A DNA stretch of 58,124 bases, filler included, from Asterionella formosa (Eukaryota): assembly GCA_002256025.1 (NCBI GenBank). It is 4 parts of 4 records of this genome, joined end to end, with 100 filler letters (N's around TTAATTAATTAA, not from the genome) between each part and the next. Parts side by side here need not be neighbours in the genome. Positions count along the whole stretch, not along the records: positions 1 to 14,473 come from NKIB01005964.1; positions 14,574 to 29,047 come from NKIB01005971.1; positions 29,148 to 43,598 come from NKIB01005972.1; positions 43,699 to 58,124 come from NKIB01005997.1. One strand, 5' to 3'. Shown piece after piece: positions 1 to 58,124 of this stretch (positions within the stretch are counted from its first letter, which is position 1; the number at the start of each line of letters is the position of its first letter). The notes beneath the pieces are model-generated. The model was given only the letters and a program-made list of their open reading frames with translations. It did no database searches and had not been told where the DNA came from. The position numbers were made by a program, and so were the translations under genes.

Positions 1-935
1 CCCCCCCAACAACAACAAGCTGGACCCCTATTCATTTTCCTCAATGTGGCACCAAACACCCAATAATTTTCTAGATGTATCTTACCCGGTAGATGAAGCA
101 TCAAACTACTGCATTATATGAATATAATTCTGATATCCCCCCTCCAAGGCACTGGTATCTATTTAATTAGCTGAGAAATGCGATTGTATTGTATACAAAA
201 CACTAGATTATATCAGTAGTGGTTGTGAGCAGCTGGACGGCCCAATAGGGCATGTTTTATGCGCACTTATTCAGTTTCGACTCACTCCCAATCAATTATT
301 TCATGCCTACTGGACGAGATATGCTGGTTTTCCATTCCAAACTCTCTTAAGTAACTTTCTATAATGTTACATTATCATTCATGAAAACCAAGTCATGTTC
401 TGATCATCGAAATCGTGTTCATCTACTACTACTGGAAATGGTATTCACCAACTGGTCAATGGTTTGCTTATTTGGTTCACCAATCGCAATTTCTAGTCAT
501 AGTCAACAAAAAATTCTAATTGTTGTCAGAAAATTTCTAGTTGCATGAAGTCACCAACTTGATCAGTAATCGTAAACAAAAGAATCATTTTGAAAATGTC
601 AACGGACTATTAATTGATATTATTTTAATAGAAAATCAAAAAAATTTGCTTTAACCTACAGATTGCCGCAGTGTAGAGAGTTGCATAGTACTGTGAAAGT
701 GTCAAATCTGTTCATCTCACCATCATTCTGAATTGCGTATCTGCAAATTACATGAAAAAATGCGCAATTGTCGACTTCCCTTTTCGTTATCAATATATTA
801 GTGTCATTAAAATAAAATTCTTCAACAATGGTTTTTTATATGTTGTGCTTAATGTAGGTGCACAATAAGAAAGCCTTGTTCCCAATTTTTGTGGAGATAT
901 TTGGTATTTTTGTCATGGTCAAAGCTGAGACAAAA

Positions 936-1170
936 TGATTTGGATTTGTGGACATTGTCAAAAGCCCTACAATGCTGTTGGGTGGATTTCGGTCATTTTG
1001 GTCTATCTCTGTAAATTTCTTGTCAATTCTTGTGGCTCTTTCATATTCTTATAGTGTGTTGTATACTGTGTAAGTAAGGTGCGACGGAAACCGGCTGTTT
1101 TGATCTGATTTGGATGCACGGACATCGTTAAAGCCTCCTTCCTCAACTTAATGATGCTGTTGGGTGGATT
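936..1170 (-). repeat. ~180-bp tandem repeat unit (about 1.3 copies), dispersed family
   Basis: ATGCTGTTGGGTGGATT recurs at 972 and 1154 (period 182); the reverse complement aligns by eye to 41933-42200. Confidence 0.75.
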
Positions 1171-1254
1171 ACAAGGATAATAATTTACTTCCAATAGAAT
1201 TAATTGAGTATAATTAATTATGGGTACAACGTCATTGTGCTTTCAAATACACTA

Positions 1255-1600
1255 TGTGTCAGAAGATTTTGGTGATGATGCAAGCGCAAAAAGCATAAAT
1301 CATGCATAACAGGTAAAGCAATACGAAAAGAATTTCTGTTGTAGTGGAAATGGAGTAAAAAATGGGAAGGTACAGATAGAAAATTATGCACTGCTGTAAG
1401 CCACCGCTTTGCAACAATCTTCATGACTTTATCAAGATTTGATCTTCATGGATCAATACACTAAATCAAAACTGATAACTTATTTGTTGTTGAGTAGAGT
1501 GCATCGTCTAACATACTAAGGTTTCGATTGATAAATTACTTAAATATTTTTAGTCAGGAGATGGAGTAAAATAATGATGACTTAAAATTTTTAACTGGTA
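1255..1600 (+). mobile_element. Right-end remnant of the pogo-like DNA transposon family seen at 49849-51925
   Basis: 1255-1420 aligns by eye with 51745-51925, including CTGTAAGCCACCGC at 1394. TTAAAATTTTTAACTGGTA (1582-1600) matches the reverse complement of 49847-49865 at 16/19. Confidence 0.6.
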
Positions 1601-1749
1601 AAATGATGGTACCAGGCAGGGTACCAGTGTAAAATCATTTACAGACTACATATATATAGTATAATAGTTAGTATAACTACTGGTATTTCAAATGATTGCA
1701 ACAACTTTTAAAGCACATCATAGAATAAGTGGTTTTGATCACCACTTTG

Positions 1750-2006
1750 GCCAAAAAGCCCATTTTTGAGACTTCAGGAAAACTAAATGCATTTCCTGCA
1801 ATCTGCTGACATTTCCTTACAAATTGCCTTAAGTTTCCTTACATTTCCTGAAAGTCATAGTTGTTTCTTGAAATTCAATGGACTTTCCTGAAAGTCACAT
1901 TCATTTTCTCAATTTCCTGAAATTCATACTGGTAGCAATTTCCTGAAAGTAATAACCCTTCCTGAAAAACATAGTGATATAACATTCTCCTGATTTTGCC
2001 ACTCTA
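1750..2006. repeat. TTTCCTGAAA-motif-rich dispersed repeat (probable non-autonomous DNA element)
   Basis: Many TTTCCT(G/T)A(A/C)A units; co-linear similarity to 51945-52125 (GACTTCAGGAAA...CCTGAAAGTCATAGT). Confidence 0.65.
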
Positions 2007-2269
2007 GGAATCTAGCTATTTTATGTTGCTGAATCATGCTATGAATTGAAGATATTCTCTACATGTGATGAATTTCGCACTTGCCTGGTCATATGCTGTC
2101 TGGTTCAGAAAAATGACTGCAAATTGCAGGTATTACAGACATAATGGTTGTACTCATAAACTCAATCATCTCACAGGAAAGGCAGTGACTTCAAGAATCC
2201 CACCTCATTTTCTCTGCATAAATTATCATATGCAATAGGTTTTGAGAGGGATCAGTACAATTTGTATTG

Positions 2270-5200
2270 CTATCGCAATGAAAGATCATTTGGATCCACC
2301 TTGAGACCCTTCATGAGAGTCACCATAGGGTTGAAATCTTTCTTTTCTCCTAGTCTGCTGTTGATGATGTGAACAATTGGATCATGATGATCTTGCTCCT
2401 CTGATGATATGCAGATCATTGCAGCAGCGAAAAGTCCGAGTTCTTCTGCTTCTGCACGGATGGCCAGAGCCTCTTGGCAACGAGCAACAGTTGCTGGATC
2501 GTGAACTTGCGCCAAAAGCATTGCATCTGTTCCATCGATGCATCTTTCGATGGTAGCCTTCAGCGATGCTTCGTCACTACGAACAAGGCAAACCAAGAAA
2601 GAACAATCTGCAATTGATGGATGCATGTGTTCAGTTTCCAAAACTTCTCTTACCTCTCGTATCACAGATTTATAAATGGCAGAACAAAGTAAAGCGGCTG
2701 ATCTTCGAACAGGTCTAGACGCTTTAAGTTGAAGCGCGTTCTGTACAAGCCTCACGAAAATGGCGCAGTATCTTGATGTCACCGTTGTTGGAGCTGCGCA
2801 TACCAAGTCGGCAAGCACTGCAATGCAGGTGCCTCGAACAAGATCATCTTCTTCAACATTAAACACCGGTCCACCGGAATTGACTCGAATGTTCTTTTCG
2901 TCCATATTAACCTTCCGGATGACTTCGTCCATCGAATCGGTTGAGTCACCTAGGAAGTATTGGTGTGTTTGCTCCTGAACTAAAACAACATTTTTCCCGC
3001 TTTCGCTCCCATCTCCCTTCAGTTGATTGCCAAATAGGAGAAAATCCAACAACTTTTCAGACAACTCGTAAATTGCGTTTCCTCGTCGACGAATTGTGAA
3101 CAGCACGGCTTCCCCCACTTTCACTCTTTGATTCGATGTCAGCATGATATCACTGCTGTTTACTAACGCGATGACACCTGTCGACATACCTGCAACCAAA
3201 AGTGGGAGAACTAACCTTGGTCTCACATCAGCCGTAGCAACGATTGTTTGTATGGCGGCCAAGTATACGTAAGATTCCTGATCGGCCAAGGCCAGGATGG
3301 ACACGCGAAGAATCTGAGCGATAACATCGGGATCAACATGATCACGGTCGCCACCGACCTCTACGATTAGAGAATTTGTGCTATCATTTTCTTTCAAATA
3401 ACCACGAGCCAAATGGCGAAGGGTGACCACGCCTTTTGCACGAATTGGCGGTTGGTCAGATTGTAAATCATCTTCGACTTCCTTAATAAAGTCAATGAAT
3501 GATTTGGCGTGCTCTTTTTCAGGACCAGACGATTCTCGACCGCTTACAGACCGACAAGAAATTAGGGCCATCGCATGGCTCGCCATCTCCGCTACTTCGG
3601 CACGACATTTTGAAAAATCTGCGTCGTCTGAATGTGATTGAGGGGCAAACATTGATAAGGGTTCAAGAGAAGGCAGCATCTCTTTGAGCATAATTTCTTC
3701 GTCAACCTCACGATGCGGAGCACCAAGCTCAAGCATTGCCACCAACAGACTTAGGACCACTGAGACGGTTGATAAGAGCGTCGCCTCTTTCGTCAAACCA
3801 TGGACGTCCTCACGGACAGCAGGCCTAGCATTCGCCGATATTCCTAGGAAAATGCATAGTAACTCGTCACTTGTTTTAAATCGATCAGAAAATTTTCTGG
3901 GAAGCAATGCATCGGTAATTCCAACATCATGGGACTTATTCGCACTTTCCAAGATCAGGCTCATCGTGCAAAGCAACCCCTTGCCATTGGTACCCCCAAG
4001 CAGCAAAGAATCAATCGAACATTGTTCGCCGATTAGAGGAAGTAATATCATGGCGGAGAGTTGGGGATTACCAGTAGTTTGCAAACAACGAAGGTGTGTG
4101 GGATCATTTGACTCGTCCTCTCCGATTGAAAAATAAATGATCAAAAGGGCATGAAACAGAGCAGACAGTATATCTGATTGGACATTTGAATCAACTGAGT
4201 TCTTCGAATCAAGGTCACTATCAGCCGGTCCAGACAAGGGGGCCAAAAGTTCAGCAACAACGAACTTTGCCCGCTCTCCTATTGTCTCAATGACATCATG
4301 TCCTCTCGTCCCAATTAAAACATGATCAAGAAACGCCCTCTGTTTAGAAGCTACTGAAACAATGTAATCTTGACCTTCCATATCCCAGCAACTTGGCTCG
4401 ATCGCGTGCACAATTGCTAGCGCGAACAAGTCACTACCAGCAACTTGCTGACCGTTGAATTTGAACGTGGTAAGGGACATGCTGGCAAGAAGAAGTCGCA
4501 AAGCCAAAGTAGCATCATTCTTGGCTTGGAATCCGATTATTTTTGTAATGGTTGCTACTCGTATCAATTGACCAAATATAGTTATCTTGCCGCCATTTGA
4601 ACCATTGCTGCCAAATGGTATAGCAGACAGAAACAACGCCAACACTTCACTTCCATCGAGAGTTGATGGTTGTATGGAAAGAAGCACAACGATTCTTCGG
4701 ACTCCTTGATGCAGGGAAAATTCTGCACTCTTGCACGCGAAGAAATTTTTGCTTAAAATAGGAAGGATGTATGTTACGAGCTGTTGTGTAGAAAGTTGGT
4801 CGAGGACAGCCCAAACGGTCAAGGCTCGCGCGGCTACGTCGGGATTAGCAACAACGGATTCTAAGAGCCCATCCGCATCCAAAAGGGTTATTAATTGATC
4901 CGCAAGCCTTTTGAAATAAATCTCTGTATGATCTCCTATTATCAGTGCCTTAGCTAGCCGCAGGCTTGCTCCGGTCATATCCTCTTGCGAGGAGGATGCA
5001 CTATGTACAAACACGTGAACAATGACAGCCAAATCTTGTAATGCTAGGTCGGTCAATAGCTTCGAGACACGCTTCCGTAACCATGATGGTGCTTTCATTC
5101 CTCGTAATAGCAGAGCTTGATAGGTATTAGCATGTGACAATGAGTCTACTTTCGATGTTGGACCTGAACAAAGACTCTTGCAAACGGCTTTGTAGTCAAG

Positions 5201-6034
5201 CGACAACGAAGATGATAACGATGACGGTGATTGCAGTTGTTTCTTGTTTTGCAGTTGTTGTGTCTGTAGCAAAGCAGCAAATAGGTCCGTTAAGTGTCGA
5301 GGCATGATCATGGGTCGAAATCGATCCAGTAAGACCACCCTCCCAATCGAAGTCAGGGTAGATCTCAGTTCTGATAGCCTACAATCATCACCTATATGTA
5401 TCTCAACAGTGGCAGTCCCCCACAGCAAGGAATACCTGGATAATCTCCCAGCCAATGATTTCGGTAAGAAATATCGCGCTCGGTCATTGACTGACATCAA
5501 TACGTTTTCTTCTAAATTGGGAAGTATGGATGTGCAAACAAGAAATTCAATCATGGCAGCAATGTCTGTGTAGTTTTGGATCGACAACATTCCTTGGGGA
5601 GGTGGAGGGTTGCTCTTTCGTTCTCTATCTCCCTTTTTGAGTTCACGAGTAAAATCAGCCTGGGGAAGCGTATCTATTACTTGATAACATCCAGCAAGGC
5701 ATGCCAAAAGAGGATGTATGATCTCATGAACCACTCTGTATCGATCGGTGCACATAGATGGTCCTTCTCCAACATGGGTCAAAGCTAAATCACAGCGTGC
5801 ACAATCATTATAAATCTTCACGGCATTTTCAACATGCGTTTGAATACCTTTTTCTTTCAGGTACGCAAATAATTTGACTTGATCAAGTGATGGCGCTGGT
5901 TTCCTTCCATTGGGCGCAAAATCCTTGAAGTCTTTGACGGTGGAAACGAATTCCTCGATCACTTTCACGATCATGTTGGCGCAATCTTCTATCATACCTA
6001 TGGACATGGTGGGAGTGTCATTTGAATTCGACAT
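2270..6034 (-). CDS. TANGO6/RTP1-like ARM/HEAT-repeat protein (1254 aa)
   Basis: Long uninterrupted helical ORF. C-terminal motifs DLQSDQPPIRAKGVVTLRHL, LADQESYVYLAAIQ and RVKVGEAV resemble the RTP1_C1 region of TANGO6/Rtp1. Confidence 0.75.
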   Translation of the reverse strand: MSNSNDTPTMSIGMIEDCANMIVKVIEEFVSTVKDFKDFAPNGRKPAPSLDQVKLFAYLKEKGIQTHVENAVKIYNDCARCDLALTHVGEGPSMCTDRYRVVHEIIHPLLACLAGCYQVIDTLPQADFTRELKKGDRERKSNPPPPQGMLSIQNYTDIAAMIEFLVCTSILPNLEENVLMSVNDRARYFLPKSLAGRLSRYSLLWGTATVEIHIGDDCRLSELRSTLTSIGRVVLLDRFRPMIMPRHLTDLFAALLQTQQLQNKKQLQSPSSLSSSLSLDYKAVCKSLCSGPTSKVDSLSHANTYQALLLRGMKAPSWLRKRVSKLLTDLALQDLAVIVHVFVHSASSSQEDMTGASLRLAKALIIGDHTEIYFKRLADQLITLLDADGLLESVVANPDVAARALTVWAVLDQLSTQQLVTYILPILSKNFFACKSAEFSLHQGVRRIVVLLSIQPSTLDGSEVLALFLSAIPFGSNGSNGGKITIFGQLIRVATITKIIGFQAKNDATLALRLLLASMSLTTFKFNGQQVAGSDLFALAIVHAIEPSCWDMEGQDYIVSVASKQRAFLDHVLIGTRGHDVIETIGERAKFVVAELLAPLSGPADSDLDSKNSVDSNVQSDILSALFHALLIIYFSIGEDESNDPTHLRCLQTTGNPQLSAMILLPLIGEQCSIDSLLLGGTNGKGLLCTMSLILESANKSHDVGITDALLPRKFSDRFKTSDELLCIFLGISANARPAVREDVHGLTKEATLLSTVSVVLSLLVAMLELGAPHREVDEEIMLKEMLPSLEPLSMFAPQSHSDDADFSKCRAEVAEMASHAMALISCRSVSGRESSGPEKEHAKSFIDFIKEVEDDLQSDQPPIRAKGVVTLRHLARGYLKENDSTNSLIVEVGGDRDHVDPDVIAQILRVSILALADQESYVYLAAIQTIVATADVRPRLVLPLLVAGMSTGVIALVNSSDIMLTSNQRVKVGEAVLFTIRRRGNAIYELSEKLLDFLLFGNQLKGDGSESGKNVVLVQEQTHQYFLGDSTDSMDEVIRKVNMDEKNIRVNSGGPVFNVEEDDLVRGTCIAVLADLVCAAPTTVTSRYCAIFVRLVQNALQLKASRPVRRSAALLCSAIYKSVIREVREVLETEHMHPSIADCSFLVCLVRSDEASLKATIERCIDGTDAMLLAQVHDPATVARCQEALAIRAEAEELGLFAAAMICISSEEQDHHDPIVHIINSRLGEKKDFNPMVTLMKGLKVDPNDLSLR

Positions 6035-6289
6035 GGATGCATATGTAATGGTGACGACGGGAAATGGATGTTTTCTTGCTGGCTGAAGAAAGGTCTCGTA
6101 ATAAGAATAATATATGATCGTGTGATATTATGTTATTGCACATGATATTGTGATGTTATAATGTCTCCGATGCATGCAGTTGTTGGTCGTCAAAAGGCAG
6201 GCGGTACAGTAGAAGACGGTTCGTACTATAGTAGAAGGAAAACAGATCCGGATTATTTCCCATCAATGATGAAATATACTCCAGGACAA

Positions 6290-6395
6290 CAGTACCTGGT
6301 ACAGGTACCAGTAGGATGTAGTCTGGTATGGTACCAGGGGTACCTGGTACCCTGGACCAGTTCGTACATACAGGTACCTGGTACCCTGGTACCGG
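6290..6395. repeat. Cluster of GTACC(A/T)GGTAC palindromic units
   Basis: Several overlapping GTACCTGGTAC / GTACCAG units about 260-360 bp upstream of the TANGO6-like start. Confidence 0.85.
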
Positions 6396-6928
6396 GGAAA
6401 AAATGAATACCCGTCAAAGATCGGCAAATGAATGATAATCATTATATACAAATCCTTTGGAGCAGGATTTCCATAAAATTGGTTTTTACGAAAATACGGA
6501 TTTAAGACGATTTACTATTCCACTGGCCGTATTGTTTCGTGCTGAGATATTTGGTTGGTTGTTCACTAGATCCGAATTGCCTGATCGCTTCACTTCCATT
6601 TGTATGAGTTTGCAAAGGTTGACGATCAATTTGTGAGCTATATTTATGTAGGGTTTATAGATTGTCTATTTGGAATCGATAACCATATTCTGAAGCAACG
6701 TATGTACATTGATCACAAAATGTACCCAGTCATGGATGACTCACTGCTAACTTTGCAGAGCGCCGGAAAGCACTCACTGTCAAGTCAAGGTTCCAAACCT
6801 TAACAATAGTTGCACGTTCAGAGCATACATACTGGCACTTTAGTGGAAGGTTTCGGTCCTTGACATTTCGCCGGTGCATTCCGAGTATAGTACAATAGTA
6901 GTACGAAGCACCAAAAAGGCTTCGGCAA

Positions 6929-7640
6929 CTAGTCCTTCTTCGCCAGATGAGCAGTAACCCCAGTCACGCCATCGAGGCACTTGAATCTCTTACTAGCAAT
7001 GTCGTTGGACAGGGCCAACCCCATCTTTTGGGTGAGCTCCATTTCCATTTTTCCAACTAGAGTAGTTGCTTCCTTCTTGTGAGGAACCCTGCGGAGAGTA
7101 CGTATGCCGTCGTCGATAATAATTTCAGGGATTCTGCATCTGCAACAACAATCACCAGTGATCACAAGGACATATGGACATTTTGGATTCCCAAGTTTGC
7201 CGCACTCGAATCGTGATTTAGCAAATAACTTAACCCAGTTTGGAACAGGGCCGAACGTGATAAGACTTTTATCGTTGTCGGCAAGTGCTCTTCGATGAAC
7301 AACGTCCTGGCTTTCCGTTTCAACCTTGTCGAACACAAGGTCGGCGCCGATGTCATTGCGGTAGTCTTGCATGATCTCGTTCATGGCATTGAGCGTATAG
7401 CCGTTGATCTTGTCTTGTGCTACAAAGAAGGCAAGAGAATAAGTTAAGATCAAATTCCATGGAAGCTAACTTTGTTTCGGACCCGTAGAACTCACCGACA
7501 GAATCACACAAATGGATCACGGAACCTTCAAACTCAAGAGTTATTTCGTAGTTTGCATGAATGAGTGCTGCAGGATCTTGAGCGCTTATCGTGGGGGCGC
7601 CGATGGTCAGAACCAGAGCACAAAAAATAGAAGCTTTCAT
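6929..7640 (-). CDS. Hypothetical secreted protein, 2 exons (7640-7496, 7419-6929; 211 aa)
   Basis: Signal-peptide-like start MKASIFCALVLTIGAPTISA. A 76-bp GTGAG...TTTGTAG intron (7495-7420) joins the 95-aa and 174-aa ORFs in frame (145+491=636 nt). Confidence 0.75.
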
Positions 7641-8540
7641 GATGTGGTGACTTGAATTATGTTGTATTGAAAGGAATTGTGAGCTCTTGTCTAGCCGGAG
7701 AATGGGACACTAACTGATAATTATTTATATCTCAATGTATATATACCGGTATATCACGTTCTCTCATCATCACTACTTCTACGGCAAAGAATACCAGGAA
7801 ACAACTTGGGTCGTGAGACAATCCACGTCTTTGACCAGTTATGCCAGAGTTTTCAATTAAGCCATAGGTGGTTGAAGAAATTTTTATAACTTGCCGACAG
7901 TTTCATCTCGAAACGAGAGATGCCATGAAGACTACGAAGTCCACCTCGCCCTTACTTTTCGGAATAATAAGGAACGATGTACCGTTAACTATCACGTTTG
8001 TGGAATGAGCCGATATCTTGGCCAATTGCATTTCAGGACATGCAAGAAGGGCCGTTGCGTCGAAGTAAGTGGGAAAGTTGAGCGCCCTTCGAAACTATTC
8101 TCCTAATAGGAACAGCCCCAATTTTTGACGAAGACAAAACAGTGCGTCACGACTGAACGCTACATGCGTTTGTGGATTCTGGCCCTCAACTGGAACAGCA
8201 GGAAAGGCTGATTTTAGCGGATTGTGCGCTGTACCCCATAGATTGAACCATCACAGTGAACTCTTGTATCGTCATCCGTTCATCTGTGTTTGATACGATA
8301 TCACATGGCGCAGAACCATATTTTGTGAGTTTGCACCCTCGTATCATTGTCGGTTCAACTGTGGTTGGTGCATATTCAAATATTCCTGTCAACCAAGTAC
8401 ATATGAGGCTGTCTTGGATTACACGTCATCAAACGGGATGATTGGTCGTATTCATGCACAGGTATAATTAACAAAATAAGGTATGGTGGGATGATAAAGA
8501 TTCATCATGCAGTCGTGCTGCCACGGGTATACAGTATACT

Positions 8541-8616
8541 TACTACCAGGTACCAGGTGACGAAGATTATTTTAGCTAACCTGGTACCCATTACCAGGTA
8601 CCTGGTACCAGGTACT
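8541..8616. repeat. Cluster of TACC(A/T)GGTA palindromic units
   Basis: TACCAGGTACCAGGTG...ACCTGGTACCCATTACCAGGTACCTGGTACCAGGTAC. Confidence 0.85.
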
Positions 8617-9306
8617 ATGTGCCGGTCTTCGGAGTCAATATCGGGGGTTATCCAAAATCTTCAGGCGAAGAACGAAGATAATCTTCTTTTCTATGAACCC
8701 GTAGTAAGTATTCGGGGAGATTTGCGAGTTATTTAGCCCAGTAAGGAAGTAAAATACAAAGATTCTACGCCGAACAGGTCATCCGTTTGAGTCAATCTTC
8801 GTATTGTTTCGTGCACCGACTGACTGCTACGGTAGAGACTACATACATAAGACAGGAACAAGATCACAGCGATGACTGGCATACTGTACAGCAATTGAGA
8901 AGGATGATGGACGCCGAACTGAAAAAACAATTTTCAAGCTTAAAATAGACTGCCTCCTTTGTTCTTTATACCATACGACTCCTATTTATTAGTCAGAACA
9001 ATGCATGTGCTATCAACGACTTCGATGACTTAATTCATATTCTAAAACGTATTCGCATGATATTACACAGTGGCTAAAATTATAATTGGAGGCAATCCGT
9101 ATTCCGGGACAATAGATCGTTCTTGCTATTGGGCTCTGGCTGATTTTATGCCTTGCGTTTTAACGCCTTCGTAGGAGATTGCCATCACCTGCATGGATTT
9201 GCGAAAGTTGGCACAAGACTCTAAGACGTGCTTACATCTTATCATTTAGTTCAGCTTCACATCATTATGAAGATTCGGTTCCATCGTATTAAGATCATTA
9301 CACATA

Positions 9307-10833
9307 ATGGTCATGGATAGACCGAGAGTTAAGAAGGAGAGAGCGACGAGGGCTTCATTCAAGAGGCTTTTCAGAATTATCCTTCTTATAACATTTCTTT
9401 GTATATTGAGAAAGCAACCCTTACGTGAGCTACAGTATTACCTCACTGTACGGGAGTTTTTCAAGGAAGGCTTGGCCACCAGTGAGGAAGGCAGTGATGA
9501 CCCTCAGAATCTGAAGGTCTTGATGAAGATGGAGGACGACATTTTGGAATATCCCTGGAATCAGACTTTAAATGGGTGGGAACCACCAAGGTGGATTACT
9601 AACTATATAGAGTGGCACAGGGAAGTGCGATCGACTCATCCTGCGTTCAACAGTGACAGTGAAGCACCAATTCCCCCTCTATATGTAGTGTATTGCCGAA
9701 TTAACCCCGGATCATTTGCAGCGAGAAGAAGCTCAGACTGTGGAGGTCTTCATGATCGGCTGGGCTCGCTTCCCTTCGACTTGTACATTGCCAACCAAAC
9801 AAAACGTCTTCTCCTCTATGTATGGGAAACCCCCATGCCTCTTGAGACTTTTCTCGTTCCGAATCTTCTGAATTGGACCCTCGATTGGAATCGCCCCGAC
9901 CTCCGACTGATACTAGAGACTGCGCCGAATCTGTTTACAGGTACTACAAATGCGTTTGTAAAATCTATTTGGACCCAGATGCCCGAAGCTATTAGTCGTG
10001 GTTTGAATCATGATATTCCTGTATATGTCTCTTTTGTAATTGGTCATCATAGTGAGTACTCCTTTGAAAATGCTTTGAGGAAACTACAGGAGACTGATAT
10101 GATACATACAACACCCACATTTGGCTGGATATGGCATGCTCTGTTTAAGCCATCTCCAGGACTTGAAAGATATCTTGAGGCAAGCAGGAGTGCCATGAAT
10201 TTGACCAAAGGCGGGTACACTGCTATACATATTCGATTGCATTATCCAGTATTGATGGGACAAGCTAAGAAAAATGGTCTAAAACTCAAATCCCTTGACA
10301 ATCCAAAGAACTTCAAGAAATTTGGTTTTGACAAAGGTGATAGTGGCATTGTTTTCAAGGGCGATGGAAAGAAATTCGCTGTTAACATTGGGCTCCATGC
10401 TGTTCAATGTGCAAGAAAATTAACCAAAGGTGATGCAGAACCCTTGTACTTAATGTCAGATGCAAATTATTTGGCAGCATACCTCGGGAAACATAGTGGT
10501 GTTGGCAGCCAAAATAGGTTAGCCAGCAAAGGTCAACTTGATCGCCATGTCAACAAAATGCTTTCTCAGGTCACCATAGTGACTCGACGTGACATACACA
10601 GGAGAAATTTTCACATTGATGGACACATGGGTAATGCTACAGACTTTTTTCCTGTTTTTGCTGACTTATACCTTGCAATGGAAGCACGATGCATTACCTT
10701 TGGGTATGGAGGTTTTGGACGATTTGCAAGGCAACTTACTAACAAGACATGCTACTCACAACATCAACTTTTTCTTAATAAGGAAGCTTGGTATAAAGGG
10801 CATTCCCTTCATGATAAAACCCATGTTTGTTAG
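9307..10833 (+). CDS. Type II membrane glycosyltransferase-like (fucosyltransferase-fold) protein
   Basis: N-terminal basic stretch plus single TM. Motifs CGGLHDRL, YTAIHIR, LYLMSD and DLYL...GGFGRFA occur in the order seen in GDP-fucose-utilising GT-B enzymes. Confidence 0.6.
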   Translation: MVMDRPRVKKERATRASFKRLFRIILLITFLCILRKQPLRELQYYLTVREFFKEGLATSEEGSDDPQNLKVLMKMEDDILEYPWNQTLNGWEPPRWITNYIEWHREVRSTHPAFNSDSEAPIPPLYVVYCRINPGSFAARRSSDCGGLHDRLGSLPFDLYIANQTKRLLLYVWETPMPLETFLVPNLLNWTLDWNRPDLRLILETAPNLFTGTTNAFVKSIWTQMPEAISRGLNHDIPVYVSFVIGHHSEYSFENALRKLQETDMIHTTPTFGWIWHALFKPSPGLERYLEASRSAMNLTKGGYTAIHIRLHYPVLMGQAKKNGLKLKSLDNPKNFKKFGFDKGDSGIVFKGDGKKFAVNIGLHAVQCARKLTKGDAEPLYLMSDANYLAAYLGKHSGVGSQNRLASKGQLDRHVNKMLSQVTIVTRRDIHRRNFHIDGHMGNATDFFPVFADLYLAMEARCITFGYGGFGRFARQLTNKTCYSQHQLFLNKEAWYKGHSLHDKTHVC

Positions 10834-11220
10834 CCCTTAATAAACCAGTTTTCCTTCTGCATGAGATACATCATTTTGAAAGTTACTTCCTGTTTTCTAT
10901 TAATTTATAGTTTTATGCAAGATAATGTTGTAGCTGTTGCTTACAGTCTTGTTATTGCCACCAGCAGAATGGAAAAAGATGCGGAAATGTTCCTAAAAAT
11001 GATTCAGAAATTGATATGAGAAAGGTAGGAAAAGTTGTGCAATACTCATAAGAAATGTGTGTTTGACTGCTCTGACTTTTTTAACCCTACCTCTAATCTA
11101 GGGTTGAAATGCAATAACCTAACAAGCAAATCAACAAAGGCAGCGTTTTGATGAATGTCATTGGGCGACCATGCTGTCGTCACTATGATTCTAGTATTCA
11201 ACTCTGTGACACTGGCCATC

Positions 11221-11991
11221 ATGTCTCATCGCCAAGAAATCAACAGATCGCCACCATTGTCAAGCTTCTCTCATCGAGCTGTTGCCTCTAACAAGAAGAC
11301 TCGTAAAGTCAAGCACATTGTGTCCAACGCGGACAGAGCCGAATTAGAGAGACACTACACTTTCTTACCCGAGAAAGATCAGATAGACAAATGGCAAGAC
11401 CGCATGGTGCAACAGTATCATTCGCATCTATACAAGGAATATGTGCTAGCAGATTTGACAAGGCCTGGTCAAGTGGGCTTGCGATGGCGGACAAGAGAGG
11501 AAGTAGAAAGTGGCAGAGGACACACAACGTGTGGTAACAAATTTTGCCGATCGACTTCCTGCTCACCGGAAAAGTCACCGAAAACTGATTTGTTGTTACG
11601 AAATTATTTTAGCTCTGCTATTTCTAATTCAGAATTCGAGGAGCGAAAATTACTGGAAAATATTCCTTTTGGGCTAGGGCTGTTTGATTTCGAGGTGCCG
11701 TTTACTTACGTAGAGCAAGGAGAGTCAAAAGAGGAGCTGGTTAAACTGAGCCTGTGCCTCAGATGTGCTCCACTGCTTTTTCAAACGAAGGGTCGTTCAG
11801 ATCCCGCATTGAGAGCAAGACAGGCAAGAGATCAGATGAGAGAAGACAAAGGTAGAGAGGAATTCGCCTTTGTAGATGAGGGAACAAACGACCACCGGAA
11901 GCAACAACAGCCTTCAGAAACGGACTCAAACAACGAAGACGAGAATCAGCGACGGAGAGACAAGAAAAGAAGAAAACAAGACAGAAGATAG
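11221..11991 (+). CDS. FRA10AC1: Folate-sensitive fragile site protein FRA10AC1 (spliceosome-associated); alternative upstream ATG at 11155
   Basis: Motifs YHSHLYKEYVLADL, GLRWRT.EEV.SG.G..TCGNK.C, FEVPFTYVE.GE.K..LVKL.LC..CA; basic C-terminal tail. Confidence 0.9.
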   Translation: MSHRQEINRSPPLSSFSHRAVASNKKTRKVKHIVSNADRAELERHYTFLPEKDQIDKWQDRMVQQYHSHLYKEYVLADLTRPGQVGLRWRTREEVESGRGHTTCGNKFCRSTSCSPEKSPKTDLLLRNYFSSAISNSEFEERKLLENIPFGLGLFDFEVPFTYVEQGESKEELVKLSLCLRCAPLLFQTKGRSDPALRARQARDQMREDKGREEFAFVDEGTNDHRKQQQPSETDSNNEDENQRRRDKKRRKQDRR

Positions 11992-12093
11992 TAAAACAGG
12001 AAAGGAAGAGAAACAAATGATATTAAACGATAATACAAATCTAAACGTAGTCTGAATCCTTGGTATCCTACAATCTTGATGTCTAAAAAAGTA

Positions 12094-13617
12094 TTATGCT
12101 GTCGAACTGGCACTATTGACCCAGTCCTCCAATTCCGTGGGGATGGTTCTGGATCCTGATTCGACACGCTTCCATGCCGCACTTTGGGCGCGAAGGGGAG
12201 AACGTTGCACAACATAGTGAAAGTTGGCCTCTGAAAAGAGATTGTCAAAAGAAATCACTGTGAGTATGCCAGGTTTCGTGCACGAGAACTATTTTAAAAC
12301 AAAATATAGTTTCACGAGATTTTAGAAAGGAAACGCTCACCTTCTAATAACTGCGAAAACTTGGGAGCCGTGCTAATACCAGCCTCCGCAGCACTTCTTC
12401 GCTGTTCTGGGGTCATATCTTCCAAATTGTCGAGAGCATCCCAATATTCTGGCAATTCAATTTTAGGAGGGTTAGCCGCATAGTAGGCCTTGACGACCAA
12501 TGATTGAGTCAATGAAAAAACATTGGAGGTAAACCAATAAATGGTCAAGCCAGCGGGAACTTGAAGAGAAAAGTATCCAATCATCAAGGGTAAGAACTTG
12601 AGAATACCTTGCGTTTTCTCCATTTGTTCTTTTTCCTCGTCGGTCATGCTATCATCTACCATGGATGGCGACAAAACGTTCATAGTGAGAGACTGTCCCA
12701 ATACCAGGAGTACAGGCATGATCAAAAAGGCAATCGTCGTCTCCCATCCCATTTGTGGCACAGGAAGAAAGCTCCCATCAACCGTCGTCCATCCAGTAGT
12801 CAACCAATCCATTCCCTGGAATTTGGGAGCAGTCACGGGACCTTCCAATGAGGGAATCCACAAAAACGGTTCTTGCAAATCACCATCCATGGCCAGTAAT
12901 CGGATACCTCTGTAAAGACCGAGCAAGACGGGGAGCTGTACAATCGACAACAAGCAACCAGAGAGGGGATTTTGTTTTGCATCTTCGAACAACTTGGAAA
13001 TGGCACGGTTTTGGGCTTCCTGGTTGTCCTTGAATTTAGCTTTGATTTCCGTCATGTATGGCTTCAACGCCTTTGTGTATTCAGCCGACTTGGTTTGTTG
13101 AACAGAAATGGGAATCAACACGGACCTGACGACTTTTGAAAATGGAGACAGACAGCGTAAAATTAGAAGAATTACAATAAAAACTATCGGTATGGAGGCG
13201 GCATGGAATATCACGAACAGCCACACTGTTACACCCAACCTTAGTCGTACCTGCAGTGAATATGGCGATCGAGATCCCCCAAGTTTGTGTGATGCCCTGG
13301 TCACGAAGAGGTTGATCGATTGTGGCGTGAATAAACGAGAGAAAGGACTTGAAGAGTCCCAGGTAGTTTGACCACCACCCTGATTCCTGAACAGCGTCGG
13401 TGGCATCGGCAACTGCTGCATCAGTGAGCATGATGGAAGAGAAATGTTGAAATTGGCTGACTACAGCGCTCATGGCATCTACATGTTCTGGCAGAATGGC
13501 GGCGACTTGGGTCAATGGCGCCTTCAACGTCGTTGTCTTTAACATCACGGTTGGCCGAGGCGCAAAGGCGGCTGCTGTCCCCACACATAACAAAAGAACG
13601 GCTGCTGCTGATCTCAT
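12094..13617 (-). CDS. ALB3: Plastid thylakoid insertase ALB3 (YidC/Oxa1 family), 3 exons (13617-13251, 13132-12341, 12230-12094; 431 aa)
   Basis: WGISIAIFT, NPLSGCL...QLPV, FLWIPSLEGP, QVPAGLTIYWFTSN. Two GT-AG introns keep frame (367+792+137=1296 nt). Leader MRSAAAVLLLCVGTAAA-FAP fits the ASAFAP plastid-targeting motif. Confidence 0.92.
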
Positions 13618-14030
13618 GGTTTATGGTCGTTCGATCCTATGCAATGGTACAATGGTATGTATGATATAGCTACTAATACCGGTACTGTATATGGCTGAAA
13701 CCGGATATATCTTGGTGTCACAATTTTTCTCTTTTACGACTTTATATGCATTGCGGTATGAACCATGTTATTTGCATTGTTTCGTTTTGCTACCATAATC
13801 ATAAGCCCAAGGAGATGATGGGGAGGTTCGGATGGGCCTGCCTATTCATGTGGGGATGATGGCTGATGGGCGGAAATGTTGAAGTCCAACAACCTCGTCG
13901 CGATCTTCCACGTTGAACGAAGTGGACGGCATGTTGGTTGTCGACGTACATACGGCAGGATAGAGATTCAAACCGTGGGTAGGAACCTAAGTACAGGCAC
14001 AGTTTTATGTAGGTAGATACGAACGATGCT

Positions 14031-14126
14031 GTGGTACTGGTACCTGGTAGACTACCAGGTCCGGTGACCAATGATGAACCTGATACCAGTGCCAGGAGTA
14101 CCGGTACTGGTACCAGGTACCTGGTA
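14031..14126. repeat. Cluster of TACTGGTA/TACCGGTA/TACC(A/T)GGTA units
   Basis: GTACTGGTACCTGGTA and GTACCGGTACTGGTACCAGGTACCTGGTA upstream of ALB3. Confidence 0.85.
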
Positions 14127-14473
14127 AAAGGTATGGGCAGGGATTGCTAGTCTACGAGTACAGATGCAGTACCGGTATATTGGTTTGATTATAAAAAATA
14201 CAGAATCGGCCGTCCATGGATTAGCAGTATGCGAGTACAGAATCAGAATTGATATACCGGTATATAAAGTAACACCCCTACTGCTTGAGCGATCTTGCGC
14301 ATCAATACAGATGTATATAGGGTTAGTGTTATATCATTTATGTATAAGAACTCAATAATGAGAGAACTCGACTAACCCTCATTGTATACTTTGGTGTCGA
14401 CTTGGAGAACGAGTTACACACAAGGATTAACAAATAAGCTCATATATTCAACAAATACTACTACTTCTAGTTA

Positions 14474-14573
14474 NNNNNNNNNNNNNNNNNNNNNNNNNNN
14501 NNNNNNNNNNNNNNNNNTTAATTAATTAANNNNNNNNNNNNNNNNNNNNNNNNNNNNNNNNNNNNNNNNNNNN
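14474..14573. other. Artificial scaffold linker
   Basis: Exactly 100 bp of N surrounding TTAATTAATTAA (stops in all six frames). Confidence 0.97.
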
Positions 14574-17137
14574 ATGGTTCTCACCATAGCCAATCATTAC
14601 CATGGGATTTGCTTTCTCTTTGAACTTCCCTTTCATTGTGGACCTGTTTGTAACATAACCAACTCTTCCAAACTCAATCAGGTGTGTGTAGATGTTACTT
14701 GGTTTTCCATAAAATAACTCATCAGGTGGTACTAGAGAATTTCCTAGTATCGCTGCTGTTTTTGTCGCTTCAGCCCATAATTTAGCTTGCATCTTTTTGG
14801 TCCATGCAGCAGATATCATCATTGCCAGCGCACGCTTTGCATCACGTGAAAACATCCTTTCCACTACTCCATTGTGCTGTGGTGTGTGAGGTGCTGTGTA
14901 CTCCAACTGAATTTCATATTCTCCTTCACATATTTTTCGTAATTCAAAAATATGCTCGTCTGCATTTTCACACCGTAGATATTTTACTGGCTTCCCAGCA
15001 GCCTTCAACTTGTCCAAAATTTCCTTCAGTACCTTTGTTATGCCATTTTTTCTTGCTCCATAAAAATCCCATGACTTCCTTGTTTTGTCATCAACAAATT
15101 TATACCAATAACGTGAACCCATCACTGTCTCTGAATATGGGCCACTTGTATCCATATAAATTCTCTCGCCAGGTTTTTCTGCTACCACTGTAGTCACCTT
15201 GTTTGTTCGTTTCTGGGTAGCTTTTGCTCGTGCACAGCCATCACACACCAACATTTTTCCAACTGGTAAGTGCTTGCAGCATTTTTCGCACCACTTTTTC
15301 TGTTGCATGCCCAAATTTTCTGTGTGCCTCATTAATGTTCATTAGTTCTCTCTTCTGTTTCTTCATCATTCCATCATCATTTTTAATTTCTTCAATATTG
15401 TAGACCTCTTCTGCTCCGGCAACATGCTGTGCAATCAGATAACAAGCCATACCATCGGTTCCTGTCGCAAAACTCATGATGCCACCAGAATCATTAAATA
15501 TCTTGGATCCTTCTTTTCCAGCCACAAATTCGTTTCCTTTCTCTGTCAACCTGCCAACACTTATCAAATTTCGAGCAAAACCGGGAACAAACATCATTTT
15601 TTCCAATTTCAGTGTTTTCTTTGTGTCCTTCTGCTCCAGAGTTAAACCACCAATCTCTGTTGCCTTAAGGGTTTCATTGTGTCCAACCCTCACATGCTCA
15701 CCTTCAGTTGCAGTCTGCAAATTACTCATTTTTATAGTGTTGATGGACACATGGGTTGTTTCCCCTGAGTCAACAAGCCAGCTTTCATGTCCACTCTCTG
15801 TGACAGGGCTCATGGTTTTCAATGAATTTGTAGCAACAACTTCCTCATCCCACATCCATTCTGCTCCATGGCTTGCTTGTTTTCTCCATCTGGTAAATAA
15901 TTTCTTTCTCATCAACAATTCCTCTGTTCTCATTTTCATCGACATTGTCATATTCCTCCTCATCACTTGTCTCACACATATCAACCCAGCTCGCGGTCTT
16001 TTTCTCTACTTTCTTCTTTTGGCTTATCACTTGTTGGAACTTGTTGTATTTTCTTGGTTTCCACTTAAATTCTCTTATGTCTTTCAAGACACTTCTCTTC
16101 TTCCTGTTGTAGTCTGCAATTTCTTGCAAAAGTTCAATTGCAAATTTATTTGTGTCAAAATACTCTGTTTTAGCTTCTTGATTCTTCTTGACATCATCCT
16201 CCCGGATATCAGGTCCATGGATTGTCATACCGACAAACATACCAGACTCTTCCTTCTTTGGACAATCTCTTGCAATGTTTCCAAATCCACCGCAGCTGTA
16301 GCACTTCACCTTCGGTCTTTCAATGTCTTTCTCTCCACTGTTCTTGCTATTGCCAGTGCTTCTGCAGTCTCTTGCTCTATGGCCTTGTCTTCCACACTTG
16401 TTGCATTTACCTTTAAAGGTTCTCCAAGCACCTTTTCCACTTGTAGTATTCAGAGCCAGATACTTTCCCCTTTCCTTGTTCTCTCTTTGATCTTGATTTT
16501 CGCGATTTTTACGATTTTTGAATGGCTCCACAAACATCTCATAATGGCCAATGATCTCAGCAATGAAGTCCTTATTGTCAAATCCTTTTGTACCAATCTT
16601 CCTATTTAGAGATGTAATCACTGATTCATATCTTCGTTTTGGTAGTCTTGCTAATATGGTTGCTTGCATTTGCTCTTCACTGCGTCTTGATCCATTTTCG
16701 CACTTTTCCACTTCTCTGTTCAATCATTCCATTTCGACAATCCAAAGGTAGGGATCATCTATGTTTGATTTCATGTAACACTTTTCAAGCTTGGTTGTTG
16801 CTTTACCAAATCTTTTGTTTTCTTTGAGTTGTACCGGTCCTTGAGAGCTTGAAACATTTGGTATGCTGTTTCATATGATTCAATGATTAAAATGCTTTGC
16901 TTCATCATCTTGTCTCACCAACTCCATCTCTTCTTTTGTCAAATCTTCTTTCTCTGCCCAACTTGGAAGAACTCTTTCTTCGAGTAACACCTTCTTGAAA
17001 CCCTTTGTTGCAGCAAATACCTCAGCCTTCTTGAAAAATTCTCGGGGTTCAACTCCCCCCTTTGTAGTGTCAGTTCCATAAAAAGGAATGACCTTGACCG
17101 ACTCCAGGACTGTTCCAGCCTTCTTTGCTTCACTCAT
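14574..17137 (-). mobile_element. Degenerate Ty1/copia LTR retrotransposon internal region (gag, protease, integrase), cut by scaffold end
   Basis: Two zinc knuckles (CNKCGRQGHRARDC, CYSCGGFGNIARDC), protease WLVDSG, AHRKFGH + CDGC, and integrase core YMDTSGP...YLRCENADE...TPQHNGVVER. Order PR-INT indicates copia. Split across frames by frameshifts. Confidence 0.95.
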
Positions 17138-17201
17138 CCTTTGCACAATCACTTTTTGTCTTCCTGACCTTAACTTCCACAAGCAATCGTTTTTAAAAAC
17201 G

Positions 17202-18042
17202 TGTTGAGATGTTCCAGGTCTCCTTGATAGTACTTACAGGTCTAGTGTCCAGTACTACTACTAGTTCTCCACTAGCTAGTTTTCGACAACACTTTAATCT
17301 ACTTTTAGATTAATCTCTTTCAATGTTGTGATTACTTCAGATTACTTTTTCTATCAATCTTACCAAATTCTATCAATCCTGCCAAATTACTTAGTCTGAC
17401 CAAATTGATCTTGTTTCACGAATTTAAGTTTCTTGGATTTGTTCTTCACCTCAATCCACTCTTTCTCATTGGTTGACTTCATACGATTTTCAATTCTAAT
17501 CGTCTCAGTCTAATCATTCAATCTTGCATGTTGGACTTGCTCTGTAGGAATTGCTATTCCATTTACGAATCCCACATATATTTTCCTGAACTGACCTTCT
17601 TGTTCCATGGAATTCCTCACCATGACTGTCGGTCGTGCAGACTGTGCAGTCATTGCAGTACTAGATATACTACTGTGTGCTAACAGTACCGGTAGTCGTT
17701 TATCCTCAACCCTGGTTGTCACAACAAGAGATTCATTTCGTGAAAAATATTTAGCTATATTTTTATAAAGTATGGTTTGTACCATACCAACGAGAGCTAC
17801 CAGTCATACTGTGAGGGTGGTGGTGGTTTTTCTCTCGCTCCGCAGCATCATTGCTTTTGTTCTTTGCACCAAAATTATTGCAGTCCGTGCGTTGAGGGTA
17901 CGGTATTTACTTACTACCAGTATCAAAGTACCGTACGATACACCAATGATCAAATCATGAATCAAATTACGCGTAAATGAATTAATTCATGAATCAGCAA
18001 ACCGGTTACCGCTAGTAACAAACACAACAAATTCTTTCAACA
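17202..18042 (-). mobile_element. Candidate 5' LTR of the copia element (~841 bp)
   Basis: Bounded by TGTTGA (17202) and TCAACA (18042), 65 bp from the gag ATG. The second LTR is not in the window, so this is unverified. Confidence 0.45.
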
Positions 18043-18247
18043 TCCGTGTTTGCACCTTTCTTGAACGTGGAGCAAGGTCTCTCTGTATTACCTCGCAGTT
18101 TTGATTGCACTACAGAACGGGTATCACTAAAGAGTCACAAGAGCTGATTTACTCGAGTGCATTCAGACATTGATTGTACTCCCACATTTGTTGTTGTTGC
18201 TGCATGATTTTTTAGCTCAAAGCCGGTAGGTGGTACATCGGCCAACT

Positions 18248-21200
18248 ATGAGCAGAGACGGCAAGCTAGAACGCGATGCTATTCAAAACAGGCATGTTCT
18301 ATATGACGAAGAGAACCGAGGAGATCAGTATTTCCTAGCGGCCTCAAAGGGCCACACGAAGTATCCTAATTTTGGGTTCAATCGTAAAGTTTCGCCTTGT
18401 CCCTCCAGAGCGAAAATGCCTGAAACATCAGGATTTACATTTGATGATTATGATGAAGACAGTGGCAAAAGCGGCACCAATTCCGTGAAAATCAATGATG
18501 ATGATTATAATATGAAGAAACCAGCGGCAGTAGAGAGCAGAACTAGAGAGCCAACGCATGAGCATAACATGACTCGATCCCATAGCCGTCGATTCCTGTC
18601 GAGATTTCTAGATTGCGAAATGAATACCGTTAGTTTGAGACGACCTGATTTTGATGAAGATCGCGCCATGAGGGATGCCCCAACTCATGCATCAAATGAC
18701 TCAAGCACCCAGCAAATTCTTCGTCAGAGTAGGAATTATGTCTCGACAAGGGGAAGGTGGAATGATGCACTATATCCTAGAGTTGACCAATTTGACTCGT
18801 ACGATCCCGCTACTATTAATTCTATTCGTCAAGATAGTATGCTTTCCCTTTCGAATGGATCCATGATGAGCAAGGAATCGACGAGATCCATGATATCGAA
18901 ATTGACATTTGACGATACCGTCAGTGGAGACACTGCAATAAGTCGATTAACTTTTGACACGCAGGAAATGGAAAGCTCGGCACCTCCTAGATCTTCTTAC
19001 GATAAAAGGTTAAGAGATAAAATGAGAGGGGCGAATTCCAATAGATATCCAGAAGGGGTTCAACACCTTGATGAACTGAATGACGAGAGAAGTAAGAATG
19101 GTGCTAGATTTGCCCTGTTCCATAGCGCGGGGAGAAGGGCACCAGCAGAAAACACCACCCAAAACAGTGTCGAATTGACGAGATCCTTTGGAACTAATAT
19201 CGCAGCAACGTCATGTTTTGTTAGTGGAGGTTCTGATGCTGCTGCTCAAAACCCCGAAGTGTCAACGGAACTTCATCGACAAGGGGGACGATCAGACGTT
19301 GGGCTAGATGCAGCACATAATAACGCTCTGTATCGTGCTGCTCTTCCTGGTATAAATCGATTGGAAAAACCTTATCGACCCGGAGCAGATCCCATGGAAA
19401 TCCAGACACATTGTGCCCCAGCGCTTCGACCTATGCAAACTCAACACCTTCAACGCACAATAAGTGGCGAATCATTCCAGGTGATCAATAGCTCACCGGG
19501 TGCTTGTTCAGGATTTTTTGCCAATATGCCACAATCCACGATGGTATCGAACACTTCTGCTGTGTCCAACTCCAAGCGTTTGCCAATTTGGAAAGAGCGA
19601 ACTTTTCCATTTCTTGCTTCTTTGGGAGTATTAGGCTGTGTTGGGTTTATTGTATTAGTTGTTGTTCTGGTGGTCGTTGTGAAGCCTAGAAGTACACCAA
19701 CTAATTCATTGTTGTCTGGGACCATGGAACCGACTTCTGGGCCGACAGTGTTATGGAATGTCCTAATAGACGACCTGCAGTCCATATCTGATAGTGAAGC
19801 ACTGCTAAATCCTGAGTCGCCACAGCACAAAGCAGCCTACTGGTTGTCGCAAATGGATAACTTACCAACAGATTATGATCTGAATGAAGTGTTACAGCGA
19901 TATTCGTTGGCTGTAATTTATCACGCATTAACAGAGGCAGGTGCCAGCACTAATCTAAGTGGTTGGTTAGATACAGAACGTCATGAGTGTGAATGGGGAA
20001 CATCAATTATTTGTGGAGATTCGGGATTGTCGAGCAGGAAGGTTATAGCGTTAAACATGCGCCAACATAGCCTGAAGGGGACAATCCCTGATGAAATAAG
20101 GCTTCTGGATAGGCTCGAGTCTCTTCAAATCAGTGAAAATGCAATATATGGAAACATTCCTGCGGCCCTCGGGATGTTTTCGAATCTTCATCAATTGGAA
20201 ATGGAACGAAATTCTTTCACAGGAGATATCCCAATAGCAATAGGTGCTTTGACATCCCTGAAACAACTCGATTTGAGTCATAACTTTTTCACTTCTACAC
20301 TTCCTGATGAGTTGTTCCAACTCAAGAAGCTACAGTACATCGATGTGTCCTACAATAGACTTGTTGGTTACTTTTCAAACAAGTTTGCAGCGTTAAGCTT
20401 CCTGTCAACGATTGATATTCGTATGAACGAATTCACAGGGACTTTTCCTGAGAATCTCAATCAACTGTCAGAACTGGCTAGATTGAATGTAGACTTCAAT
20501 CAACTCAGCGGAAGTTTCCCACAAACCTTCGACTTTATGGCCAAACTGGAAGAACTCACAGTATCCAACAACTTACTAACTGGTAGTATTTCGAATGAGA
20601 CCTCTCCCGAATTTCAAAACCAAGCCGTTGAAAATTTTCTAGCAGGGAAATGGATGCTCAAGAAACTGGACATTTCTAACAACTTTTTTTCTGGTGTGGT
20701 ACCAAATCTGATTGAGATGCTCCCGAATATGATTCATATTGAGATCAAAGGTAATATGTTAGAGGGCCCACTACCGACGCTTTCCAGCTCGAGCGTCGAA
20801 CACATTGGTGCTGCCAATAATTATCTCACTGGGACAATACAAACCAACTTTGCGGATTCTTTGCAATATTTGGATTACAGTGGAAACAAAGTCTCGGGAT
20901 CGATTCCTTCCGAGCTAGCAACTCTGCGTTGGCTCGCCAACTTGGATTTTAGCCGAAACAAATTGTTAAATGGGACCTTGCCGACTGAGCTGGGTGAATT
21001 GCGCAGTATTCAGTATCTTGCCCTTGGCAACTGCAGCCTGACAGGTACACTCCCGGTTACCTGGGGGAATCTTACGATACTTGTCAACCTTTCTCTCGAG
21101 GGCAATCACTTTACCGGCAGTATCCCGTCATCCTATCAGAGTCTTGTTTCGTTGAAACAATTAATCTTGAAAAACAATTCACTTTCAGGATTGATTCCGA

Positions 21201-21487
21201 GTTCCCTTAGCAGATTGTCAGCTTTGGAGGTGTTGGATTTGGGTGACAACAAGTTAATTGGCAATGTTCCAGATGAATTGTCCAGTCTGGGTCACTTGAC
21301 AGATTTGATCTTAAGTGGAAATAACTTGAACGGTAGTATACCTGTCGGTTTGTGCAACATGCTGGGCAGTGAGTTCAGCAACTTTGAAGACATACGCATT
21401 GATTGTGGGGTGTTGTGTTCATGTTGTGATATTCGCAATTTTGGGAAAGATTGCAATATTTCTGCTTCTGTACAGCGTGGAAAATAG
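18248..21487 (+). CDS. Single-pass membrane leucine-rich repeat protein (diatom-type)
   Basis: Disordered N-terminal ~455 aa, TM segment, SPQHKAAYWL / QRYSLAVIY / HECEW cap, then many plant-specific LxxLxLxxNxLxGxIP repeats and a C-terminal DC...CSCC cap. First ATG at 18248. Confidence 0.9.
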   Translation: MSRDGKLERDAIQNRHVLYDEENRGDQYFLAASKGHTKYPNFGFNRKVSPCPSRAKMPETSGFTFDDYDEDSGKSGTNSVKINDDDYNMKKPAAVESRTREPTHEHNMTRSHSRRFLSRFLDCEMNTVSLRRPDFDEDRAMRDAPTHASNDSSTQQILRQSRNYVSTRGRWNDALYPRVDQFDSYDPATINSIRQDSMLSLSNGSMMSKESTRSMISKLTFDDTVSGDTAISRLTFDTQEMESSAPPRSSYDKRLRDKMRGANSNRYPEGVQHLDELNDERSKNGARFALFHSAGRRAPAENTTQNSVELTRSFGTNIAATSCFVSGGSDAAAQNPEVSTELHRQGGRSDVGLDAAHNNALYRAALPGINRLEKPYRPGADPMEIQTHCAPALRPMQTQHLQRTISGESFQVINSSPGACSGFFANMPQSTMVSNTSAVSNSKRLPIWKERTFPFLASLGVLGCVGFIVLVVVLVVVVKPRSTPTNSLLSGTMEPTSGPTVLWNVLIDDLQSISDSEALLNPESPQHKAAYWLSQMDNLPTDYDLNEVLQRYSLAVIYHALTEAGASTNLSGWLDTERHECEWGTSIICGDSGLSSRKVIALNMRQHSLKGTIPDEIRLLDRLESLQISENAIYGNIPAALGMFSNLHQLEMERNSFTGDIPIAIGALTSLKQLDLSHNFFTSTLPDELFQLKKLQYIDVSYNRLVGYFSNKFAALSFLSTIDIRMNEFTGTFPENLNQLSELARLNVDFNQLSGSFPQTFDFMAKLEELTVSNNLLTGSISNETSPEFQNQAVENFLAGKWMLKKLDISNNFFSGVVPNLIEMLPNMIHIEIKGNMLEGPLPTLSSSSVEHIGAANNYLTGTIQTNFADSLQYLDYSGNKVSGSIPSELATLRWLANLDFSRNKLLNGTLPTELGELRSIQYLALGNCSLTGTLPVTWGNLTILVNLSLEGNHFTGSIPSSYQSLVSLKQLILKNNSLSGLIPSSLSRLSALEVLDLGDNKLIGNVPDELSSLGHLTDLILSGNNLNGSIPVGLCNMLGSEFSNFEDIRIDCGVLCSCCDIRNFGKDCNISASVQRGK

Positions 21488-21621
21488 TATGGCACCGGAT
21501 TTCGTATTAAGGTGTCAATAAGTTTTTAACGGTAGCTCAGCCCTCTGACTTCAATTGCAATATATTATCTGATGATCACACTAGTACATTTATAGAAAGC
21601 CATTGAAACATCATGGCTAGA

Positions 21622-22760
21622 CTATACATCATTTTTAGGAATATAAAGCGTTTGAGAACCGGGACGGTATCCCACTTCAAGCTTGGCCTCACTGAAGCCG
21701 CTTTCAGGGGACACAGTCATAACTTGGTTCATTTTCTTGTAAAGTGGTGACCCCTGCCACACGGTTTGACTAGCATAATCTTCAATAGGCATCCACTGAA
21801 TAGCAGCAATTTCTTCTTCTTGGATCTGAACTTGAGAAATATCACTCATCAGCTCCATTTTACAAACAAAAAATAAGTCACTGCCCTTATCTGCCAATGG
21901 ATTGTGGGCCTGTCGAAAAGTCATTATAGAAACTAACTTGCCATCTAGGCCAGTTTCTTCCTTCAACTCCCTAGTTGCCGCTTCTGCAATATCTTCATTA
22001 GGGTCCAACAAGCCCGTGGGCATTTTCCATAGTCCATAGTTCGCAGCTGGGCCTGTCTTTTCTTTGACAACGAGCATAGATTTATCGTCGGTGGGGTGCA
22101 CAACAAAACATCCCACGCCGACTTGATGAGTTGGACCCAATGGCAAGCGGGAAGGGGATTCGGGGAGCCACCTAGTTAACACGAGATTTCCTTTCTTGGC
22201 AGAGTGAAAATCAAAACCATTTTCAACGCAGGACTATTAAAGTATGGTTGCACCAAAGGGAAGATAAATATGAATTATTGTCAAATCGAGCAGTGCCTTC
22301 GCTCCCTAGTAAAAGCAATAGTGTTACGTACCGGTACAAGATGGGCCATGTGCGTTGGAATAAAAATCCAAATCCCTCGTTTGCCTTCCTTTATCCATTC
22401 CTCCAAACTAGATTTCAATTTTTCTGCGAACAGGTGAGGCTCTACTTCGCCCTCCAACTTGGACACTCGCAATTCCACTCCGCTGTACGTATCGAATTCG
22501 ATGGCTTCCTCCGGAAAGCCACCGTTCTCCTGACAGCTGGTGTTGGCGTGATTGTTCATTGCAACGGCCACCATTGTCGCTGTGGCTAGAAACAAGCCTC
22601 CATTTCGCAGTTTCTTTGGACATGCAAATGGGCCAAGCATTGACGTATTCATCAAGGACCGACGAGTTAAGTGCCGTCTGATGACGAATGCGCGGCTATG
22701 CCTAGTAGCGGAAGAAACCAGGAGGGAAGCCAACATCATAGGGCTCATTGTGCTCTTCAT
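21622..22760 (-). CDS. Nudix hydrolase, NUDT6/AtNUDT8-like, 2 exons (22760-22332, 22233-21622; 346 aa)
   Basis: Nudix box GLLDPNEDIAEAATRELKEETG, WKMPTG, SLEEW...GKRGIW and GFDFH. 98-bp GTACGT...TAG intron, phase 0. Organelle-type leader. Confidence 0.9.
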
Positions 22761-25700
22761 TGACAGTTGGATGTAATATTACACAAACAAATTAGGTCGA
22801 TGAACCAATAGGTGCAACGTATCGTCGTTTCATCAGGTGCAACAAGCCATAGGACGGATTTCAAAAAGGAACAAAATTGATGATTTATTGCATTTTTCAT
22901 GTGACCATCACATTTTGATTTTTTACACTTCCTGTCATGCATGATGATTGACAAAATCTAGGATGATTTGGGTTACTAGGGTTAACAGTTAACAGCATTC
23001 CACCAATGCCTGTACACATCAGTATTATGCAGAGAAAATATTTCAGGTGAAGAAATAAAAGAATGATTGAATGATCAAGAACAGATCTTTATCATTACTT
23101 GGTTATCTATATGAAAGTTTGGACAAAAGATCCAAGATCTAACTGATCTGAAATAAGTGGAGTTGAATCAATTGTAAATCGATTTCTAGTTTAATAAGCT
23201 CACAATAAAATAAGGAAGCAAAAAATTGCTGTCTACATTTGACTTGTCTACAAAGAAGACTACAGCACATAGTGTGTACAAACGTGTACTACTACTGGTG
23301 TAAGGAATTTAACAATGATCACACGCAGCCAAAGCCATGTGATAGAATTCCTAATATTACTCAATAATATTTGCTAGTTCTTGCTGGTTTGTTTAACTGA
23401 TTTCAGTCTCTCTTTGAGGTCCAATGAAAAATCTCTATATGTTATCTTTTCTTTTTTATGTACATCGATGAATAGTACTTTCACTCCTGAACAAAAGGGG
23501 ATGGATATTAAAGCAGAAAAGAATTGAATTTGAACTACAAACATTGTCAATAGAATCTTATAGTACATTAAAGCTATCCAATAATCGCACTCATGCCCAA
23601 ATAAATGGACAAAATTAGTACTGGTTTTATTCATCCGTGCCGTACAATGGGACCTGTCTCCTCGTCAGCTACACACCCCGGAACCTTATTTGGCCACCAT
23701 TTCATCGTCATAAAGTGATTGGGGAATACCTCTTTGCATTATACTCATAAACAGAATGTAGTACTTTACAGTGGCTGTACAAAACCTTTTGGCACCATTC
23801 TTCCCTGCAATTTTGCCATTTAAAACAGCAATCCAAGCAATTCATCTAAGTAGAACACCTATAACTTTGATTTACGATAAACAAAATAGTAACTTCAAGA
23901 ACTCCGAAGAGAACAATAATTCAAACAAGCAGCCCAACTGGAAGGCAGTCGACTTCAAGTAAATTCGAAATGATGAAAGGGTTGGATTACTATTTGATGC
24001 ATTGCTCAACTGCCTCCTGTAACAAATCACTAATTTTCGAAATAGTTTTTAATTCATTGTGACAAGCAAGAAATTTTCAGGTGCTGGAGCATTTTCGACA
24101 TCAATATCAACAAATTCAGATGGAATTGCAACATCATGAAGTGCGCCATAAACAAACCTAACAAATTGGAGGAGCTCAGATGACATCACTTCAACTTTTG
24201 CTGCCCCCTCAAGTATGCAATCGCCTTCAACACAGTATGAGTACTCTGGATCGCCTTCAGAATGATCTTGAAGTGCTTTTCACGAGCATACAGCTCAGTT
24301 GTAGTATCAGCATCAACGACAAGCATGGGACCTGTGACTGCAAGCAACCTCTGATTTTCTTGAGCTTCTCCACCGATCTATATTTCTTTGAAGTCAGTCA
24401 ACTTTTCAATCTTCACATGATGATATCTGACATACAATGGGTGAGAAACGACAGTGCCATTGCCAATTGACAATTTTTATTTTCGCGCCATCACGCACAG
24501 TTAATATTGAGATAACTCTGGCAGACAGGCTTCGCATTTATCTGAATTCATTTTAACCCTAGAACCATATTATCATGCATGCTTCGATAAACCTAAAGTA
24601 CTGTTGATATAGATTTTTCAGAAAGTAAATAGTCGATGAATTGAACAAGGGGCAACGGATTGAAAATACAGACTGAATTCAACCTAGCCAGAAAAAGTCC
24701 GTTAGGGTACTCAGAGAGTCTACGTATATCTATGTCTTTTCTATGTACTAGCTAGTTAAGGTTCCTGTGTTTGTAATCCTAGCTAAACATCAAAACACTG
24801 TTTAGGGTTGCCGAATTCCTTGGCATTAGGAATTTTTATAGAATAATTTTGAATAACAAGCAATGCATGATTCCGTTGAAATATTTGAATCTGTGAAAAT
24901 CGTTGTATTTATAGCCAAATAGATACCTTCTCGAATTCGCTAAATTGATATAGTACTGGCGATATATACATTCTGCATTGCTCAATTATATAGGTATACT
25001 TTATGCTACAATCAACAATTGTCAGCCAAAAAACGTTTTGATTTTGATCTGAATTGCTATTTATTGTAATGATTTGCAATCATAGCCAACACCTCGAAAC
25101 AGCTCTGGCAGTAGAAATGACGGGCTTACCTTCTCCACCATGCATCTTTGCCTTCATACGGATTTTTCTCTATCCCAAATCTGCCAATAAAATGAATGTA
25201 GTAGGCAGCAAGGCATGTTGGTATTGCATGCTGCAAAGATTATTGTTTCTGTTGCTTGAAAATGAAGAAGCAATGGATGTATACTACCAGCCAGGTGCTC
25301 CCTATGGAAAAATGGTTGCATCAATTATTGGAACACTCAGTGCCATGCAGCTTATTTTAGGGCGGATTACGTTGACAACCTACCAATTTTCTACATGAGG
25401 GTCAGCTTACTCGAAAAAATGCGTTTTTAATGAGTTACATAGACGTGAGGAGTATAAACTTGCAATCGCTACTTAAATAATTAGCATTTAAATAAATTAT
25501 TCGAAATCAATTTAACATTCATATATTCATATGGTACATGTGCATATATCATGCGTTTTTACATCGGCTGGTCACTCAAATATTTTCTGGAAACCGAATA
25601 AGAAGGCATGCATGTCACTATCAATATTACTAAATGACTAGAATCACAGTCAGCCATTCTGTATACTTTCTAAGATTGTTATATTTACATTTACATTGCA

Positions 25701-26628
25701 GCCAGATATTTTATGGTTCCGAGTGATCAAAACAATCAAGCATAGCTACCATCACATTCTTCTTTTGCATCATCGCCACTTTTGGGGTTGCGCATTCCCT
25801 AATTGAACGCAAATTGCCGTTCTTTTCGCGTAGAGAATAGATTGTTGGAAGAAAAATTGTGGGGGGTGGTCATACATCTGCATTTCGCTCAAGATGGCTA
25901 TCAGTGAAAATCGAAAAATCCCAAAAACGCTTTTTTGAAATGTAGTTGCCAATTTTAAATTCACTAGAAATATGCATATTATGCATAGATCTGTGGCTAC
26001 AAGCAAGGCGCACATTAGGGCAATTGAGCTCTTGAAAATCTTATAAGTCAAAATGGCCCCAGAGAAATTTTAAGAATTGATGTGATAGGACTATTTTCGC
26101 TCAGAGGGAGTTCAAGGTACCATATGGTCTTACTAGGCCATGTATGCTGGAAAGCAATCCTGCAAAATTATGATTGATGACAGTCAATGAATTTGAGTAT
26201 AATTTGTTTTGCATACAGCAGGCTAAGAAGGTATGATTAAGGAATTACTTAAAATTTAAGTATTTCCCATATGTGCTGATGATGACGTTTGCGAAAAGAT
26301 ACACCAGATTTGCTAACTTTCATAATAATGACTTTAACAGGAGGTACTCCCTCAACAACTTTAGGTATGAGACCTTACTCACATGAACCAACACCTCAAG
26401 TAATGGTTTCTAGTTAATGTCATTTTTCAGAAAGTGAAAATTATATGCTTGGATATTGAGGAGTGATTTTCCCTTTGCATAGAAAGGCTAGGACAAAAAC
26501 TATTTATTTAGCCAGTGCTGCTATGTAGGAATGTTTGATAATTTTTGCAGCGCTGTATTTCCCTGGCATCCGGCGAATCCTATCCACCATGACAAAAGTC
26601 CTCCATGATGTCAGGATGCGTGGAACAG

Positions 26629-26810
26629 TAGTACCTGGTACCTGGCCAACATACATAACGTACTGCATATATTTCAATGTGATGCTCAATTCAAACATCA
26701 AGTACCAGGTACCACCAGGGCGGTACGACCAGATACCGGTACAAACCGCATGTAGTACTGGTACTCTGCTGATGCATACAAAGCTAATATGCAACAAGCT
26801 ACCGGTAATC
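26629..26810. repeat. Cluster of TACC(A/T)GGTA/TACCGGTA/TACTGGTA units
   Basis: Five or more units 310-500 bp upstream of the HA-domain gene. Confidence 0.8.
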
Positions 26811-27123
26811 ATAGAGGAGCATGCTGTCAACTCATCATGGTGTGTCACAGGCACATCAGCGCCTCTTTCATCTCCATGTTCTGAACAAGTCCTCATCGAC
26901 GACAAGCTTTCACAAACAAGCAAAATAAGAGCTTTCGTTGTCCTTAGTTGTGTCTGACCATCAATACTAAACAAGACTATATTAGTATTAGTCACTGCAG
27001 ATATCGACCGTATATTGTTGCAGGTATATACGGGTACTAGATGCTAGACTACCGGTATACTTACTGTACTCTACTATTATACTATATGCATACGGAGTAG
27101 ACTGTCAAGGCCACTCTGATTCC

Positions 27124-28335
27124 ATGTCACGCTTGCAATCGCCAATAAGTACCACTGATGATGACCCAGCCAGGAAGAAGCAAAAGCTGACGGACCACGA
27201 AGGAGGAGAACAAGATGAAGAAGCAACCAATCAGCAAGACATTGCCGAAGCTATTGTAGCTGCTGCATCTGCTGCTGCGACGGCAGCAGTGGACGCTGGG
27301 GTTACAATCGTCAATCTGACAGAAGCGGACTCGAACTCTTGCAACAACAACTACAATCTGAACAATAACGATGACAGCACTCCTGCGTTTGAACTTGACG
27401 AACCGACCATGGACACTAGTGCTGGCGCAGCAGTGGCTCCCACAACATCATATGGCCACGACTACTCGATGGAAGCACCTGCAGATGCTGCAACCGCAGC
27501 ACTCGTCGCAACTTCCGCTGTCGTTGTTGCTCCAGAACCTCCCTTTAGCCCACGCATACCTCCTCCAAACTACGTCCCTGGCATTCAACCCTCCACCAAA
27601 CACGACGAAAAGTGGAACGACATGTTTTACAAACTGCAAGACTATAAACAAGAACACGGAAACTCATTGGTCCCGCAGAATTTCAAGCCAGATATCAAAT
27701 TAGGCCGCTGGGTACATTACCAACGTGTCGAATTTTGGTTATACCAACAACGTGGCCAAGGAAAAATAACGTCCTCGCGTATCAAGGTTCTGGAAGACGC
27801 TGGCTTTGAATGGGATCCGCAACGAGCTCAGTGGAATGCTCTGTATGAGCGATTGGCGGCCTTTAAGCGCATGCATGCACATTGTCAAGTGCCCAAAGGA
27901 TTCAAGCAAGACAAGGAATTGGCTAATTGGGTACGTAATCAGCGGCTAGAGTATACAAATAAGTTGAGAGGGAAAAAGAATCGCATGACAGAGGATCGAC
28001 AAGTAAGGCTGGAAGCATTGGGGTTCAAGTGGTCTGTGGCAGTGTTAGGCTTGGGCACGGAGGAAGAACAACTGGGTGATATAGTTGCGGAGGGGTCCAT
28101 GACAATGTCAGAACAAGTCATTAAATCAGAAGCCGAAGTCCTGCATTCTCCAGACAAATCATCTGCTTCTGGCGAGCCCTCTGTCGATGTCACTGATGCT
28201 GGCGTAGTCGGAATAAAACTGAACGAGACAGACCTGAATCCCACAGAGGCGTCGACTCCCACTGTCATGGTCATTGACGCTGTCATTGTGAAGGAGGAGG
28301 GGCAAAGTCCTGTGAAACACGAAACCGAGCTGTAA
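27124..28335 (+). CDS. Helicase-associated (HA) domain protein with two HA repeats
   Basis: KWNDMFYKLQDYKQEHGNSLVP...LGRWVHYQR...LEDAGFEW and QWNALYERL..FKRMHAHCQVP...LANWVRNQR...LEALGFKW; NLS-like RKKQK. Confidence 0.9.
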   Translation: MSRLQSPISTTDDDPARKKQKLTDHEGGEQDEEATNQQDIAEAIVAAASAAATAAVDAGVTIVNLTEADSNSCNNNYNLNNNDDSTPAFELDEPTMDTSAGAAVAPTTSYGHDYSMEAPADAATAALVATSAVVVAPEPPFSPRIPPPNYVPGIQPSTKHDEKWNDMFYKLQDYKQEHGNSLVPQNFKPDIKLGRWVHYQRVEFWLYQQRGQGKITSSRIKVLEDAGFEWDPQRAQWNALYERLAAFKRMHAHCQVPKGFKQDKELANWVRNQRLEYTNKLRGKKNRMTEDRQVRLEALGFKWSVAVLGLGTEEEQLGDIVAEGSMTMSEQVIKSEAEVLHSPDKSSASGEPSVDVTDAGVVGIKLNETDLNPTEASTPTVMVIDAVIVKEEGQSPVKHETEL

Positions 28336-29047
28336 CTTTTTCTCTCACATTACATTTTTACACGACAGCCAAAACTAAAGTATATATAGCACAACCACAA
28401 AAGGCATGATACCAATTAGCAATTGATCCATACGTAGACTTATAGCTTGGATGATTACATGAACATCTCAGACTCGATGAGCAACATCACCACCATTATA
28501 TTATCACTTGTAGTGGAGGAACTAGAATGATTTTCATGCAGTCCCATCTCAAGCAAAAGCTGATTGCAGACAAATATTTTTCCACTTCAATTATTGTGCA
28601 AGTAATCAATCTTCTGCTCATTCTACCAGAATCCTCCTATTGAAGTCAAGTCACATGATATGGTGACAATATTCACCAGACCAGACTCCTGAAAGAATTT
28701 CACAATAACTTTGTTTGCAGCTAGAATTCTGACTACCACTAACCAAAATTGCCTTGTTGGAAGAAATATTTGCCACAATAACTATGCTTACATTTCTGTA
28801 GGGATACTCACCAGTTCGTTATATTTGCAGCATTGTCAAGTAAAAACAACTTGAGGAATATAGAAAAACTCAAATGATCATCCCATACAGCTGATAGTAC
28901 ATAATGCAACAAAGGCACTTTGGATTGAATGCCTTTGATCAGAGTGATTGATGAGGGAGATTCTGTGGATATTGTCCAATTTTCAACAAACACATAACCA
29001 TCAAGGAATGTGATTTGTAAGACCAATGCTGACAAGACCATGATCAA

Positions 29048-29147
29048 NNNNNNNNNNNNNNNNNNNNNNNNNNNNNNNNNNNNNNNNNNNNTTAATTAAT
29101 TAANNNNNNNNNNNNNNNNNNNNNNNNNNNNNNNNNNNNNNNNNNNN
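29048..29147. other. Artificial scaffold linker
   Basis: 100-bp N/TTAATTAATTAA/N spacer. Confidence 0.97.
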
Positions 29148-29756
29148 CGCTTCTTTCAGGAGCGCAAAGATATCACACAAAATCGCGCGACAAACCATCT
29201 TGCCGACATCATCTGCATCACATTTCGCGACCAGAAGAATGGGGAGAAGGACGAAACGATCACATTGAGTCGTAGTACCACAGACCCAATCATGTGTCCT
29301 GTCCGTCAAGGCGCTTGTATTGTCAATCGCATCCTCGCCATCCCTGGACAAACCGCAGATTCCACAATAAACACCTACCAGTCCGGGAACCACACATACA
29401 TACTAAAATCCGAGACCGCCATCAAGCGTGTTCGAAAAGTTGCGACGGCACTCCTCGGAAGTGATCAACTAGGACATGATCCACTTGACATAGGACTACA
29501 CTCCATACGCAGCGCTGCAGCAATAGCGATGATTCTATCAGGAGTGCCAAACTACATGGTCATGCTAATTGGTCGCTGGAAATCGGACGCATTTCTAATT
29601 TACATCCGTAAGCAAGTGGGGGAATTTACGAAGTCAGTTAGCCAAAAGATGATCACGACAACGACATTCTTCCATCCGCCGGCAAATACAATAGCATTCA
29701 CACCTCGATCGACAATGGCAGGGCGAGACGCGCATGCCACGGCTCATCTAACATAA
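29148..29756 (+). mobile_element. C-terminal part of a tyrosine recombinase (DIRS/Ngaro-type retroelement or Crypton), 5' cut by scaffold end
   Basis: Frame is open from 29148: ITFRDQKNG, MCPVR, catalytic HSIR and IGRWKSDAFLIY. Confidence 0.85.
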
Positions 29757-30245
29757 TTCGTCGTGACTAGAAAGTGGATCGGCAAAGTGCAACTCGACTG
29801 CCACAGAACCCGGAGATTGGATCCGCATTTTGAACCCGGATTTGGGAAAGGGACACGTTTACTTAGCACCGAATTCAAAAACCATTTATGCTACTTCTAC
29901 TTAGTATTTCTGGCTCGCTATTCTAGTATTTGATGGGTCGATTTTATATATTGCAGCTAAGTACCCACAAAGCTAGTACTACACAGACTACATATCATGG
30001 AGAAAGACGAAACGGACGAGACGGTAATTGTGTCGAAGTTACTTCGTGAAGTAAAAACCGCCCTTTCTTGGACCTCCTAGCAGTCAAAAACTGGCAGGAA
30101 GAATGATCTAGTCTACCAGTATCATATGATGATGGGATACCCTTATTTTACATACATATGCAACAGCCATAATAGCTTGACCGAAGTGCAACTAGGACTT
30201 AAGCTTAATGGAGCCTTTTAAACCTGGTAGACTACTACACCCTGG

Positions 30246-30612
30246 GGGAATGGCTCAATTGGATGGGCACATTGCCTTTGATTTGAAATTATGTGGTTCG
30301 ATTCCTGCAATTCCTTGAGAAGCAATTGTTGGGTTTGACTCCCACACGCCTCGCCATCCTGCATGGTCTTGCCTGGTGGTGTGCAAGGAAAAGTGGGGTG
30401 CCACCTGACAAGCAGTGTGCTGCCTTCCTATTAGGTGGTCGGAGTTCCCCTAAAGCTGTGACTAAGATGATCACCTTTTGCGAAAGATGGTTGGGGACTC
30501 ACCTACACTAACAAAGCTAGGAAAGTACATGGTTTTGTCAGCAGGCCGTGTTATGAAATTTTTATGTGTAACTTCGTGGTCTTAGAAAGTGCGTTATAAG
30601 TGAGTTTCGATT
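30246..30612 (+). mobile_element. tRNA-derived SINE, copy 1
   Basis: GGGGAATGGCTCAATTGG (A box) and GGTTCGATTCC (B box). Body aligns to the reverse complement of 39690-39987. Flanked by TACTACACCCTGG (30233) / TACTAAACCCTGG (30613). Confidence 0.8.
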
Positions 30613-30650
30613 TACTAAACCCTGGTACTATACTAGTGTTATTGCTTCTC

Positions 30651-30762
30651 GTTCTTGTTGTTGTTGTTATTGTTGTCATTGTTGTTATTGTTATTATTGT
30701 TGTTATTGTTGTTATTGTTGTTATTATTGTTATTATTGTTATTATTGTAATTATTGTTATTG
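30651..30762. repeat. (TTG/TTA)n compound microsatellite
   Basis: About 37 trinucleotide units, directly visible. Confidence 0.97.
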
Positions 30763-30897
30763 CATATTTTTGAACTCTCACTGGGACAGCATTGCTTGAT
30801 GTGTCACGATTAATCAGAAGCAAGTGGCTGGCACAAGCCAGATTAGAATGTAACAATACTGGGACTGCAAAACAGAAAGCTGTTTATTTCATAAGCT

Positions 30898-31389
30898 ATG
30901 AAACAAAGCAGCTATGTAGCTATGGTTAAATGGTATGTTGATGCGGCGTTTGCAGTACACAAAGATTTTAAAAGTCACACAGGAGCTACAATGTCACTTG
31001 AGAACGGAATTATTTGTTCTATGTCTACGAAGCAGAAAGTGAACACTAGAAGTTCTACTGAAGCAGAATTGGCTGGTGTCAATGACATTATATCAAAGGT
31101 GTTGTAAACGAAATTATTTATTGAAGCACAAGGACATAAGGTGACTACGAATGTCATTTACCGTGACAACACTAGCGCAATGAAGCTAGAAGCAAATGGA
31201 AAAGCAAGTTCAGGAAAACGTATGCGACATTTCAACATCAAGCATTTTTATATTACTTATCTTATTGAAAGAAAGGAAGTACAGATTAAGTACTGTCCAT
31301 CGGATGCAATGTTAGCAGACTACATGACGAAACCGCTGGTTGGAACGAAATTTATTCCTTTTCGTCAGCAAATTATGAATTCAAAGTGA
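30898..31389 (+). pseudogene. Ty1/copia RNase H remnant
   Basis: WYVDAAFAVH..FKSHTG, SSTEAEL, DNTSA, RHFNIKHFY, LADYMTKPL. In-frame TAA at 31105. RT domain absent upstream. Confidence 0.92.
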
Positions 31390-31411
31390 GCATCCATGTC
31401 CAGCAGGAGTG

Positions 31412-31740
31412 TGTTGGAGAAATTATTTTAGGAAAGAAAATCCCGGTATAAATTACCTACTACATGTTGAATCGAATGAATCAAGAAAGAATATGGTACC
31501 AGAGAATTCGAAAACAATCTACGCCAATAGTAAAACCCATAATTCTATTAAAACTCTTAGGAACGATTACAATCGATTACGGACATCGTTGTTCATATCT
31601 ACAGCCTATTTGGTCCCTGACGTGTCCTTACAGGATACAAGAAAGCATAGAGTGCTTCGGGACGCAATTTCAACAGTTGTCACATTGTATGGGGCGATGC
31701 TATGTGATGCTGCGATTTCAATCTGATCTCTTTGCCAACA
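31412..31740 (+). mobile_element. 3' LTR of copia element (329 bp)
   Basis: TGTTGG...CCAACA inverted termini, preceded by purine-rich AGCAGGAGTG just after the RNase H stop. Confidence 0.8.
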
Positions 31741-32045
31741 ATACTTTCTCATTCCCATTTAGCCTAGTTTGATCAGTATGTAACTACAGTGCATTCTGCC
31801 AGAGTGCAAAGCTTCATCTCTAGGTATTTCAAAGTAACCCAACAATCATTTGGAAAAGTAATCCATTATTTGTTCCAGGTTTGTTTCGACTATTCCACTA
31901 TTAATTTCGTCCTACGTAGATTATCAGTGCTTGAGCTAGATGGGGTAGAGTACAACGGCACTAATATTTCTTAGAGCTTGCAGATCCTAGTGCACTCAAT
32001 GGGCCAGGTCCTATTTTACGCAGAGCTAGATATTCTCTGTGATGC

Positions 32046-34955
32046 TTATTCGACAAACGAGTTGACCGAATCTTCAATGATACCTTGAAGCTTGCCAAGA
32101 TCACGCAAATGTAGTGATAGGATGTGATCGTCGTAATCATGATCCACTAATGTCAAGTTTGACCTTGTTGGCAAAAGCCTGACTTGCTGAACATCTTCGT
32201 CACATCTGTTTCCGTAATGAATGGTTATTGTTGCCAATGTCGTACCAACTGCCTCAATGAGAGAAGTTTTAAATGATTCTCGACGAGATGACGAAAAGTC
32301 CGACCTAGTGATCGCCTCATAGCGGGTAATATCTACCTGGGGAGTAAATGCCAAGACATTGTGCGCAAGTTTTGAAAATCGCAATGCTGCAGCCGCTCCC
32401 ATGGAATCTCCTAAAAACATGATGCCCTTGTAATCTTTCAGTCGTCGAGCAAGCTCATTTTCGTAGTATTCTCCTCCATTCCATTGGCAGTGCGGGTCTT
32501 GACAGTACCACGAAAAGGCTGGATCAAGGACATGCAACACATCCACAATAGAACCCATATTCTTAAGCGATCCTGACCATTCAGGGCGAGCGATTCCTGA
32601 TCCCAAGCTACTAAACACCACCAAGACATTTTCGCAACCATTGTCAGTGAGAGAAAAGCGACCCGCACCGGCATGCCACCACGATGTAAACGCTTCTTCC
32701 AATGCATCAGGTGTCACTATCGACGTTGCAGTGGCTGCGTATGCTTTCAACAGTGCCATAACAAGGAGAATCCCATCTTGGTCGGCAGAGAATCCCAACT
32801 TACTCAGTAGAATGGAGTCTTCAAGGATTAGCTTTGCAGTCAAAGCATACAGCGCTCCAACGTCAGACATGTCGGCGGAAATCGAAGCAAAGTCCTCTTC
32901 TTCTTGAAATGGCTTGTAGTCCAAATATACGTCAGCTTCCCGTATTCTATTGGTCTTCCGTTTTTCTCGAGATGCCTCCAATATCGCTTGCTTTTGACGA
33001 TGAGACGATGGACACCGCAGTAAATCGAGAAATGACTCTGCAATATCATTCTTATCGTTCGACGCACAAAACGCCAATATGGCGGCCATATTCTTCGTTC
33101 GTTTCTTGTCCTCCACCACGTCCATTAAGATTAAGTCAAACCGATCCGTATAATGTGGATGACCATAGTCTCTTTCGATAGGACGATGTTCCTTACCCGT
33201 CACTAGTTGATAAAGTCGGTCCATCAAGACAGCATTAGTATCGTCGCCATTTGCCTTCTCGACAATACTAGCATTGCTAAACATGTGCTCTTCTACAAAC
33301 CAATCACGAGCAATTGTAAAGTACAACATTGGTCGCTCTGTCATGGATGCATTTGATAATCCACGATGCAACACCCGAACGTCAAAGATTACAGCAGTTC
33401 CGGCCGTGACATGCGCCCGAATTGCCAACGGATGTTGTGCTGAAGGATCTTCTTGCGATAATTGAATCACATCTCCCACAAGTTCTTCAAAGCAATCGTC
33501 ATCATGCGTCCCAGGAATAAACTCCGTGGTTCCATTTTCAGTCGTAACATCAATCAGCGGAATGAAAACATTGAAACAATGTGTATCATGATGTGCTGTT
33601 GTAAACAAACTTGGTCCATCGCGATGCCACAATTGTGCCTCTGGGATAGGGTCATTCTCTGATTCACGCGGAAATGAATGTACAACTCCTCCATGCAATA
33701 CTTTGTAAACGACTTTTCCATTTTTGTCTTTAGCAAGAAATCCTGGCAATGAGTCACATAGTTGCTGACTCAGCATAGCAATGGGTGAATTGGGATCATC
33801 AAGGATGTTAAATCGGTTGTCCACTCGATGACCAGGACGTTGACGAACTTGTGCAAAATCAAATTCATTGAGGCCATCAACTTTCAGGCCTCGGGGTTCC
33901 AGATGCTCTTTAATTAACGCGTGCAATGCCATTTTTGATTGATCTTGACACTGCTTCAACACATCCCCCTGAACAAAGTCATGGACGACCAGCATCCCAT
34001 AGGTACCAAAGATGCGCTGAGATGATTTTGTGTCATTGTGATGAATGAGAACAACGTCATTAAAAGAGGAGGTGGTCTTAACAGGAATGGGGACTCGTTG
34101 TGTGGATGACACATCACCCTTCGTTGAGTCTCTGGACAAGGCCCTCGTAGCTCTTTCCACAACTTGTCCATGTCGAGGCACAACAAGGCCTTTTTGAATG
34201 ATCCCCAGATCCAAAATGTCTTGCCAATACTGCAGCAAGTCACGACATGCTTGCTGAAGTGGTTCCGAGGTTGTGGTCGCTGCCATGCCTCGTTTGAGTA
34301 CGGAAATGACATTCGTTTGTTTCAACACGTTCTTCTTTGGATACGGCCACTGTGTTTTCAATAAGTGGACTGCCATTAGACCATCTTGCTCCTTTTGACC
34401 ACTGACTAGTGCTGCCTCTAGTGCATCAGCTTGTGTTTTGGTATCCCACAAGTGCACATTGCGTCTAAAGGTACTCCCATACATGGCTTCATGAATTCTT
34501 GTCACTTCAATAAAAATGAATTGTGCTCTCGGAACTACCAGAAGTCCGTCACAAACCTCATGTTCGTTCATCCAAAATATGGAATTGACATGTTCTCGTA
34601 ACAAGGTAATGAAATTTAAGTCCGCAATGACCCCTTCACTAGCCAACAAGAGCGATGCCCAGCGAGTGCCACTTAGCATATCCGCCGTCATGGCGGATAC
34701 ATCCAGCGTTCCAAAGTTACTACGAAAGCGTCGATACAATCGAATGTCTTGTTGCATATCCTTGGTCAGACACAGCTGAGTCGTATAGTGAGCAGTATCA
34801 TTGGCATTTTCGTTTCCCCATGTTGGATCCAATAATTGCGAATCTTTCCTAGCTGCGATTTGGAGTGTTTGGAAGTATTCCAAAGCAAAAATAGCTGTGG
34901 CGTTAGCGCCGAGGCGTTCAATTTCGGGATCGTTGGACACGTCAATTTCTGTCAT
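32046..34955 (-). CDS. Multidomain protein: PBDC1/Chp1-like + TFIIS-N-like + PhyH-family Fe(II)/2OG dioxygenase + alpha/beta hydrolase (969 aa)
   Basis: NDPEIE...YRRFRSNF...GVIADLNFITLLR...PRAQFIFIEVTR; LKQTNV...CRDLLQYW; QLWHRDG...ENGTTEFIPGTH...VLHRG...R; FLGDSMG...DDH. Confidence 0.8.
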   Translation of the reverse strand: MTEIDVSNDPEIERLGANATAIFALEYFQTLQIAARKDSQLLDPTWGNENANDTAHYTTQLCLTKDMQQDIRLYRRFRSNFGTLDVSAMTADMLSGTRWASLLLASEGVIADLNFITLLREHVNSIFWMNEHEVCDGLLVVPRAQFIFIEVTRIHEAMYGSTFRRNVHLWDTKTQADALEAALVSGQKEQDGLMAVHLLKTQWPYPKKNVLKQTNVISVLKRGMAATTTSEPLQQACRDLLQYWQDILDLGIIQKGLVVPRHGQVVERATRALSRDSTKGDVSSTQRVPIPVKTTSSFNDVVLIHHNDTKSSQRIFGTYGMLVVHDFVQGDVLKQCQDQSKMALHALIKEHLEPRGLKVDGLNEFDFAQVRQRPGHRVDNRFNILDDPNSPIAMLSQQLCDSLPGFLAKDKNGKVVYKVLHGGVVHSFPRESENDPIPEAQLWHRDGPSLFTTAHHDTHCFNVFIPLIDVTTENGTTEFIPGTHDDDCFEELVGDVIQLSQEDPSAQHPLAIRAHVTAGTAVIFDVRVLHRGLSNASMTERPMLYFTIARDWFVEEHMFSNASIVEKANGDDTNAVLMDRLYQLVTGKEHRPIERDYGHPHYTDRFDLILMDVVEDKKRTKNMAAILAFCASNDKNDIAESFLDLLRCPSSHRQKQAILEASREKRKTNRIREADVYLDYKPFQEEEDFASISADMSDVGALYALTAKLILEDSILLSKLGFSADQDGILLVMALLKAYAATATSIVTPDALEEAFTSWWHAGAGRFSLTDNGCENVLVVFSSLGSGIARPEWSGSLKNMGSIVDVLHVLDPAFSWYCQDPHCQWNGGEYYENELARRLKDYKGIMFLGDSMGAAAALRFSKLAHNVLAFTPQVDITRYEAITRSDFSSSRRESFKTSLIEAVGTTLATITIHYGNRCDEDVQQVRLLPTRSNLTLVDHDYDDHILSLHLRDLGKLQGIIEDSVNSFVE

Positions 34956-36452
34956 GCTGTTGGAATCTAATGAAATTATAATGAGGGAGCTTTGTTTCTT
35001 TCAAAGTGATGGCGGATAATGAAACTGATATTTGTATGTAGTGTGAATTACCGGTTCAGTTGATAGATGCTCTCACCGGCGCATGGACGCATTTTCATAA
35101 GATATGATGTATACGACCGTATCACGTATCACCATCAGGTTGCGATACTCGTTTTCTACCAGGGTACCTGGTACCTAGTACTGGTAGTCATAGCTGATGC
35201 ATATTGATAGACGATTTTGGATGGTGGAGACCACCACATACCGATGATACAGTATACATAGCGATCTAAAGAAATATGAGATGCTGGTTATGAGGCACAT
35301 CATTTTTGAGTCAGTCGTATGTTATGATATGCACCTAAGATACCAGTATGTGTTTGCATATATGTATGATCAAAACATGCCATTCGACTCCGATTGCTCG
35401 TCGCCGGACGAGCTGATGCCATCACTCCCCACCACCTCATAATTAACTGTGAACAATCAACCATGAGAGCAGTTTTGGTATTAAATTCGTGTGATACCGG
35501 TACATATGCGTAATTCTTGTTTCCGCTTAACGGAAGTGTCATCTGCAGTTCAACGTTGCTATTGGCTGCAGCACATGCATACGTTGGTAGAAGTATCTGG
35601 ATGTACACCGGTCGTATTGTGAATATTTCCTGGTGTACCTGGTATCTGGGCGTGGTACTGTTGTGGGGTGACGACGTCGTCTCGATTCGTATGTCCGCCG
35701 CCTTGTGGTATGTTGGGCTTCGCCATAATCACATGTACATTAATTTGCGTTATGAATCATGTGCATCCATCGGCCGTATGATATGTACATGACGAGAAGA
35801 AAACATAAAATAGAAAAAGTCAGCCCAAACATTGCCGTTATCGATATACTGTGTCTACCCCCACCACTTCTATCACCATGGACTCTCCTTCATCGACTAA
35901 AAACATTATGCAAGCTCCTCCAAGTGAAGACCCCTTTGCTGATTTGGATATCGTTGCGCCAACGACGAAGGAATTGCCATCTCCAATGGAATTTGGAAGT
36001 GGAGCAGCGGTGCCAACCATCACGACGACAGTAACAACAACGAGCGACGAACCAAACAAGGAGTAAATAATTATCTTATATTACTCGTCCCCTAGAAGGG
36101 TACACGTGTGTTTAGTATACATCGTGCCACGGACAGCAAGAAAGCAAATAGATAGCAATATAATAATACAAAGAAGACTATAGAGACGAAGATTGTTACA
36201 ACATTCAACTGACTTGTGAAATATAAATAGAATCAAAAGTCGCTGTCGTGTAGAACACTGGTAGTCCTTGGCAAAATGCGGTGCGGTTAGGTCTATCTGT
36301 ATCGACAATCCTTCAATCTAAAGTCTTTTCCAATAGCTAAGGATTCTTTGAGCTGAGCTTGCAACGCACCATGTGATCTTAACTGTTGGGTGATGGGCAA
36401 TCAAAGTTCCCTTCACTGCTCCTTGTGAGACTCAATCATTGTAAAACGTGCA

Positions 36453-37946
36453 TCACAATCCCGCTGCCACTGATGCCAATTTGGTTCGAATGGGAGTTAC
36501 TTGATTGACCACTTGCATACCCACACTTTTCGCATGTTTCCATACAGTTGATTCAGCAGCAAAGACTTGATGGAGTAGGTGCATTCCGGCTAATTTCATT
36601 TGTACCACTTGCTTTCGTTGGCTGTTGTATTCAGATAAAAAGGTTGATAACTCCATACCACTCCCATGAGCCTTTTCAATAGTCCGACTCAGTACATCAA
36701 CATCTTCCAGCCCCAAATTCAATCCTTGACCTGCCATGGGATGAACCATGTGAGCTGCATCACCCACTAGGGCGAACCTGATGTTGTTATTGTTGTCCTT
36801 GTTTATAGTAGAAGTACTACTACCAATGTACGACGATACATGTCGACATGACAATGGAAATGTCATTCGAGGTGAAATGACAGTCGCAACTTTAGGTGGA
36901 GCCATAAATCCTGTATCATGATAGTCTGTCCAATGCCTCATGGCCAATCCATAATGTACTGTATCCACAAGTCGTTCCATTCCATACAAGACATTTTGTA
37001 CAAGCAATGATGATGACAATGTGGTGGATTCAAAGAGTGGTTCAGGTCGTTGAGGACCCACTTGGAGAGTTGAATTCACCAGGTCCACCAACAAGTCGGT
37101 ATTGTCACATTCCTGATACTTTTTGGCCAATTCAGGGGTCGTACTCCACACTACCACAGCATGGTGAGGACTGTAGGTGGGCAACAATGCCATGGGGCCA
37201 TTTGGCAAAAATCGTTGAAAGGCACGCAATGGCATGGGCTGTTGTAGTTCCACGGTACATGTTAGTGCCGTTCGACCATAGTCCCATCCCAACCATGGGA
37301 TACCTAATCTTTGACGTACCCAAGAGTTACCACCATCTGCGGCAATGACTAAGGATGTGGTCAAACAACGATTATTGGTCTGAATCGTGGTAGTACTGCT
37401 GCTGGTGTCTTGCTGCAACGACTGGAGCATTTCTTCCCGGTACAGCACTGTGGATTGTAGTGATGAGTGCAGAAATTCCACCAACACCGCATCTTCAACA
37501 CACGCTCCAAGAGAGCAGTCATGATGGTTTGGTAAATCGTCTGCTGTAAACACTAACATTCCTGGAGATTGTTGTTCCCATATTTGCATCGACTTGTAAT
37601 GGCCTAATTTGTCCGGAATGCCATTCACGACATTGAGTAATTCCATGGACTTTGGGGATAGGGCATAGGATCGTGGGTGCGGGATGATGCTTCTGCTACT
37701 GCTATTGGGGGCAGCAGCAGGGCTTTGTTCGAGTAACGCAATACTCATGGAAGGTCCGCAGCGTTCTTCAAGTAACTTGGCACAAGCAGATCCGACGACT
37801 CCACCACCAACAATCACGACGTCGTAATGCTGTGTGGAGACATGACGACGGAGTACCGGTGCTACTAGTAGTGGCGATGGTGACGAGAGGCGCTTGGGAA
37901 TGACCAATCGCAGTAGGGATGTGCACATCATTGTCATTCTAGTCAT
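36453..37946 (-). CDS. COQ6: Ubiquinone biosynthesis monooxygenase COQ6 (UbiH/COQ6 family)
   Basis: DVVIVGGGVVG, IAADGGNSWVR, AFQRFLPNGPMALLP, LVGDAAHMVHPMAGQGLNLG; mitochondrial-type leader. Confidence 0.92.
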   Translation of the reverse strand: MTRMTMMCTSLLRLVIPKRLSSPSPLLVAPVLRRHVSTQHYDVVIVGGGVVGSACAKLLEERCGPSMSIALLEQSPAAAPNSSSRSIIPHPRSYALSPKSMELLNVVNGIPDKLGHYKSMQIWEQQSPGMLVFTADDLPNHHDCSLGACVEDAVLVEFLHSSLQSTVLYREEMLQSLQQDTSSSTTTIQTNNRCLTTSLVIAADGGNSWVRQRLGIPWLGWDYGRTALTCTVELQQPMPLRAFQRFLPNGPMALLPTYSPHHAVVVWSTTPELAKKYQECDNTDLLVDLVNSTLQVGPQRPEPLFESTTLSSSLLVQNVLYGMERLVDTVHYGLAMRHWTDYHDTGFMAPPKVATVISPRMTFPLSCRHVSSYIGSSTSTINKDNNNNIRFALVGDAAHMVHPMAGQGLNLGLEDVDVLSRTIEKAHGSGMELSTFLSEYNSQRKQVVQMKLAGMHLLHQVFAAESTVWKHAKSVGMQVVNQVTPIRTKLASVAAGL

Positions 37947-39458
37947 GCGTCGCCCTGCCGGTGATTAATATGATTCTGATTTTATGACGTTTTTTGATAC
38001 ATCAGAAGAAGCATTTTGGCTTTTTGTTTGTTCACCATATCATTTCGTCCTTTCTGACGATGATGATTCCGGTAACCAACCCGGAGGAAAAAGTTCGCTT
38101 TTCGGCAATGTATTGCTTACCTTTGATAGTTGTTCACTGTGTACGACAAACTGCTACCTGGTACCCTACCATCCATGTTGTGTGTTATACATATTGTATG
38201 TTAGCAACCTGGTACCAATACCTGAGTGGCACTTTCAAATTATCGTGGTCAAAATTAGAACAAAAAAGTTTATTATTGAACAATTACCTTGTCTACCGGT
38301 ATGCTAGGCTAGATATAGGAGCGAAATAGGAATGATTCATTGTCGATTTTCGTGGAGATATTGAGTTCAATCAGTTCATCATGGTCAAGACACAGATAAT
38401 GAATCATCAACCCCAAACTAGCTATGACTGTACAAAATCAAATTTACTTATGGATGACAAAGGATTCAGATGCCTTGACAGGTACATCACACGTTGGTCT
38501 TCATATATATCTCAGACTTGAGATTCATGTGCTGATCCCCTAAATGCTCTCCCCATTATGCCAACCATACAATATACAAATACATAATGTGGTTGTGTGT
38601 CCCATATGTCCTACTACATATATAGCTAGCACCAGTAACTGTGAAGAAGCAGTACCAGTGAAAATGCTGTCACAAACAGGGACCAGTATTTTATTCTAGA
38701 TAACTTTCGAGTACAGTAAACAAACATTAGGCAAACTTGTGTGCACCTGTTAAACTTAAACTACTGGGACAATGGTAGGTCTGATGCCTCCAGCGCAAGC
38801 CATATTTTAAACCAATTAAAATGCACAGTGATGCATTATGGCCGGAGGCTGAAATGAGCAGGGATTTTGTTCAAAAGTACCGGTATATTACATATAATGG
38901 TAAGTACTGTACCTGTGGGGATATGTGTATGAAATTTGAATGCGTAGGAGCATACCGATATCTAATAGGCATTTGTACAACAACAATATACATAAATATT
39001 TAGGTAATAAGAAGAAATATACGTATTTGCAATTCATAAAATTGATTGATGGTGGGTTTGGGAAGCAGACCATAGCAATCAAACATAGTTTTCCAATGAT
39101 ATCGCTCAAATATAATTGCTATTGTTTGCTTGAATTTCGGTGCATGAACAAAGAAGTTGAGGCACCAATAGAACCGCAGCAACCTGGTTGTTCAACGCGA
39201 ATTGTAACCATTACATTAGCTCTATTCATAAAAAGGAATATAGAATCATTTTTTAGCCATACAAGCTAGTGTGCTTGCTATTGCTGTGTTTCAAATATTT
39301 TCAGAAATTCTCTATTGCTGTAGGACAATATAATGTATTCGTTTCTTGTTAAAATAGAAGACGAATATTGACGTTGGTAAAAGAATTATAGATATTTCTT
39401 CGTTATTAACGTAAAGTGATTATCCTCATACTGTTGTGGGTTTCGCAAATGAGTTATT

Positions 39459-40152
39459 GGGTCCAAATCAAGGTACACCTTGTATGGGCATGTCCAAAAC
39501 AAGGTGTACCTTAAATTGGACCTGATTGGTTAACCAATACAAGGTGGATGCAAAATAGTAGAACCAATGCAAGGTTCACCTTGTATTCGATATTAAACCC
39601 TATTTCGGAGAAACTAAAACTTAGTATGCTGTTTTAAAGCAGCCCATTTGTATTCCCCTCTTCCAAGGCAATTATTTCATTGTGCTACCTGCCAACAAGA
39701 CCTGTGCTCCCCTAGTTTTTAGCGTAGGTGATTCCCAAACCACCTTTCGCGAAAGGTGATCGTCTTAGCCGCAGCGTCAGGGGAAACTCCGACCGCCAAG
39801 GAAGGCGGCACAAGCTGCTCGTAGGGGGCAACCCACTATTTATTGTACATCAGGCAAGACTGTGCGGGACAGCGTGGTAAGAAGGATTGTGGGAGTCGAA
39901 GCCAACAATGCAGATGAAAAAATTGCGGTATTCAAAACACACAACCTCAGATCAAAGGCAACGTGCAAAAAATCTGAGCCATTCCCCTCTATTTCGGAGA
40001 AACTATTCATAACTTGAATTAGAAAAAACTTCCGGTCATTTCATGAAATACTTTGTATTGGAAAAAACGAGCCTTTTGCCTTGTATTGGAGAGAGCATGG
40101 ATTCGCAAACATAGCGACGAAGCTAGCCAATACAAGGTCAACCTTGTTTTGG
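39459..40152. repeat. Palindrome-rich element (CAAGGT-N2-ACCTTG units) interrupted by the SINE
   Basis: Units at 39469, 39500, 39570 and 40133; half-sites CCAATACAAGG/CCTTGTATTGG; 63-bp imperfect palindrome at 39460-39522. Confidence 0.7.
39617..39988 (-). mobile_element. tRNA-derived SINE, copy 2, with 17-bp TSD
   Basis: Perfect direct repeat CTATTTCGGAGAAACTA at 39600-39616 and 39989-40005. Minus strand begins AGGGGAATGGCTCAG. Homologous to 30246-30560. Confidence 0.85.
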
Positions 40153-41932
40153 TAAATTATTTTTTCACCCTGTAATGGATTCCAATAAAAAGCATTTTCG
40201 TTTCCTGTATATACCCCCAAATTCTCGATGGAGTCAAATCAGGAGAAACATAGTGCATTAGTAGTATACAAATTTTCAGTCTGATCAACAAATCGTTTTG
40301 TAAGTACCCTGGCATGTTGCTAGAGTTTGTACATGTTAAGTGCTCCATATGAAGTGTCCGTTGATCAATTAATTAATATAATGCATTAAGATAATATATT
40401 GATAAATTCAAAAACACATTATGGTTATCAATTAATCTATGAGATCCTAAATCAACTACCGGTAGGCTTAGTTATGTGAGCTGTATTCATGTTATACATG
40501 CTGGCATAGATGTGATTCAGTGGTGCTAAAGCTGAAACCACCAGATCTTACTTTCCTTTTACCACTGGTTTTTGAGTTCCATTTTAATTGACTTTGACTC
40601 CTTTACCCTTTCATTGTCTACGCAAATCTGACCAACAATAGGCATGACTTCATTTGATTTGCTCAATTCAATATCCCACAAAAAATAATAAAAACTATCT
40701 ATGTGGTTTAGGACGAGACTGTGCTTTCTTGTCATACCAAAAGGAGAGCCGATGGTTCTTTGGTTCCTGTTGGGGCAGAAAAATTGTGTTGTGGAGTATC
40801 TGGCTTATTGATTTTAACTGGCTGAGTGTGTTGGTAAGCGACTACTCCATGAGGAGCAGGTACTCTGTGTGTGGTTTTAGTGTATCAATGAATCGTCATC
40901 CCTGATGGTCTGGGTGATGTTCTCTATCTGTGATAATCTAGTTGTGGAAGTGATTGAATAATGTATCATTGATGTTACTATTGTGAAAAATTTGGGGTGT
41001 TGAATGGCTTTGAGGCCTTTACATGGTCCAATTCTGTTGAATCCACAAAACAATTAGATAACAATATCTGAACCAATTTGTATTTTTTCTTGGTCCTTGG
41101 TTTTCTTCCTTCATCCATCACAACCACTTCCTTGCAGGACTTGGTAGATTCAAGTGGGACACTTATGGGTGACACTACACTCTGAGACCTTCATTGGAAA
41201 ATGACATGAAAATACTTATCAGACATGACACATTGGATTTGTCACATGACGCATCTTCCACATCACTCATTTTCTCAATGTAATATTGGATACAATACAC
41301 TGAACAGAATATTCATGACTATTAACGCTCCATGTTTTCTGCTAGCAGTTATCACAACTTCCCTTAATCCACAGGGGTTTTCCATTTATCACGAAAGGTT
41401 GACAGCTTTTTGAAGGAATCGGTTTTCTTTTCTTTATTCATTCTTTGCGACCTCCTGGCTCGGTTATGAGCCCCTGGACTGTCACATTTGGGAGGGAAAG
41501 GTTGCTTTTTTGCAGTGGAGGAGGTAATAATGTTGACAATGCTTCTCTCACATCATTGGATCAAGTTGGAGGTATGCTGGGTGGTATCTCCATGTTCCCT
41601 CCCTCGTCAGAACAAAAAGAAGGTATGTAAGGTGATGGTTCGAACATTTTTTGGGTAGTAGATGCTTCTTGGTGGAAAAGATTTTCAATGTTTGTGCTTT
41701 CTATAAATAAATATATGTATATATTCATTTTGAAAATTAAAGCTTATAGTAAGTCAAAGCAAAGAGAGAAGAGAGAAAACATGAAAATTATAAAGAAGTG
41801 ATGAAGCGAAAATGAAATCATACAGCAATCCTCCTGCAAGCACTGGTATGCATCCTCTTTCACCATGAAGGGCGATGTATATTTACAGCTAGGTCATCTA
41901 ATGAAGACGTTTCAATAACACTGCAGCTACAG

Positions 41933-42200
41933 ATGAAAGAATCACAAGAATTAACAAGAAATGTATGGAGATAGACGAAAATGACCAACATCCACCCAGC
42001 AGCATCATTGAATTGAGGAAGGCTTTGACGATGTCCACAAATCCAAATCAGATCCAAACAGACCGTTTCTGTCCCAACTGTACCTCTACATTACATACTG
42101 AACAACAAACAGATGAAAGAACCACAATAATTGACAAAAATCTCTTGGAAAAGACCAAATGACCAAAATCCATCCAACAGTATCATTCAGTTGAGGAATG
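41933..42200 (+). repeat. 180-bp tandem repeat unit (about 1.5 copies)
   Basis: AGATGAAAGAA at 41931 and 42111, with continuing similarity; same family as 936-1170. Confidence 0.75.
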
Positions 42201-42659
42201 CACAGATAGGTTCTAGGAAAGACACAATGAAACCTGCAAGACAAATTTTTTTCATGAACCTGGCTTCACACCCTGATGGCAAAACCTTTTCCTTACAAGA
42301 CTCCTACACAAAGGGGTGACCACCCCAAAACTTTCCACTGCTCCACCACGTTTTTCTGAGCCATGGAGTACAACAAATACAATCCTGTTGCTAGATAAAC
42401 TGAAATCATACCCAACAACAGAGTCAAGCATGGCAGGCTGACATTGCCAGACATGCATCAAAGGGATGCAGAATGATGTAATGATGGTTTGTCACAAGAG
42501 ATTCGAAGATGTTTAACTATTATCACTTCTGCAGAGGAGGTTCTTCACTCAGGTGGAATGAAAACATTAGTTGTAGCTTTTACCATCTATACCAACAGTT
42601 TTTGGTGTGACTCAGACTAATAGGAAGTTTGCAACACAAAATGAGAGGTGCCGCATCAT

Positions 42660-42950
42660 TTCTCATAATCCAATCATCTCGAGTGGTGCAGTATCATTTC
42701 TCATAATCCAATCATCCTAGCATTGATGACGCATTACTTTGGCAGTGATCCCAAAGGAGTATTTGGTGCAACACCATTTGAGGTGCTCCATCAACTGTTA
42801 CTTGGCCTATTGAAGTACATTTTGGATTTGTTATATAATTATCAAACTATTCCTAAAGATTGGGAATCATTTTTTAAGAAAAGGAGTTGTCCAGAAGTAC
42901 CAAACAGGTACTCTGAGGCGAACGAAACAGGTTTACCTCCAGTAGACCAG
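42660..42950 (+). pseudogene. Plavaka/CACTA-like transposase fragment
   Basis: FGSDPKGVFGATPFEVLHQLLLGLLKY resembles the conserved '(D/E)xLHQ...G' block of Plavaka-type transposases. Local 25-bp duplication at about 42655/42693. Confidence 0.5.
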
Positions 42951-42952
42951 GA

Positions 42953-43598
42953 TCATGCTGGAGCCTTGGTGGGAGCCTTCACAATCGGGGCCTTGGTTGA
43001 AGTCTTGGTTGGAGCTTTGGTAGGAGTCTTGGTTGGAGCTTTGGTAGGAGTCTTGGTTGGAGCTTTGGTCGGAGTCTTAGTTGGAGCATTGGTTGGAGCT
43101 GGGGATATAACTGGAGATATTGTTGGATTTGGGGTTGAGGGTACAATTAAAAAGTAAGCAGCAGAAATGGGACCTTTAATGCCCCCCTTATCAGTAGCTT
43201 CGAAGTAAATGGTGTGGCGGCCGACGCTGTAGCTAGATGCCTGAATGTTGTAGGCGCCTGTGCCAGGATCGGAGCTTGAAGGGAATCCACTGACCAAGAT
43301 ACCAGATCCACATCCGATGTCGTATGGGTGCACATCAACCCAGAGCCTAACAGAGGCAATGCCCTGATTGGATGAATCGAATTTTTCAGCAGACCACAGC
43401 AAGTCGCTGGCTGTCACACCAACTTTGAGAGTGCCATTGGCTGCCACAGAAGTAGCCCCGAACGTTATACTAATTACATCAGGACCCTTTGGAAGCAAAT
43501 ACGGCGCACTAGCAATCTTAGCAGCATATGTAAGGGCCCCAATATTCTTTGGGACAATGCTGTTGTTGAAATAGTTGCAGTCTTGGTAGAATGCAGTG
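42953..43598 (-). CDS. 3' part of an M14 zinc-carboxypeptidase-like protein with PT-repeat tail (5' end lost at scaffold end)
   Basis: Frame open from the gap: TAFYQDCNYFNNSIVPKNIGALTYAAKIASAPY..PKGPD, beta-rich domain ending GRHTIYFEATD..G.KGPISA, then (APTKTPTK)n. Confidence 0.65.
42960..43100. repeat. 12/24-bp coding minisatellite (PTK repeats)
   Basis: GGAGCTTTGGTAGGAGTCTTGGTT-type units in tandem. Confidence 0.9.
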
Positions 43599-43698
43599 NN
43601 NNNNNNNNNNNNNNNNNNNNNNNNNNNNNNNNNNNNNNNNNNTTAATTAATTAANNNNNNNNNNNNNNNNNNNNNNNNNNNNNNNNNNNNNNNNNNNN
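43599..43698. other. Artificial scaffold linker
   Basis: 100-bp N/TTAATTAATTAA/N spacer. Confidence 0.97.
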
Positions 43699-45191
43699 TA
43701 CCGGTAGGTACTGCTACATTTGTTTTATACCGGAAATCTCTTCCAACTAGACCTACTGCCTCCCTCTGTCCAATATTAATAAGTTGCATCGATAATTCAA
43801 ATTTATCCGGGGCCTTTTGGAATCCTACGATTTTCTCTGTATCAATTGCCCTACCGGTATTGTGTGGTTTGCATTTATAATATATACCGGTTTGTAGTAA
43901 TTTTAAAATTGGCAATTATTCACAATCTTGAGCTTGCTAATGGGCAAGCTGGAGTTATTTAGTAATTGCAATAAAGATACAACCACGATTTCACACCCAT
44001 CGCTGCGCAATGGACTTCGATTTCATGTTCGTCATGAATATATGCAACGACGACAACAACAAGATTATGGATGCATGAGTACATAAAGTTTATCCATATG
44101 TATGTTTTTTATATAGAACATTTCACTTAAGCTAAAATTATGTTGTACTGGTAGATAAGATGGCTACCCAATGTACACGGTAGTGTCTAGATGCATCAAG
44201 ACATAGAACCACGGCAACTTGTGTTCAATCATGGAAGAATGCGCAACCCAAAGTAGTGATTATGGAAGGAGGAAAACGACAGCATGCTCGTTTCGAGAAT
44301 TGTAATACCCCAATTATTTGAGTGGCCAGAAAATATAAAACAGGATTTGGCGATATCTAGATGTGGTAAGTAATGCTATATGTATGTTCAATTGGCTTCG
44401 AATAAATTAATGAGATGCTAATAAATGCTAATAATTTAATTATAGAAACAGAGCACATGTTCACGTCTATGTAACTCATTAGTAAAAACGCATTTTTCGA
44501 GCACGCCGACCCTCACGTCGAAAGTTGGTATGTTGACCACGTAATCCTTCACACGCAAACAGTAAAGACAATGCCGGCAGTGGTGCCGGCGATTTGAGGC
44601 AATTGTTTTCGTCCAGAGGAAGTTCCTGGTACCTGGTACATGGTTCCGTAAATGTTGCACACAGTGCAGGACTTTTGTCATGAGCTCCTATGATATAAAA
44701 CTGAAACGCGGGAAATATTTTATTCCTGGTCAAATCCATCAATCGAAATTATAATATAAATTGATGCTACAAAACGTCATATTGTCAGTTTACATCAGGA
44801 AGAGTCGACAGGGCACCCCGTTCCCGAACACATGGACGATTTATTTTTTAGGTGTGTTTATTTCCTGTTAATTAAGTGGCATGTTAAATTTTTTTGTATG
44901 CAGGATCCACCAAACAGTATGTTCCCAGATATTTGATAGAACCTGGTATCAGATACCGGTAGATGTTCATTGTTTGTACTTGCTACCAGGTACCAGTAGC
45001 AAATTAAATGTCCAACTTGGTATCGAAATCTCTCATGCATTTTTATCTCGGTCATCCGTCGATCATTGGAACCATCTTTGCGCGGTCATACTTTGAAATT
45101 ACCTAAGTATAATCCCAGAAATCATTCTATTGGTTCGGTTCAAATTGGCAAGTGGACGGTTGCTTAAATACATATCATAAATGTATACAGG

Positions 45192-46876
45192 ATGGAAGTC
45201 TTCATGCATTATTCATTCCCATTATACAATTATACCGTCTCGAGTAAGAGATGCAGACAACTCGACACAACAATGCAGACAATTCAAGTACCGAAGTACG
45301 GTATGTTTTCTACTGATTTCGGTGTAGACATCGAATTTATGTATAAACAATCCAGCATTCATAAAATAATGTCGTCGTTTGTAAAACTTAAAACATCCTG
45401 TATAAAACGAATCCGACAAGATTTGAAAGCAACGCCATACCTTGGAAAGATGGCCCTGAATAAAATGACTTCAGAAGAAATCATCTTGAGCTCTGGGGAT
45501 TCCAATCAAAAGTCTAAGAAAGGTCTATCCAACGGTGAGAGCAACAGGTCGTCTCATTTATCTTTCCCCCATCACAATCCCGATGATCCTAACGCAGCCG
45601 CCATAGTTGGAGCAGAGCTGAAAAACGATTTGAAATTTGATAGAAAAAAGTGTGAGAACAGGAAAGGTGAAGGCGCATTCATCCTTAAAGACTACAGCCA
45701 AATGCTACCCGCTAATGGAAATACTGCCGGAATATCAAACATGATAGTCCAAAAGCTTCCGGTCAAGCTCGTTGCCATTCTAAATGATCAAGCCAGCCAG
45801 GACATAGTCTCATGGCTGCCTCACGGTCGGGCGTGGAAGATTCAAAATACTTATCTCTTCGTTAATCAAGTGCTTCCCAACTATTTTGACAAACCAAACT
45901 ATAACTCGTTCATCAGATTGACCAATGCATGGGGATTTCGACGCATTACAAGGGGTGTTGATAAGGATGCATACTATCATGAAGTGAGTCTCATTGCAGC
46001 TATGTTTTATAAAGAATTAATCGATCGGATTCGTAACTTATATACTCACTCGTTGTTTAGCTGTTTCTTCGAGGCCTACCGCACCTTCATTCCCGGATGC
46101 GTAGGTTGACTCCAAACGACACGAAGACTCCAGTGGCGCCCGAGGACGAGCCCGACTTCAACAAGATGGGTGAGGTTCGACCATTTCCTTCTGACCTGTC
46201 TCGAACTCCTTTGCGGACCGATGTTCCTCCCTCTCTTCTCCCGCAACCACAACAGGGAAGTGGAAACATCGATGTGCCATTATTACGGCAACAAGGTTTG
46301 TTAGGCTATTCGACAGATCCGACGAGCCAATTGTCTAATTTACTTGGAATTGCTCCATCATCGGGTCCACTTCCATTTAATCTGAGTGTCAGGCAATTTC
46401 CTGGAATATTGGGATTTCCGATGAATTCTGTGGGTGGCTATTTGGATGATGGTGTACTTCGATCTGTTGCAACAACGAGTCGCGAGAATCAGACCGACTA
46501 TTCTCCGACACTGGGACACTTTAATAGTATCGAAAGGCGAAACGTCGAGCTGGCCTTAAATCTACAGGAGATTCATTTGCAAATTGAGCATCTGAGAGAA
46601 CGAGAAAGGCGATATGATCTGGCTTCGTCGTTGGCCCCTCCCGACCATGGCCTTTCTACTCGATTCGAAATGCCAGGGCTTCTATCATCTGCGCCAGGTT
46701 TGTCCATTCCGGGATACAGTTCAGCAATGCAGATTTTGAGAGAATATGACGCTCAAATGCGCGAAGCAATTATCATGCAAGGTAGACGTCGAGCAGCCCA
46801 TAACATGGTCCGGACAGTCCATAAAGCCAATCTAGACGGGGATAAGACGAAGTATAAGATGCCCAGGAAATACTAA
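45192..46876 (+). CDS. HSF-type transcription factor, 2 exons (intron 45984-46060); true start uncertain
   Basis: KLPVKL...IVSWLPHGRAWKI...SFIRLTNAWGFRRI..G.D..AYYHE joined by a 77-bp GTGAGT...TTTAG intron to LFLRGLPHLHSRMRR...EPDF. Confidence 0.92.
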
Positions 46877-47810
46877 GGCAAGGTTTCCTATCTTATTCCA
46901 TTTCATTGTTAATGAAATGAAATGGAAAATTGTATATGACACAGGTTATGCCCTGTTTCTCTGAGCAGAGTGCTCGGTTTAGTTCGAGTACTGACTTGTT
47001 TGCACATTAATTAGCCATCAAATAAATATAAAACTACTGTACCAAAGAAAGAAGGATTCAAAGTAAATAACATATGTAGCATGGAACTGAGTCACATGAT
47101 ATTTGGCGGATACAACTTCCATTGACCTGGTCTTGTATAATTCTATATAGTAGTGCCTTTAAATGAATAAGGCTTTTAACAAAATGAGGGGGCCTGACCC
47201 ATTACCTTGTGAAAAAATTCTCGATCCTGTAGTTGATTGATGTCAAATGTCAGCCCTCAGTCTCTGTTAAAAGCTTCGTACTACTTCCCATGGGCTGGTA
47301 TTCTTTACGTAGACTCTTACGTGCTAGCAGTGCTCCCTAGTACCCTCACTTTTCTCTCTTCTCTGCATCTAGCCTTCCTGCAAGATAATCTAATTGACCA
47401 TCCTGTCAATTGACACACTGTTTCCTCAATTGATAATCTAAAATTAAATTAGAAGCTAAACTAAATGTTTCCATTTCAAGCAATCTTTGATTCCCACAAA
47501 GTTGTTCTTATACTCTCATTGAATTTCCACTCAACATTTCCATAGAAATCTTCTATCTTTGATCTTGTTAGATAGCTGACTGGCATAGCAATGCAAGATT
47601 CAACTTGTTGGATTATAATTAAGTCCACAATCCATGTGATTCAAGCTAAATTCTTGACAAGTGGCAACCAAAGAAAATGTATCAAGCCACAAAATGCTGA
47701 TAGCATCATGACATTCGCTCCTTATTCTTTGCATGAATTTTTGCAGTGCCTTCAAATAATTTGCAGCCAGATTGAAACATCATTATTAAGAAACATACAA
47801 AGTTCCATGG

Positions 47811-48809
47811 TTAGCAAAGAACTTCTTTCTTCATAACCACCGTCACTTCATCACATTTTCTGGAGAACCATGCTCGATAGGGCACAGTCAATAGCATCCC
47901 AGTAAACATCCAATAGATTGCCATTCGAACGATTCCAGTGGGAGCATTGTATATTGTTCGCACGGCCAACATTTTCGGCAAGAATCTCGCAAATTCCAAT
48001 GACGTTGATGTATCCAGGAAAAAATCTCGGTTCCTTTCTTGATTTAAAAATAGGGATTGTTGATTAAAATAGCTGAGATAAGTGTCGTCATCGGCAAATG
48101 CTAACAGTTTAACGAAAGTGACTTTGACAAAGGGTCTTAAAGGATTGTACTGTAGACAACCAATGAGCTCATCAATTGACGTGGTATCTCTCCAATTTTT
48201 AAAGCGAAACAATTGTCTCGCTCGATGCGTGACGATCTTTTCATTTTCGAGTGTTCGTTTGGATGAATGGTACAATCTCCTGTAGTGGTAACACTCGAGA
48301 TCCCACCAAGCCGACGGCGCCTGTGCTCTCACTGTATCCACTTGTTTCATGACCTTGGACGGTTCTGACATGTTGGATATATATCTCCGAGTACTGCAAA
48401 AATATGCCTCTAGATAGTAGAAGCCCAGAACTACAGAAAAGAGAGTCCATGCGTTCCTGGAAGGTTCGAAAATTAGTGCATTGAACAAGGTCCCGACAAC
48501 CAGTATCGTCAACACCGTTGCCTTGATATGTGTGACGGTCGCTCGCTGACCATTATGTGAGTGTTGACCGGAAACAACAGTGGGATAAAGATCCTTTTGA
48601 AACTCAACAATTCTGACAGGCCCATCGTTAGGTCCTAGCAGCCCGAATTGCCTGTTGAGAGGATTTAATGGCGAATGAGGGTTGATTGGCACTGATTTCG
48701 AGTGTGACGTCGAATCAGCAGCAGCTGATATCAAAAACAGGGAAAATAGAAGTCTCACCCAATGTTTTGAGAGCTGATGGAACGATCGGAGGTGATTTCG
48801 GAACGCCAT
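47811..48809 (-). CDS. TMEM151-family membrane protein
   Basis: YYLEAYFCSTRRY, APSAWWDLECYHY, KIVTH.A, W.D, and C-terminal YW.F..MLLTVPYRAW...KK. Confidence 0.8.
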   Translation of the reverse strand: MAFRNHLRSFHQLSKHWVRLLFSLFLISAAADSTSHSKSVPINPHSPLNPLNRQFGLLGPNDGPVRIVEFQKDLYPTVVSGQHSHNGQRATVTHIKATVLTILVVGTLFNALIFEPSRNAWTLFSVVLGFYYLEAYFCSTRRYISNMSEPSKVMKQVDTVRAQAPSAWWDLECYHYRRLYHSSKRTLENEKIVTHRARQLFRFKNWRDTTSIDELIGCLQYNPLRPFVKVTFVKLLAFADDDTYLSYFNQQSLFLNQERNRDFFLDTSTSLEFARFLPKMLAVRTIYNAPTGIVRMAIYWMFTGMLLTVPYRAWFSRKCDEVTVVMKKEVLC

Positions 48810-49046
48810 AATCTGCTAGGTTGCGGGGATAAACGATAAGTTATTGCACATCAACGGTGCTGTTTGATGTCGAATCCGACTTCAGGATGGTCATCCCGCC
48901 TGGCTGATCGAGACATAACAATTACTCCGACAGATGTGTGCTGAGTGAGGCATCAGCTCGAGATGATCTGAAGGGGGGGGGGGGTTGAAATACCGAGTCT
49001 CATATCATCGGTACCGGTAGCCTTTTTCGGATACCGGTACCTGGCA

Positions 49047-49839
49047 CCAGTAAAAAACTGCCATGACCCATTGAGTTAGGGTGTTTGTTTGACTCCTCCG
49101 ACTAATGGTAAATTCTACCGAATTGCGGATCCGTTTGTTCGATACCGGTAGTGTCAGAGCAGCATCGATCAATCAAGCTGTCGTGTTAGAATTCTGATTG
49201 AACGATTTCATCAGAAGATACGATGATAATAAAACTGCTAAAAAGTGATTTCAATGGGTCACGGCAGTATATGGTTTTTTTCTTCATATTCGAATATAAA
49301 TTAATATACATTTTCGAGGACGGATTAGGTCATGTATTAAAGCACTTGTCATGCGTGTTATTAGAAAGGTGCGATGAAAACCTGGTATGTACTCCCTACC
49401 TGTTATACCCGTGGTCATGCATTACGCATTTGCATGATGATGCCGTGCGCCTAAATAATTTGCCATCTCCGTAGAAGTCAATAACAAGACAAGAAATACT
49501 ATATTGTCGCAAATAAGGTGAAGGCTCAAATCAATATCGAAATTTTTAAATACATCGTCGTATTTCATATGATGCAGTGACTTCTAAACTTACCCTAATC
49601 CGTGTTCTTCATGGTTTTTCGGTTGATCGACCATTTCAGGCAATCTAGTATCGAGATGAATAACTTGCTCCAAATCTCAAACTAATTACATGGCTGACTA
49701 GCCTATATGCTCGGGAAGGAGCCAGAACTCTCAAAATCTATATTTATTTTAGTTTTGATTGCAAAACGTGTTATTCTGTGTTCAATGGGTCACGGCAGTT
49801 CAAAAATATTCTCAATGGGTCATGGCAGTTTTTTACTGG
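49047..49839. mobile_element. MITE / non-autonomous DNA transposon, 793 bp, 29-bp perfect TIRs
   Basis: CCAGTAAAAAACTGCCATGACCCATTGAG (49047-49075) is the exact reverse complement of 49811-49839. Flanks are CA and TA. Internal TCAATGGGTCACGGCAGT copies at 49251 and 49782. Confidence 0.9.
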
Positions 49840-49848
49840 TACCAGGTA

Positions 49849-51925
49849 CCACTTAAAAACTGTAACCCACCGCTCCGGCGACTTTTGAACTGTAAGCCAC
49901 CGCTATATGGAGTAAACGAACGGTTTGAACTTAGTTTACAAGATACGCTATTTATTGTCACGAACGAGTTGTTCAGATTTATATAGCGAGTAAATACTTC
50001 CGTACTTGTATTGTTGCATTGTGTACATTGTTAATTAGGTATTATCGCCCAAAGGTTGCTGTTGACGTGAAATTGCGAAAATTGGATATTTTCAAAGTTA
50101 CTTGATTGAGCAATATCACCTTTTATATGCGTATACATATATAAAAATATTCCTCCGCTAGAAAACTAATTAGTATCCTCTAAAATTTATTTAATATGGC
50201 TACGACGTCATTGCGCTTTCGCTTGTGCGCCATAATAAAGAGATAAATTCAGTAATGGAAAACGTCAAATAGGAATTCCTGGCGCGCCCGAATTATGAGT
50301 ACAACAATTAAATGCAAACACAACAATCACTCATCACCCATCACAATACCAACATCATGACCTCGAAAGCGCCTCGACAAGGCAATGCCTTGCCTCGAAA
50401 GAAATTGTCTCCTGAAGAGTTGGTCAGTTTTCAGATTTGTCTTAACAATGTGATTAGGGAGCTAGAAGCTTGGCCTAGATCCGTTTGCTGCTTGGGAAGG
50501 AGAAGATGAAAACATACATGGCAACAGCGGAAAGGGAAAACGATATCCACAAGGACCAGTCTGTGATGTGGAAGGGAAACAAATGCCTACATACTGCTGT
50601 GTGTCGGAAAATGGCTCAATCACTGCAGAGCTTCTGGTTGGCATGCTAAAGCACATGGATGACTCTTGCATCTTTCCTCGAAACAACGGGCCCCCACCAT
50701 TCCTAATACTTGATGGACATGGGTCTCGATTTGACATTTTGTTCCTTGAATACATAAGCAACCCAGTACACAAGTAGACAGTCTGTATTGGTGTTCCTTA
50801 TGGTACAAGCTACTGGCAGGTTGGAGACAGTAGTGAGCAAAACGGTTGTTTCAAAATGAACATCACAAAAGCAAAACGCAAATTGCTCACCCTAAAAGCA
50901 GATCACAGGCCAGAGCTTACAATTAGCAAGGTCGACATTGTTGGACTGGTGAATACGGCATGGGACAATTCCTTTGCAAATATTGCCACAAACTAGAAAG
51001 CAATTTATGAACGAGGATGGTATCCCCTGAACTATAATGTCTTGCTTCACCCTGAGATTCAACTAACCCAACCACAACAGAACATCAATGATCCCACAGA
51101 GACTGCCACTCTCTCCCCTGATGAGTTAGACCTCCATTCTTGCTTTGCTTGAACAATTGTTGGAAGAATTAACGAGTTTTGCAAACACGAGGATTTGCGA
51201 AATGGAATCGACCGGGAGGCCCAAGCTAGAAAGAGATAGGAGACAGCGGATTCACACAAGAAGAGGATAACAGCAGGACTACTGGCCTCTGCACAAACCT
51301 TTGCCCTTGGGCCAAATATTCTTTCTGCTACACTGGAACGGAAGCGATTTCAGACATTGTCATTAGTACAAAAGAAGAAAAAAGGGAACAAGAATTCAAT
51401 ACACTTTGCGGAAAAGTAATTACATTGAAGGAACAGAACAAAAAAAGAACAGATGTCTGTGCCAGAATTGAAATTAATGGTGGGTTGGTACAAATGATCA
51501 GGTGATTTGCCGGTTCCACAAAGAAGGCAAGCTCTGATTACAAGATTCGACGACACCAATCACCATGTGACCAGCAGCCGCCATTCCCTCTCCATACGAT
51601 TCCTATTGCTGTGGTTGTTGTTACTGCACTCCTCCTGTTGCTATTCTCTCTCCTTCTACAACTGCTTCTGCCGATCCACCATTCCGTGATGAAGTTTGAG
51701 ACTCTGCAAGCAAGTAATTGGATGCAAAGAAGCTCGAGATTAATGTAATGCATCAGAAGAATTCTTCAACAATGATGCTGCCCTGCAAAAGTGTAAAACG
51801 TAAAGTAATAAGAAAATAATTTTTGTAGTATTAACGGAGTAAAAAAAACGGTTTGGGGGTAAAATATATACATGTACAGATAAAAAAATATGCACTGTAA
51901 GCCACCGCCGCTATGCAATAATCTT
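49849..51925 (+). mobile_element. Degenerate pogo/Tc5-like (DDE_1) DNA transposon, internally deleted, right TIR missing
   Basis: TA|CCACTTAAAAACTGTAACCCACCGC left end; CTGTAA(C/G)CCACCGC at 49860, 49890 and 51895. Broken ORF contains SENGSITAELL, FLILDGHGSRF and GVPYGTSYWQVGDSSEQNGCFK. Confidence 0.8.
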
Positions 51926-52135
51926 AGTTGGCAAGAAAAGACTAATTTTGGCGACTTCAGGAAATTCCATGTATTTCCTGAAATTTCCTTACGCATTTCC
52001 TTACGTTTCCTGACAGTTCCTGAAGTTTCCTTAAGTTTTCCTGAAAGTCCTATGCGTTTCCTGAAAGTCATAGTATTTTCCTGAAATTTATAGGAATTTT
52101 CTGAAAGTCATAATGCTTCCTGAATGTCATAGTCA
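51926..52135. repeat. TTTCCTGAAA-motif-rich dispersed repeat
   Basis: About 12 TTTCCT(G/T)A units; same family as 1750-2006. Confidence 0.7.
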
Positions 52136-55100
52136 TATGCTGGGTGTTCTCGTTTTGCAATTAGAAGAATTCCGCTATATATTTCGCTGAATCGTGCTAT
52201 GAATAGAAGATGTTCTTTATACTTTATAAAATATGTCGATGTCCAGTGATATGTTGTCCGTTTCAGGAAAATGACCGCTGGTTGAAGGTAAAACAACGAG
52301 ATGCGGTCATTTTGCTTAAATAAACAATTCGATATGCGATAAAAACAGCTAAATCCTTGGTTCAGCAAAATTACCGCAACTTGCTGGAAGGTCCGGTAAT
52401 CAGCGCACATACCGTGCAGGTTGCTCGTTTTATGTTCATCGATTCATGTACGAGAAAAAGGAAGGGGTATACCCCAAAAATTGTCGAACCCCTAAATTTT
52501 GAAGATTACCGGAGCTTCCTGGATTGACACTTATAGGTATATCTGTAGTTGAGCAAGATCGCTCACTCTCCCACACCAAGGAAAACCTTTCACCTATGAA
52601 AAGGTTTGATATGACAAATATTAATTCAATCAGTAGTAGGTACAGTTCAGTGATATCATATAGTTTCAACATTGCACCATTCAACTTTCCGGGTTAGTAT
52701 CCCCGCCCTCTTTAATTCCCTAGTACTAAGCCTACGTGGGCAGTTTGTAGCGCTGCTGGTGACACCCTCCTCATTCACCATGTCCTCTTTGGACCACACT
52801 GCCGCTCCATTTGCTTACTCCTCCTCCACTTTTATTCACACTTAAATTGGTCTGTTAGACCTGCCGGTCAATCCACAGTAAAAATCATTCAAATCCGCCC
52901 ATTCTAGCCTGAGAAAACCAATTTCGCCTACGTTGCACACCACTTCTCACAGCGATTTCTTCACGCAAATCCTTTTTCCTCCACCCATGACCTTCCTATC
53001 TCTCTCTCCCACTTCCAACTCTCTCATATTCACCTGGAAGACCAGCCTCAGTAGTAGACCCTCCGGAAATCCCAAGGAACTGCTTTCCATTGCTGCCGCG
53101 ACCCACACTTTTTGCCATCGCTCAGGCACCAAAGGCAGCAGGAATAACACTTTTTCCTCTGATCTTGCTGCTTCATCGGAAATTGCGACTCCTAATAAGC
53201 CATCAGATCCATCATTCCATCAAGTACTTCAAATTTACTTATTGTCTAAGTCTGTCCCCTCTCCAATTTCAGTTGATTACACCTCAGAACAAGTCGATGC
53301 CAGCACTATCAAGACCTCTCGCTCTTCAAGCAATAATATACATCCATCCCTGCATTTCTTCTATCCTATTTATCACCCCCCAAAAAATACTGCTTTCACA
53401 AGCTTCAAGAATTTCTTCCGCTTTCAATCCGCCCATTTTGACTGCTGCATTTTATTTATCTGAATTTTGACACCTTCTTATCAATTTACCATCCACAGCT
53501 TCCATGCTATTCTTCTATATCTCTCTCTTGCTTCCTTCTGACACCACGCATCAAATATCTACTCAAGTTTTCTCAAACCCTGCTTCAAAGCTGTTTGTCA
53601 GCTTCTGTTTTCCATTCTATCACCTACTTGCTNNNNNNNNNNNNNNNNNNNNNNNNNNNNNNNNNNNNNNNNNNNNNNNNNNNNNNNNNNNNNNNNNNNN
53701 NNNNNNNNNNNNNNNNNNNNNNNNNNNNNNNNNNNNNNNNNNNNNNNNNNNNNNNNNNNNNNNNNNNNNNNNNNNNNNNNNNNNNNNNNNNNNNNNNNNN
53801 NNNNNNNNNNNNNNNNNNNNNNNNNNNNNNNNNNNNNNNNNNNNNNNNNNNNNNNNNNNNNNNNNNNNNNNNNNNNNNNNNNNNNNNNNNNNNNNNNNNN
53901 NNNNNNNNNNNNNNNNNNNNNNNNNNNNNNNNNNNNNNNNNNNNNNNNNNNNNNNNNNNNNNNNNNNNNNNNNNNNNNNNNNNNNNNNNNNNNNNNNNNN
54001 NNNNNNNNNNNNNNNNNNNNNNNNNNNNNNNNNNNNNNNNNNNNNNNNNNNNNNNNNNNNNNNNNNNNNNNNNNNNNNNNNNNNNNNNNNNNNNNNNNNN
54101 NNNNNNNNNNNNNNNNNNNNNNNNNNNNNNNNNNNNNNNNNNNNNNNNNNNNNNNNNNNNNNNNNNNNNNNNNNNNNNNNNNNNNNNNNNNNNNNNNNNN
54201 NNNNNNNNNNNNNNCAAATGTGCAAACTGTTCAGCATTTGGCTGGTATTTGTTAGGCAGATAGGTCACTAGCTGACCAACAGGAGGGTTCATTATGGCCA
54301 CTAAAATTTCCTGGGAAGAATCATAAAAGTTGGCATGTATAGCCCTTGGCACAGTACCCTAACCAGAAATACCCCTAGAGCACAATACCACAAGAAAACC
54401 ACTAGCTAGCAATGGTGTTAAATCAATCAGCTTAACAACAATGGTGGTGCTTTTCTTGGTAGCATTGATGATCTGATGGATCTGTAGGTCATTTGTAGGT
54501 GATTCCAATTCAGTGGCAATTCCAAAAGTTGAGCTTTTAACAATCCATCGGAGAAAATCATTTCACCACTCCACAATCATCGCTACACCTGTCCATAGAA
54601 CCATCTGTTTGGTGCTTCTCGTGCCCCTGTTGATCTGTTGATTGTAGCATTGTTGAAACCTGCCAATTGGTTGCTCTACTGGTTGCCAATGTCCGCATTG
54701 ACAAAAACATTTCTCCAATTTCTTGCAAATTAACCCATTCCCGATATCATTGCTTGTTATCTCTGCTTTCGCGGGAAAGAGGAGGTATGAAAATGGATAA
54801 GTGGTGAGTGAGATTCTGGTGGGCAAAGATGTGCGACAATATCCAGTCTGCTGGTCGTCACTCACTTTTGGGACTGTCTTGATGCTTGTTTCTTCAGCGC
54901 CAATATCTTTTCTTTACCTTTTGAGCGATCCTCAGCAATCAAGTCCAACAACTCATTGAATACCACAACATCACTGACAATATCTTGCCAAGGATCGTCA
55001 GTAGAATCACTCTGGAAGGATAGCAAGGAGGACAAGGAGGCCTTGGCAGATGAGTGAACGATTGTTGATTGCAATTGTACTGGTTTTATGTATAGATGAA

Positions 55101-55945
55101 GAGTCAGCCTACCAGTACCGGTAGTCAAATTCTATTATTTAAGTGATTTTATCAAGTGCTTTGGGTGTGAAATCAATTTCCTGAATGTGACTAAAGTTTC
55201 TGAAGAAAATTGTCTGCATCGGGAATATCGACAAATTTCCTGACATGACTGAAAAAAATTGAGTTTTCGGGAAATCAAAACCCGGCAAAGTCAAGTTTCC
55301 GACGTGACAAAGAACAGCCAAGAATGGTTTTCGGGAAAATATCTGAGTCAAGAGTTATTTTCTGGCACAGTAGTAAGCAATGGCCTAAACAGATTTATAA
55401 AATTACAAATATTCGTCGCAAACCGTGTGATTACCCGTTTTGTAATGATCAGTTTTTGGGTGTAACCCCTTGGTACCGGTAATATCAGACGAGAGGATAA
55501 TCTCGTGCGTTCTACATGCTGCTTTTGTCCCGAGGACCTCCTGGCTTGTTGCTGACGATTAAGGCTACACAAGAGACAAAATATCAATGAAGGTCGAGGA
55601 TCGATCATCAGTCTATCGCACTCACTACCGGTATCATAGGCACCGACAATNNNNNNNNNNNNNNNNNNNNNNNNNNNNNNNNNNNNNNNNNNNNNNNNNN
55701 NNNNNNNNNNNNNNNNNNNNNNNNNNNNNNNNNNNNNNNNNNNNNNNNNNNNNNNNNNNNNNNNNNNNNNNNNNNNNNNNNNNNNCGACAATCGACTGAT
55801 CTCAATTGCATGTTATTGTTGAACCTTGTTGTATTGTATTGTTCGCTCTTTGGTTCCATGCAGTTCAATCGGATGCGAGCCAAAAGTCCTTCAATTGCTC
55901 CTACCGTCTCACTATCTCTCAACACTCGTCGTAATAGCAAACATT

Positions 55946-56491
55946 ATGCCTTTGGCAGAAATAGCCAATGCCTTACTTGTGACTTTCATTGCAACTGAAT
56001 ATCAGTTCCGATCCGAGGACAGATATAATCTATTCCTGTCTCGAGCCACACGGATAGCACTACTTTTGGTGGCTGCTATTAATGTCATAGAACGAGTTTC
56101 TGGAGTGTCCGTATTTCTTCAGGAATTGCTTTATGATATGTATCATATCCCCAAAATACTTTTGGCGGCCGGAGCATACGTTGCCGCCTTGTATGTTGAC
56201 TGTCGTAGAAGCCTCTCATCCTTGACGCTCCGTGCGTTTGTAGCTAAAGTGGCCCTGGCATTCATGAAGGTGGCGCCATGGTATCCATTTTTGGCCGTCC
56301 TGATATCCTTTGGGTTTTTATTTGTCATCAGTATCTGGGAAGCATTGCATCTTCCTTTGGGATACTTGAATATGCCCATTTACTATGGAACGTTGTACGG
56401 GCCCTTTAGTATGGTCTATTTCAACGTAAAGAAGAAGATTATTGAAGAAAAGAACTCGTTGCCATTTGCACATCTCCAACGCCAAAAATAG
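55946..56491 (+). CDS. Hypothetical multi-pass membrane protein (181 aa)
   Basis: ATG at 55946, four to five hydrophobic segments, LNMPIYYGTLYGPFS, AT-rich 3' flank. Confidence 0.7.
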   Translation: MPLAEIANALLVTFIATEYQFRSEDRYNLFLSRATRIALLLVAAINVIERVSGVSVFLQELLYDMYHIPKILLAAGAYVAALYVDCRRSLSSLTLRAFVAKVALAFMKVAPWYPFLAVLISFGFLFVISIWEALHLPLGYLNMPIYYGTLYGPFSMVYFNVKKKIIEEKNSLPFAHLQRQK

Positions 56492-56788
56492 CAGAATTTA
56501 TCAGTTAGTACAAGATCTGTCATAAATTATGAGTGTACACATCTATACATTATATACTATATTCACATTATTATATTTTTAGTTCAGAGATGATTGTCGT
56601 TTATTGTAGACTTGTTCATCATCACGCAAATGCCAATATAAATGGCATTACATCCTTATCTATGTCGCCTGATCCCTTGCCATGACTGGACTTTGTTACC
56701 AAAATCTGGTTCGATTCTTTCATTGTTTTTTCCCATTGCCAATGGATTGAATTGACTTGCAGGTTTAAACCGTGCAATACTGTCATGA

Positions 56789-58123
56789 TCAGTGAGCAAA
56801 GCAACCAATGCTTGGCATCCCTTTCACATTGGAAACTCCCAAAAGGATAAGTTTCCCGTCTGCTGTCCTTGTGAATTTCTGCAATAAATGTGTATCACAT
56901 CCAGCAGCTATCAATGTGTGGTTCGGGAAAAGTTGAAAATGCCTGGGATTACCAGTGACAAGAACTTGAGATTTTCGTGTTGGTGAACCTGTCACTTCAT
57001 CTACGGAATAGGAAACAATCGAATTCTCGTTTCTTCCAAAAAGGAAGCCAAGTCCTCGATTAGATACATAGAGAAATTTGCCATGCTCGTCCAACGCAAC
57101 TTCCGCCGCAGAATTGATAGCCATTCCAATCGGTTTCAAAGTAGAATAAAACTCGGGCGATAGAGTATGCAGCTCTCCTAGCTTTGCTCCAATTTCTCCA
57201 TTTTCATTTATGCCATACCAAGCCAAAACATTCAGCAACTCTAACGTAACATAAACGAATTTTCCATTTGGATGAATAGCTACATGCCTGGGCCGTGGTC
57301 CCTTGAGAGATTTTTGGAGCAACCAACTAAGGAATCCAAATGGTTTGATATCCGTTTGAATGGATGCGGCAAATGCTGGCTTTTCTGTGGACACTCTGCC
57401 CTTTTCATCAGTACGATATGTCAGTAGCTGCGCCTGAGAAACATCAACTGCTATTAAATATTTCGCGTTTGGGGAATAGATTGCTTGGTGACACATAGGA
57501 CCACGGTAGCTTAGTTGTATCTCGGAAGGAGGCAACCTGTTGCCTTTCTCAGATTCTGGCAACTTTATGATTTGAACAGCACTGGTCAATGCGTCCTCTG
57601 TATCGCAGTCGAAGACGTGCACTGATCCTGATATCAATGATGCAACCACGTAGGTGCAACCATCAGGGGAGAAGGACGCGTGACAAGCTTGGTAGCAACC
57701 GTGAATGTCGCTTGATCCAATTTTTTCCAATAAGCCGTCGTCATGAATCCTGTAGGTGACCAATACTACTGGCCTCGTTCCCCAATATGACGTGAGAGCG
57801 TAGCATATCCTTCTATTTGGGTGCATGGAAATCCATTCAGTTCCAACACCTCCAGGTCCACCTGCCTTTAGCTCGTCCGGGTTTGGGGCATTTTCTATCA
57901 CCTGCCGAACATCGACAAGCTCACCTGTTGTTGCATTGATGGCAACAACGGCAATCGTGGTACTATCTGAGCTACAGTAAATGGTGTCCACCTCCTCGCT
58001 ATTTTGTTGTAAAATAATTGGGGCGCCGGCGTTAAGGTTTGTAATTCCTGAAACATTCTTGATTCCGAGATGAGAACGAGACCGGCCAAGCAATGCAACA
58101 AATAGTGGCCACCAATGTACCAT
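56789..58123 (-). CDS. Seven-bladed beta-propeller lactonase (YbhE/Pgl 6-phosphogluconolactonase / muconate cyclase family); start lies at window edge
   Basis: CHASFSPDG, CHQAIYSPNAKY, GPRPRHVAIHPNGKFVYV..EL, AAEV...GKFLYVSNRG, GNPRHF. Confidence 0.85.
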   Translation of the reverse strand: MVHWWPLFVALLGRSRSHLGIKNVSGITNLNAGAPIILQQNSEEVDTIYCSSDSTTIAVVAINATTGELVDVRQVIENAPNPDELKAGGPGGVGTEWISMHPNRRICYALTSYWGTRPVVLVTYRIHDDGLLEKIGSSDIHGCYQACHASFSPDGCTYVVASLISGSVHVFDCDTEDALTSAVQIIKLPESEKGNRLPPSEIQLSYRGPMCHQAIYSPNAKYLIAVDVSQAQLLTYRTDEKGRVSTEKPAFAASIQTDIKPFGFLSWLLQKSLKGPRPRHVAIHPNGKFVYVTLELLNVLAWYGINENGEIGAKLGELHTLSPEFYSTLKPIGMAINSAAEVALDEHGKFLYVSNRGLGFLFGRNENSIVSYSVDEVTGSPTRKSQVLVTGNPRHFQLFPNHTLIAAGCDTHLLQKFTRTADGKLILLGVSNVKGMPSIGCFAH

Positions 58124-58124
58124 A

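What the first reader, a model, noticed from the sequence alone, without database searches (positions are those of the whole stretch)
6290..55633. Highly iterated TA-CC(W)GG-TA palindrome family clustered 5' of genes on all four scaffolds
Seen: TACCAGGTA, TACCTGGTA, TACCGGTA, TACCAGTA and TACTGGTA occur dozens of times, often chained through a shared TA (e.g. 14098 GTACCGGTACTGGTACCAGGTACCTGGTA). Dense patches or single units lie at 6290, 7743, 8541, 13677, 14031, 26629-27057, 35157, 38155-38302, 44626-44998, 49011-49050, 49835 and 55110-55633. These sit mostly 70-800 bp upstream of the starts of TANGO6-like, the secreted orphan, the GT, ALB3, HA, the PhyH fusion, COQ6, HSF, TMEM151 and the membrane protein. 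By eye they are rare in CDSs and in convergent 3' gaps (11992-12093, 21488-21621). Inference: either a genome-wide promoter-proximal element (the CCWGG/CCGG cores are also methylatable sites) or accumulated insertion scars at TA dinucleotides in open chromatin.
Basis: partly seen in the sequence, partly recalled or inferred. Interest (0 to 1): 0.8.

Follow-up and report, generated by a model that had tools for sequence, protein, structure and literature searches.

The report
Pogo transposon excision scars upstream genes
The short palindromes crowding the DNA in front of this alga's genes are most likely scars left when cut-and-paste jumping genes hopped out, and one group of these elements leaves a scar that copies its own favourite landing site, so the scars breed more scars.

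Summary
The window has 56 units; the genome has about 72,000 exact copies against 6,300 for reversed controls. They are rare in ORFs and peak 200-300 bp upstream of starts. They are insertions: paralogous repeat copies differ by bare TA versus TA-CCGG-TA or TA-CCWGG-TA, mostly with no neighbouring unit to copy, including window site 49143 (1 of 22 MITE copies). Source elements were found: TA-duplicating pogo-type transposons. CCA-ended families (a 3.7-kb DD37D element and a MITE, both in the window at 49047-51910) prefer GG^TA^CC, as do the CCWGG scars. A CCG-ended DD35D family has loose targets, as do the CCGG scars. A CCWGG scar in GGTACC leaves two GGTACC sites, which explains the chains; 71% of non-coding GGTACC sites adjoin a scar. 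Why the scars sit in promoters is not settled: surviving elements were not significantly 5'-biased (p=0.20). The scan reached the scar reading before on other DNA of this genome; the family-to-scar matching and self-seeding are added here. New variant of a known kind; interest 0.5.

The parts
6293..6397 (.). Patch of four intact units plus decayed ones, 200-280 bp upstream of the TANGO6-like gene
   Evidence: spanned without gaps by a contig of run X6
7744..7751 (.). Single TACCGGTA in TATA context (CCG-class scar), about 100 bp upstream of the secreted ORF
8544..8614 (.). CCWGG unit and a three-unit chain; 25-38 unrelated contigs per run share the chain at other loci
   Evidence: table 7
13677..14262 (.). 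Nine units upstream of ALB3, including the four-unit chain at 14099-14126
   Evidence: 11628-14126 spanned without gaps in run X2
17687..17922 (.).
26632..27057 (.). Six units upstream of the HA-domain gene
35165..35644 (.). Five units upstream of the PhyH fusion gene
38155..38885 (.). Three units upstream of the COQ6-like gene
43699..44998 (.). Seven units upstream of the HSF gene
49012..49046 (.). Two CCGG units and a CCTGG unit leading into the MITE; the TA next to the MITE reads CA
49047..49839 (+). 793-bp MITE with CCAGTAAAAAACTGCC.. terminal inverted repeats (about 29 nt), TA-flanked; 102 exact ends of the pattern searched in the genome
   Evidence: (I9)
49143..49150 (.). TACCGGTA inside the MITE: a six-base insertion at a TA, present in 1 of 22 aligned MITE copies (this one)
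49840..49848 (.). TA-CCAGG-TA scar whose two TAs are each the target of an element: MITE on the left, pogo element on the right
49849..51910 (+). Internally deleted copy of the CCACTT-ended pogo-type transposon (left TIR at 49849; broken transposase remnants about 50466-51500; right TIR not present); full-length relative is L125:376-4061
55110..55633 (.). Four units upstream of the membrane-protein gene

Best explanation
The words are excision footprints of TA-duplicating pogo-type (IS630-Tc1-mariner group) DNA transposons: target TA + a few bases of the left end + a few bases of the right end + duplicated TA. Two classes have two sources. (1) CCA..TGG-ended families (a 3,686-bp DD37D element and at least two MITE families) insert into GG^TA^CC and leave TA-CCAGG-TA or TA-CCTGG-TA (CCA+GG or CC+TGG). 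Because the scar starts CC and ends GG, one GGTACC target becomes two, so later insertions land on old scars and chains grow through shared TAs. (2) CCG..CGG-ended families (a 2,461-bp DDE_1, DD35D element and relatives) take TA with little flank preference and leave TA-CCGG-TA. TA-CCAG/CTGG-TA is a mixture: CpG decay of CCGG scars and shorter joins of CCA ends. Scars pile up 100-500 bp upstream of genes because such elements favour promoter chromatin and/or because a 6-7 bp scar is tolerated there while ORFs purge it. SHOWN: enrichment, 5' bias, insertion at bare TA, source elements with matching ends, matching flank preferences, elements and variable unit numbers at one paralogous site. INFERRED: that each insertion passed through an element-filled state; the 3-nt staggered cut and the repair chemistry; the cause of the 5' bias.
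For: Insertions: among independent indel sites between paralogous repeat copies, 19 of 47 six-base indels are TA vs TA+unit+TA (15 CCGG, 4 CCAG/CTGG), none a tandem duplication; 10 of 36 seven-base sites are (9 of 35 after merging one site seen on both strands: 4 CCWGG and 1 CCSGG non-tandem, 4 tandem). Polarity: window 49143 is filled in 1 of 22 MITE copies. Sources: L125:376-4061 has 24-nt TIRs starting CCAC, TA on both sides, and a DD37D triad; its nearest ESM Atlas clusters are DDE_1 (0.95); 225 exact ends. L197:868-3328 has TIRs starting CCGT, TA on both sides, a Pfam DDE_1 hit and DD35D; 65 exact ends with the pattern used. Flank match: GG before the TA in 19 of 29 ends of the CCAC element (hand count), 73 of 100 listed MITE ends (hand count; 102 matches), against 8% of non-ORF TAs; TACCWGGTA has GG left in 137 of 230 and CC right in 133 of 230. 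The CCG element has GG in 9 of 65 ends (hand count) and TACCGGTA in 66 of 540 sides. One hotspot in about 30 paralogous repeat copies shows 1-2 to 8 or more units, the MITE in opposite orientations (L022, L025) and the CCAC element (L173). Self-seeding: 514 of 722 non-ORF GGTACC sides adjoin an intact unit; element ends adjoin CCWGG as often as a random GGTACC does (45 of 73 vs 58%, p=0.55; 27 of 55 vs 44%, p=0.50). Single-base variants are spread over all positions, as for neutral decay. Precedent: Sleeping Beauty leaves TACAGTA/TACTGTA from 3-nt overhangs (10.1101/659086, passages); the pogo element Passer leaves 0-4 bp and favours TSS regions (PMC9976928, passages).
Against: No single site was caught going filled to scarred in one lineage; the hotspot copies are paralogs. 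Four runs laid on window 2200-14470 showed no unit-sized indel among the 12 indel rows printed (22 more rows were not shown). About 66,000 excess scars face only a few hundred exact element ends, a ratio over 100:1 that needs long turnover. Surviving element ends were not significantly 5'-biased: 21 5' vs 11 3' of 90 ends (58 unassigned) against 196 vs 174 of 700 random TAs, p=0.20. Adjacent CCWGG units are alike more often than mixed (32 vs 17, p=0.044), so slippage probably adds to chains. A 5-bp scar is longer than the 0-4 bp reported for Passer, ZB and SB. Pfam did not hit the DD37D protein and BLASTP did not link it to the DD35D one. The indel set comes from loci picked by element searches.
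Confidence: 0.88

Rival explanations
1. The words are a promoter element bound by a dimeric transcription factor and kept by selection; the transposons merely target it.
For: Strong 5' bias with a peak at 200-300 bp; palindromic; near-identical words were called candidate binding sites in oomycetes (GTACCGGTA, ATACCGGTAT: PMC10031896, passages; TACATGTA: PMC3520976, passages); CCWGG units are almost absent from convergent gaps (2 of 34 units).
Against: Units appear as whole 6-7 bp insertions at bare TAs inside transposon bodies, which point mutation under selection does not produce; spacer length varies (4 or 5); each class has the flanks of a different transposon target; variants decay at all positions; unit number at one site varies several-fold.
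Confidence: 0.05
2. Replication slippage or palindrome-forming repair at TA/GTAC generates and expands the units without transposons.
For: Chains of like units; same-type neighbours 32 vs mixed 17 (p=0.044); 4 of 9 seven-base unit indels are tandem duplications.
Against: All 19 six-base and 5 of 9 seven-base unit indels have no adjacent copy to duplicate; 452 of 530 patches in the 549-kb sample are single units; slippage does not explain why the spacers equal the ends of resident TA-flanked elements. It is a likely helper for chains, not the origin.
Confidence: 0.04
3. The words are kept as methylation targets (CCGG, CCWGG) that mark promoters.
For: TACTGGTA/TACCAGTA exceeds expectation by 117 against 14 for the matching non-CpG transition, which suggests that the CpG of TACCGGTA is or was methylated.
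Against: Bare CCAGG/CCTGG/CCGG are not what is enriched; the TA flanks are. Methylation would erode the word, not insert it. No methylation data were examined.
Confidence: 0.02
4. Assembly or library artefact.
For: The assembly is fragmented (15,436 contigs) and carries artificial linkers between scaffolds.
Against: Contigs of independent runs span the patches; the words avoid ORFs and show decayed variants.
Confidence: 0.01

Closest known systems
Excision footprints of Tc1/mariner elements (Sleeping Beauty TACAGTA/TACTGTA; Tc1 TACATGTA)
   Same: TA + element end bases + TA; A/T ambiguity at the centre as from a mismatch between 3-nt overhangs (10.1101/659086, passages; Tc1 footprint as cited in PMC3520976).
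   Different: Here the scars are natural, about one per kb genome-wide, 4-5 bp rather than 0-4 bp, chained, and concentrated upstream of genes; the CCWGG scar recreates the GGTACC target.
pogo superfamily, Passer-like DD35D elements
   Same: TA TSD, short TIRs, DDE_1 domain, DD35D, 1.6-4 kb; Passer favours TSS regions and occurs in stramenopiles (PMC9976928, PMC7386202, passages). L197 fits these.
   Different: The CCAC element is DD37D, is not hit by Pfam DDE_1, and has a strong GG^TA^CC preference; no tree was built to place either element in a named family.
Abundant palindromic 'promoter motifs' of oomycetes (Phytophthora motif-1 TACATGTA, motif-9 GTACCGGTA; Plasmopara ATACCGGTAT)
   Same: TA-flanked palindromes, very abundant upstream of genes, in another stramenopile lineage; motif-9 is the same word.
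   Different: Those papers read them as transcription-factor sites, and PMC3520976 rejected the footprint reading because of abundance; here abundance of that order goes with insertion evidence. The oomycete words were not tested here.

Membership tests
ITm excision footprint | Bounded by TA on both sides; empty allele is a single TA | tested here: met
   19 six-base and 9 seven-base independent sites; 49143 filled in 1 of 22 copies
ITm excision footprint | Spacer made of the terminal bases of a resident element | tested here: met
   CCA..TGG ends give CCAGG/CCTGG/CCAG/CTGG; CCG..CGG ends give CCGG
ITm excision footprint | Flanks match the element's target preference | tested here: met
   GG: 73 of 100 MITE ends and 19 of 29 CCAC ends vs 59% of CCWGG sides; 9 of 65 CCG ends vs 12% of CCGG sides
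ITm excision footprint | Same site seen filled and scarred | tested here: inconclusive
   One paralogous hotspot shows filled and unit-bearing states, but no allelic pair; four runs gave no unit-sized indel in the rows shown
ITm excision footprint | Produced by the transposase in an excision assay | not testable with these tools
   Needs a bench assay
pogo superfamily (source elements) | TA target duplication and short TIRs | tested here: met
   L125 24-nt TIR, TA in 29 of 30 left ends; L197 about 28-nt TIR with TA both sides
pogo superfamily (source elements) | DDE_1 domain with DD29-56D triad | tested here: met
   L197: Pfam DDE_1 E 1.7e-19, DD35D. L125: DD37D by sequence and DDE_1 neighbours in the ESM Atlas, but no Pfam hit
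pogo superfamily (source elements) | Placement in the pogo clade by phylogeny; CENP-B/HTH_Tnp_Tc5 DNA-binding domain | not tested
   No tree built; Pfam found no HTH in the broken L125 N-terminal frame
Promoter cis-element | Positional bias relative to gene starts | tested here: met
   Peak 5.5 per kb at 200-300 bp upstream
Promoter cis-element | Stable site of fixed length that arises by substitution and is conserved | tested here: not met
   Whole-unit insertions, variable length and number, decay at all positions
Promoter cis-element | Bound by a factor; affects expression | not testable with these tools
   No binding or reporter data

The most novel reading that the evidence does not exclude
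A transposon whose excision scar duplicates its own target site has run a self-seeding cycle that built most of its present landing sites (71% of non-coding GGTACC) as arrays in promoters, so the roughly 66,000 excess scars form a fossil map of promoter chromatin and a main source of promoter indels; the same process would account for the abundant TA-flanked 'promoter motifs' of oomycetes, which were published as transcription-factor sites.
Probability: 0.4. Interest if true: 0.72.

Novelty: new variant of a known kind. Interest (0 to 1): 0.5.

Why it matters
Footprints are normally seen a few at a time in assays. Here they are the most over-represented words of a genome, sit where motif finders look, and would be reported as a master promoter element. 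The case gives a simple test (empty-TA alleles, matching element ends, matching flanks) for re-examining similar palindromes in other stramenopiles, where the footprint reading was rejected on grounds of abundance. The GG^TA^CC-seeking DD37D element is also a natural example of a transposase with a six-base target that its own scar regenerates.

Tried and rejected
Strain polymorphism: one laying of four runs on window 2200-14470 showed no unit-sized indel in the rows printed; 22 indel rows were hidden, and contigs drop rare variants, so this is no evidence of absence. 5' bias of surviving elements: not significant. Pfam on the window's transposase remnants and on three L125 frames: no family. 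BLASTP L125 vs L197: no significant match. A de novo search for TA-flanked TIR pairs in the data then held did not find the CCG family; it was found through the DDE_1 search, for which I read 4 of 93 matches. Rejected: GG as part of the element end (less conserved than TA and CCA, and empty paralogs show only TA doubled); CCWGG-TA as part of a longer TIR (elements with both ends listed are asymmetric); CCSGG (20 vs 1.6 expected) as proof of 3-nt overhangs at CCG ends, since decay of CCWGG could give most of it; full fill-in of both overhangs (TACCATGGTA 0 in 549 kb). The GG counts (55 of 72, 17 of 21) include loci ranked by flank likeness, so I lean. Literature searches listed no paper on genome-wide footprints in diatoms or on a self-seeding target; the library lacks most subscription journals, and I read no supplements.
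Full report
Setting. The window is four scaffolds of an intron-poor eukaryote joined by N44-TTAATTAATTAA-N44 linkers. Gene content (ALB3, HA-domain and HSF proteins) and the freshwater runs that hold it fit a freshwater diatom; this is inferred, no tree was built. Its genome G000 has 68.4 Mb in 15,436 contigs.

The observation. The five words occur 56 times, 56-fold, 39-fold and 7.5-fold over a second-order Markov model. Genome-wide exact counts are 26,886 TACCWGGTA, 28,528 TACCGGTA and 16,745 TACCAGTA/TACTGGTA, against 902, 1,718 and 3,655 for the reversed words: about one per kb. In 606 kb with long ORFs as gene stand-ins, density is 0.12 per kb in ORFs, 0.73 in convergent, 1.71 in tandem and 2.45 in divergent gaps, with a peak of 5.5 per kb 200-300 bp upstream of starts against 0.5-1.4 on 3' sides. 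The sample contigs were large ones listed by element searches, not a random draw. Contigs of independent runs span the patches on scaffold 1, so the words are real.

They are insertions at TA. All-against-all alignment of the window, the sample and 129 other loci gave 8,600 alignments at 80-99.9% identity. After clustering, 19 of 47 six-base indel sites are bare TA versus TA-CCGG-TA (15) or TA-CCAG/CTGG-TA (4), none beside a copy of itself; 9 of 35 seven-base sites are TA versus TA-CCWGG-TA (8) or TA-CCSGG-TA (1), five of them non-tandem (one site was listed on both strands and is merged here). At window 49143 the unit lies inside a MITE and is present in 1 of 22 aligned copies, the window's own, so the filled state is derived.

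The source elements. The window holds two of them side by side, separated by one TA-CCAGG-TA: a 793-bp MITE with CCAG ends (49047-49839) and a deleted copy of an element starting CCAC at 49849. A full-length relative, L125:376-4061, has 24-nt TIRs, TA on both sides and a broken transposase with a DD37D triad. Pfam missed it but its nearest ESM Atlas clusters are DDE_1. A DDE_1 search gave 93 matches; of four read, L197 is a 2,461-bp DD35D element with CCGT ends and TA on both sides, L195 is the same family, L196 appears to have another CCGT end, and L198 has a CAGT end. A further common TIR family begins CCWG after TA and could add to the CCWGG class.

Two classes, two targets. CCA-ended elements have GG before the TA in 19 of 29 ends and 73 of 100 listed MITE ends, against 8% of non-ORF TAs; TACCWGGTA has GG left in 137 and CC right in 133 of 230. 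The CCG-ended family has GG in 9 of 65 ends and TACCGGTA in 66 of 540 sides. The counts are by hand from the printed lists; the patterns leave out ends with T eight bases out. So each word carries both the end bases and the target flanks of one group of elements.

How it works. Shown: ends, TA duplication, target preference, insertion at TA. Inferred, by analogy with Sleeping Beauty (10.1101/659086, passages): 3-nt staggered cuts leave CCA on both donor ends; a one-base overlap with an A:A mismatch resolves to CCAGG or CCTGG; CCG ends pair through CG to give CCGG. TACCATGGTA, the product of no overlap, was not seen in 549 kb. TACCAGTA/TACTGGTA is over expectation by 117 against 14 for the non-CpG transition and has intermediate GG flanks (38 of 137), so it is probably part CpG decay, part direct product. 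Since a scar begins CC and ends GG, excision from GG-TA-CC yields GG-TA-CCWGG-TA-CC, two targets. 514 of 722 non-ORF GGTACC sides adjoin an intact unit, and element ends adjoin CCWGG as often as a random GGTACC does. One site in about 30 paralogous repeat copies shows from 1-2 to 8 or more units, the MITE in opposite orientations in two copies and the CCAC element in a third; L129 has two element ends sharing one TA. Single-base variants total about 0.6 per intact word over all positions, roughly 7% divergence by my arithmetic, so scars have built up over a long time.

Against, or open. No allelic filled-to-scar pair was seen, and four runs showed no unit-sized indel in the rows printed. Scars outnumber exact element ends over 100-fold. 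Like neighbours exceed mixed ones 32 to 17 (p=0.044), so slippage likely lengthens chains. Surviving elements were 21 5' to 11 3' against 196 to 174 for random TAs (p=0.20), so the 5' bias is not yet tied to insertion preference; the pogo element Passer does favour TSS regions in human cells (PMC9976928, passages). A later regulatory role was not tested.

Comparison with what is known. It works like, and by the sequence tests is, a set of ITm excision footprints; the bench criterion could not be tested. L197 meets the pogo features in PMC7386202 (passages); L125 meets TSD, TIR and triad spacing but was not placed by a tree (PMC7325037, passages gave no direct match). Reported footprints are 0-4 bp (PMC7913693 and PMC9976928, passages), so the 5-bp class is long. 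In Phytophthora, TACATGTA upstream of 12,070 genes and motif-9 upstream of 1,284 were proposed as binding sites and the footprint reading was set aside because of abundance (PMC3520976, passages); PMC10031896 gives motif-9 as GTACCGGTA and reports ATACCGGTAT in Plasmopara (passages). Seven searches listed no paper on genome-wide scars in diatoms or on self-seeding targets. No supplements were read; family tables in PMC7386202's supplements could already list these elements.

Earlier notes. Eight notes on other pieces of this genome reached the scar reading for TACCGGTA; I had formed it before the look-up. A word search for the GGTACC preference and self-seeding found none.

Verdict. Real, genome-wide, and explained with high confidence as footprints (0.88). 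New variant of a known kind: saturation, two matched source groups and a scar that regenerates its target. Interest 0.5.

Noticed in passing
window 14574-17200, minus strand: Decayed copia-type LTR retrotransposon (integrase and SH3-like Pfam hits); a second copia RNase H-like remnant near 30900-31390 by eye.
   Followed up: partly
window 29148-29756: C-terminal piece of a tyrosine-recombinase-like frame (DIRS or Crypton type, by recalled motifs); Pfam gave no hit.
   Followed up: partly
window 1326-2150, 51810-52300, 55174-55340: Dispersed repeat with internal TTCCTGAAAG sub-repeats at 20-bp spacing, once joined to the tail of the CCAC element.
   Followed up: no
window 52293-52387; L130, L132, L135, L151, L155: Common TIR family beginning CCWGCAAGTTGCGG after TA, including about 95-bp miniature copies; a possible further source of CCWGG scars.
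   Followed up: partly
L195:815-1207; L196:1040-1170; L197:2730-3115: The CCG-ended pogo elements carry a second short ORF facing the transposase, conserved between two families (read by eye); function not examined.
   Followed up: no
549-kb sample and paralog indels: TAGCTA is 2.9-fold over expectation and TA vs TA-GC-TA (20 records) and TA vs TA-C/G-TA (62 records) are frequent indels; TACAGTA/TACTGTA is 1.8-fold, with a CAG-ended element at L198. These may be scars of other families.
   Followed up: no
L129:1121-1123: A right end and a left end of the CCAC element share a single TA, as expected if the element's own end forms half of a GG^TA^CC target.
   Followed up: partly
L034:782-1483: A second CCAG-ended MITE family (CCAGTAGAT..) with GGTA flanks.
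   Followed up: partly
window 9271-10833: The 520-aa frame called a GT has no Pfam hit and draws several diverged contigs per run, so it belongs to a multi-copy family.
   Followed up: no
window 30650-30760 and 42975-43118: A 9-bp TTG/TTA microsatellite, and 12-bp coding repeats giving a Pro/Thr-rich tract in the minus-strand frame 42953-43642.
   Followed up: no

Follow-up and report, generated by a model that had tools for sequence, protein, structure and literature searches.

Are the short TA-flanked palindromes that crowd this locus of Asterionella formosa the excision scars of the DNA transposons that sit among them? The window (the whole stretch of DNA analyzed, 58,124 nucleotides from a 68.4-Mb assembly) consists of several contigs joined by N44-TTAATTAATTAA-N44 linkers at 14474-14573, 29048-29147, and 43599-43698, and the flanks of a linker are not real neighbors. 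Its DNA also occurs in lake and algal metagenomes. Features given here without a sign have no strand assigned. A MITE of 793 bp, M1, occupies 49047..49839 and has 29-bp TIRs beginning CCAG. To its left are the array TA-CCGG-TA-CCTGG-CA (49032..49046), in which the left TA duplicate reads CA, and a lone TA-CCGG-TA unit (49012..49019). On its right, a TA-CCAGG-TA spacer (49840..49848), likely a footprint unit, separates it from P1 (49849..51928, plus strand), a pogo-like copy with the left TIR CCACTTAAAAACTG, an internal deletion, and a transposase remnant. A preliminary description had stated that the array directly precedes the MITE and that the spacer is all that lies between M1 and the start of P1 at 49849; we confirmed both. 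It had also placed a third end, TTTTTAACTGG|TA, at 1588-1600. This end is present and closes the degenerate right terminus of a P1 relative (1375..1600, plus strand; 72 to 80% identity), but it does not lie directly within an array. Elsewhere, a four-unit mixed array (CCGG, CTGG, CCAGG, CCTGG) without an element lies at 14099..14126, and a three-unit array (CCAGG, CCTGG, CCAGG) lies at 8592..8614. The array, M1, and P1 begin ~200 bp upstream of the first ATG of a TMEM151-like ORF (47814..48809, minus strand; PF14857, E = 7e-11). An HSF-type DNA-binding ORF at 45168-46876 is convergent with the TMEM151-like ORF, and an array cluster at 44630-44998 lies upstream of it. We consider it quite probable that excision of M1 and P1 leaves TA-CCAGG/CCTGG-TA, which rebuilds GGTACC twice and grows mixed arrays, mostly upstream of predicted genes.

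The units are far more numerous than expected. In the window, TA-CCGG-TA occurred 23 times versus 0.96 expected and TA-CCWGG-TA 18 times versus 0.61 (third-order Markov model). In a genome sample of 600 kb (nine long contigs other than the window's), we found 306 TA-CCGG-TA versus 15.0 expected, 270 TA-CCWGG-TA versus 8.8, 156 TA-CCAG/CTGG-TA versus 34.1, 237 TA-GC-TA versus 86.1, 150 CAG/CTG units versus 79, and 24 CCSGG units versus 3.5. No other words of the genome seem as over-represented as these units, and extrapolation from the long contigs gives ~30,000 per type. Long ORFs hold 2.6 to 6.4% of CC-type units versus 26% of all TA.

We characterized the elements and their relatives. M1 is multicopy (40 of 290 candidates scored) and derives by deletion from L250, a 3.5-kb element that bears a transposase and shares its TIRs. 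Its TIR is CCAGTAAAAAACTGCCATGACCCATTGAG; with flanks, the two ends form a 40-nt inverted pair (98%). It has the features of a MITE, being short and noncoding, with TIRs, a target site duplication, many copies, and a longer parent that shares its ends. Another repeat, at 30926-31676 of the window, is a 93% match to sequence flanking the parent. Full-length P1 is ~3.8 kb; its two 26-bp TIRs are identical, and its family includes near-identical young copies. The window P1 is a dead copy: it lacks 1.5 kb of its interior as well as its right TIR, and it contains stop codons. Part of a family R repeat ending ...AACTTGCTGG follows (51928..52387, plus strand). Family R, which has CCAG/CCTG-type ends and TTTCCTGAAA repeats and often lies beside P1-like ends, was also found at 1650-2130 and in L085, L200, and L214. 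A 50-residue piece of the transposase had 114 matches in the genome. Among the 20 that we examined, 4 had clear TA|CCA ends (L236, L240, L245, and L250), and G preceded TA at every flanked end. TIRs surround the transposase ORF in these four and in L320 and L321, whose open frames are 747 and 964 codons long. Relatives from other metagenomes mostly keep the TA|CCA ends; some distant ones carry CCG instead. Three distant members of this DD37D clade from other metagenomes (L369, L379, and L380) end in CCGG or CCGA, not CCA; they offer a natural test of the end-to-scar code.

The preliminary description had the elements duplicating TA and ending in CCA...TGG. With the flanks tabulated, exact P1 ends genome-wide read G-TA-CCAC in 164 cases, H-TA-CCAC in 23, and TA-D-CAC in 2. 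TA was intact at 24 of the 29 listed M1 ends, preceded by G at all 24 and by GG at 21, and family R ends with an intact TA likewise favor GG-TA. The same description offered an alternative, a GTAC target with CAG/CTG footprints; in such a reading, elements ending in CAG/CAC would duplicate 4-bp GTAC or 3-bp TAC. Indeed, 164 of 189 P1 ends read GTAC, and most single sites suit both readings. However, a longer duplication expects similar variant rates on both sides of TA, and a 4-bp one predicts equal numbers of H-TA-CCAC and TA-D-CAC; we found 23 variants outside TA and 2 inside (P = 2e-5). We rejected this alternative, to which we give hardly any credence. The imbalance argues that TA is the duplication and CC the element end, with GTAC being only a target preference. 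Judged from their flanks, these cut-and-paste elements sit mostly at GTAC, usually GGTACC.

The named homologs of the transposase come from a diatom. The catalytic residues D230, D379, and D417 are kept in 56, 55, and 55 of 56 homologs, and the DD37D spacing is found in 51 of the 54 scored. In structure comparisons, the predicted model (pLDDT 85.5) scored highest with Mos1 (Z = 13.0), Metnase (12.8), and Sleeping Beauty (11.7), versus at most 9.3 for integrases. The Mos1 catalytic domain aligned at an rmsd of 3.1 (190 aligned), and the N-terminal helical bundles of the model align with Mos1 from residue 68; the best Foldseek E value was only 7.5e-3. PDB sequence searches and Pfam scans with the transposase returned nothing relevant. 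DDE_1 was absent among the 25 listed of 45 Pfam families matched by the 56 homologs at E ≤ 1, and a Pfam scan gave no DDE_1 match in four clade ORFs or L321. CENP-B_N, HTH_Tnp_Tc5, and HTH_psq likewise had no Pfam match in the clade ORFs or homologs scanned. Single-sequence profile comparisons of the transposase with DDE_1 proteins were not significant, and a DDE_3 search of the genome (an incomplete assembly) gave 0 matches. A profile-profile comparison with this genome's DDE_1 proteins gave a collinear alignment over 215 columns that is weak (E = 0.0099, probability of 4%). The TA duplication, the TIRs around the ORF, the DDD triad, and the mariner-type predicted fold together argue for placing the M1/P1 clade in the ITm (IS630-Tc1-mariner) group.

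We compared the clade with the pogo superfamily (Fot-like, pogoR, Lemi, and Mover) by published criteria (PMC7386202, PMC7325037). Both have a TA duplication and short TIRs; the clade's size of 2.9 to 3.8 kb is inside the superfamily's 1.2 to 5.2 kb, and its triad is within DD29-59D (PMC7386202). Its motifs are also collinear with DDE_1 proteins in the same genome. In contrast to the superfamily, the 56 homologs gave no DDE_1, HTH_Tnp_Tc5, or CENP-B_N match, and the clade has a largely constant DD37D and a strong GGTACC preference. The P1 clade works like pogo, but membership is not established, given the lack of a DDE_1 match and the weak collinear alignment. What emerges is a DD37D transposase clade that lacks an annotation and prefers a 6-bp target.

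Enzymes of the Tc1/mariner type cut in a staggered manner and leave 2 to 3 terminal bases on the donor, which is sealed by end-joining (bioRxiv 10.1101/659086, PMC2874221, PMC4378557). For the elements studied here, we infer that the transposase leaves both flanks with 3' overhangs that consist of 3 nt of terminal sequence. CCA overhangs could not pair, so that end-joining with a 1-nt overlap would give CCWGG and with a 2-nt overlap CCAG/CTGG. According to this model, the CCG overhangs of separate DDE_1 pogo families would pair through CG to give CCGG, CAG ends would pair around a mismatch to give Sleeping Beauty-type CAG/CTG, and a CCC-ended variant (L323) would give CCSGG. Overhangs of 4 nt on CCAG-ended families would give CCWGG too. 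GG-TA-CC would become GG-TA-CCWGG-TA-CC, and therefore each cycle would double the preferred target; repeated insertion and excision would then build mixed-orientation arrays where elements land. Excision is the likely event behind the paralog and population alleles described below, from which it is read rather than directly seen. Counting against the mechanism, the ratio of ~30,000 units per type to ~190 exact P1 ends would require a very large number of hops in the past. Ordinarily, footprints occur as rare traces.

We looked for other footprints in the 600-kb sample. TA-CCAC-TA, the whole-end 4-nt P1 footprint, was not enriched (17 versus 24.9 expected) and had an empty paralog in 0 of 44 cases; we rejected this candidate. 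The full CCATGG footprint was not enriched either (1 versus 1.9 expected), and TA-CATG-TA, expected from the CAT-ended family S, was outside the top enriched words, with 22 copies.

If CCWGG units are footprints of these elements, they should share the flanks of the element ends. We found that 64% of CCWGG units are at GTAC positions, versus 11% of CCGG units and a background of 8%; for isolated CCWGG units, the count was 36 of 80. The frequencies of G at the first and second bases before TA are 0.79 and 0.66 for CCWGG units, 0.93 and 0.75 for P1 (57 ends), and 0.95 and 0.86 for M1 (21 ends), versus 0.26 and 0.23 for all TA. The CCWGG units thus share the GG-TA-CC context of the element ends. 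This context and 17 non-duplication rows with an empty paralog (see below) support a footprint origin of CCAGG/CCTGG. The preliminary description had derived the whole motif set from CCA ends. This is supported for CCAGG and CCTGG but not for CCGG, with its 11% at GTAC.

CCGG units appear to have another source. Canonical DDE_1 elements had 93 matches in the genome, and their ends read TA|CAG or, in families T and T2, TA|CCG. End patterns, which cover part of the ends, matched 222 times for T and 61 times for T2. The base before TA in the CCG-ended families was A in 42 cases, C in 45, G in 42, and T in 15, counted by eye over 100 and 61 listed rows, minus 10 and 7 without a plain TA. This spectrum fits CCGG units (P = 0.12) but fits neither all TA (P = 6e-5) nor CCWGG units (P = 2e-53). 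TA-CCGG-TA, the commonest palindrome, thus likely comes from CCG-ended DDE_1 pogo families and not from M1/P1. Six of eight new CCGG units have T or A beside TA on the side where family T rarely does, and therefore more sources beyond family T may exist. Family T (with a 640-bp MITE) and family T2 (with near-identical copies) are represented at L039:779-1419 and in L306, L307, and L304. About 8% of family T ends read TA-C-CCGT.

Next to these contexts stand natural alleles with and without a unit. We polarized 242 insertions in repeat copies against other copies of the same repeat. Among the 21 insertions of 6 bp, 8 changed TA to TA-CCGG-TA and 2 changed TA to TA-CCAG-TA, and none was copied from the flank. 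The 10 insertions of 7 bp included one CCTGG and one CCGGG. A TA-CCGG-TA unit was gained within the window M1 copy itself (49143..49150), where other copies have TA alone; the unit is absent in 23 of 29 aligned copies (the window copy is L031). Empty paralogs were found for 26 of 624 CCGG units, with 25 non-duplication rows (a few reflecting one inherited event), and for 76 of 671 CCWGG units, with the 17 non-duplication rows falling at ~10 sites. Only two or three clean CCWGG gains lie outside arrays. Control words had empty paralogs in 0 of 8, 0 of 20, and 0 of 49 cases, the last being TA-CATG-TA.

Family S (2.2 to 2.4 kb, with CATCTAAGCCGC TIRs; L148:297-2494 and L167:704-3134) contains two hypervariable arrays in its interior, and these serve as insertion hotspots. 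One of them has mixed units that number between one and at least six depending on the copy, and different copies hold M1 in either orientation or a P1 or R element. Several copies were found through these elements, and the state counts therefore give no rate. Reinsertion at array TAs, as the preliminary description had supposed, is supported. The search for empty, filled, and scarred alleles that it had proposed succeeded in part: all three states were seen among family S paralogs, but no orthologous site was both filled and scarred. More generally, elements are associated with arrays, as it had claimed: CCWGG-TA adjoins 61 of 187 P1 ends, versus 1.1% of TA and 10.5% of GTAC half-sites. Since 28% of GG-TAC half-sites already adjoin CCWG, the plain GGTACC preference may suffice for much of this association, without a special affinity for scars.

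We compared four lake metagenomes over a 10-kb stretch with 36 units and found 12 indels, 6 of them of at least 5 bp. Four of these six add or remove one TA-X unit, the direction being unpolarized. A CCGG unit is missing from one X6 contig (depth of 5), a CTG unit is missing from X1 (depth of 157), a CTGG unit is on a single contig (depth of 2.6), and a CCTGG unit is a duplication-like gain; three of the four alleles depend, in part or in full, on contigs of low depth (2.6 to 6x). At the MITE's own contig, where repeats swamp the comparison, the four metagenomes gave no readable empty allele, and one X3 contig runs into the MITE. A joint of 49849 to 52472 (30 letters a side) occurs in the lake data and is not assignable to the window locus. 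Alleles with TA versus TA-unit-TA, in paralogs and in lakes, include ones that are not tandem duplications.

The units concentrate near the 5' ends of ORFs, as the preliminary description had it. We compared 500 bp upstream and downstream of 89 to 90 nonrepeat ORFs of at least 300 codons, with ORF starts as a rough stand-in for transcription starts. The upstream-to-downstream counts were 105:6 for CCWGG (14-fold per TA) and 115:14 for CCGG (6.6-fold), versus 53:36 (1.2-fold) for control AA/TT units. Elements lay 5' rather than 3' of the neighboring ORF in 33 of 44 cases (33:11), and 104 ends had no ORF within 1.5 kb. Elements share the 5' lean, and the bias of the units is thus explained by where elements insert; any regulatory effect is putative.

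These results bear on other origins of the units. Could replication slippage or unequal exchange, starting from a few seeds, account for most array growth, with the elements only exploiting the arrays as targets? The homogeneous runs in L153, L255, and L280 fit such growth, as do runs of three to four identical units in general, and 59 of 76 CCWGG gains are indistinguishable from tandem duplication; because of these gains, slippage probably contributes some units to arrays that already exist. As the main source, however, it is improbable. It cannot produce the rows that are not duplications (25 for CCGG and 17 for CCWGG), and it leaves unexplained the 519 single units among 630 arrays of the 600-kb sample. 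It also predicts near-uniform orientation, while neighboring units were the same or alternating in a ratio of 33:26 (P = 0.43) and, in a second set, 75:56 (P = 0.12). The slight same-orientation excess of the second set leans toward slippage, but orientation is close to independent, nearly random. Hairpin correction, which predicts mostly alternating neighbors, runs against the same counts.

Selection presents a different possibility: units would be transcription factor or chromatin sites that arose by point mutation and were selected in promoters, with the elements sharing their sequence by coincidence. The strong 5' enrichment is what this predicts, and TACCGGTA and TACATGTA are predicted promoter motifs of Phytophthora infestans (PMC3597505). 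We regard it as very improbable, since units arise as one-step 6- to 7-bp insertions with TA duplication, even inside transposons, and the elements have the same 5' bias. Later co-option of units as regulatory sites may nonetheless occur. Unit words also contain restriction and methylase recognition sites, as restriction-site-like junctions from the assembly or library would. To such an artifact we assign next to no chance: independent lake contigs match across unit-rich stretches, and the independent contigs L320 and L321 show P1 flanked by the same arrays. We thus return to excision footprints as the preferred origin of the CCWGG units.

Excision footprints are already known for ITm elements, and natural ones have been reported for the pogo-type MITE Emigrant (PMC1636448). 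As in Sleeping Beauty and Tc1/mariner systems, the TA duplication and terminal bases would remain here through end-joining (bioRxiv 10.1101/659086, PMC4378557, PMC2874221). Sleeping Beauty likewise has two footprint variants that differ at a central A/T, and its short variants TACTA, TAGTA, TACGTA, and TACATA occur as new insertions here too. In contrast, pairing of its CAG overhang around a mismatch gives a 5-bp gain, whereas the CCA overhang would be unpairable and add 7 bp; moreover, the scar here is the preferred target, and the units are natural sequence found genome-wide. The Emigrant MITE and its longer parent Lemi1 of Arabidopsis resemble M1 and its parent, also in their subterminal repeats, which correspond to the inner half of the TIR, and extra bases derived from the TIR at natural empty sites were read as footprints there; that account reports two footprints and, in the text consulted, does not mention arrays or target regeneration (PMC1636448). 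The P. infestans motifs M93 (TACATGTA) and M94 (TACCGGTA) are the same TA-N4-TA palindrome, are abundant in promoters, and were interpreted as factor-binding sites in a main text without the word transposon (PMC3597505). Our literature search, which was light on subscription papers, found no publication on such arrays or on the clade in diatoms; related elements of stramenopiles may be listed in Table S1 of PMC7386202. To the known systems, this locus adds a generator clade, a test of the duplication, an end-to-unit code with a separate source of CCGG, and natural alleles.

The match of end, target, and scar offers an uncomplicated way for insertion hotspots and arrays to arise. The units still vary between lake populations; if the footprint origin is true, cut-and-paste hopping would rank as a major cause of promoter mutation, also once the elements are gone. 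There is a caution here as well: palindromic "promoter motifs" that abound in algae and oomycetes may be scars. A wider proposal, which we hold to be possible but rather unlikely, is that a self-target scar loop wrote tens of thousands of promoter palindromes that are now working cis-regulatory sequence, with TACCGGTA and TACATGTA in other stramenopiles having the same origin.

TA to TA-GC-TA was a frequent new insertion, with 11 non-duplication cases among 63 polarized insertions of 4 bp (for example, L005:2507, L157:2653, and L173:1148; genome sample L176-L235), and we found no source element for it. Fourteen TA-C-TA/TA-G-TA gains resemble short Sleeping Beauty-type footprints. Finally, a 12-bp gain in L084 extends a CCGG unit on both sides into a longer palindrome that is perfect, which suggests occasional template switching.
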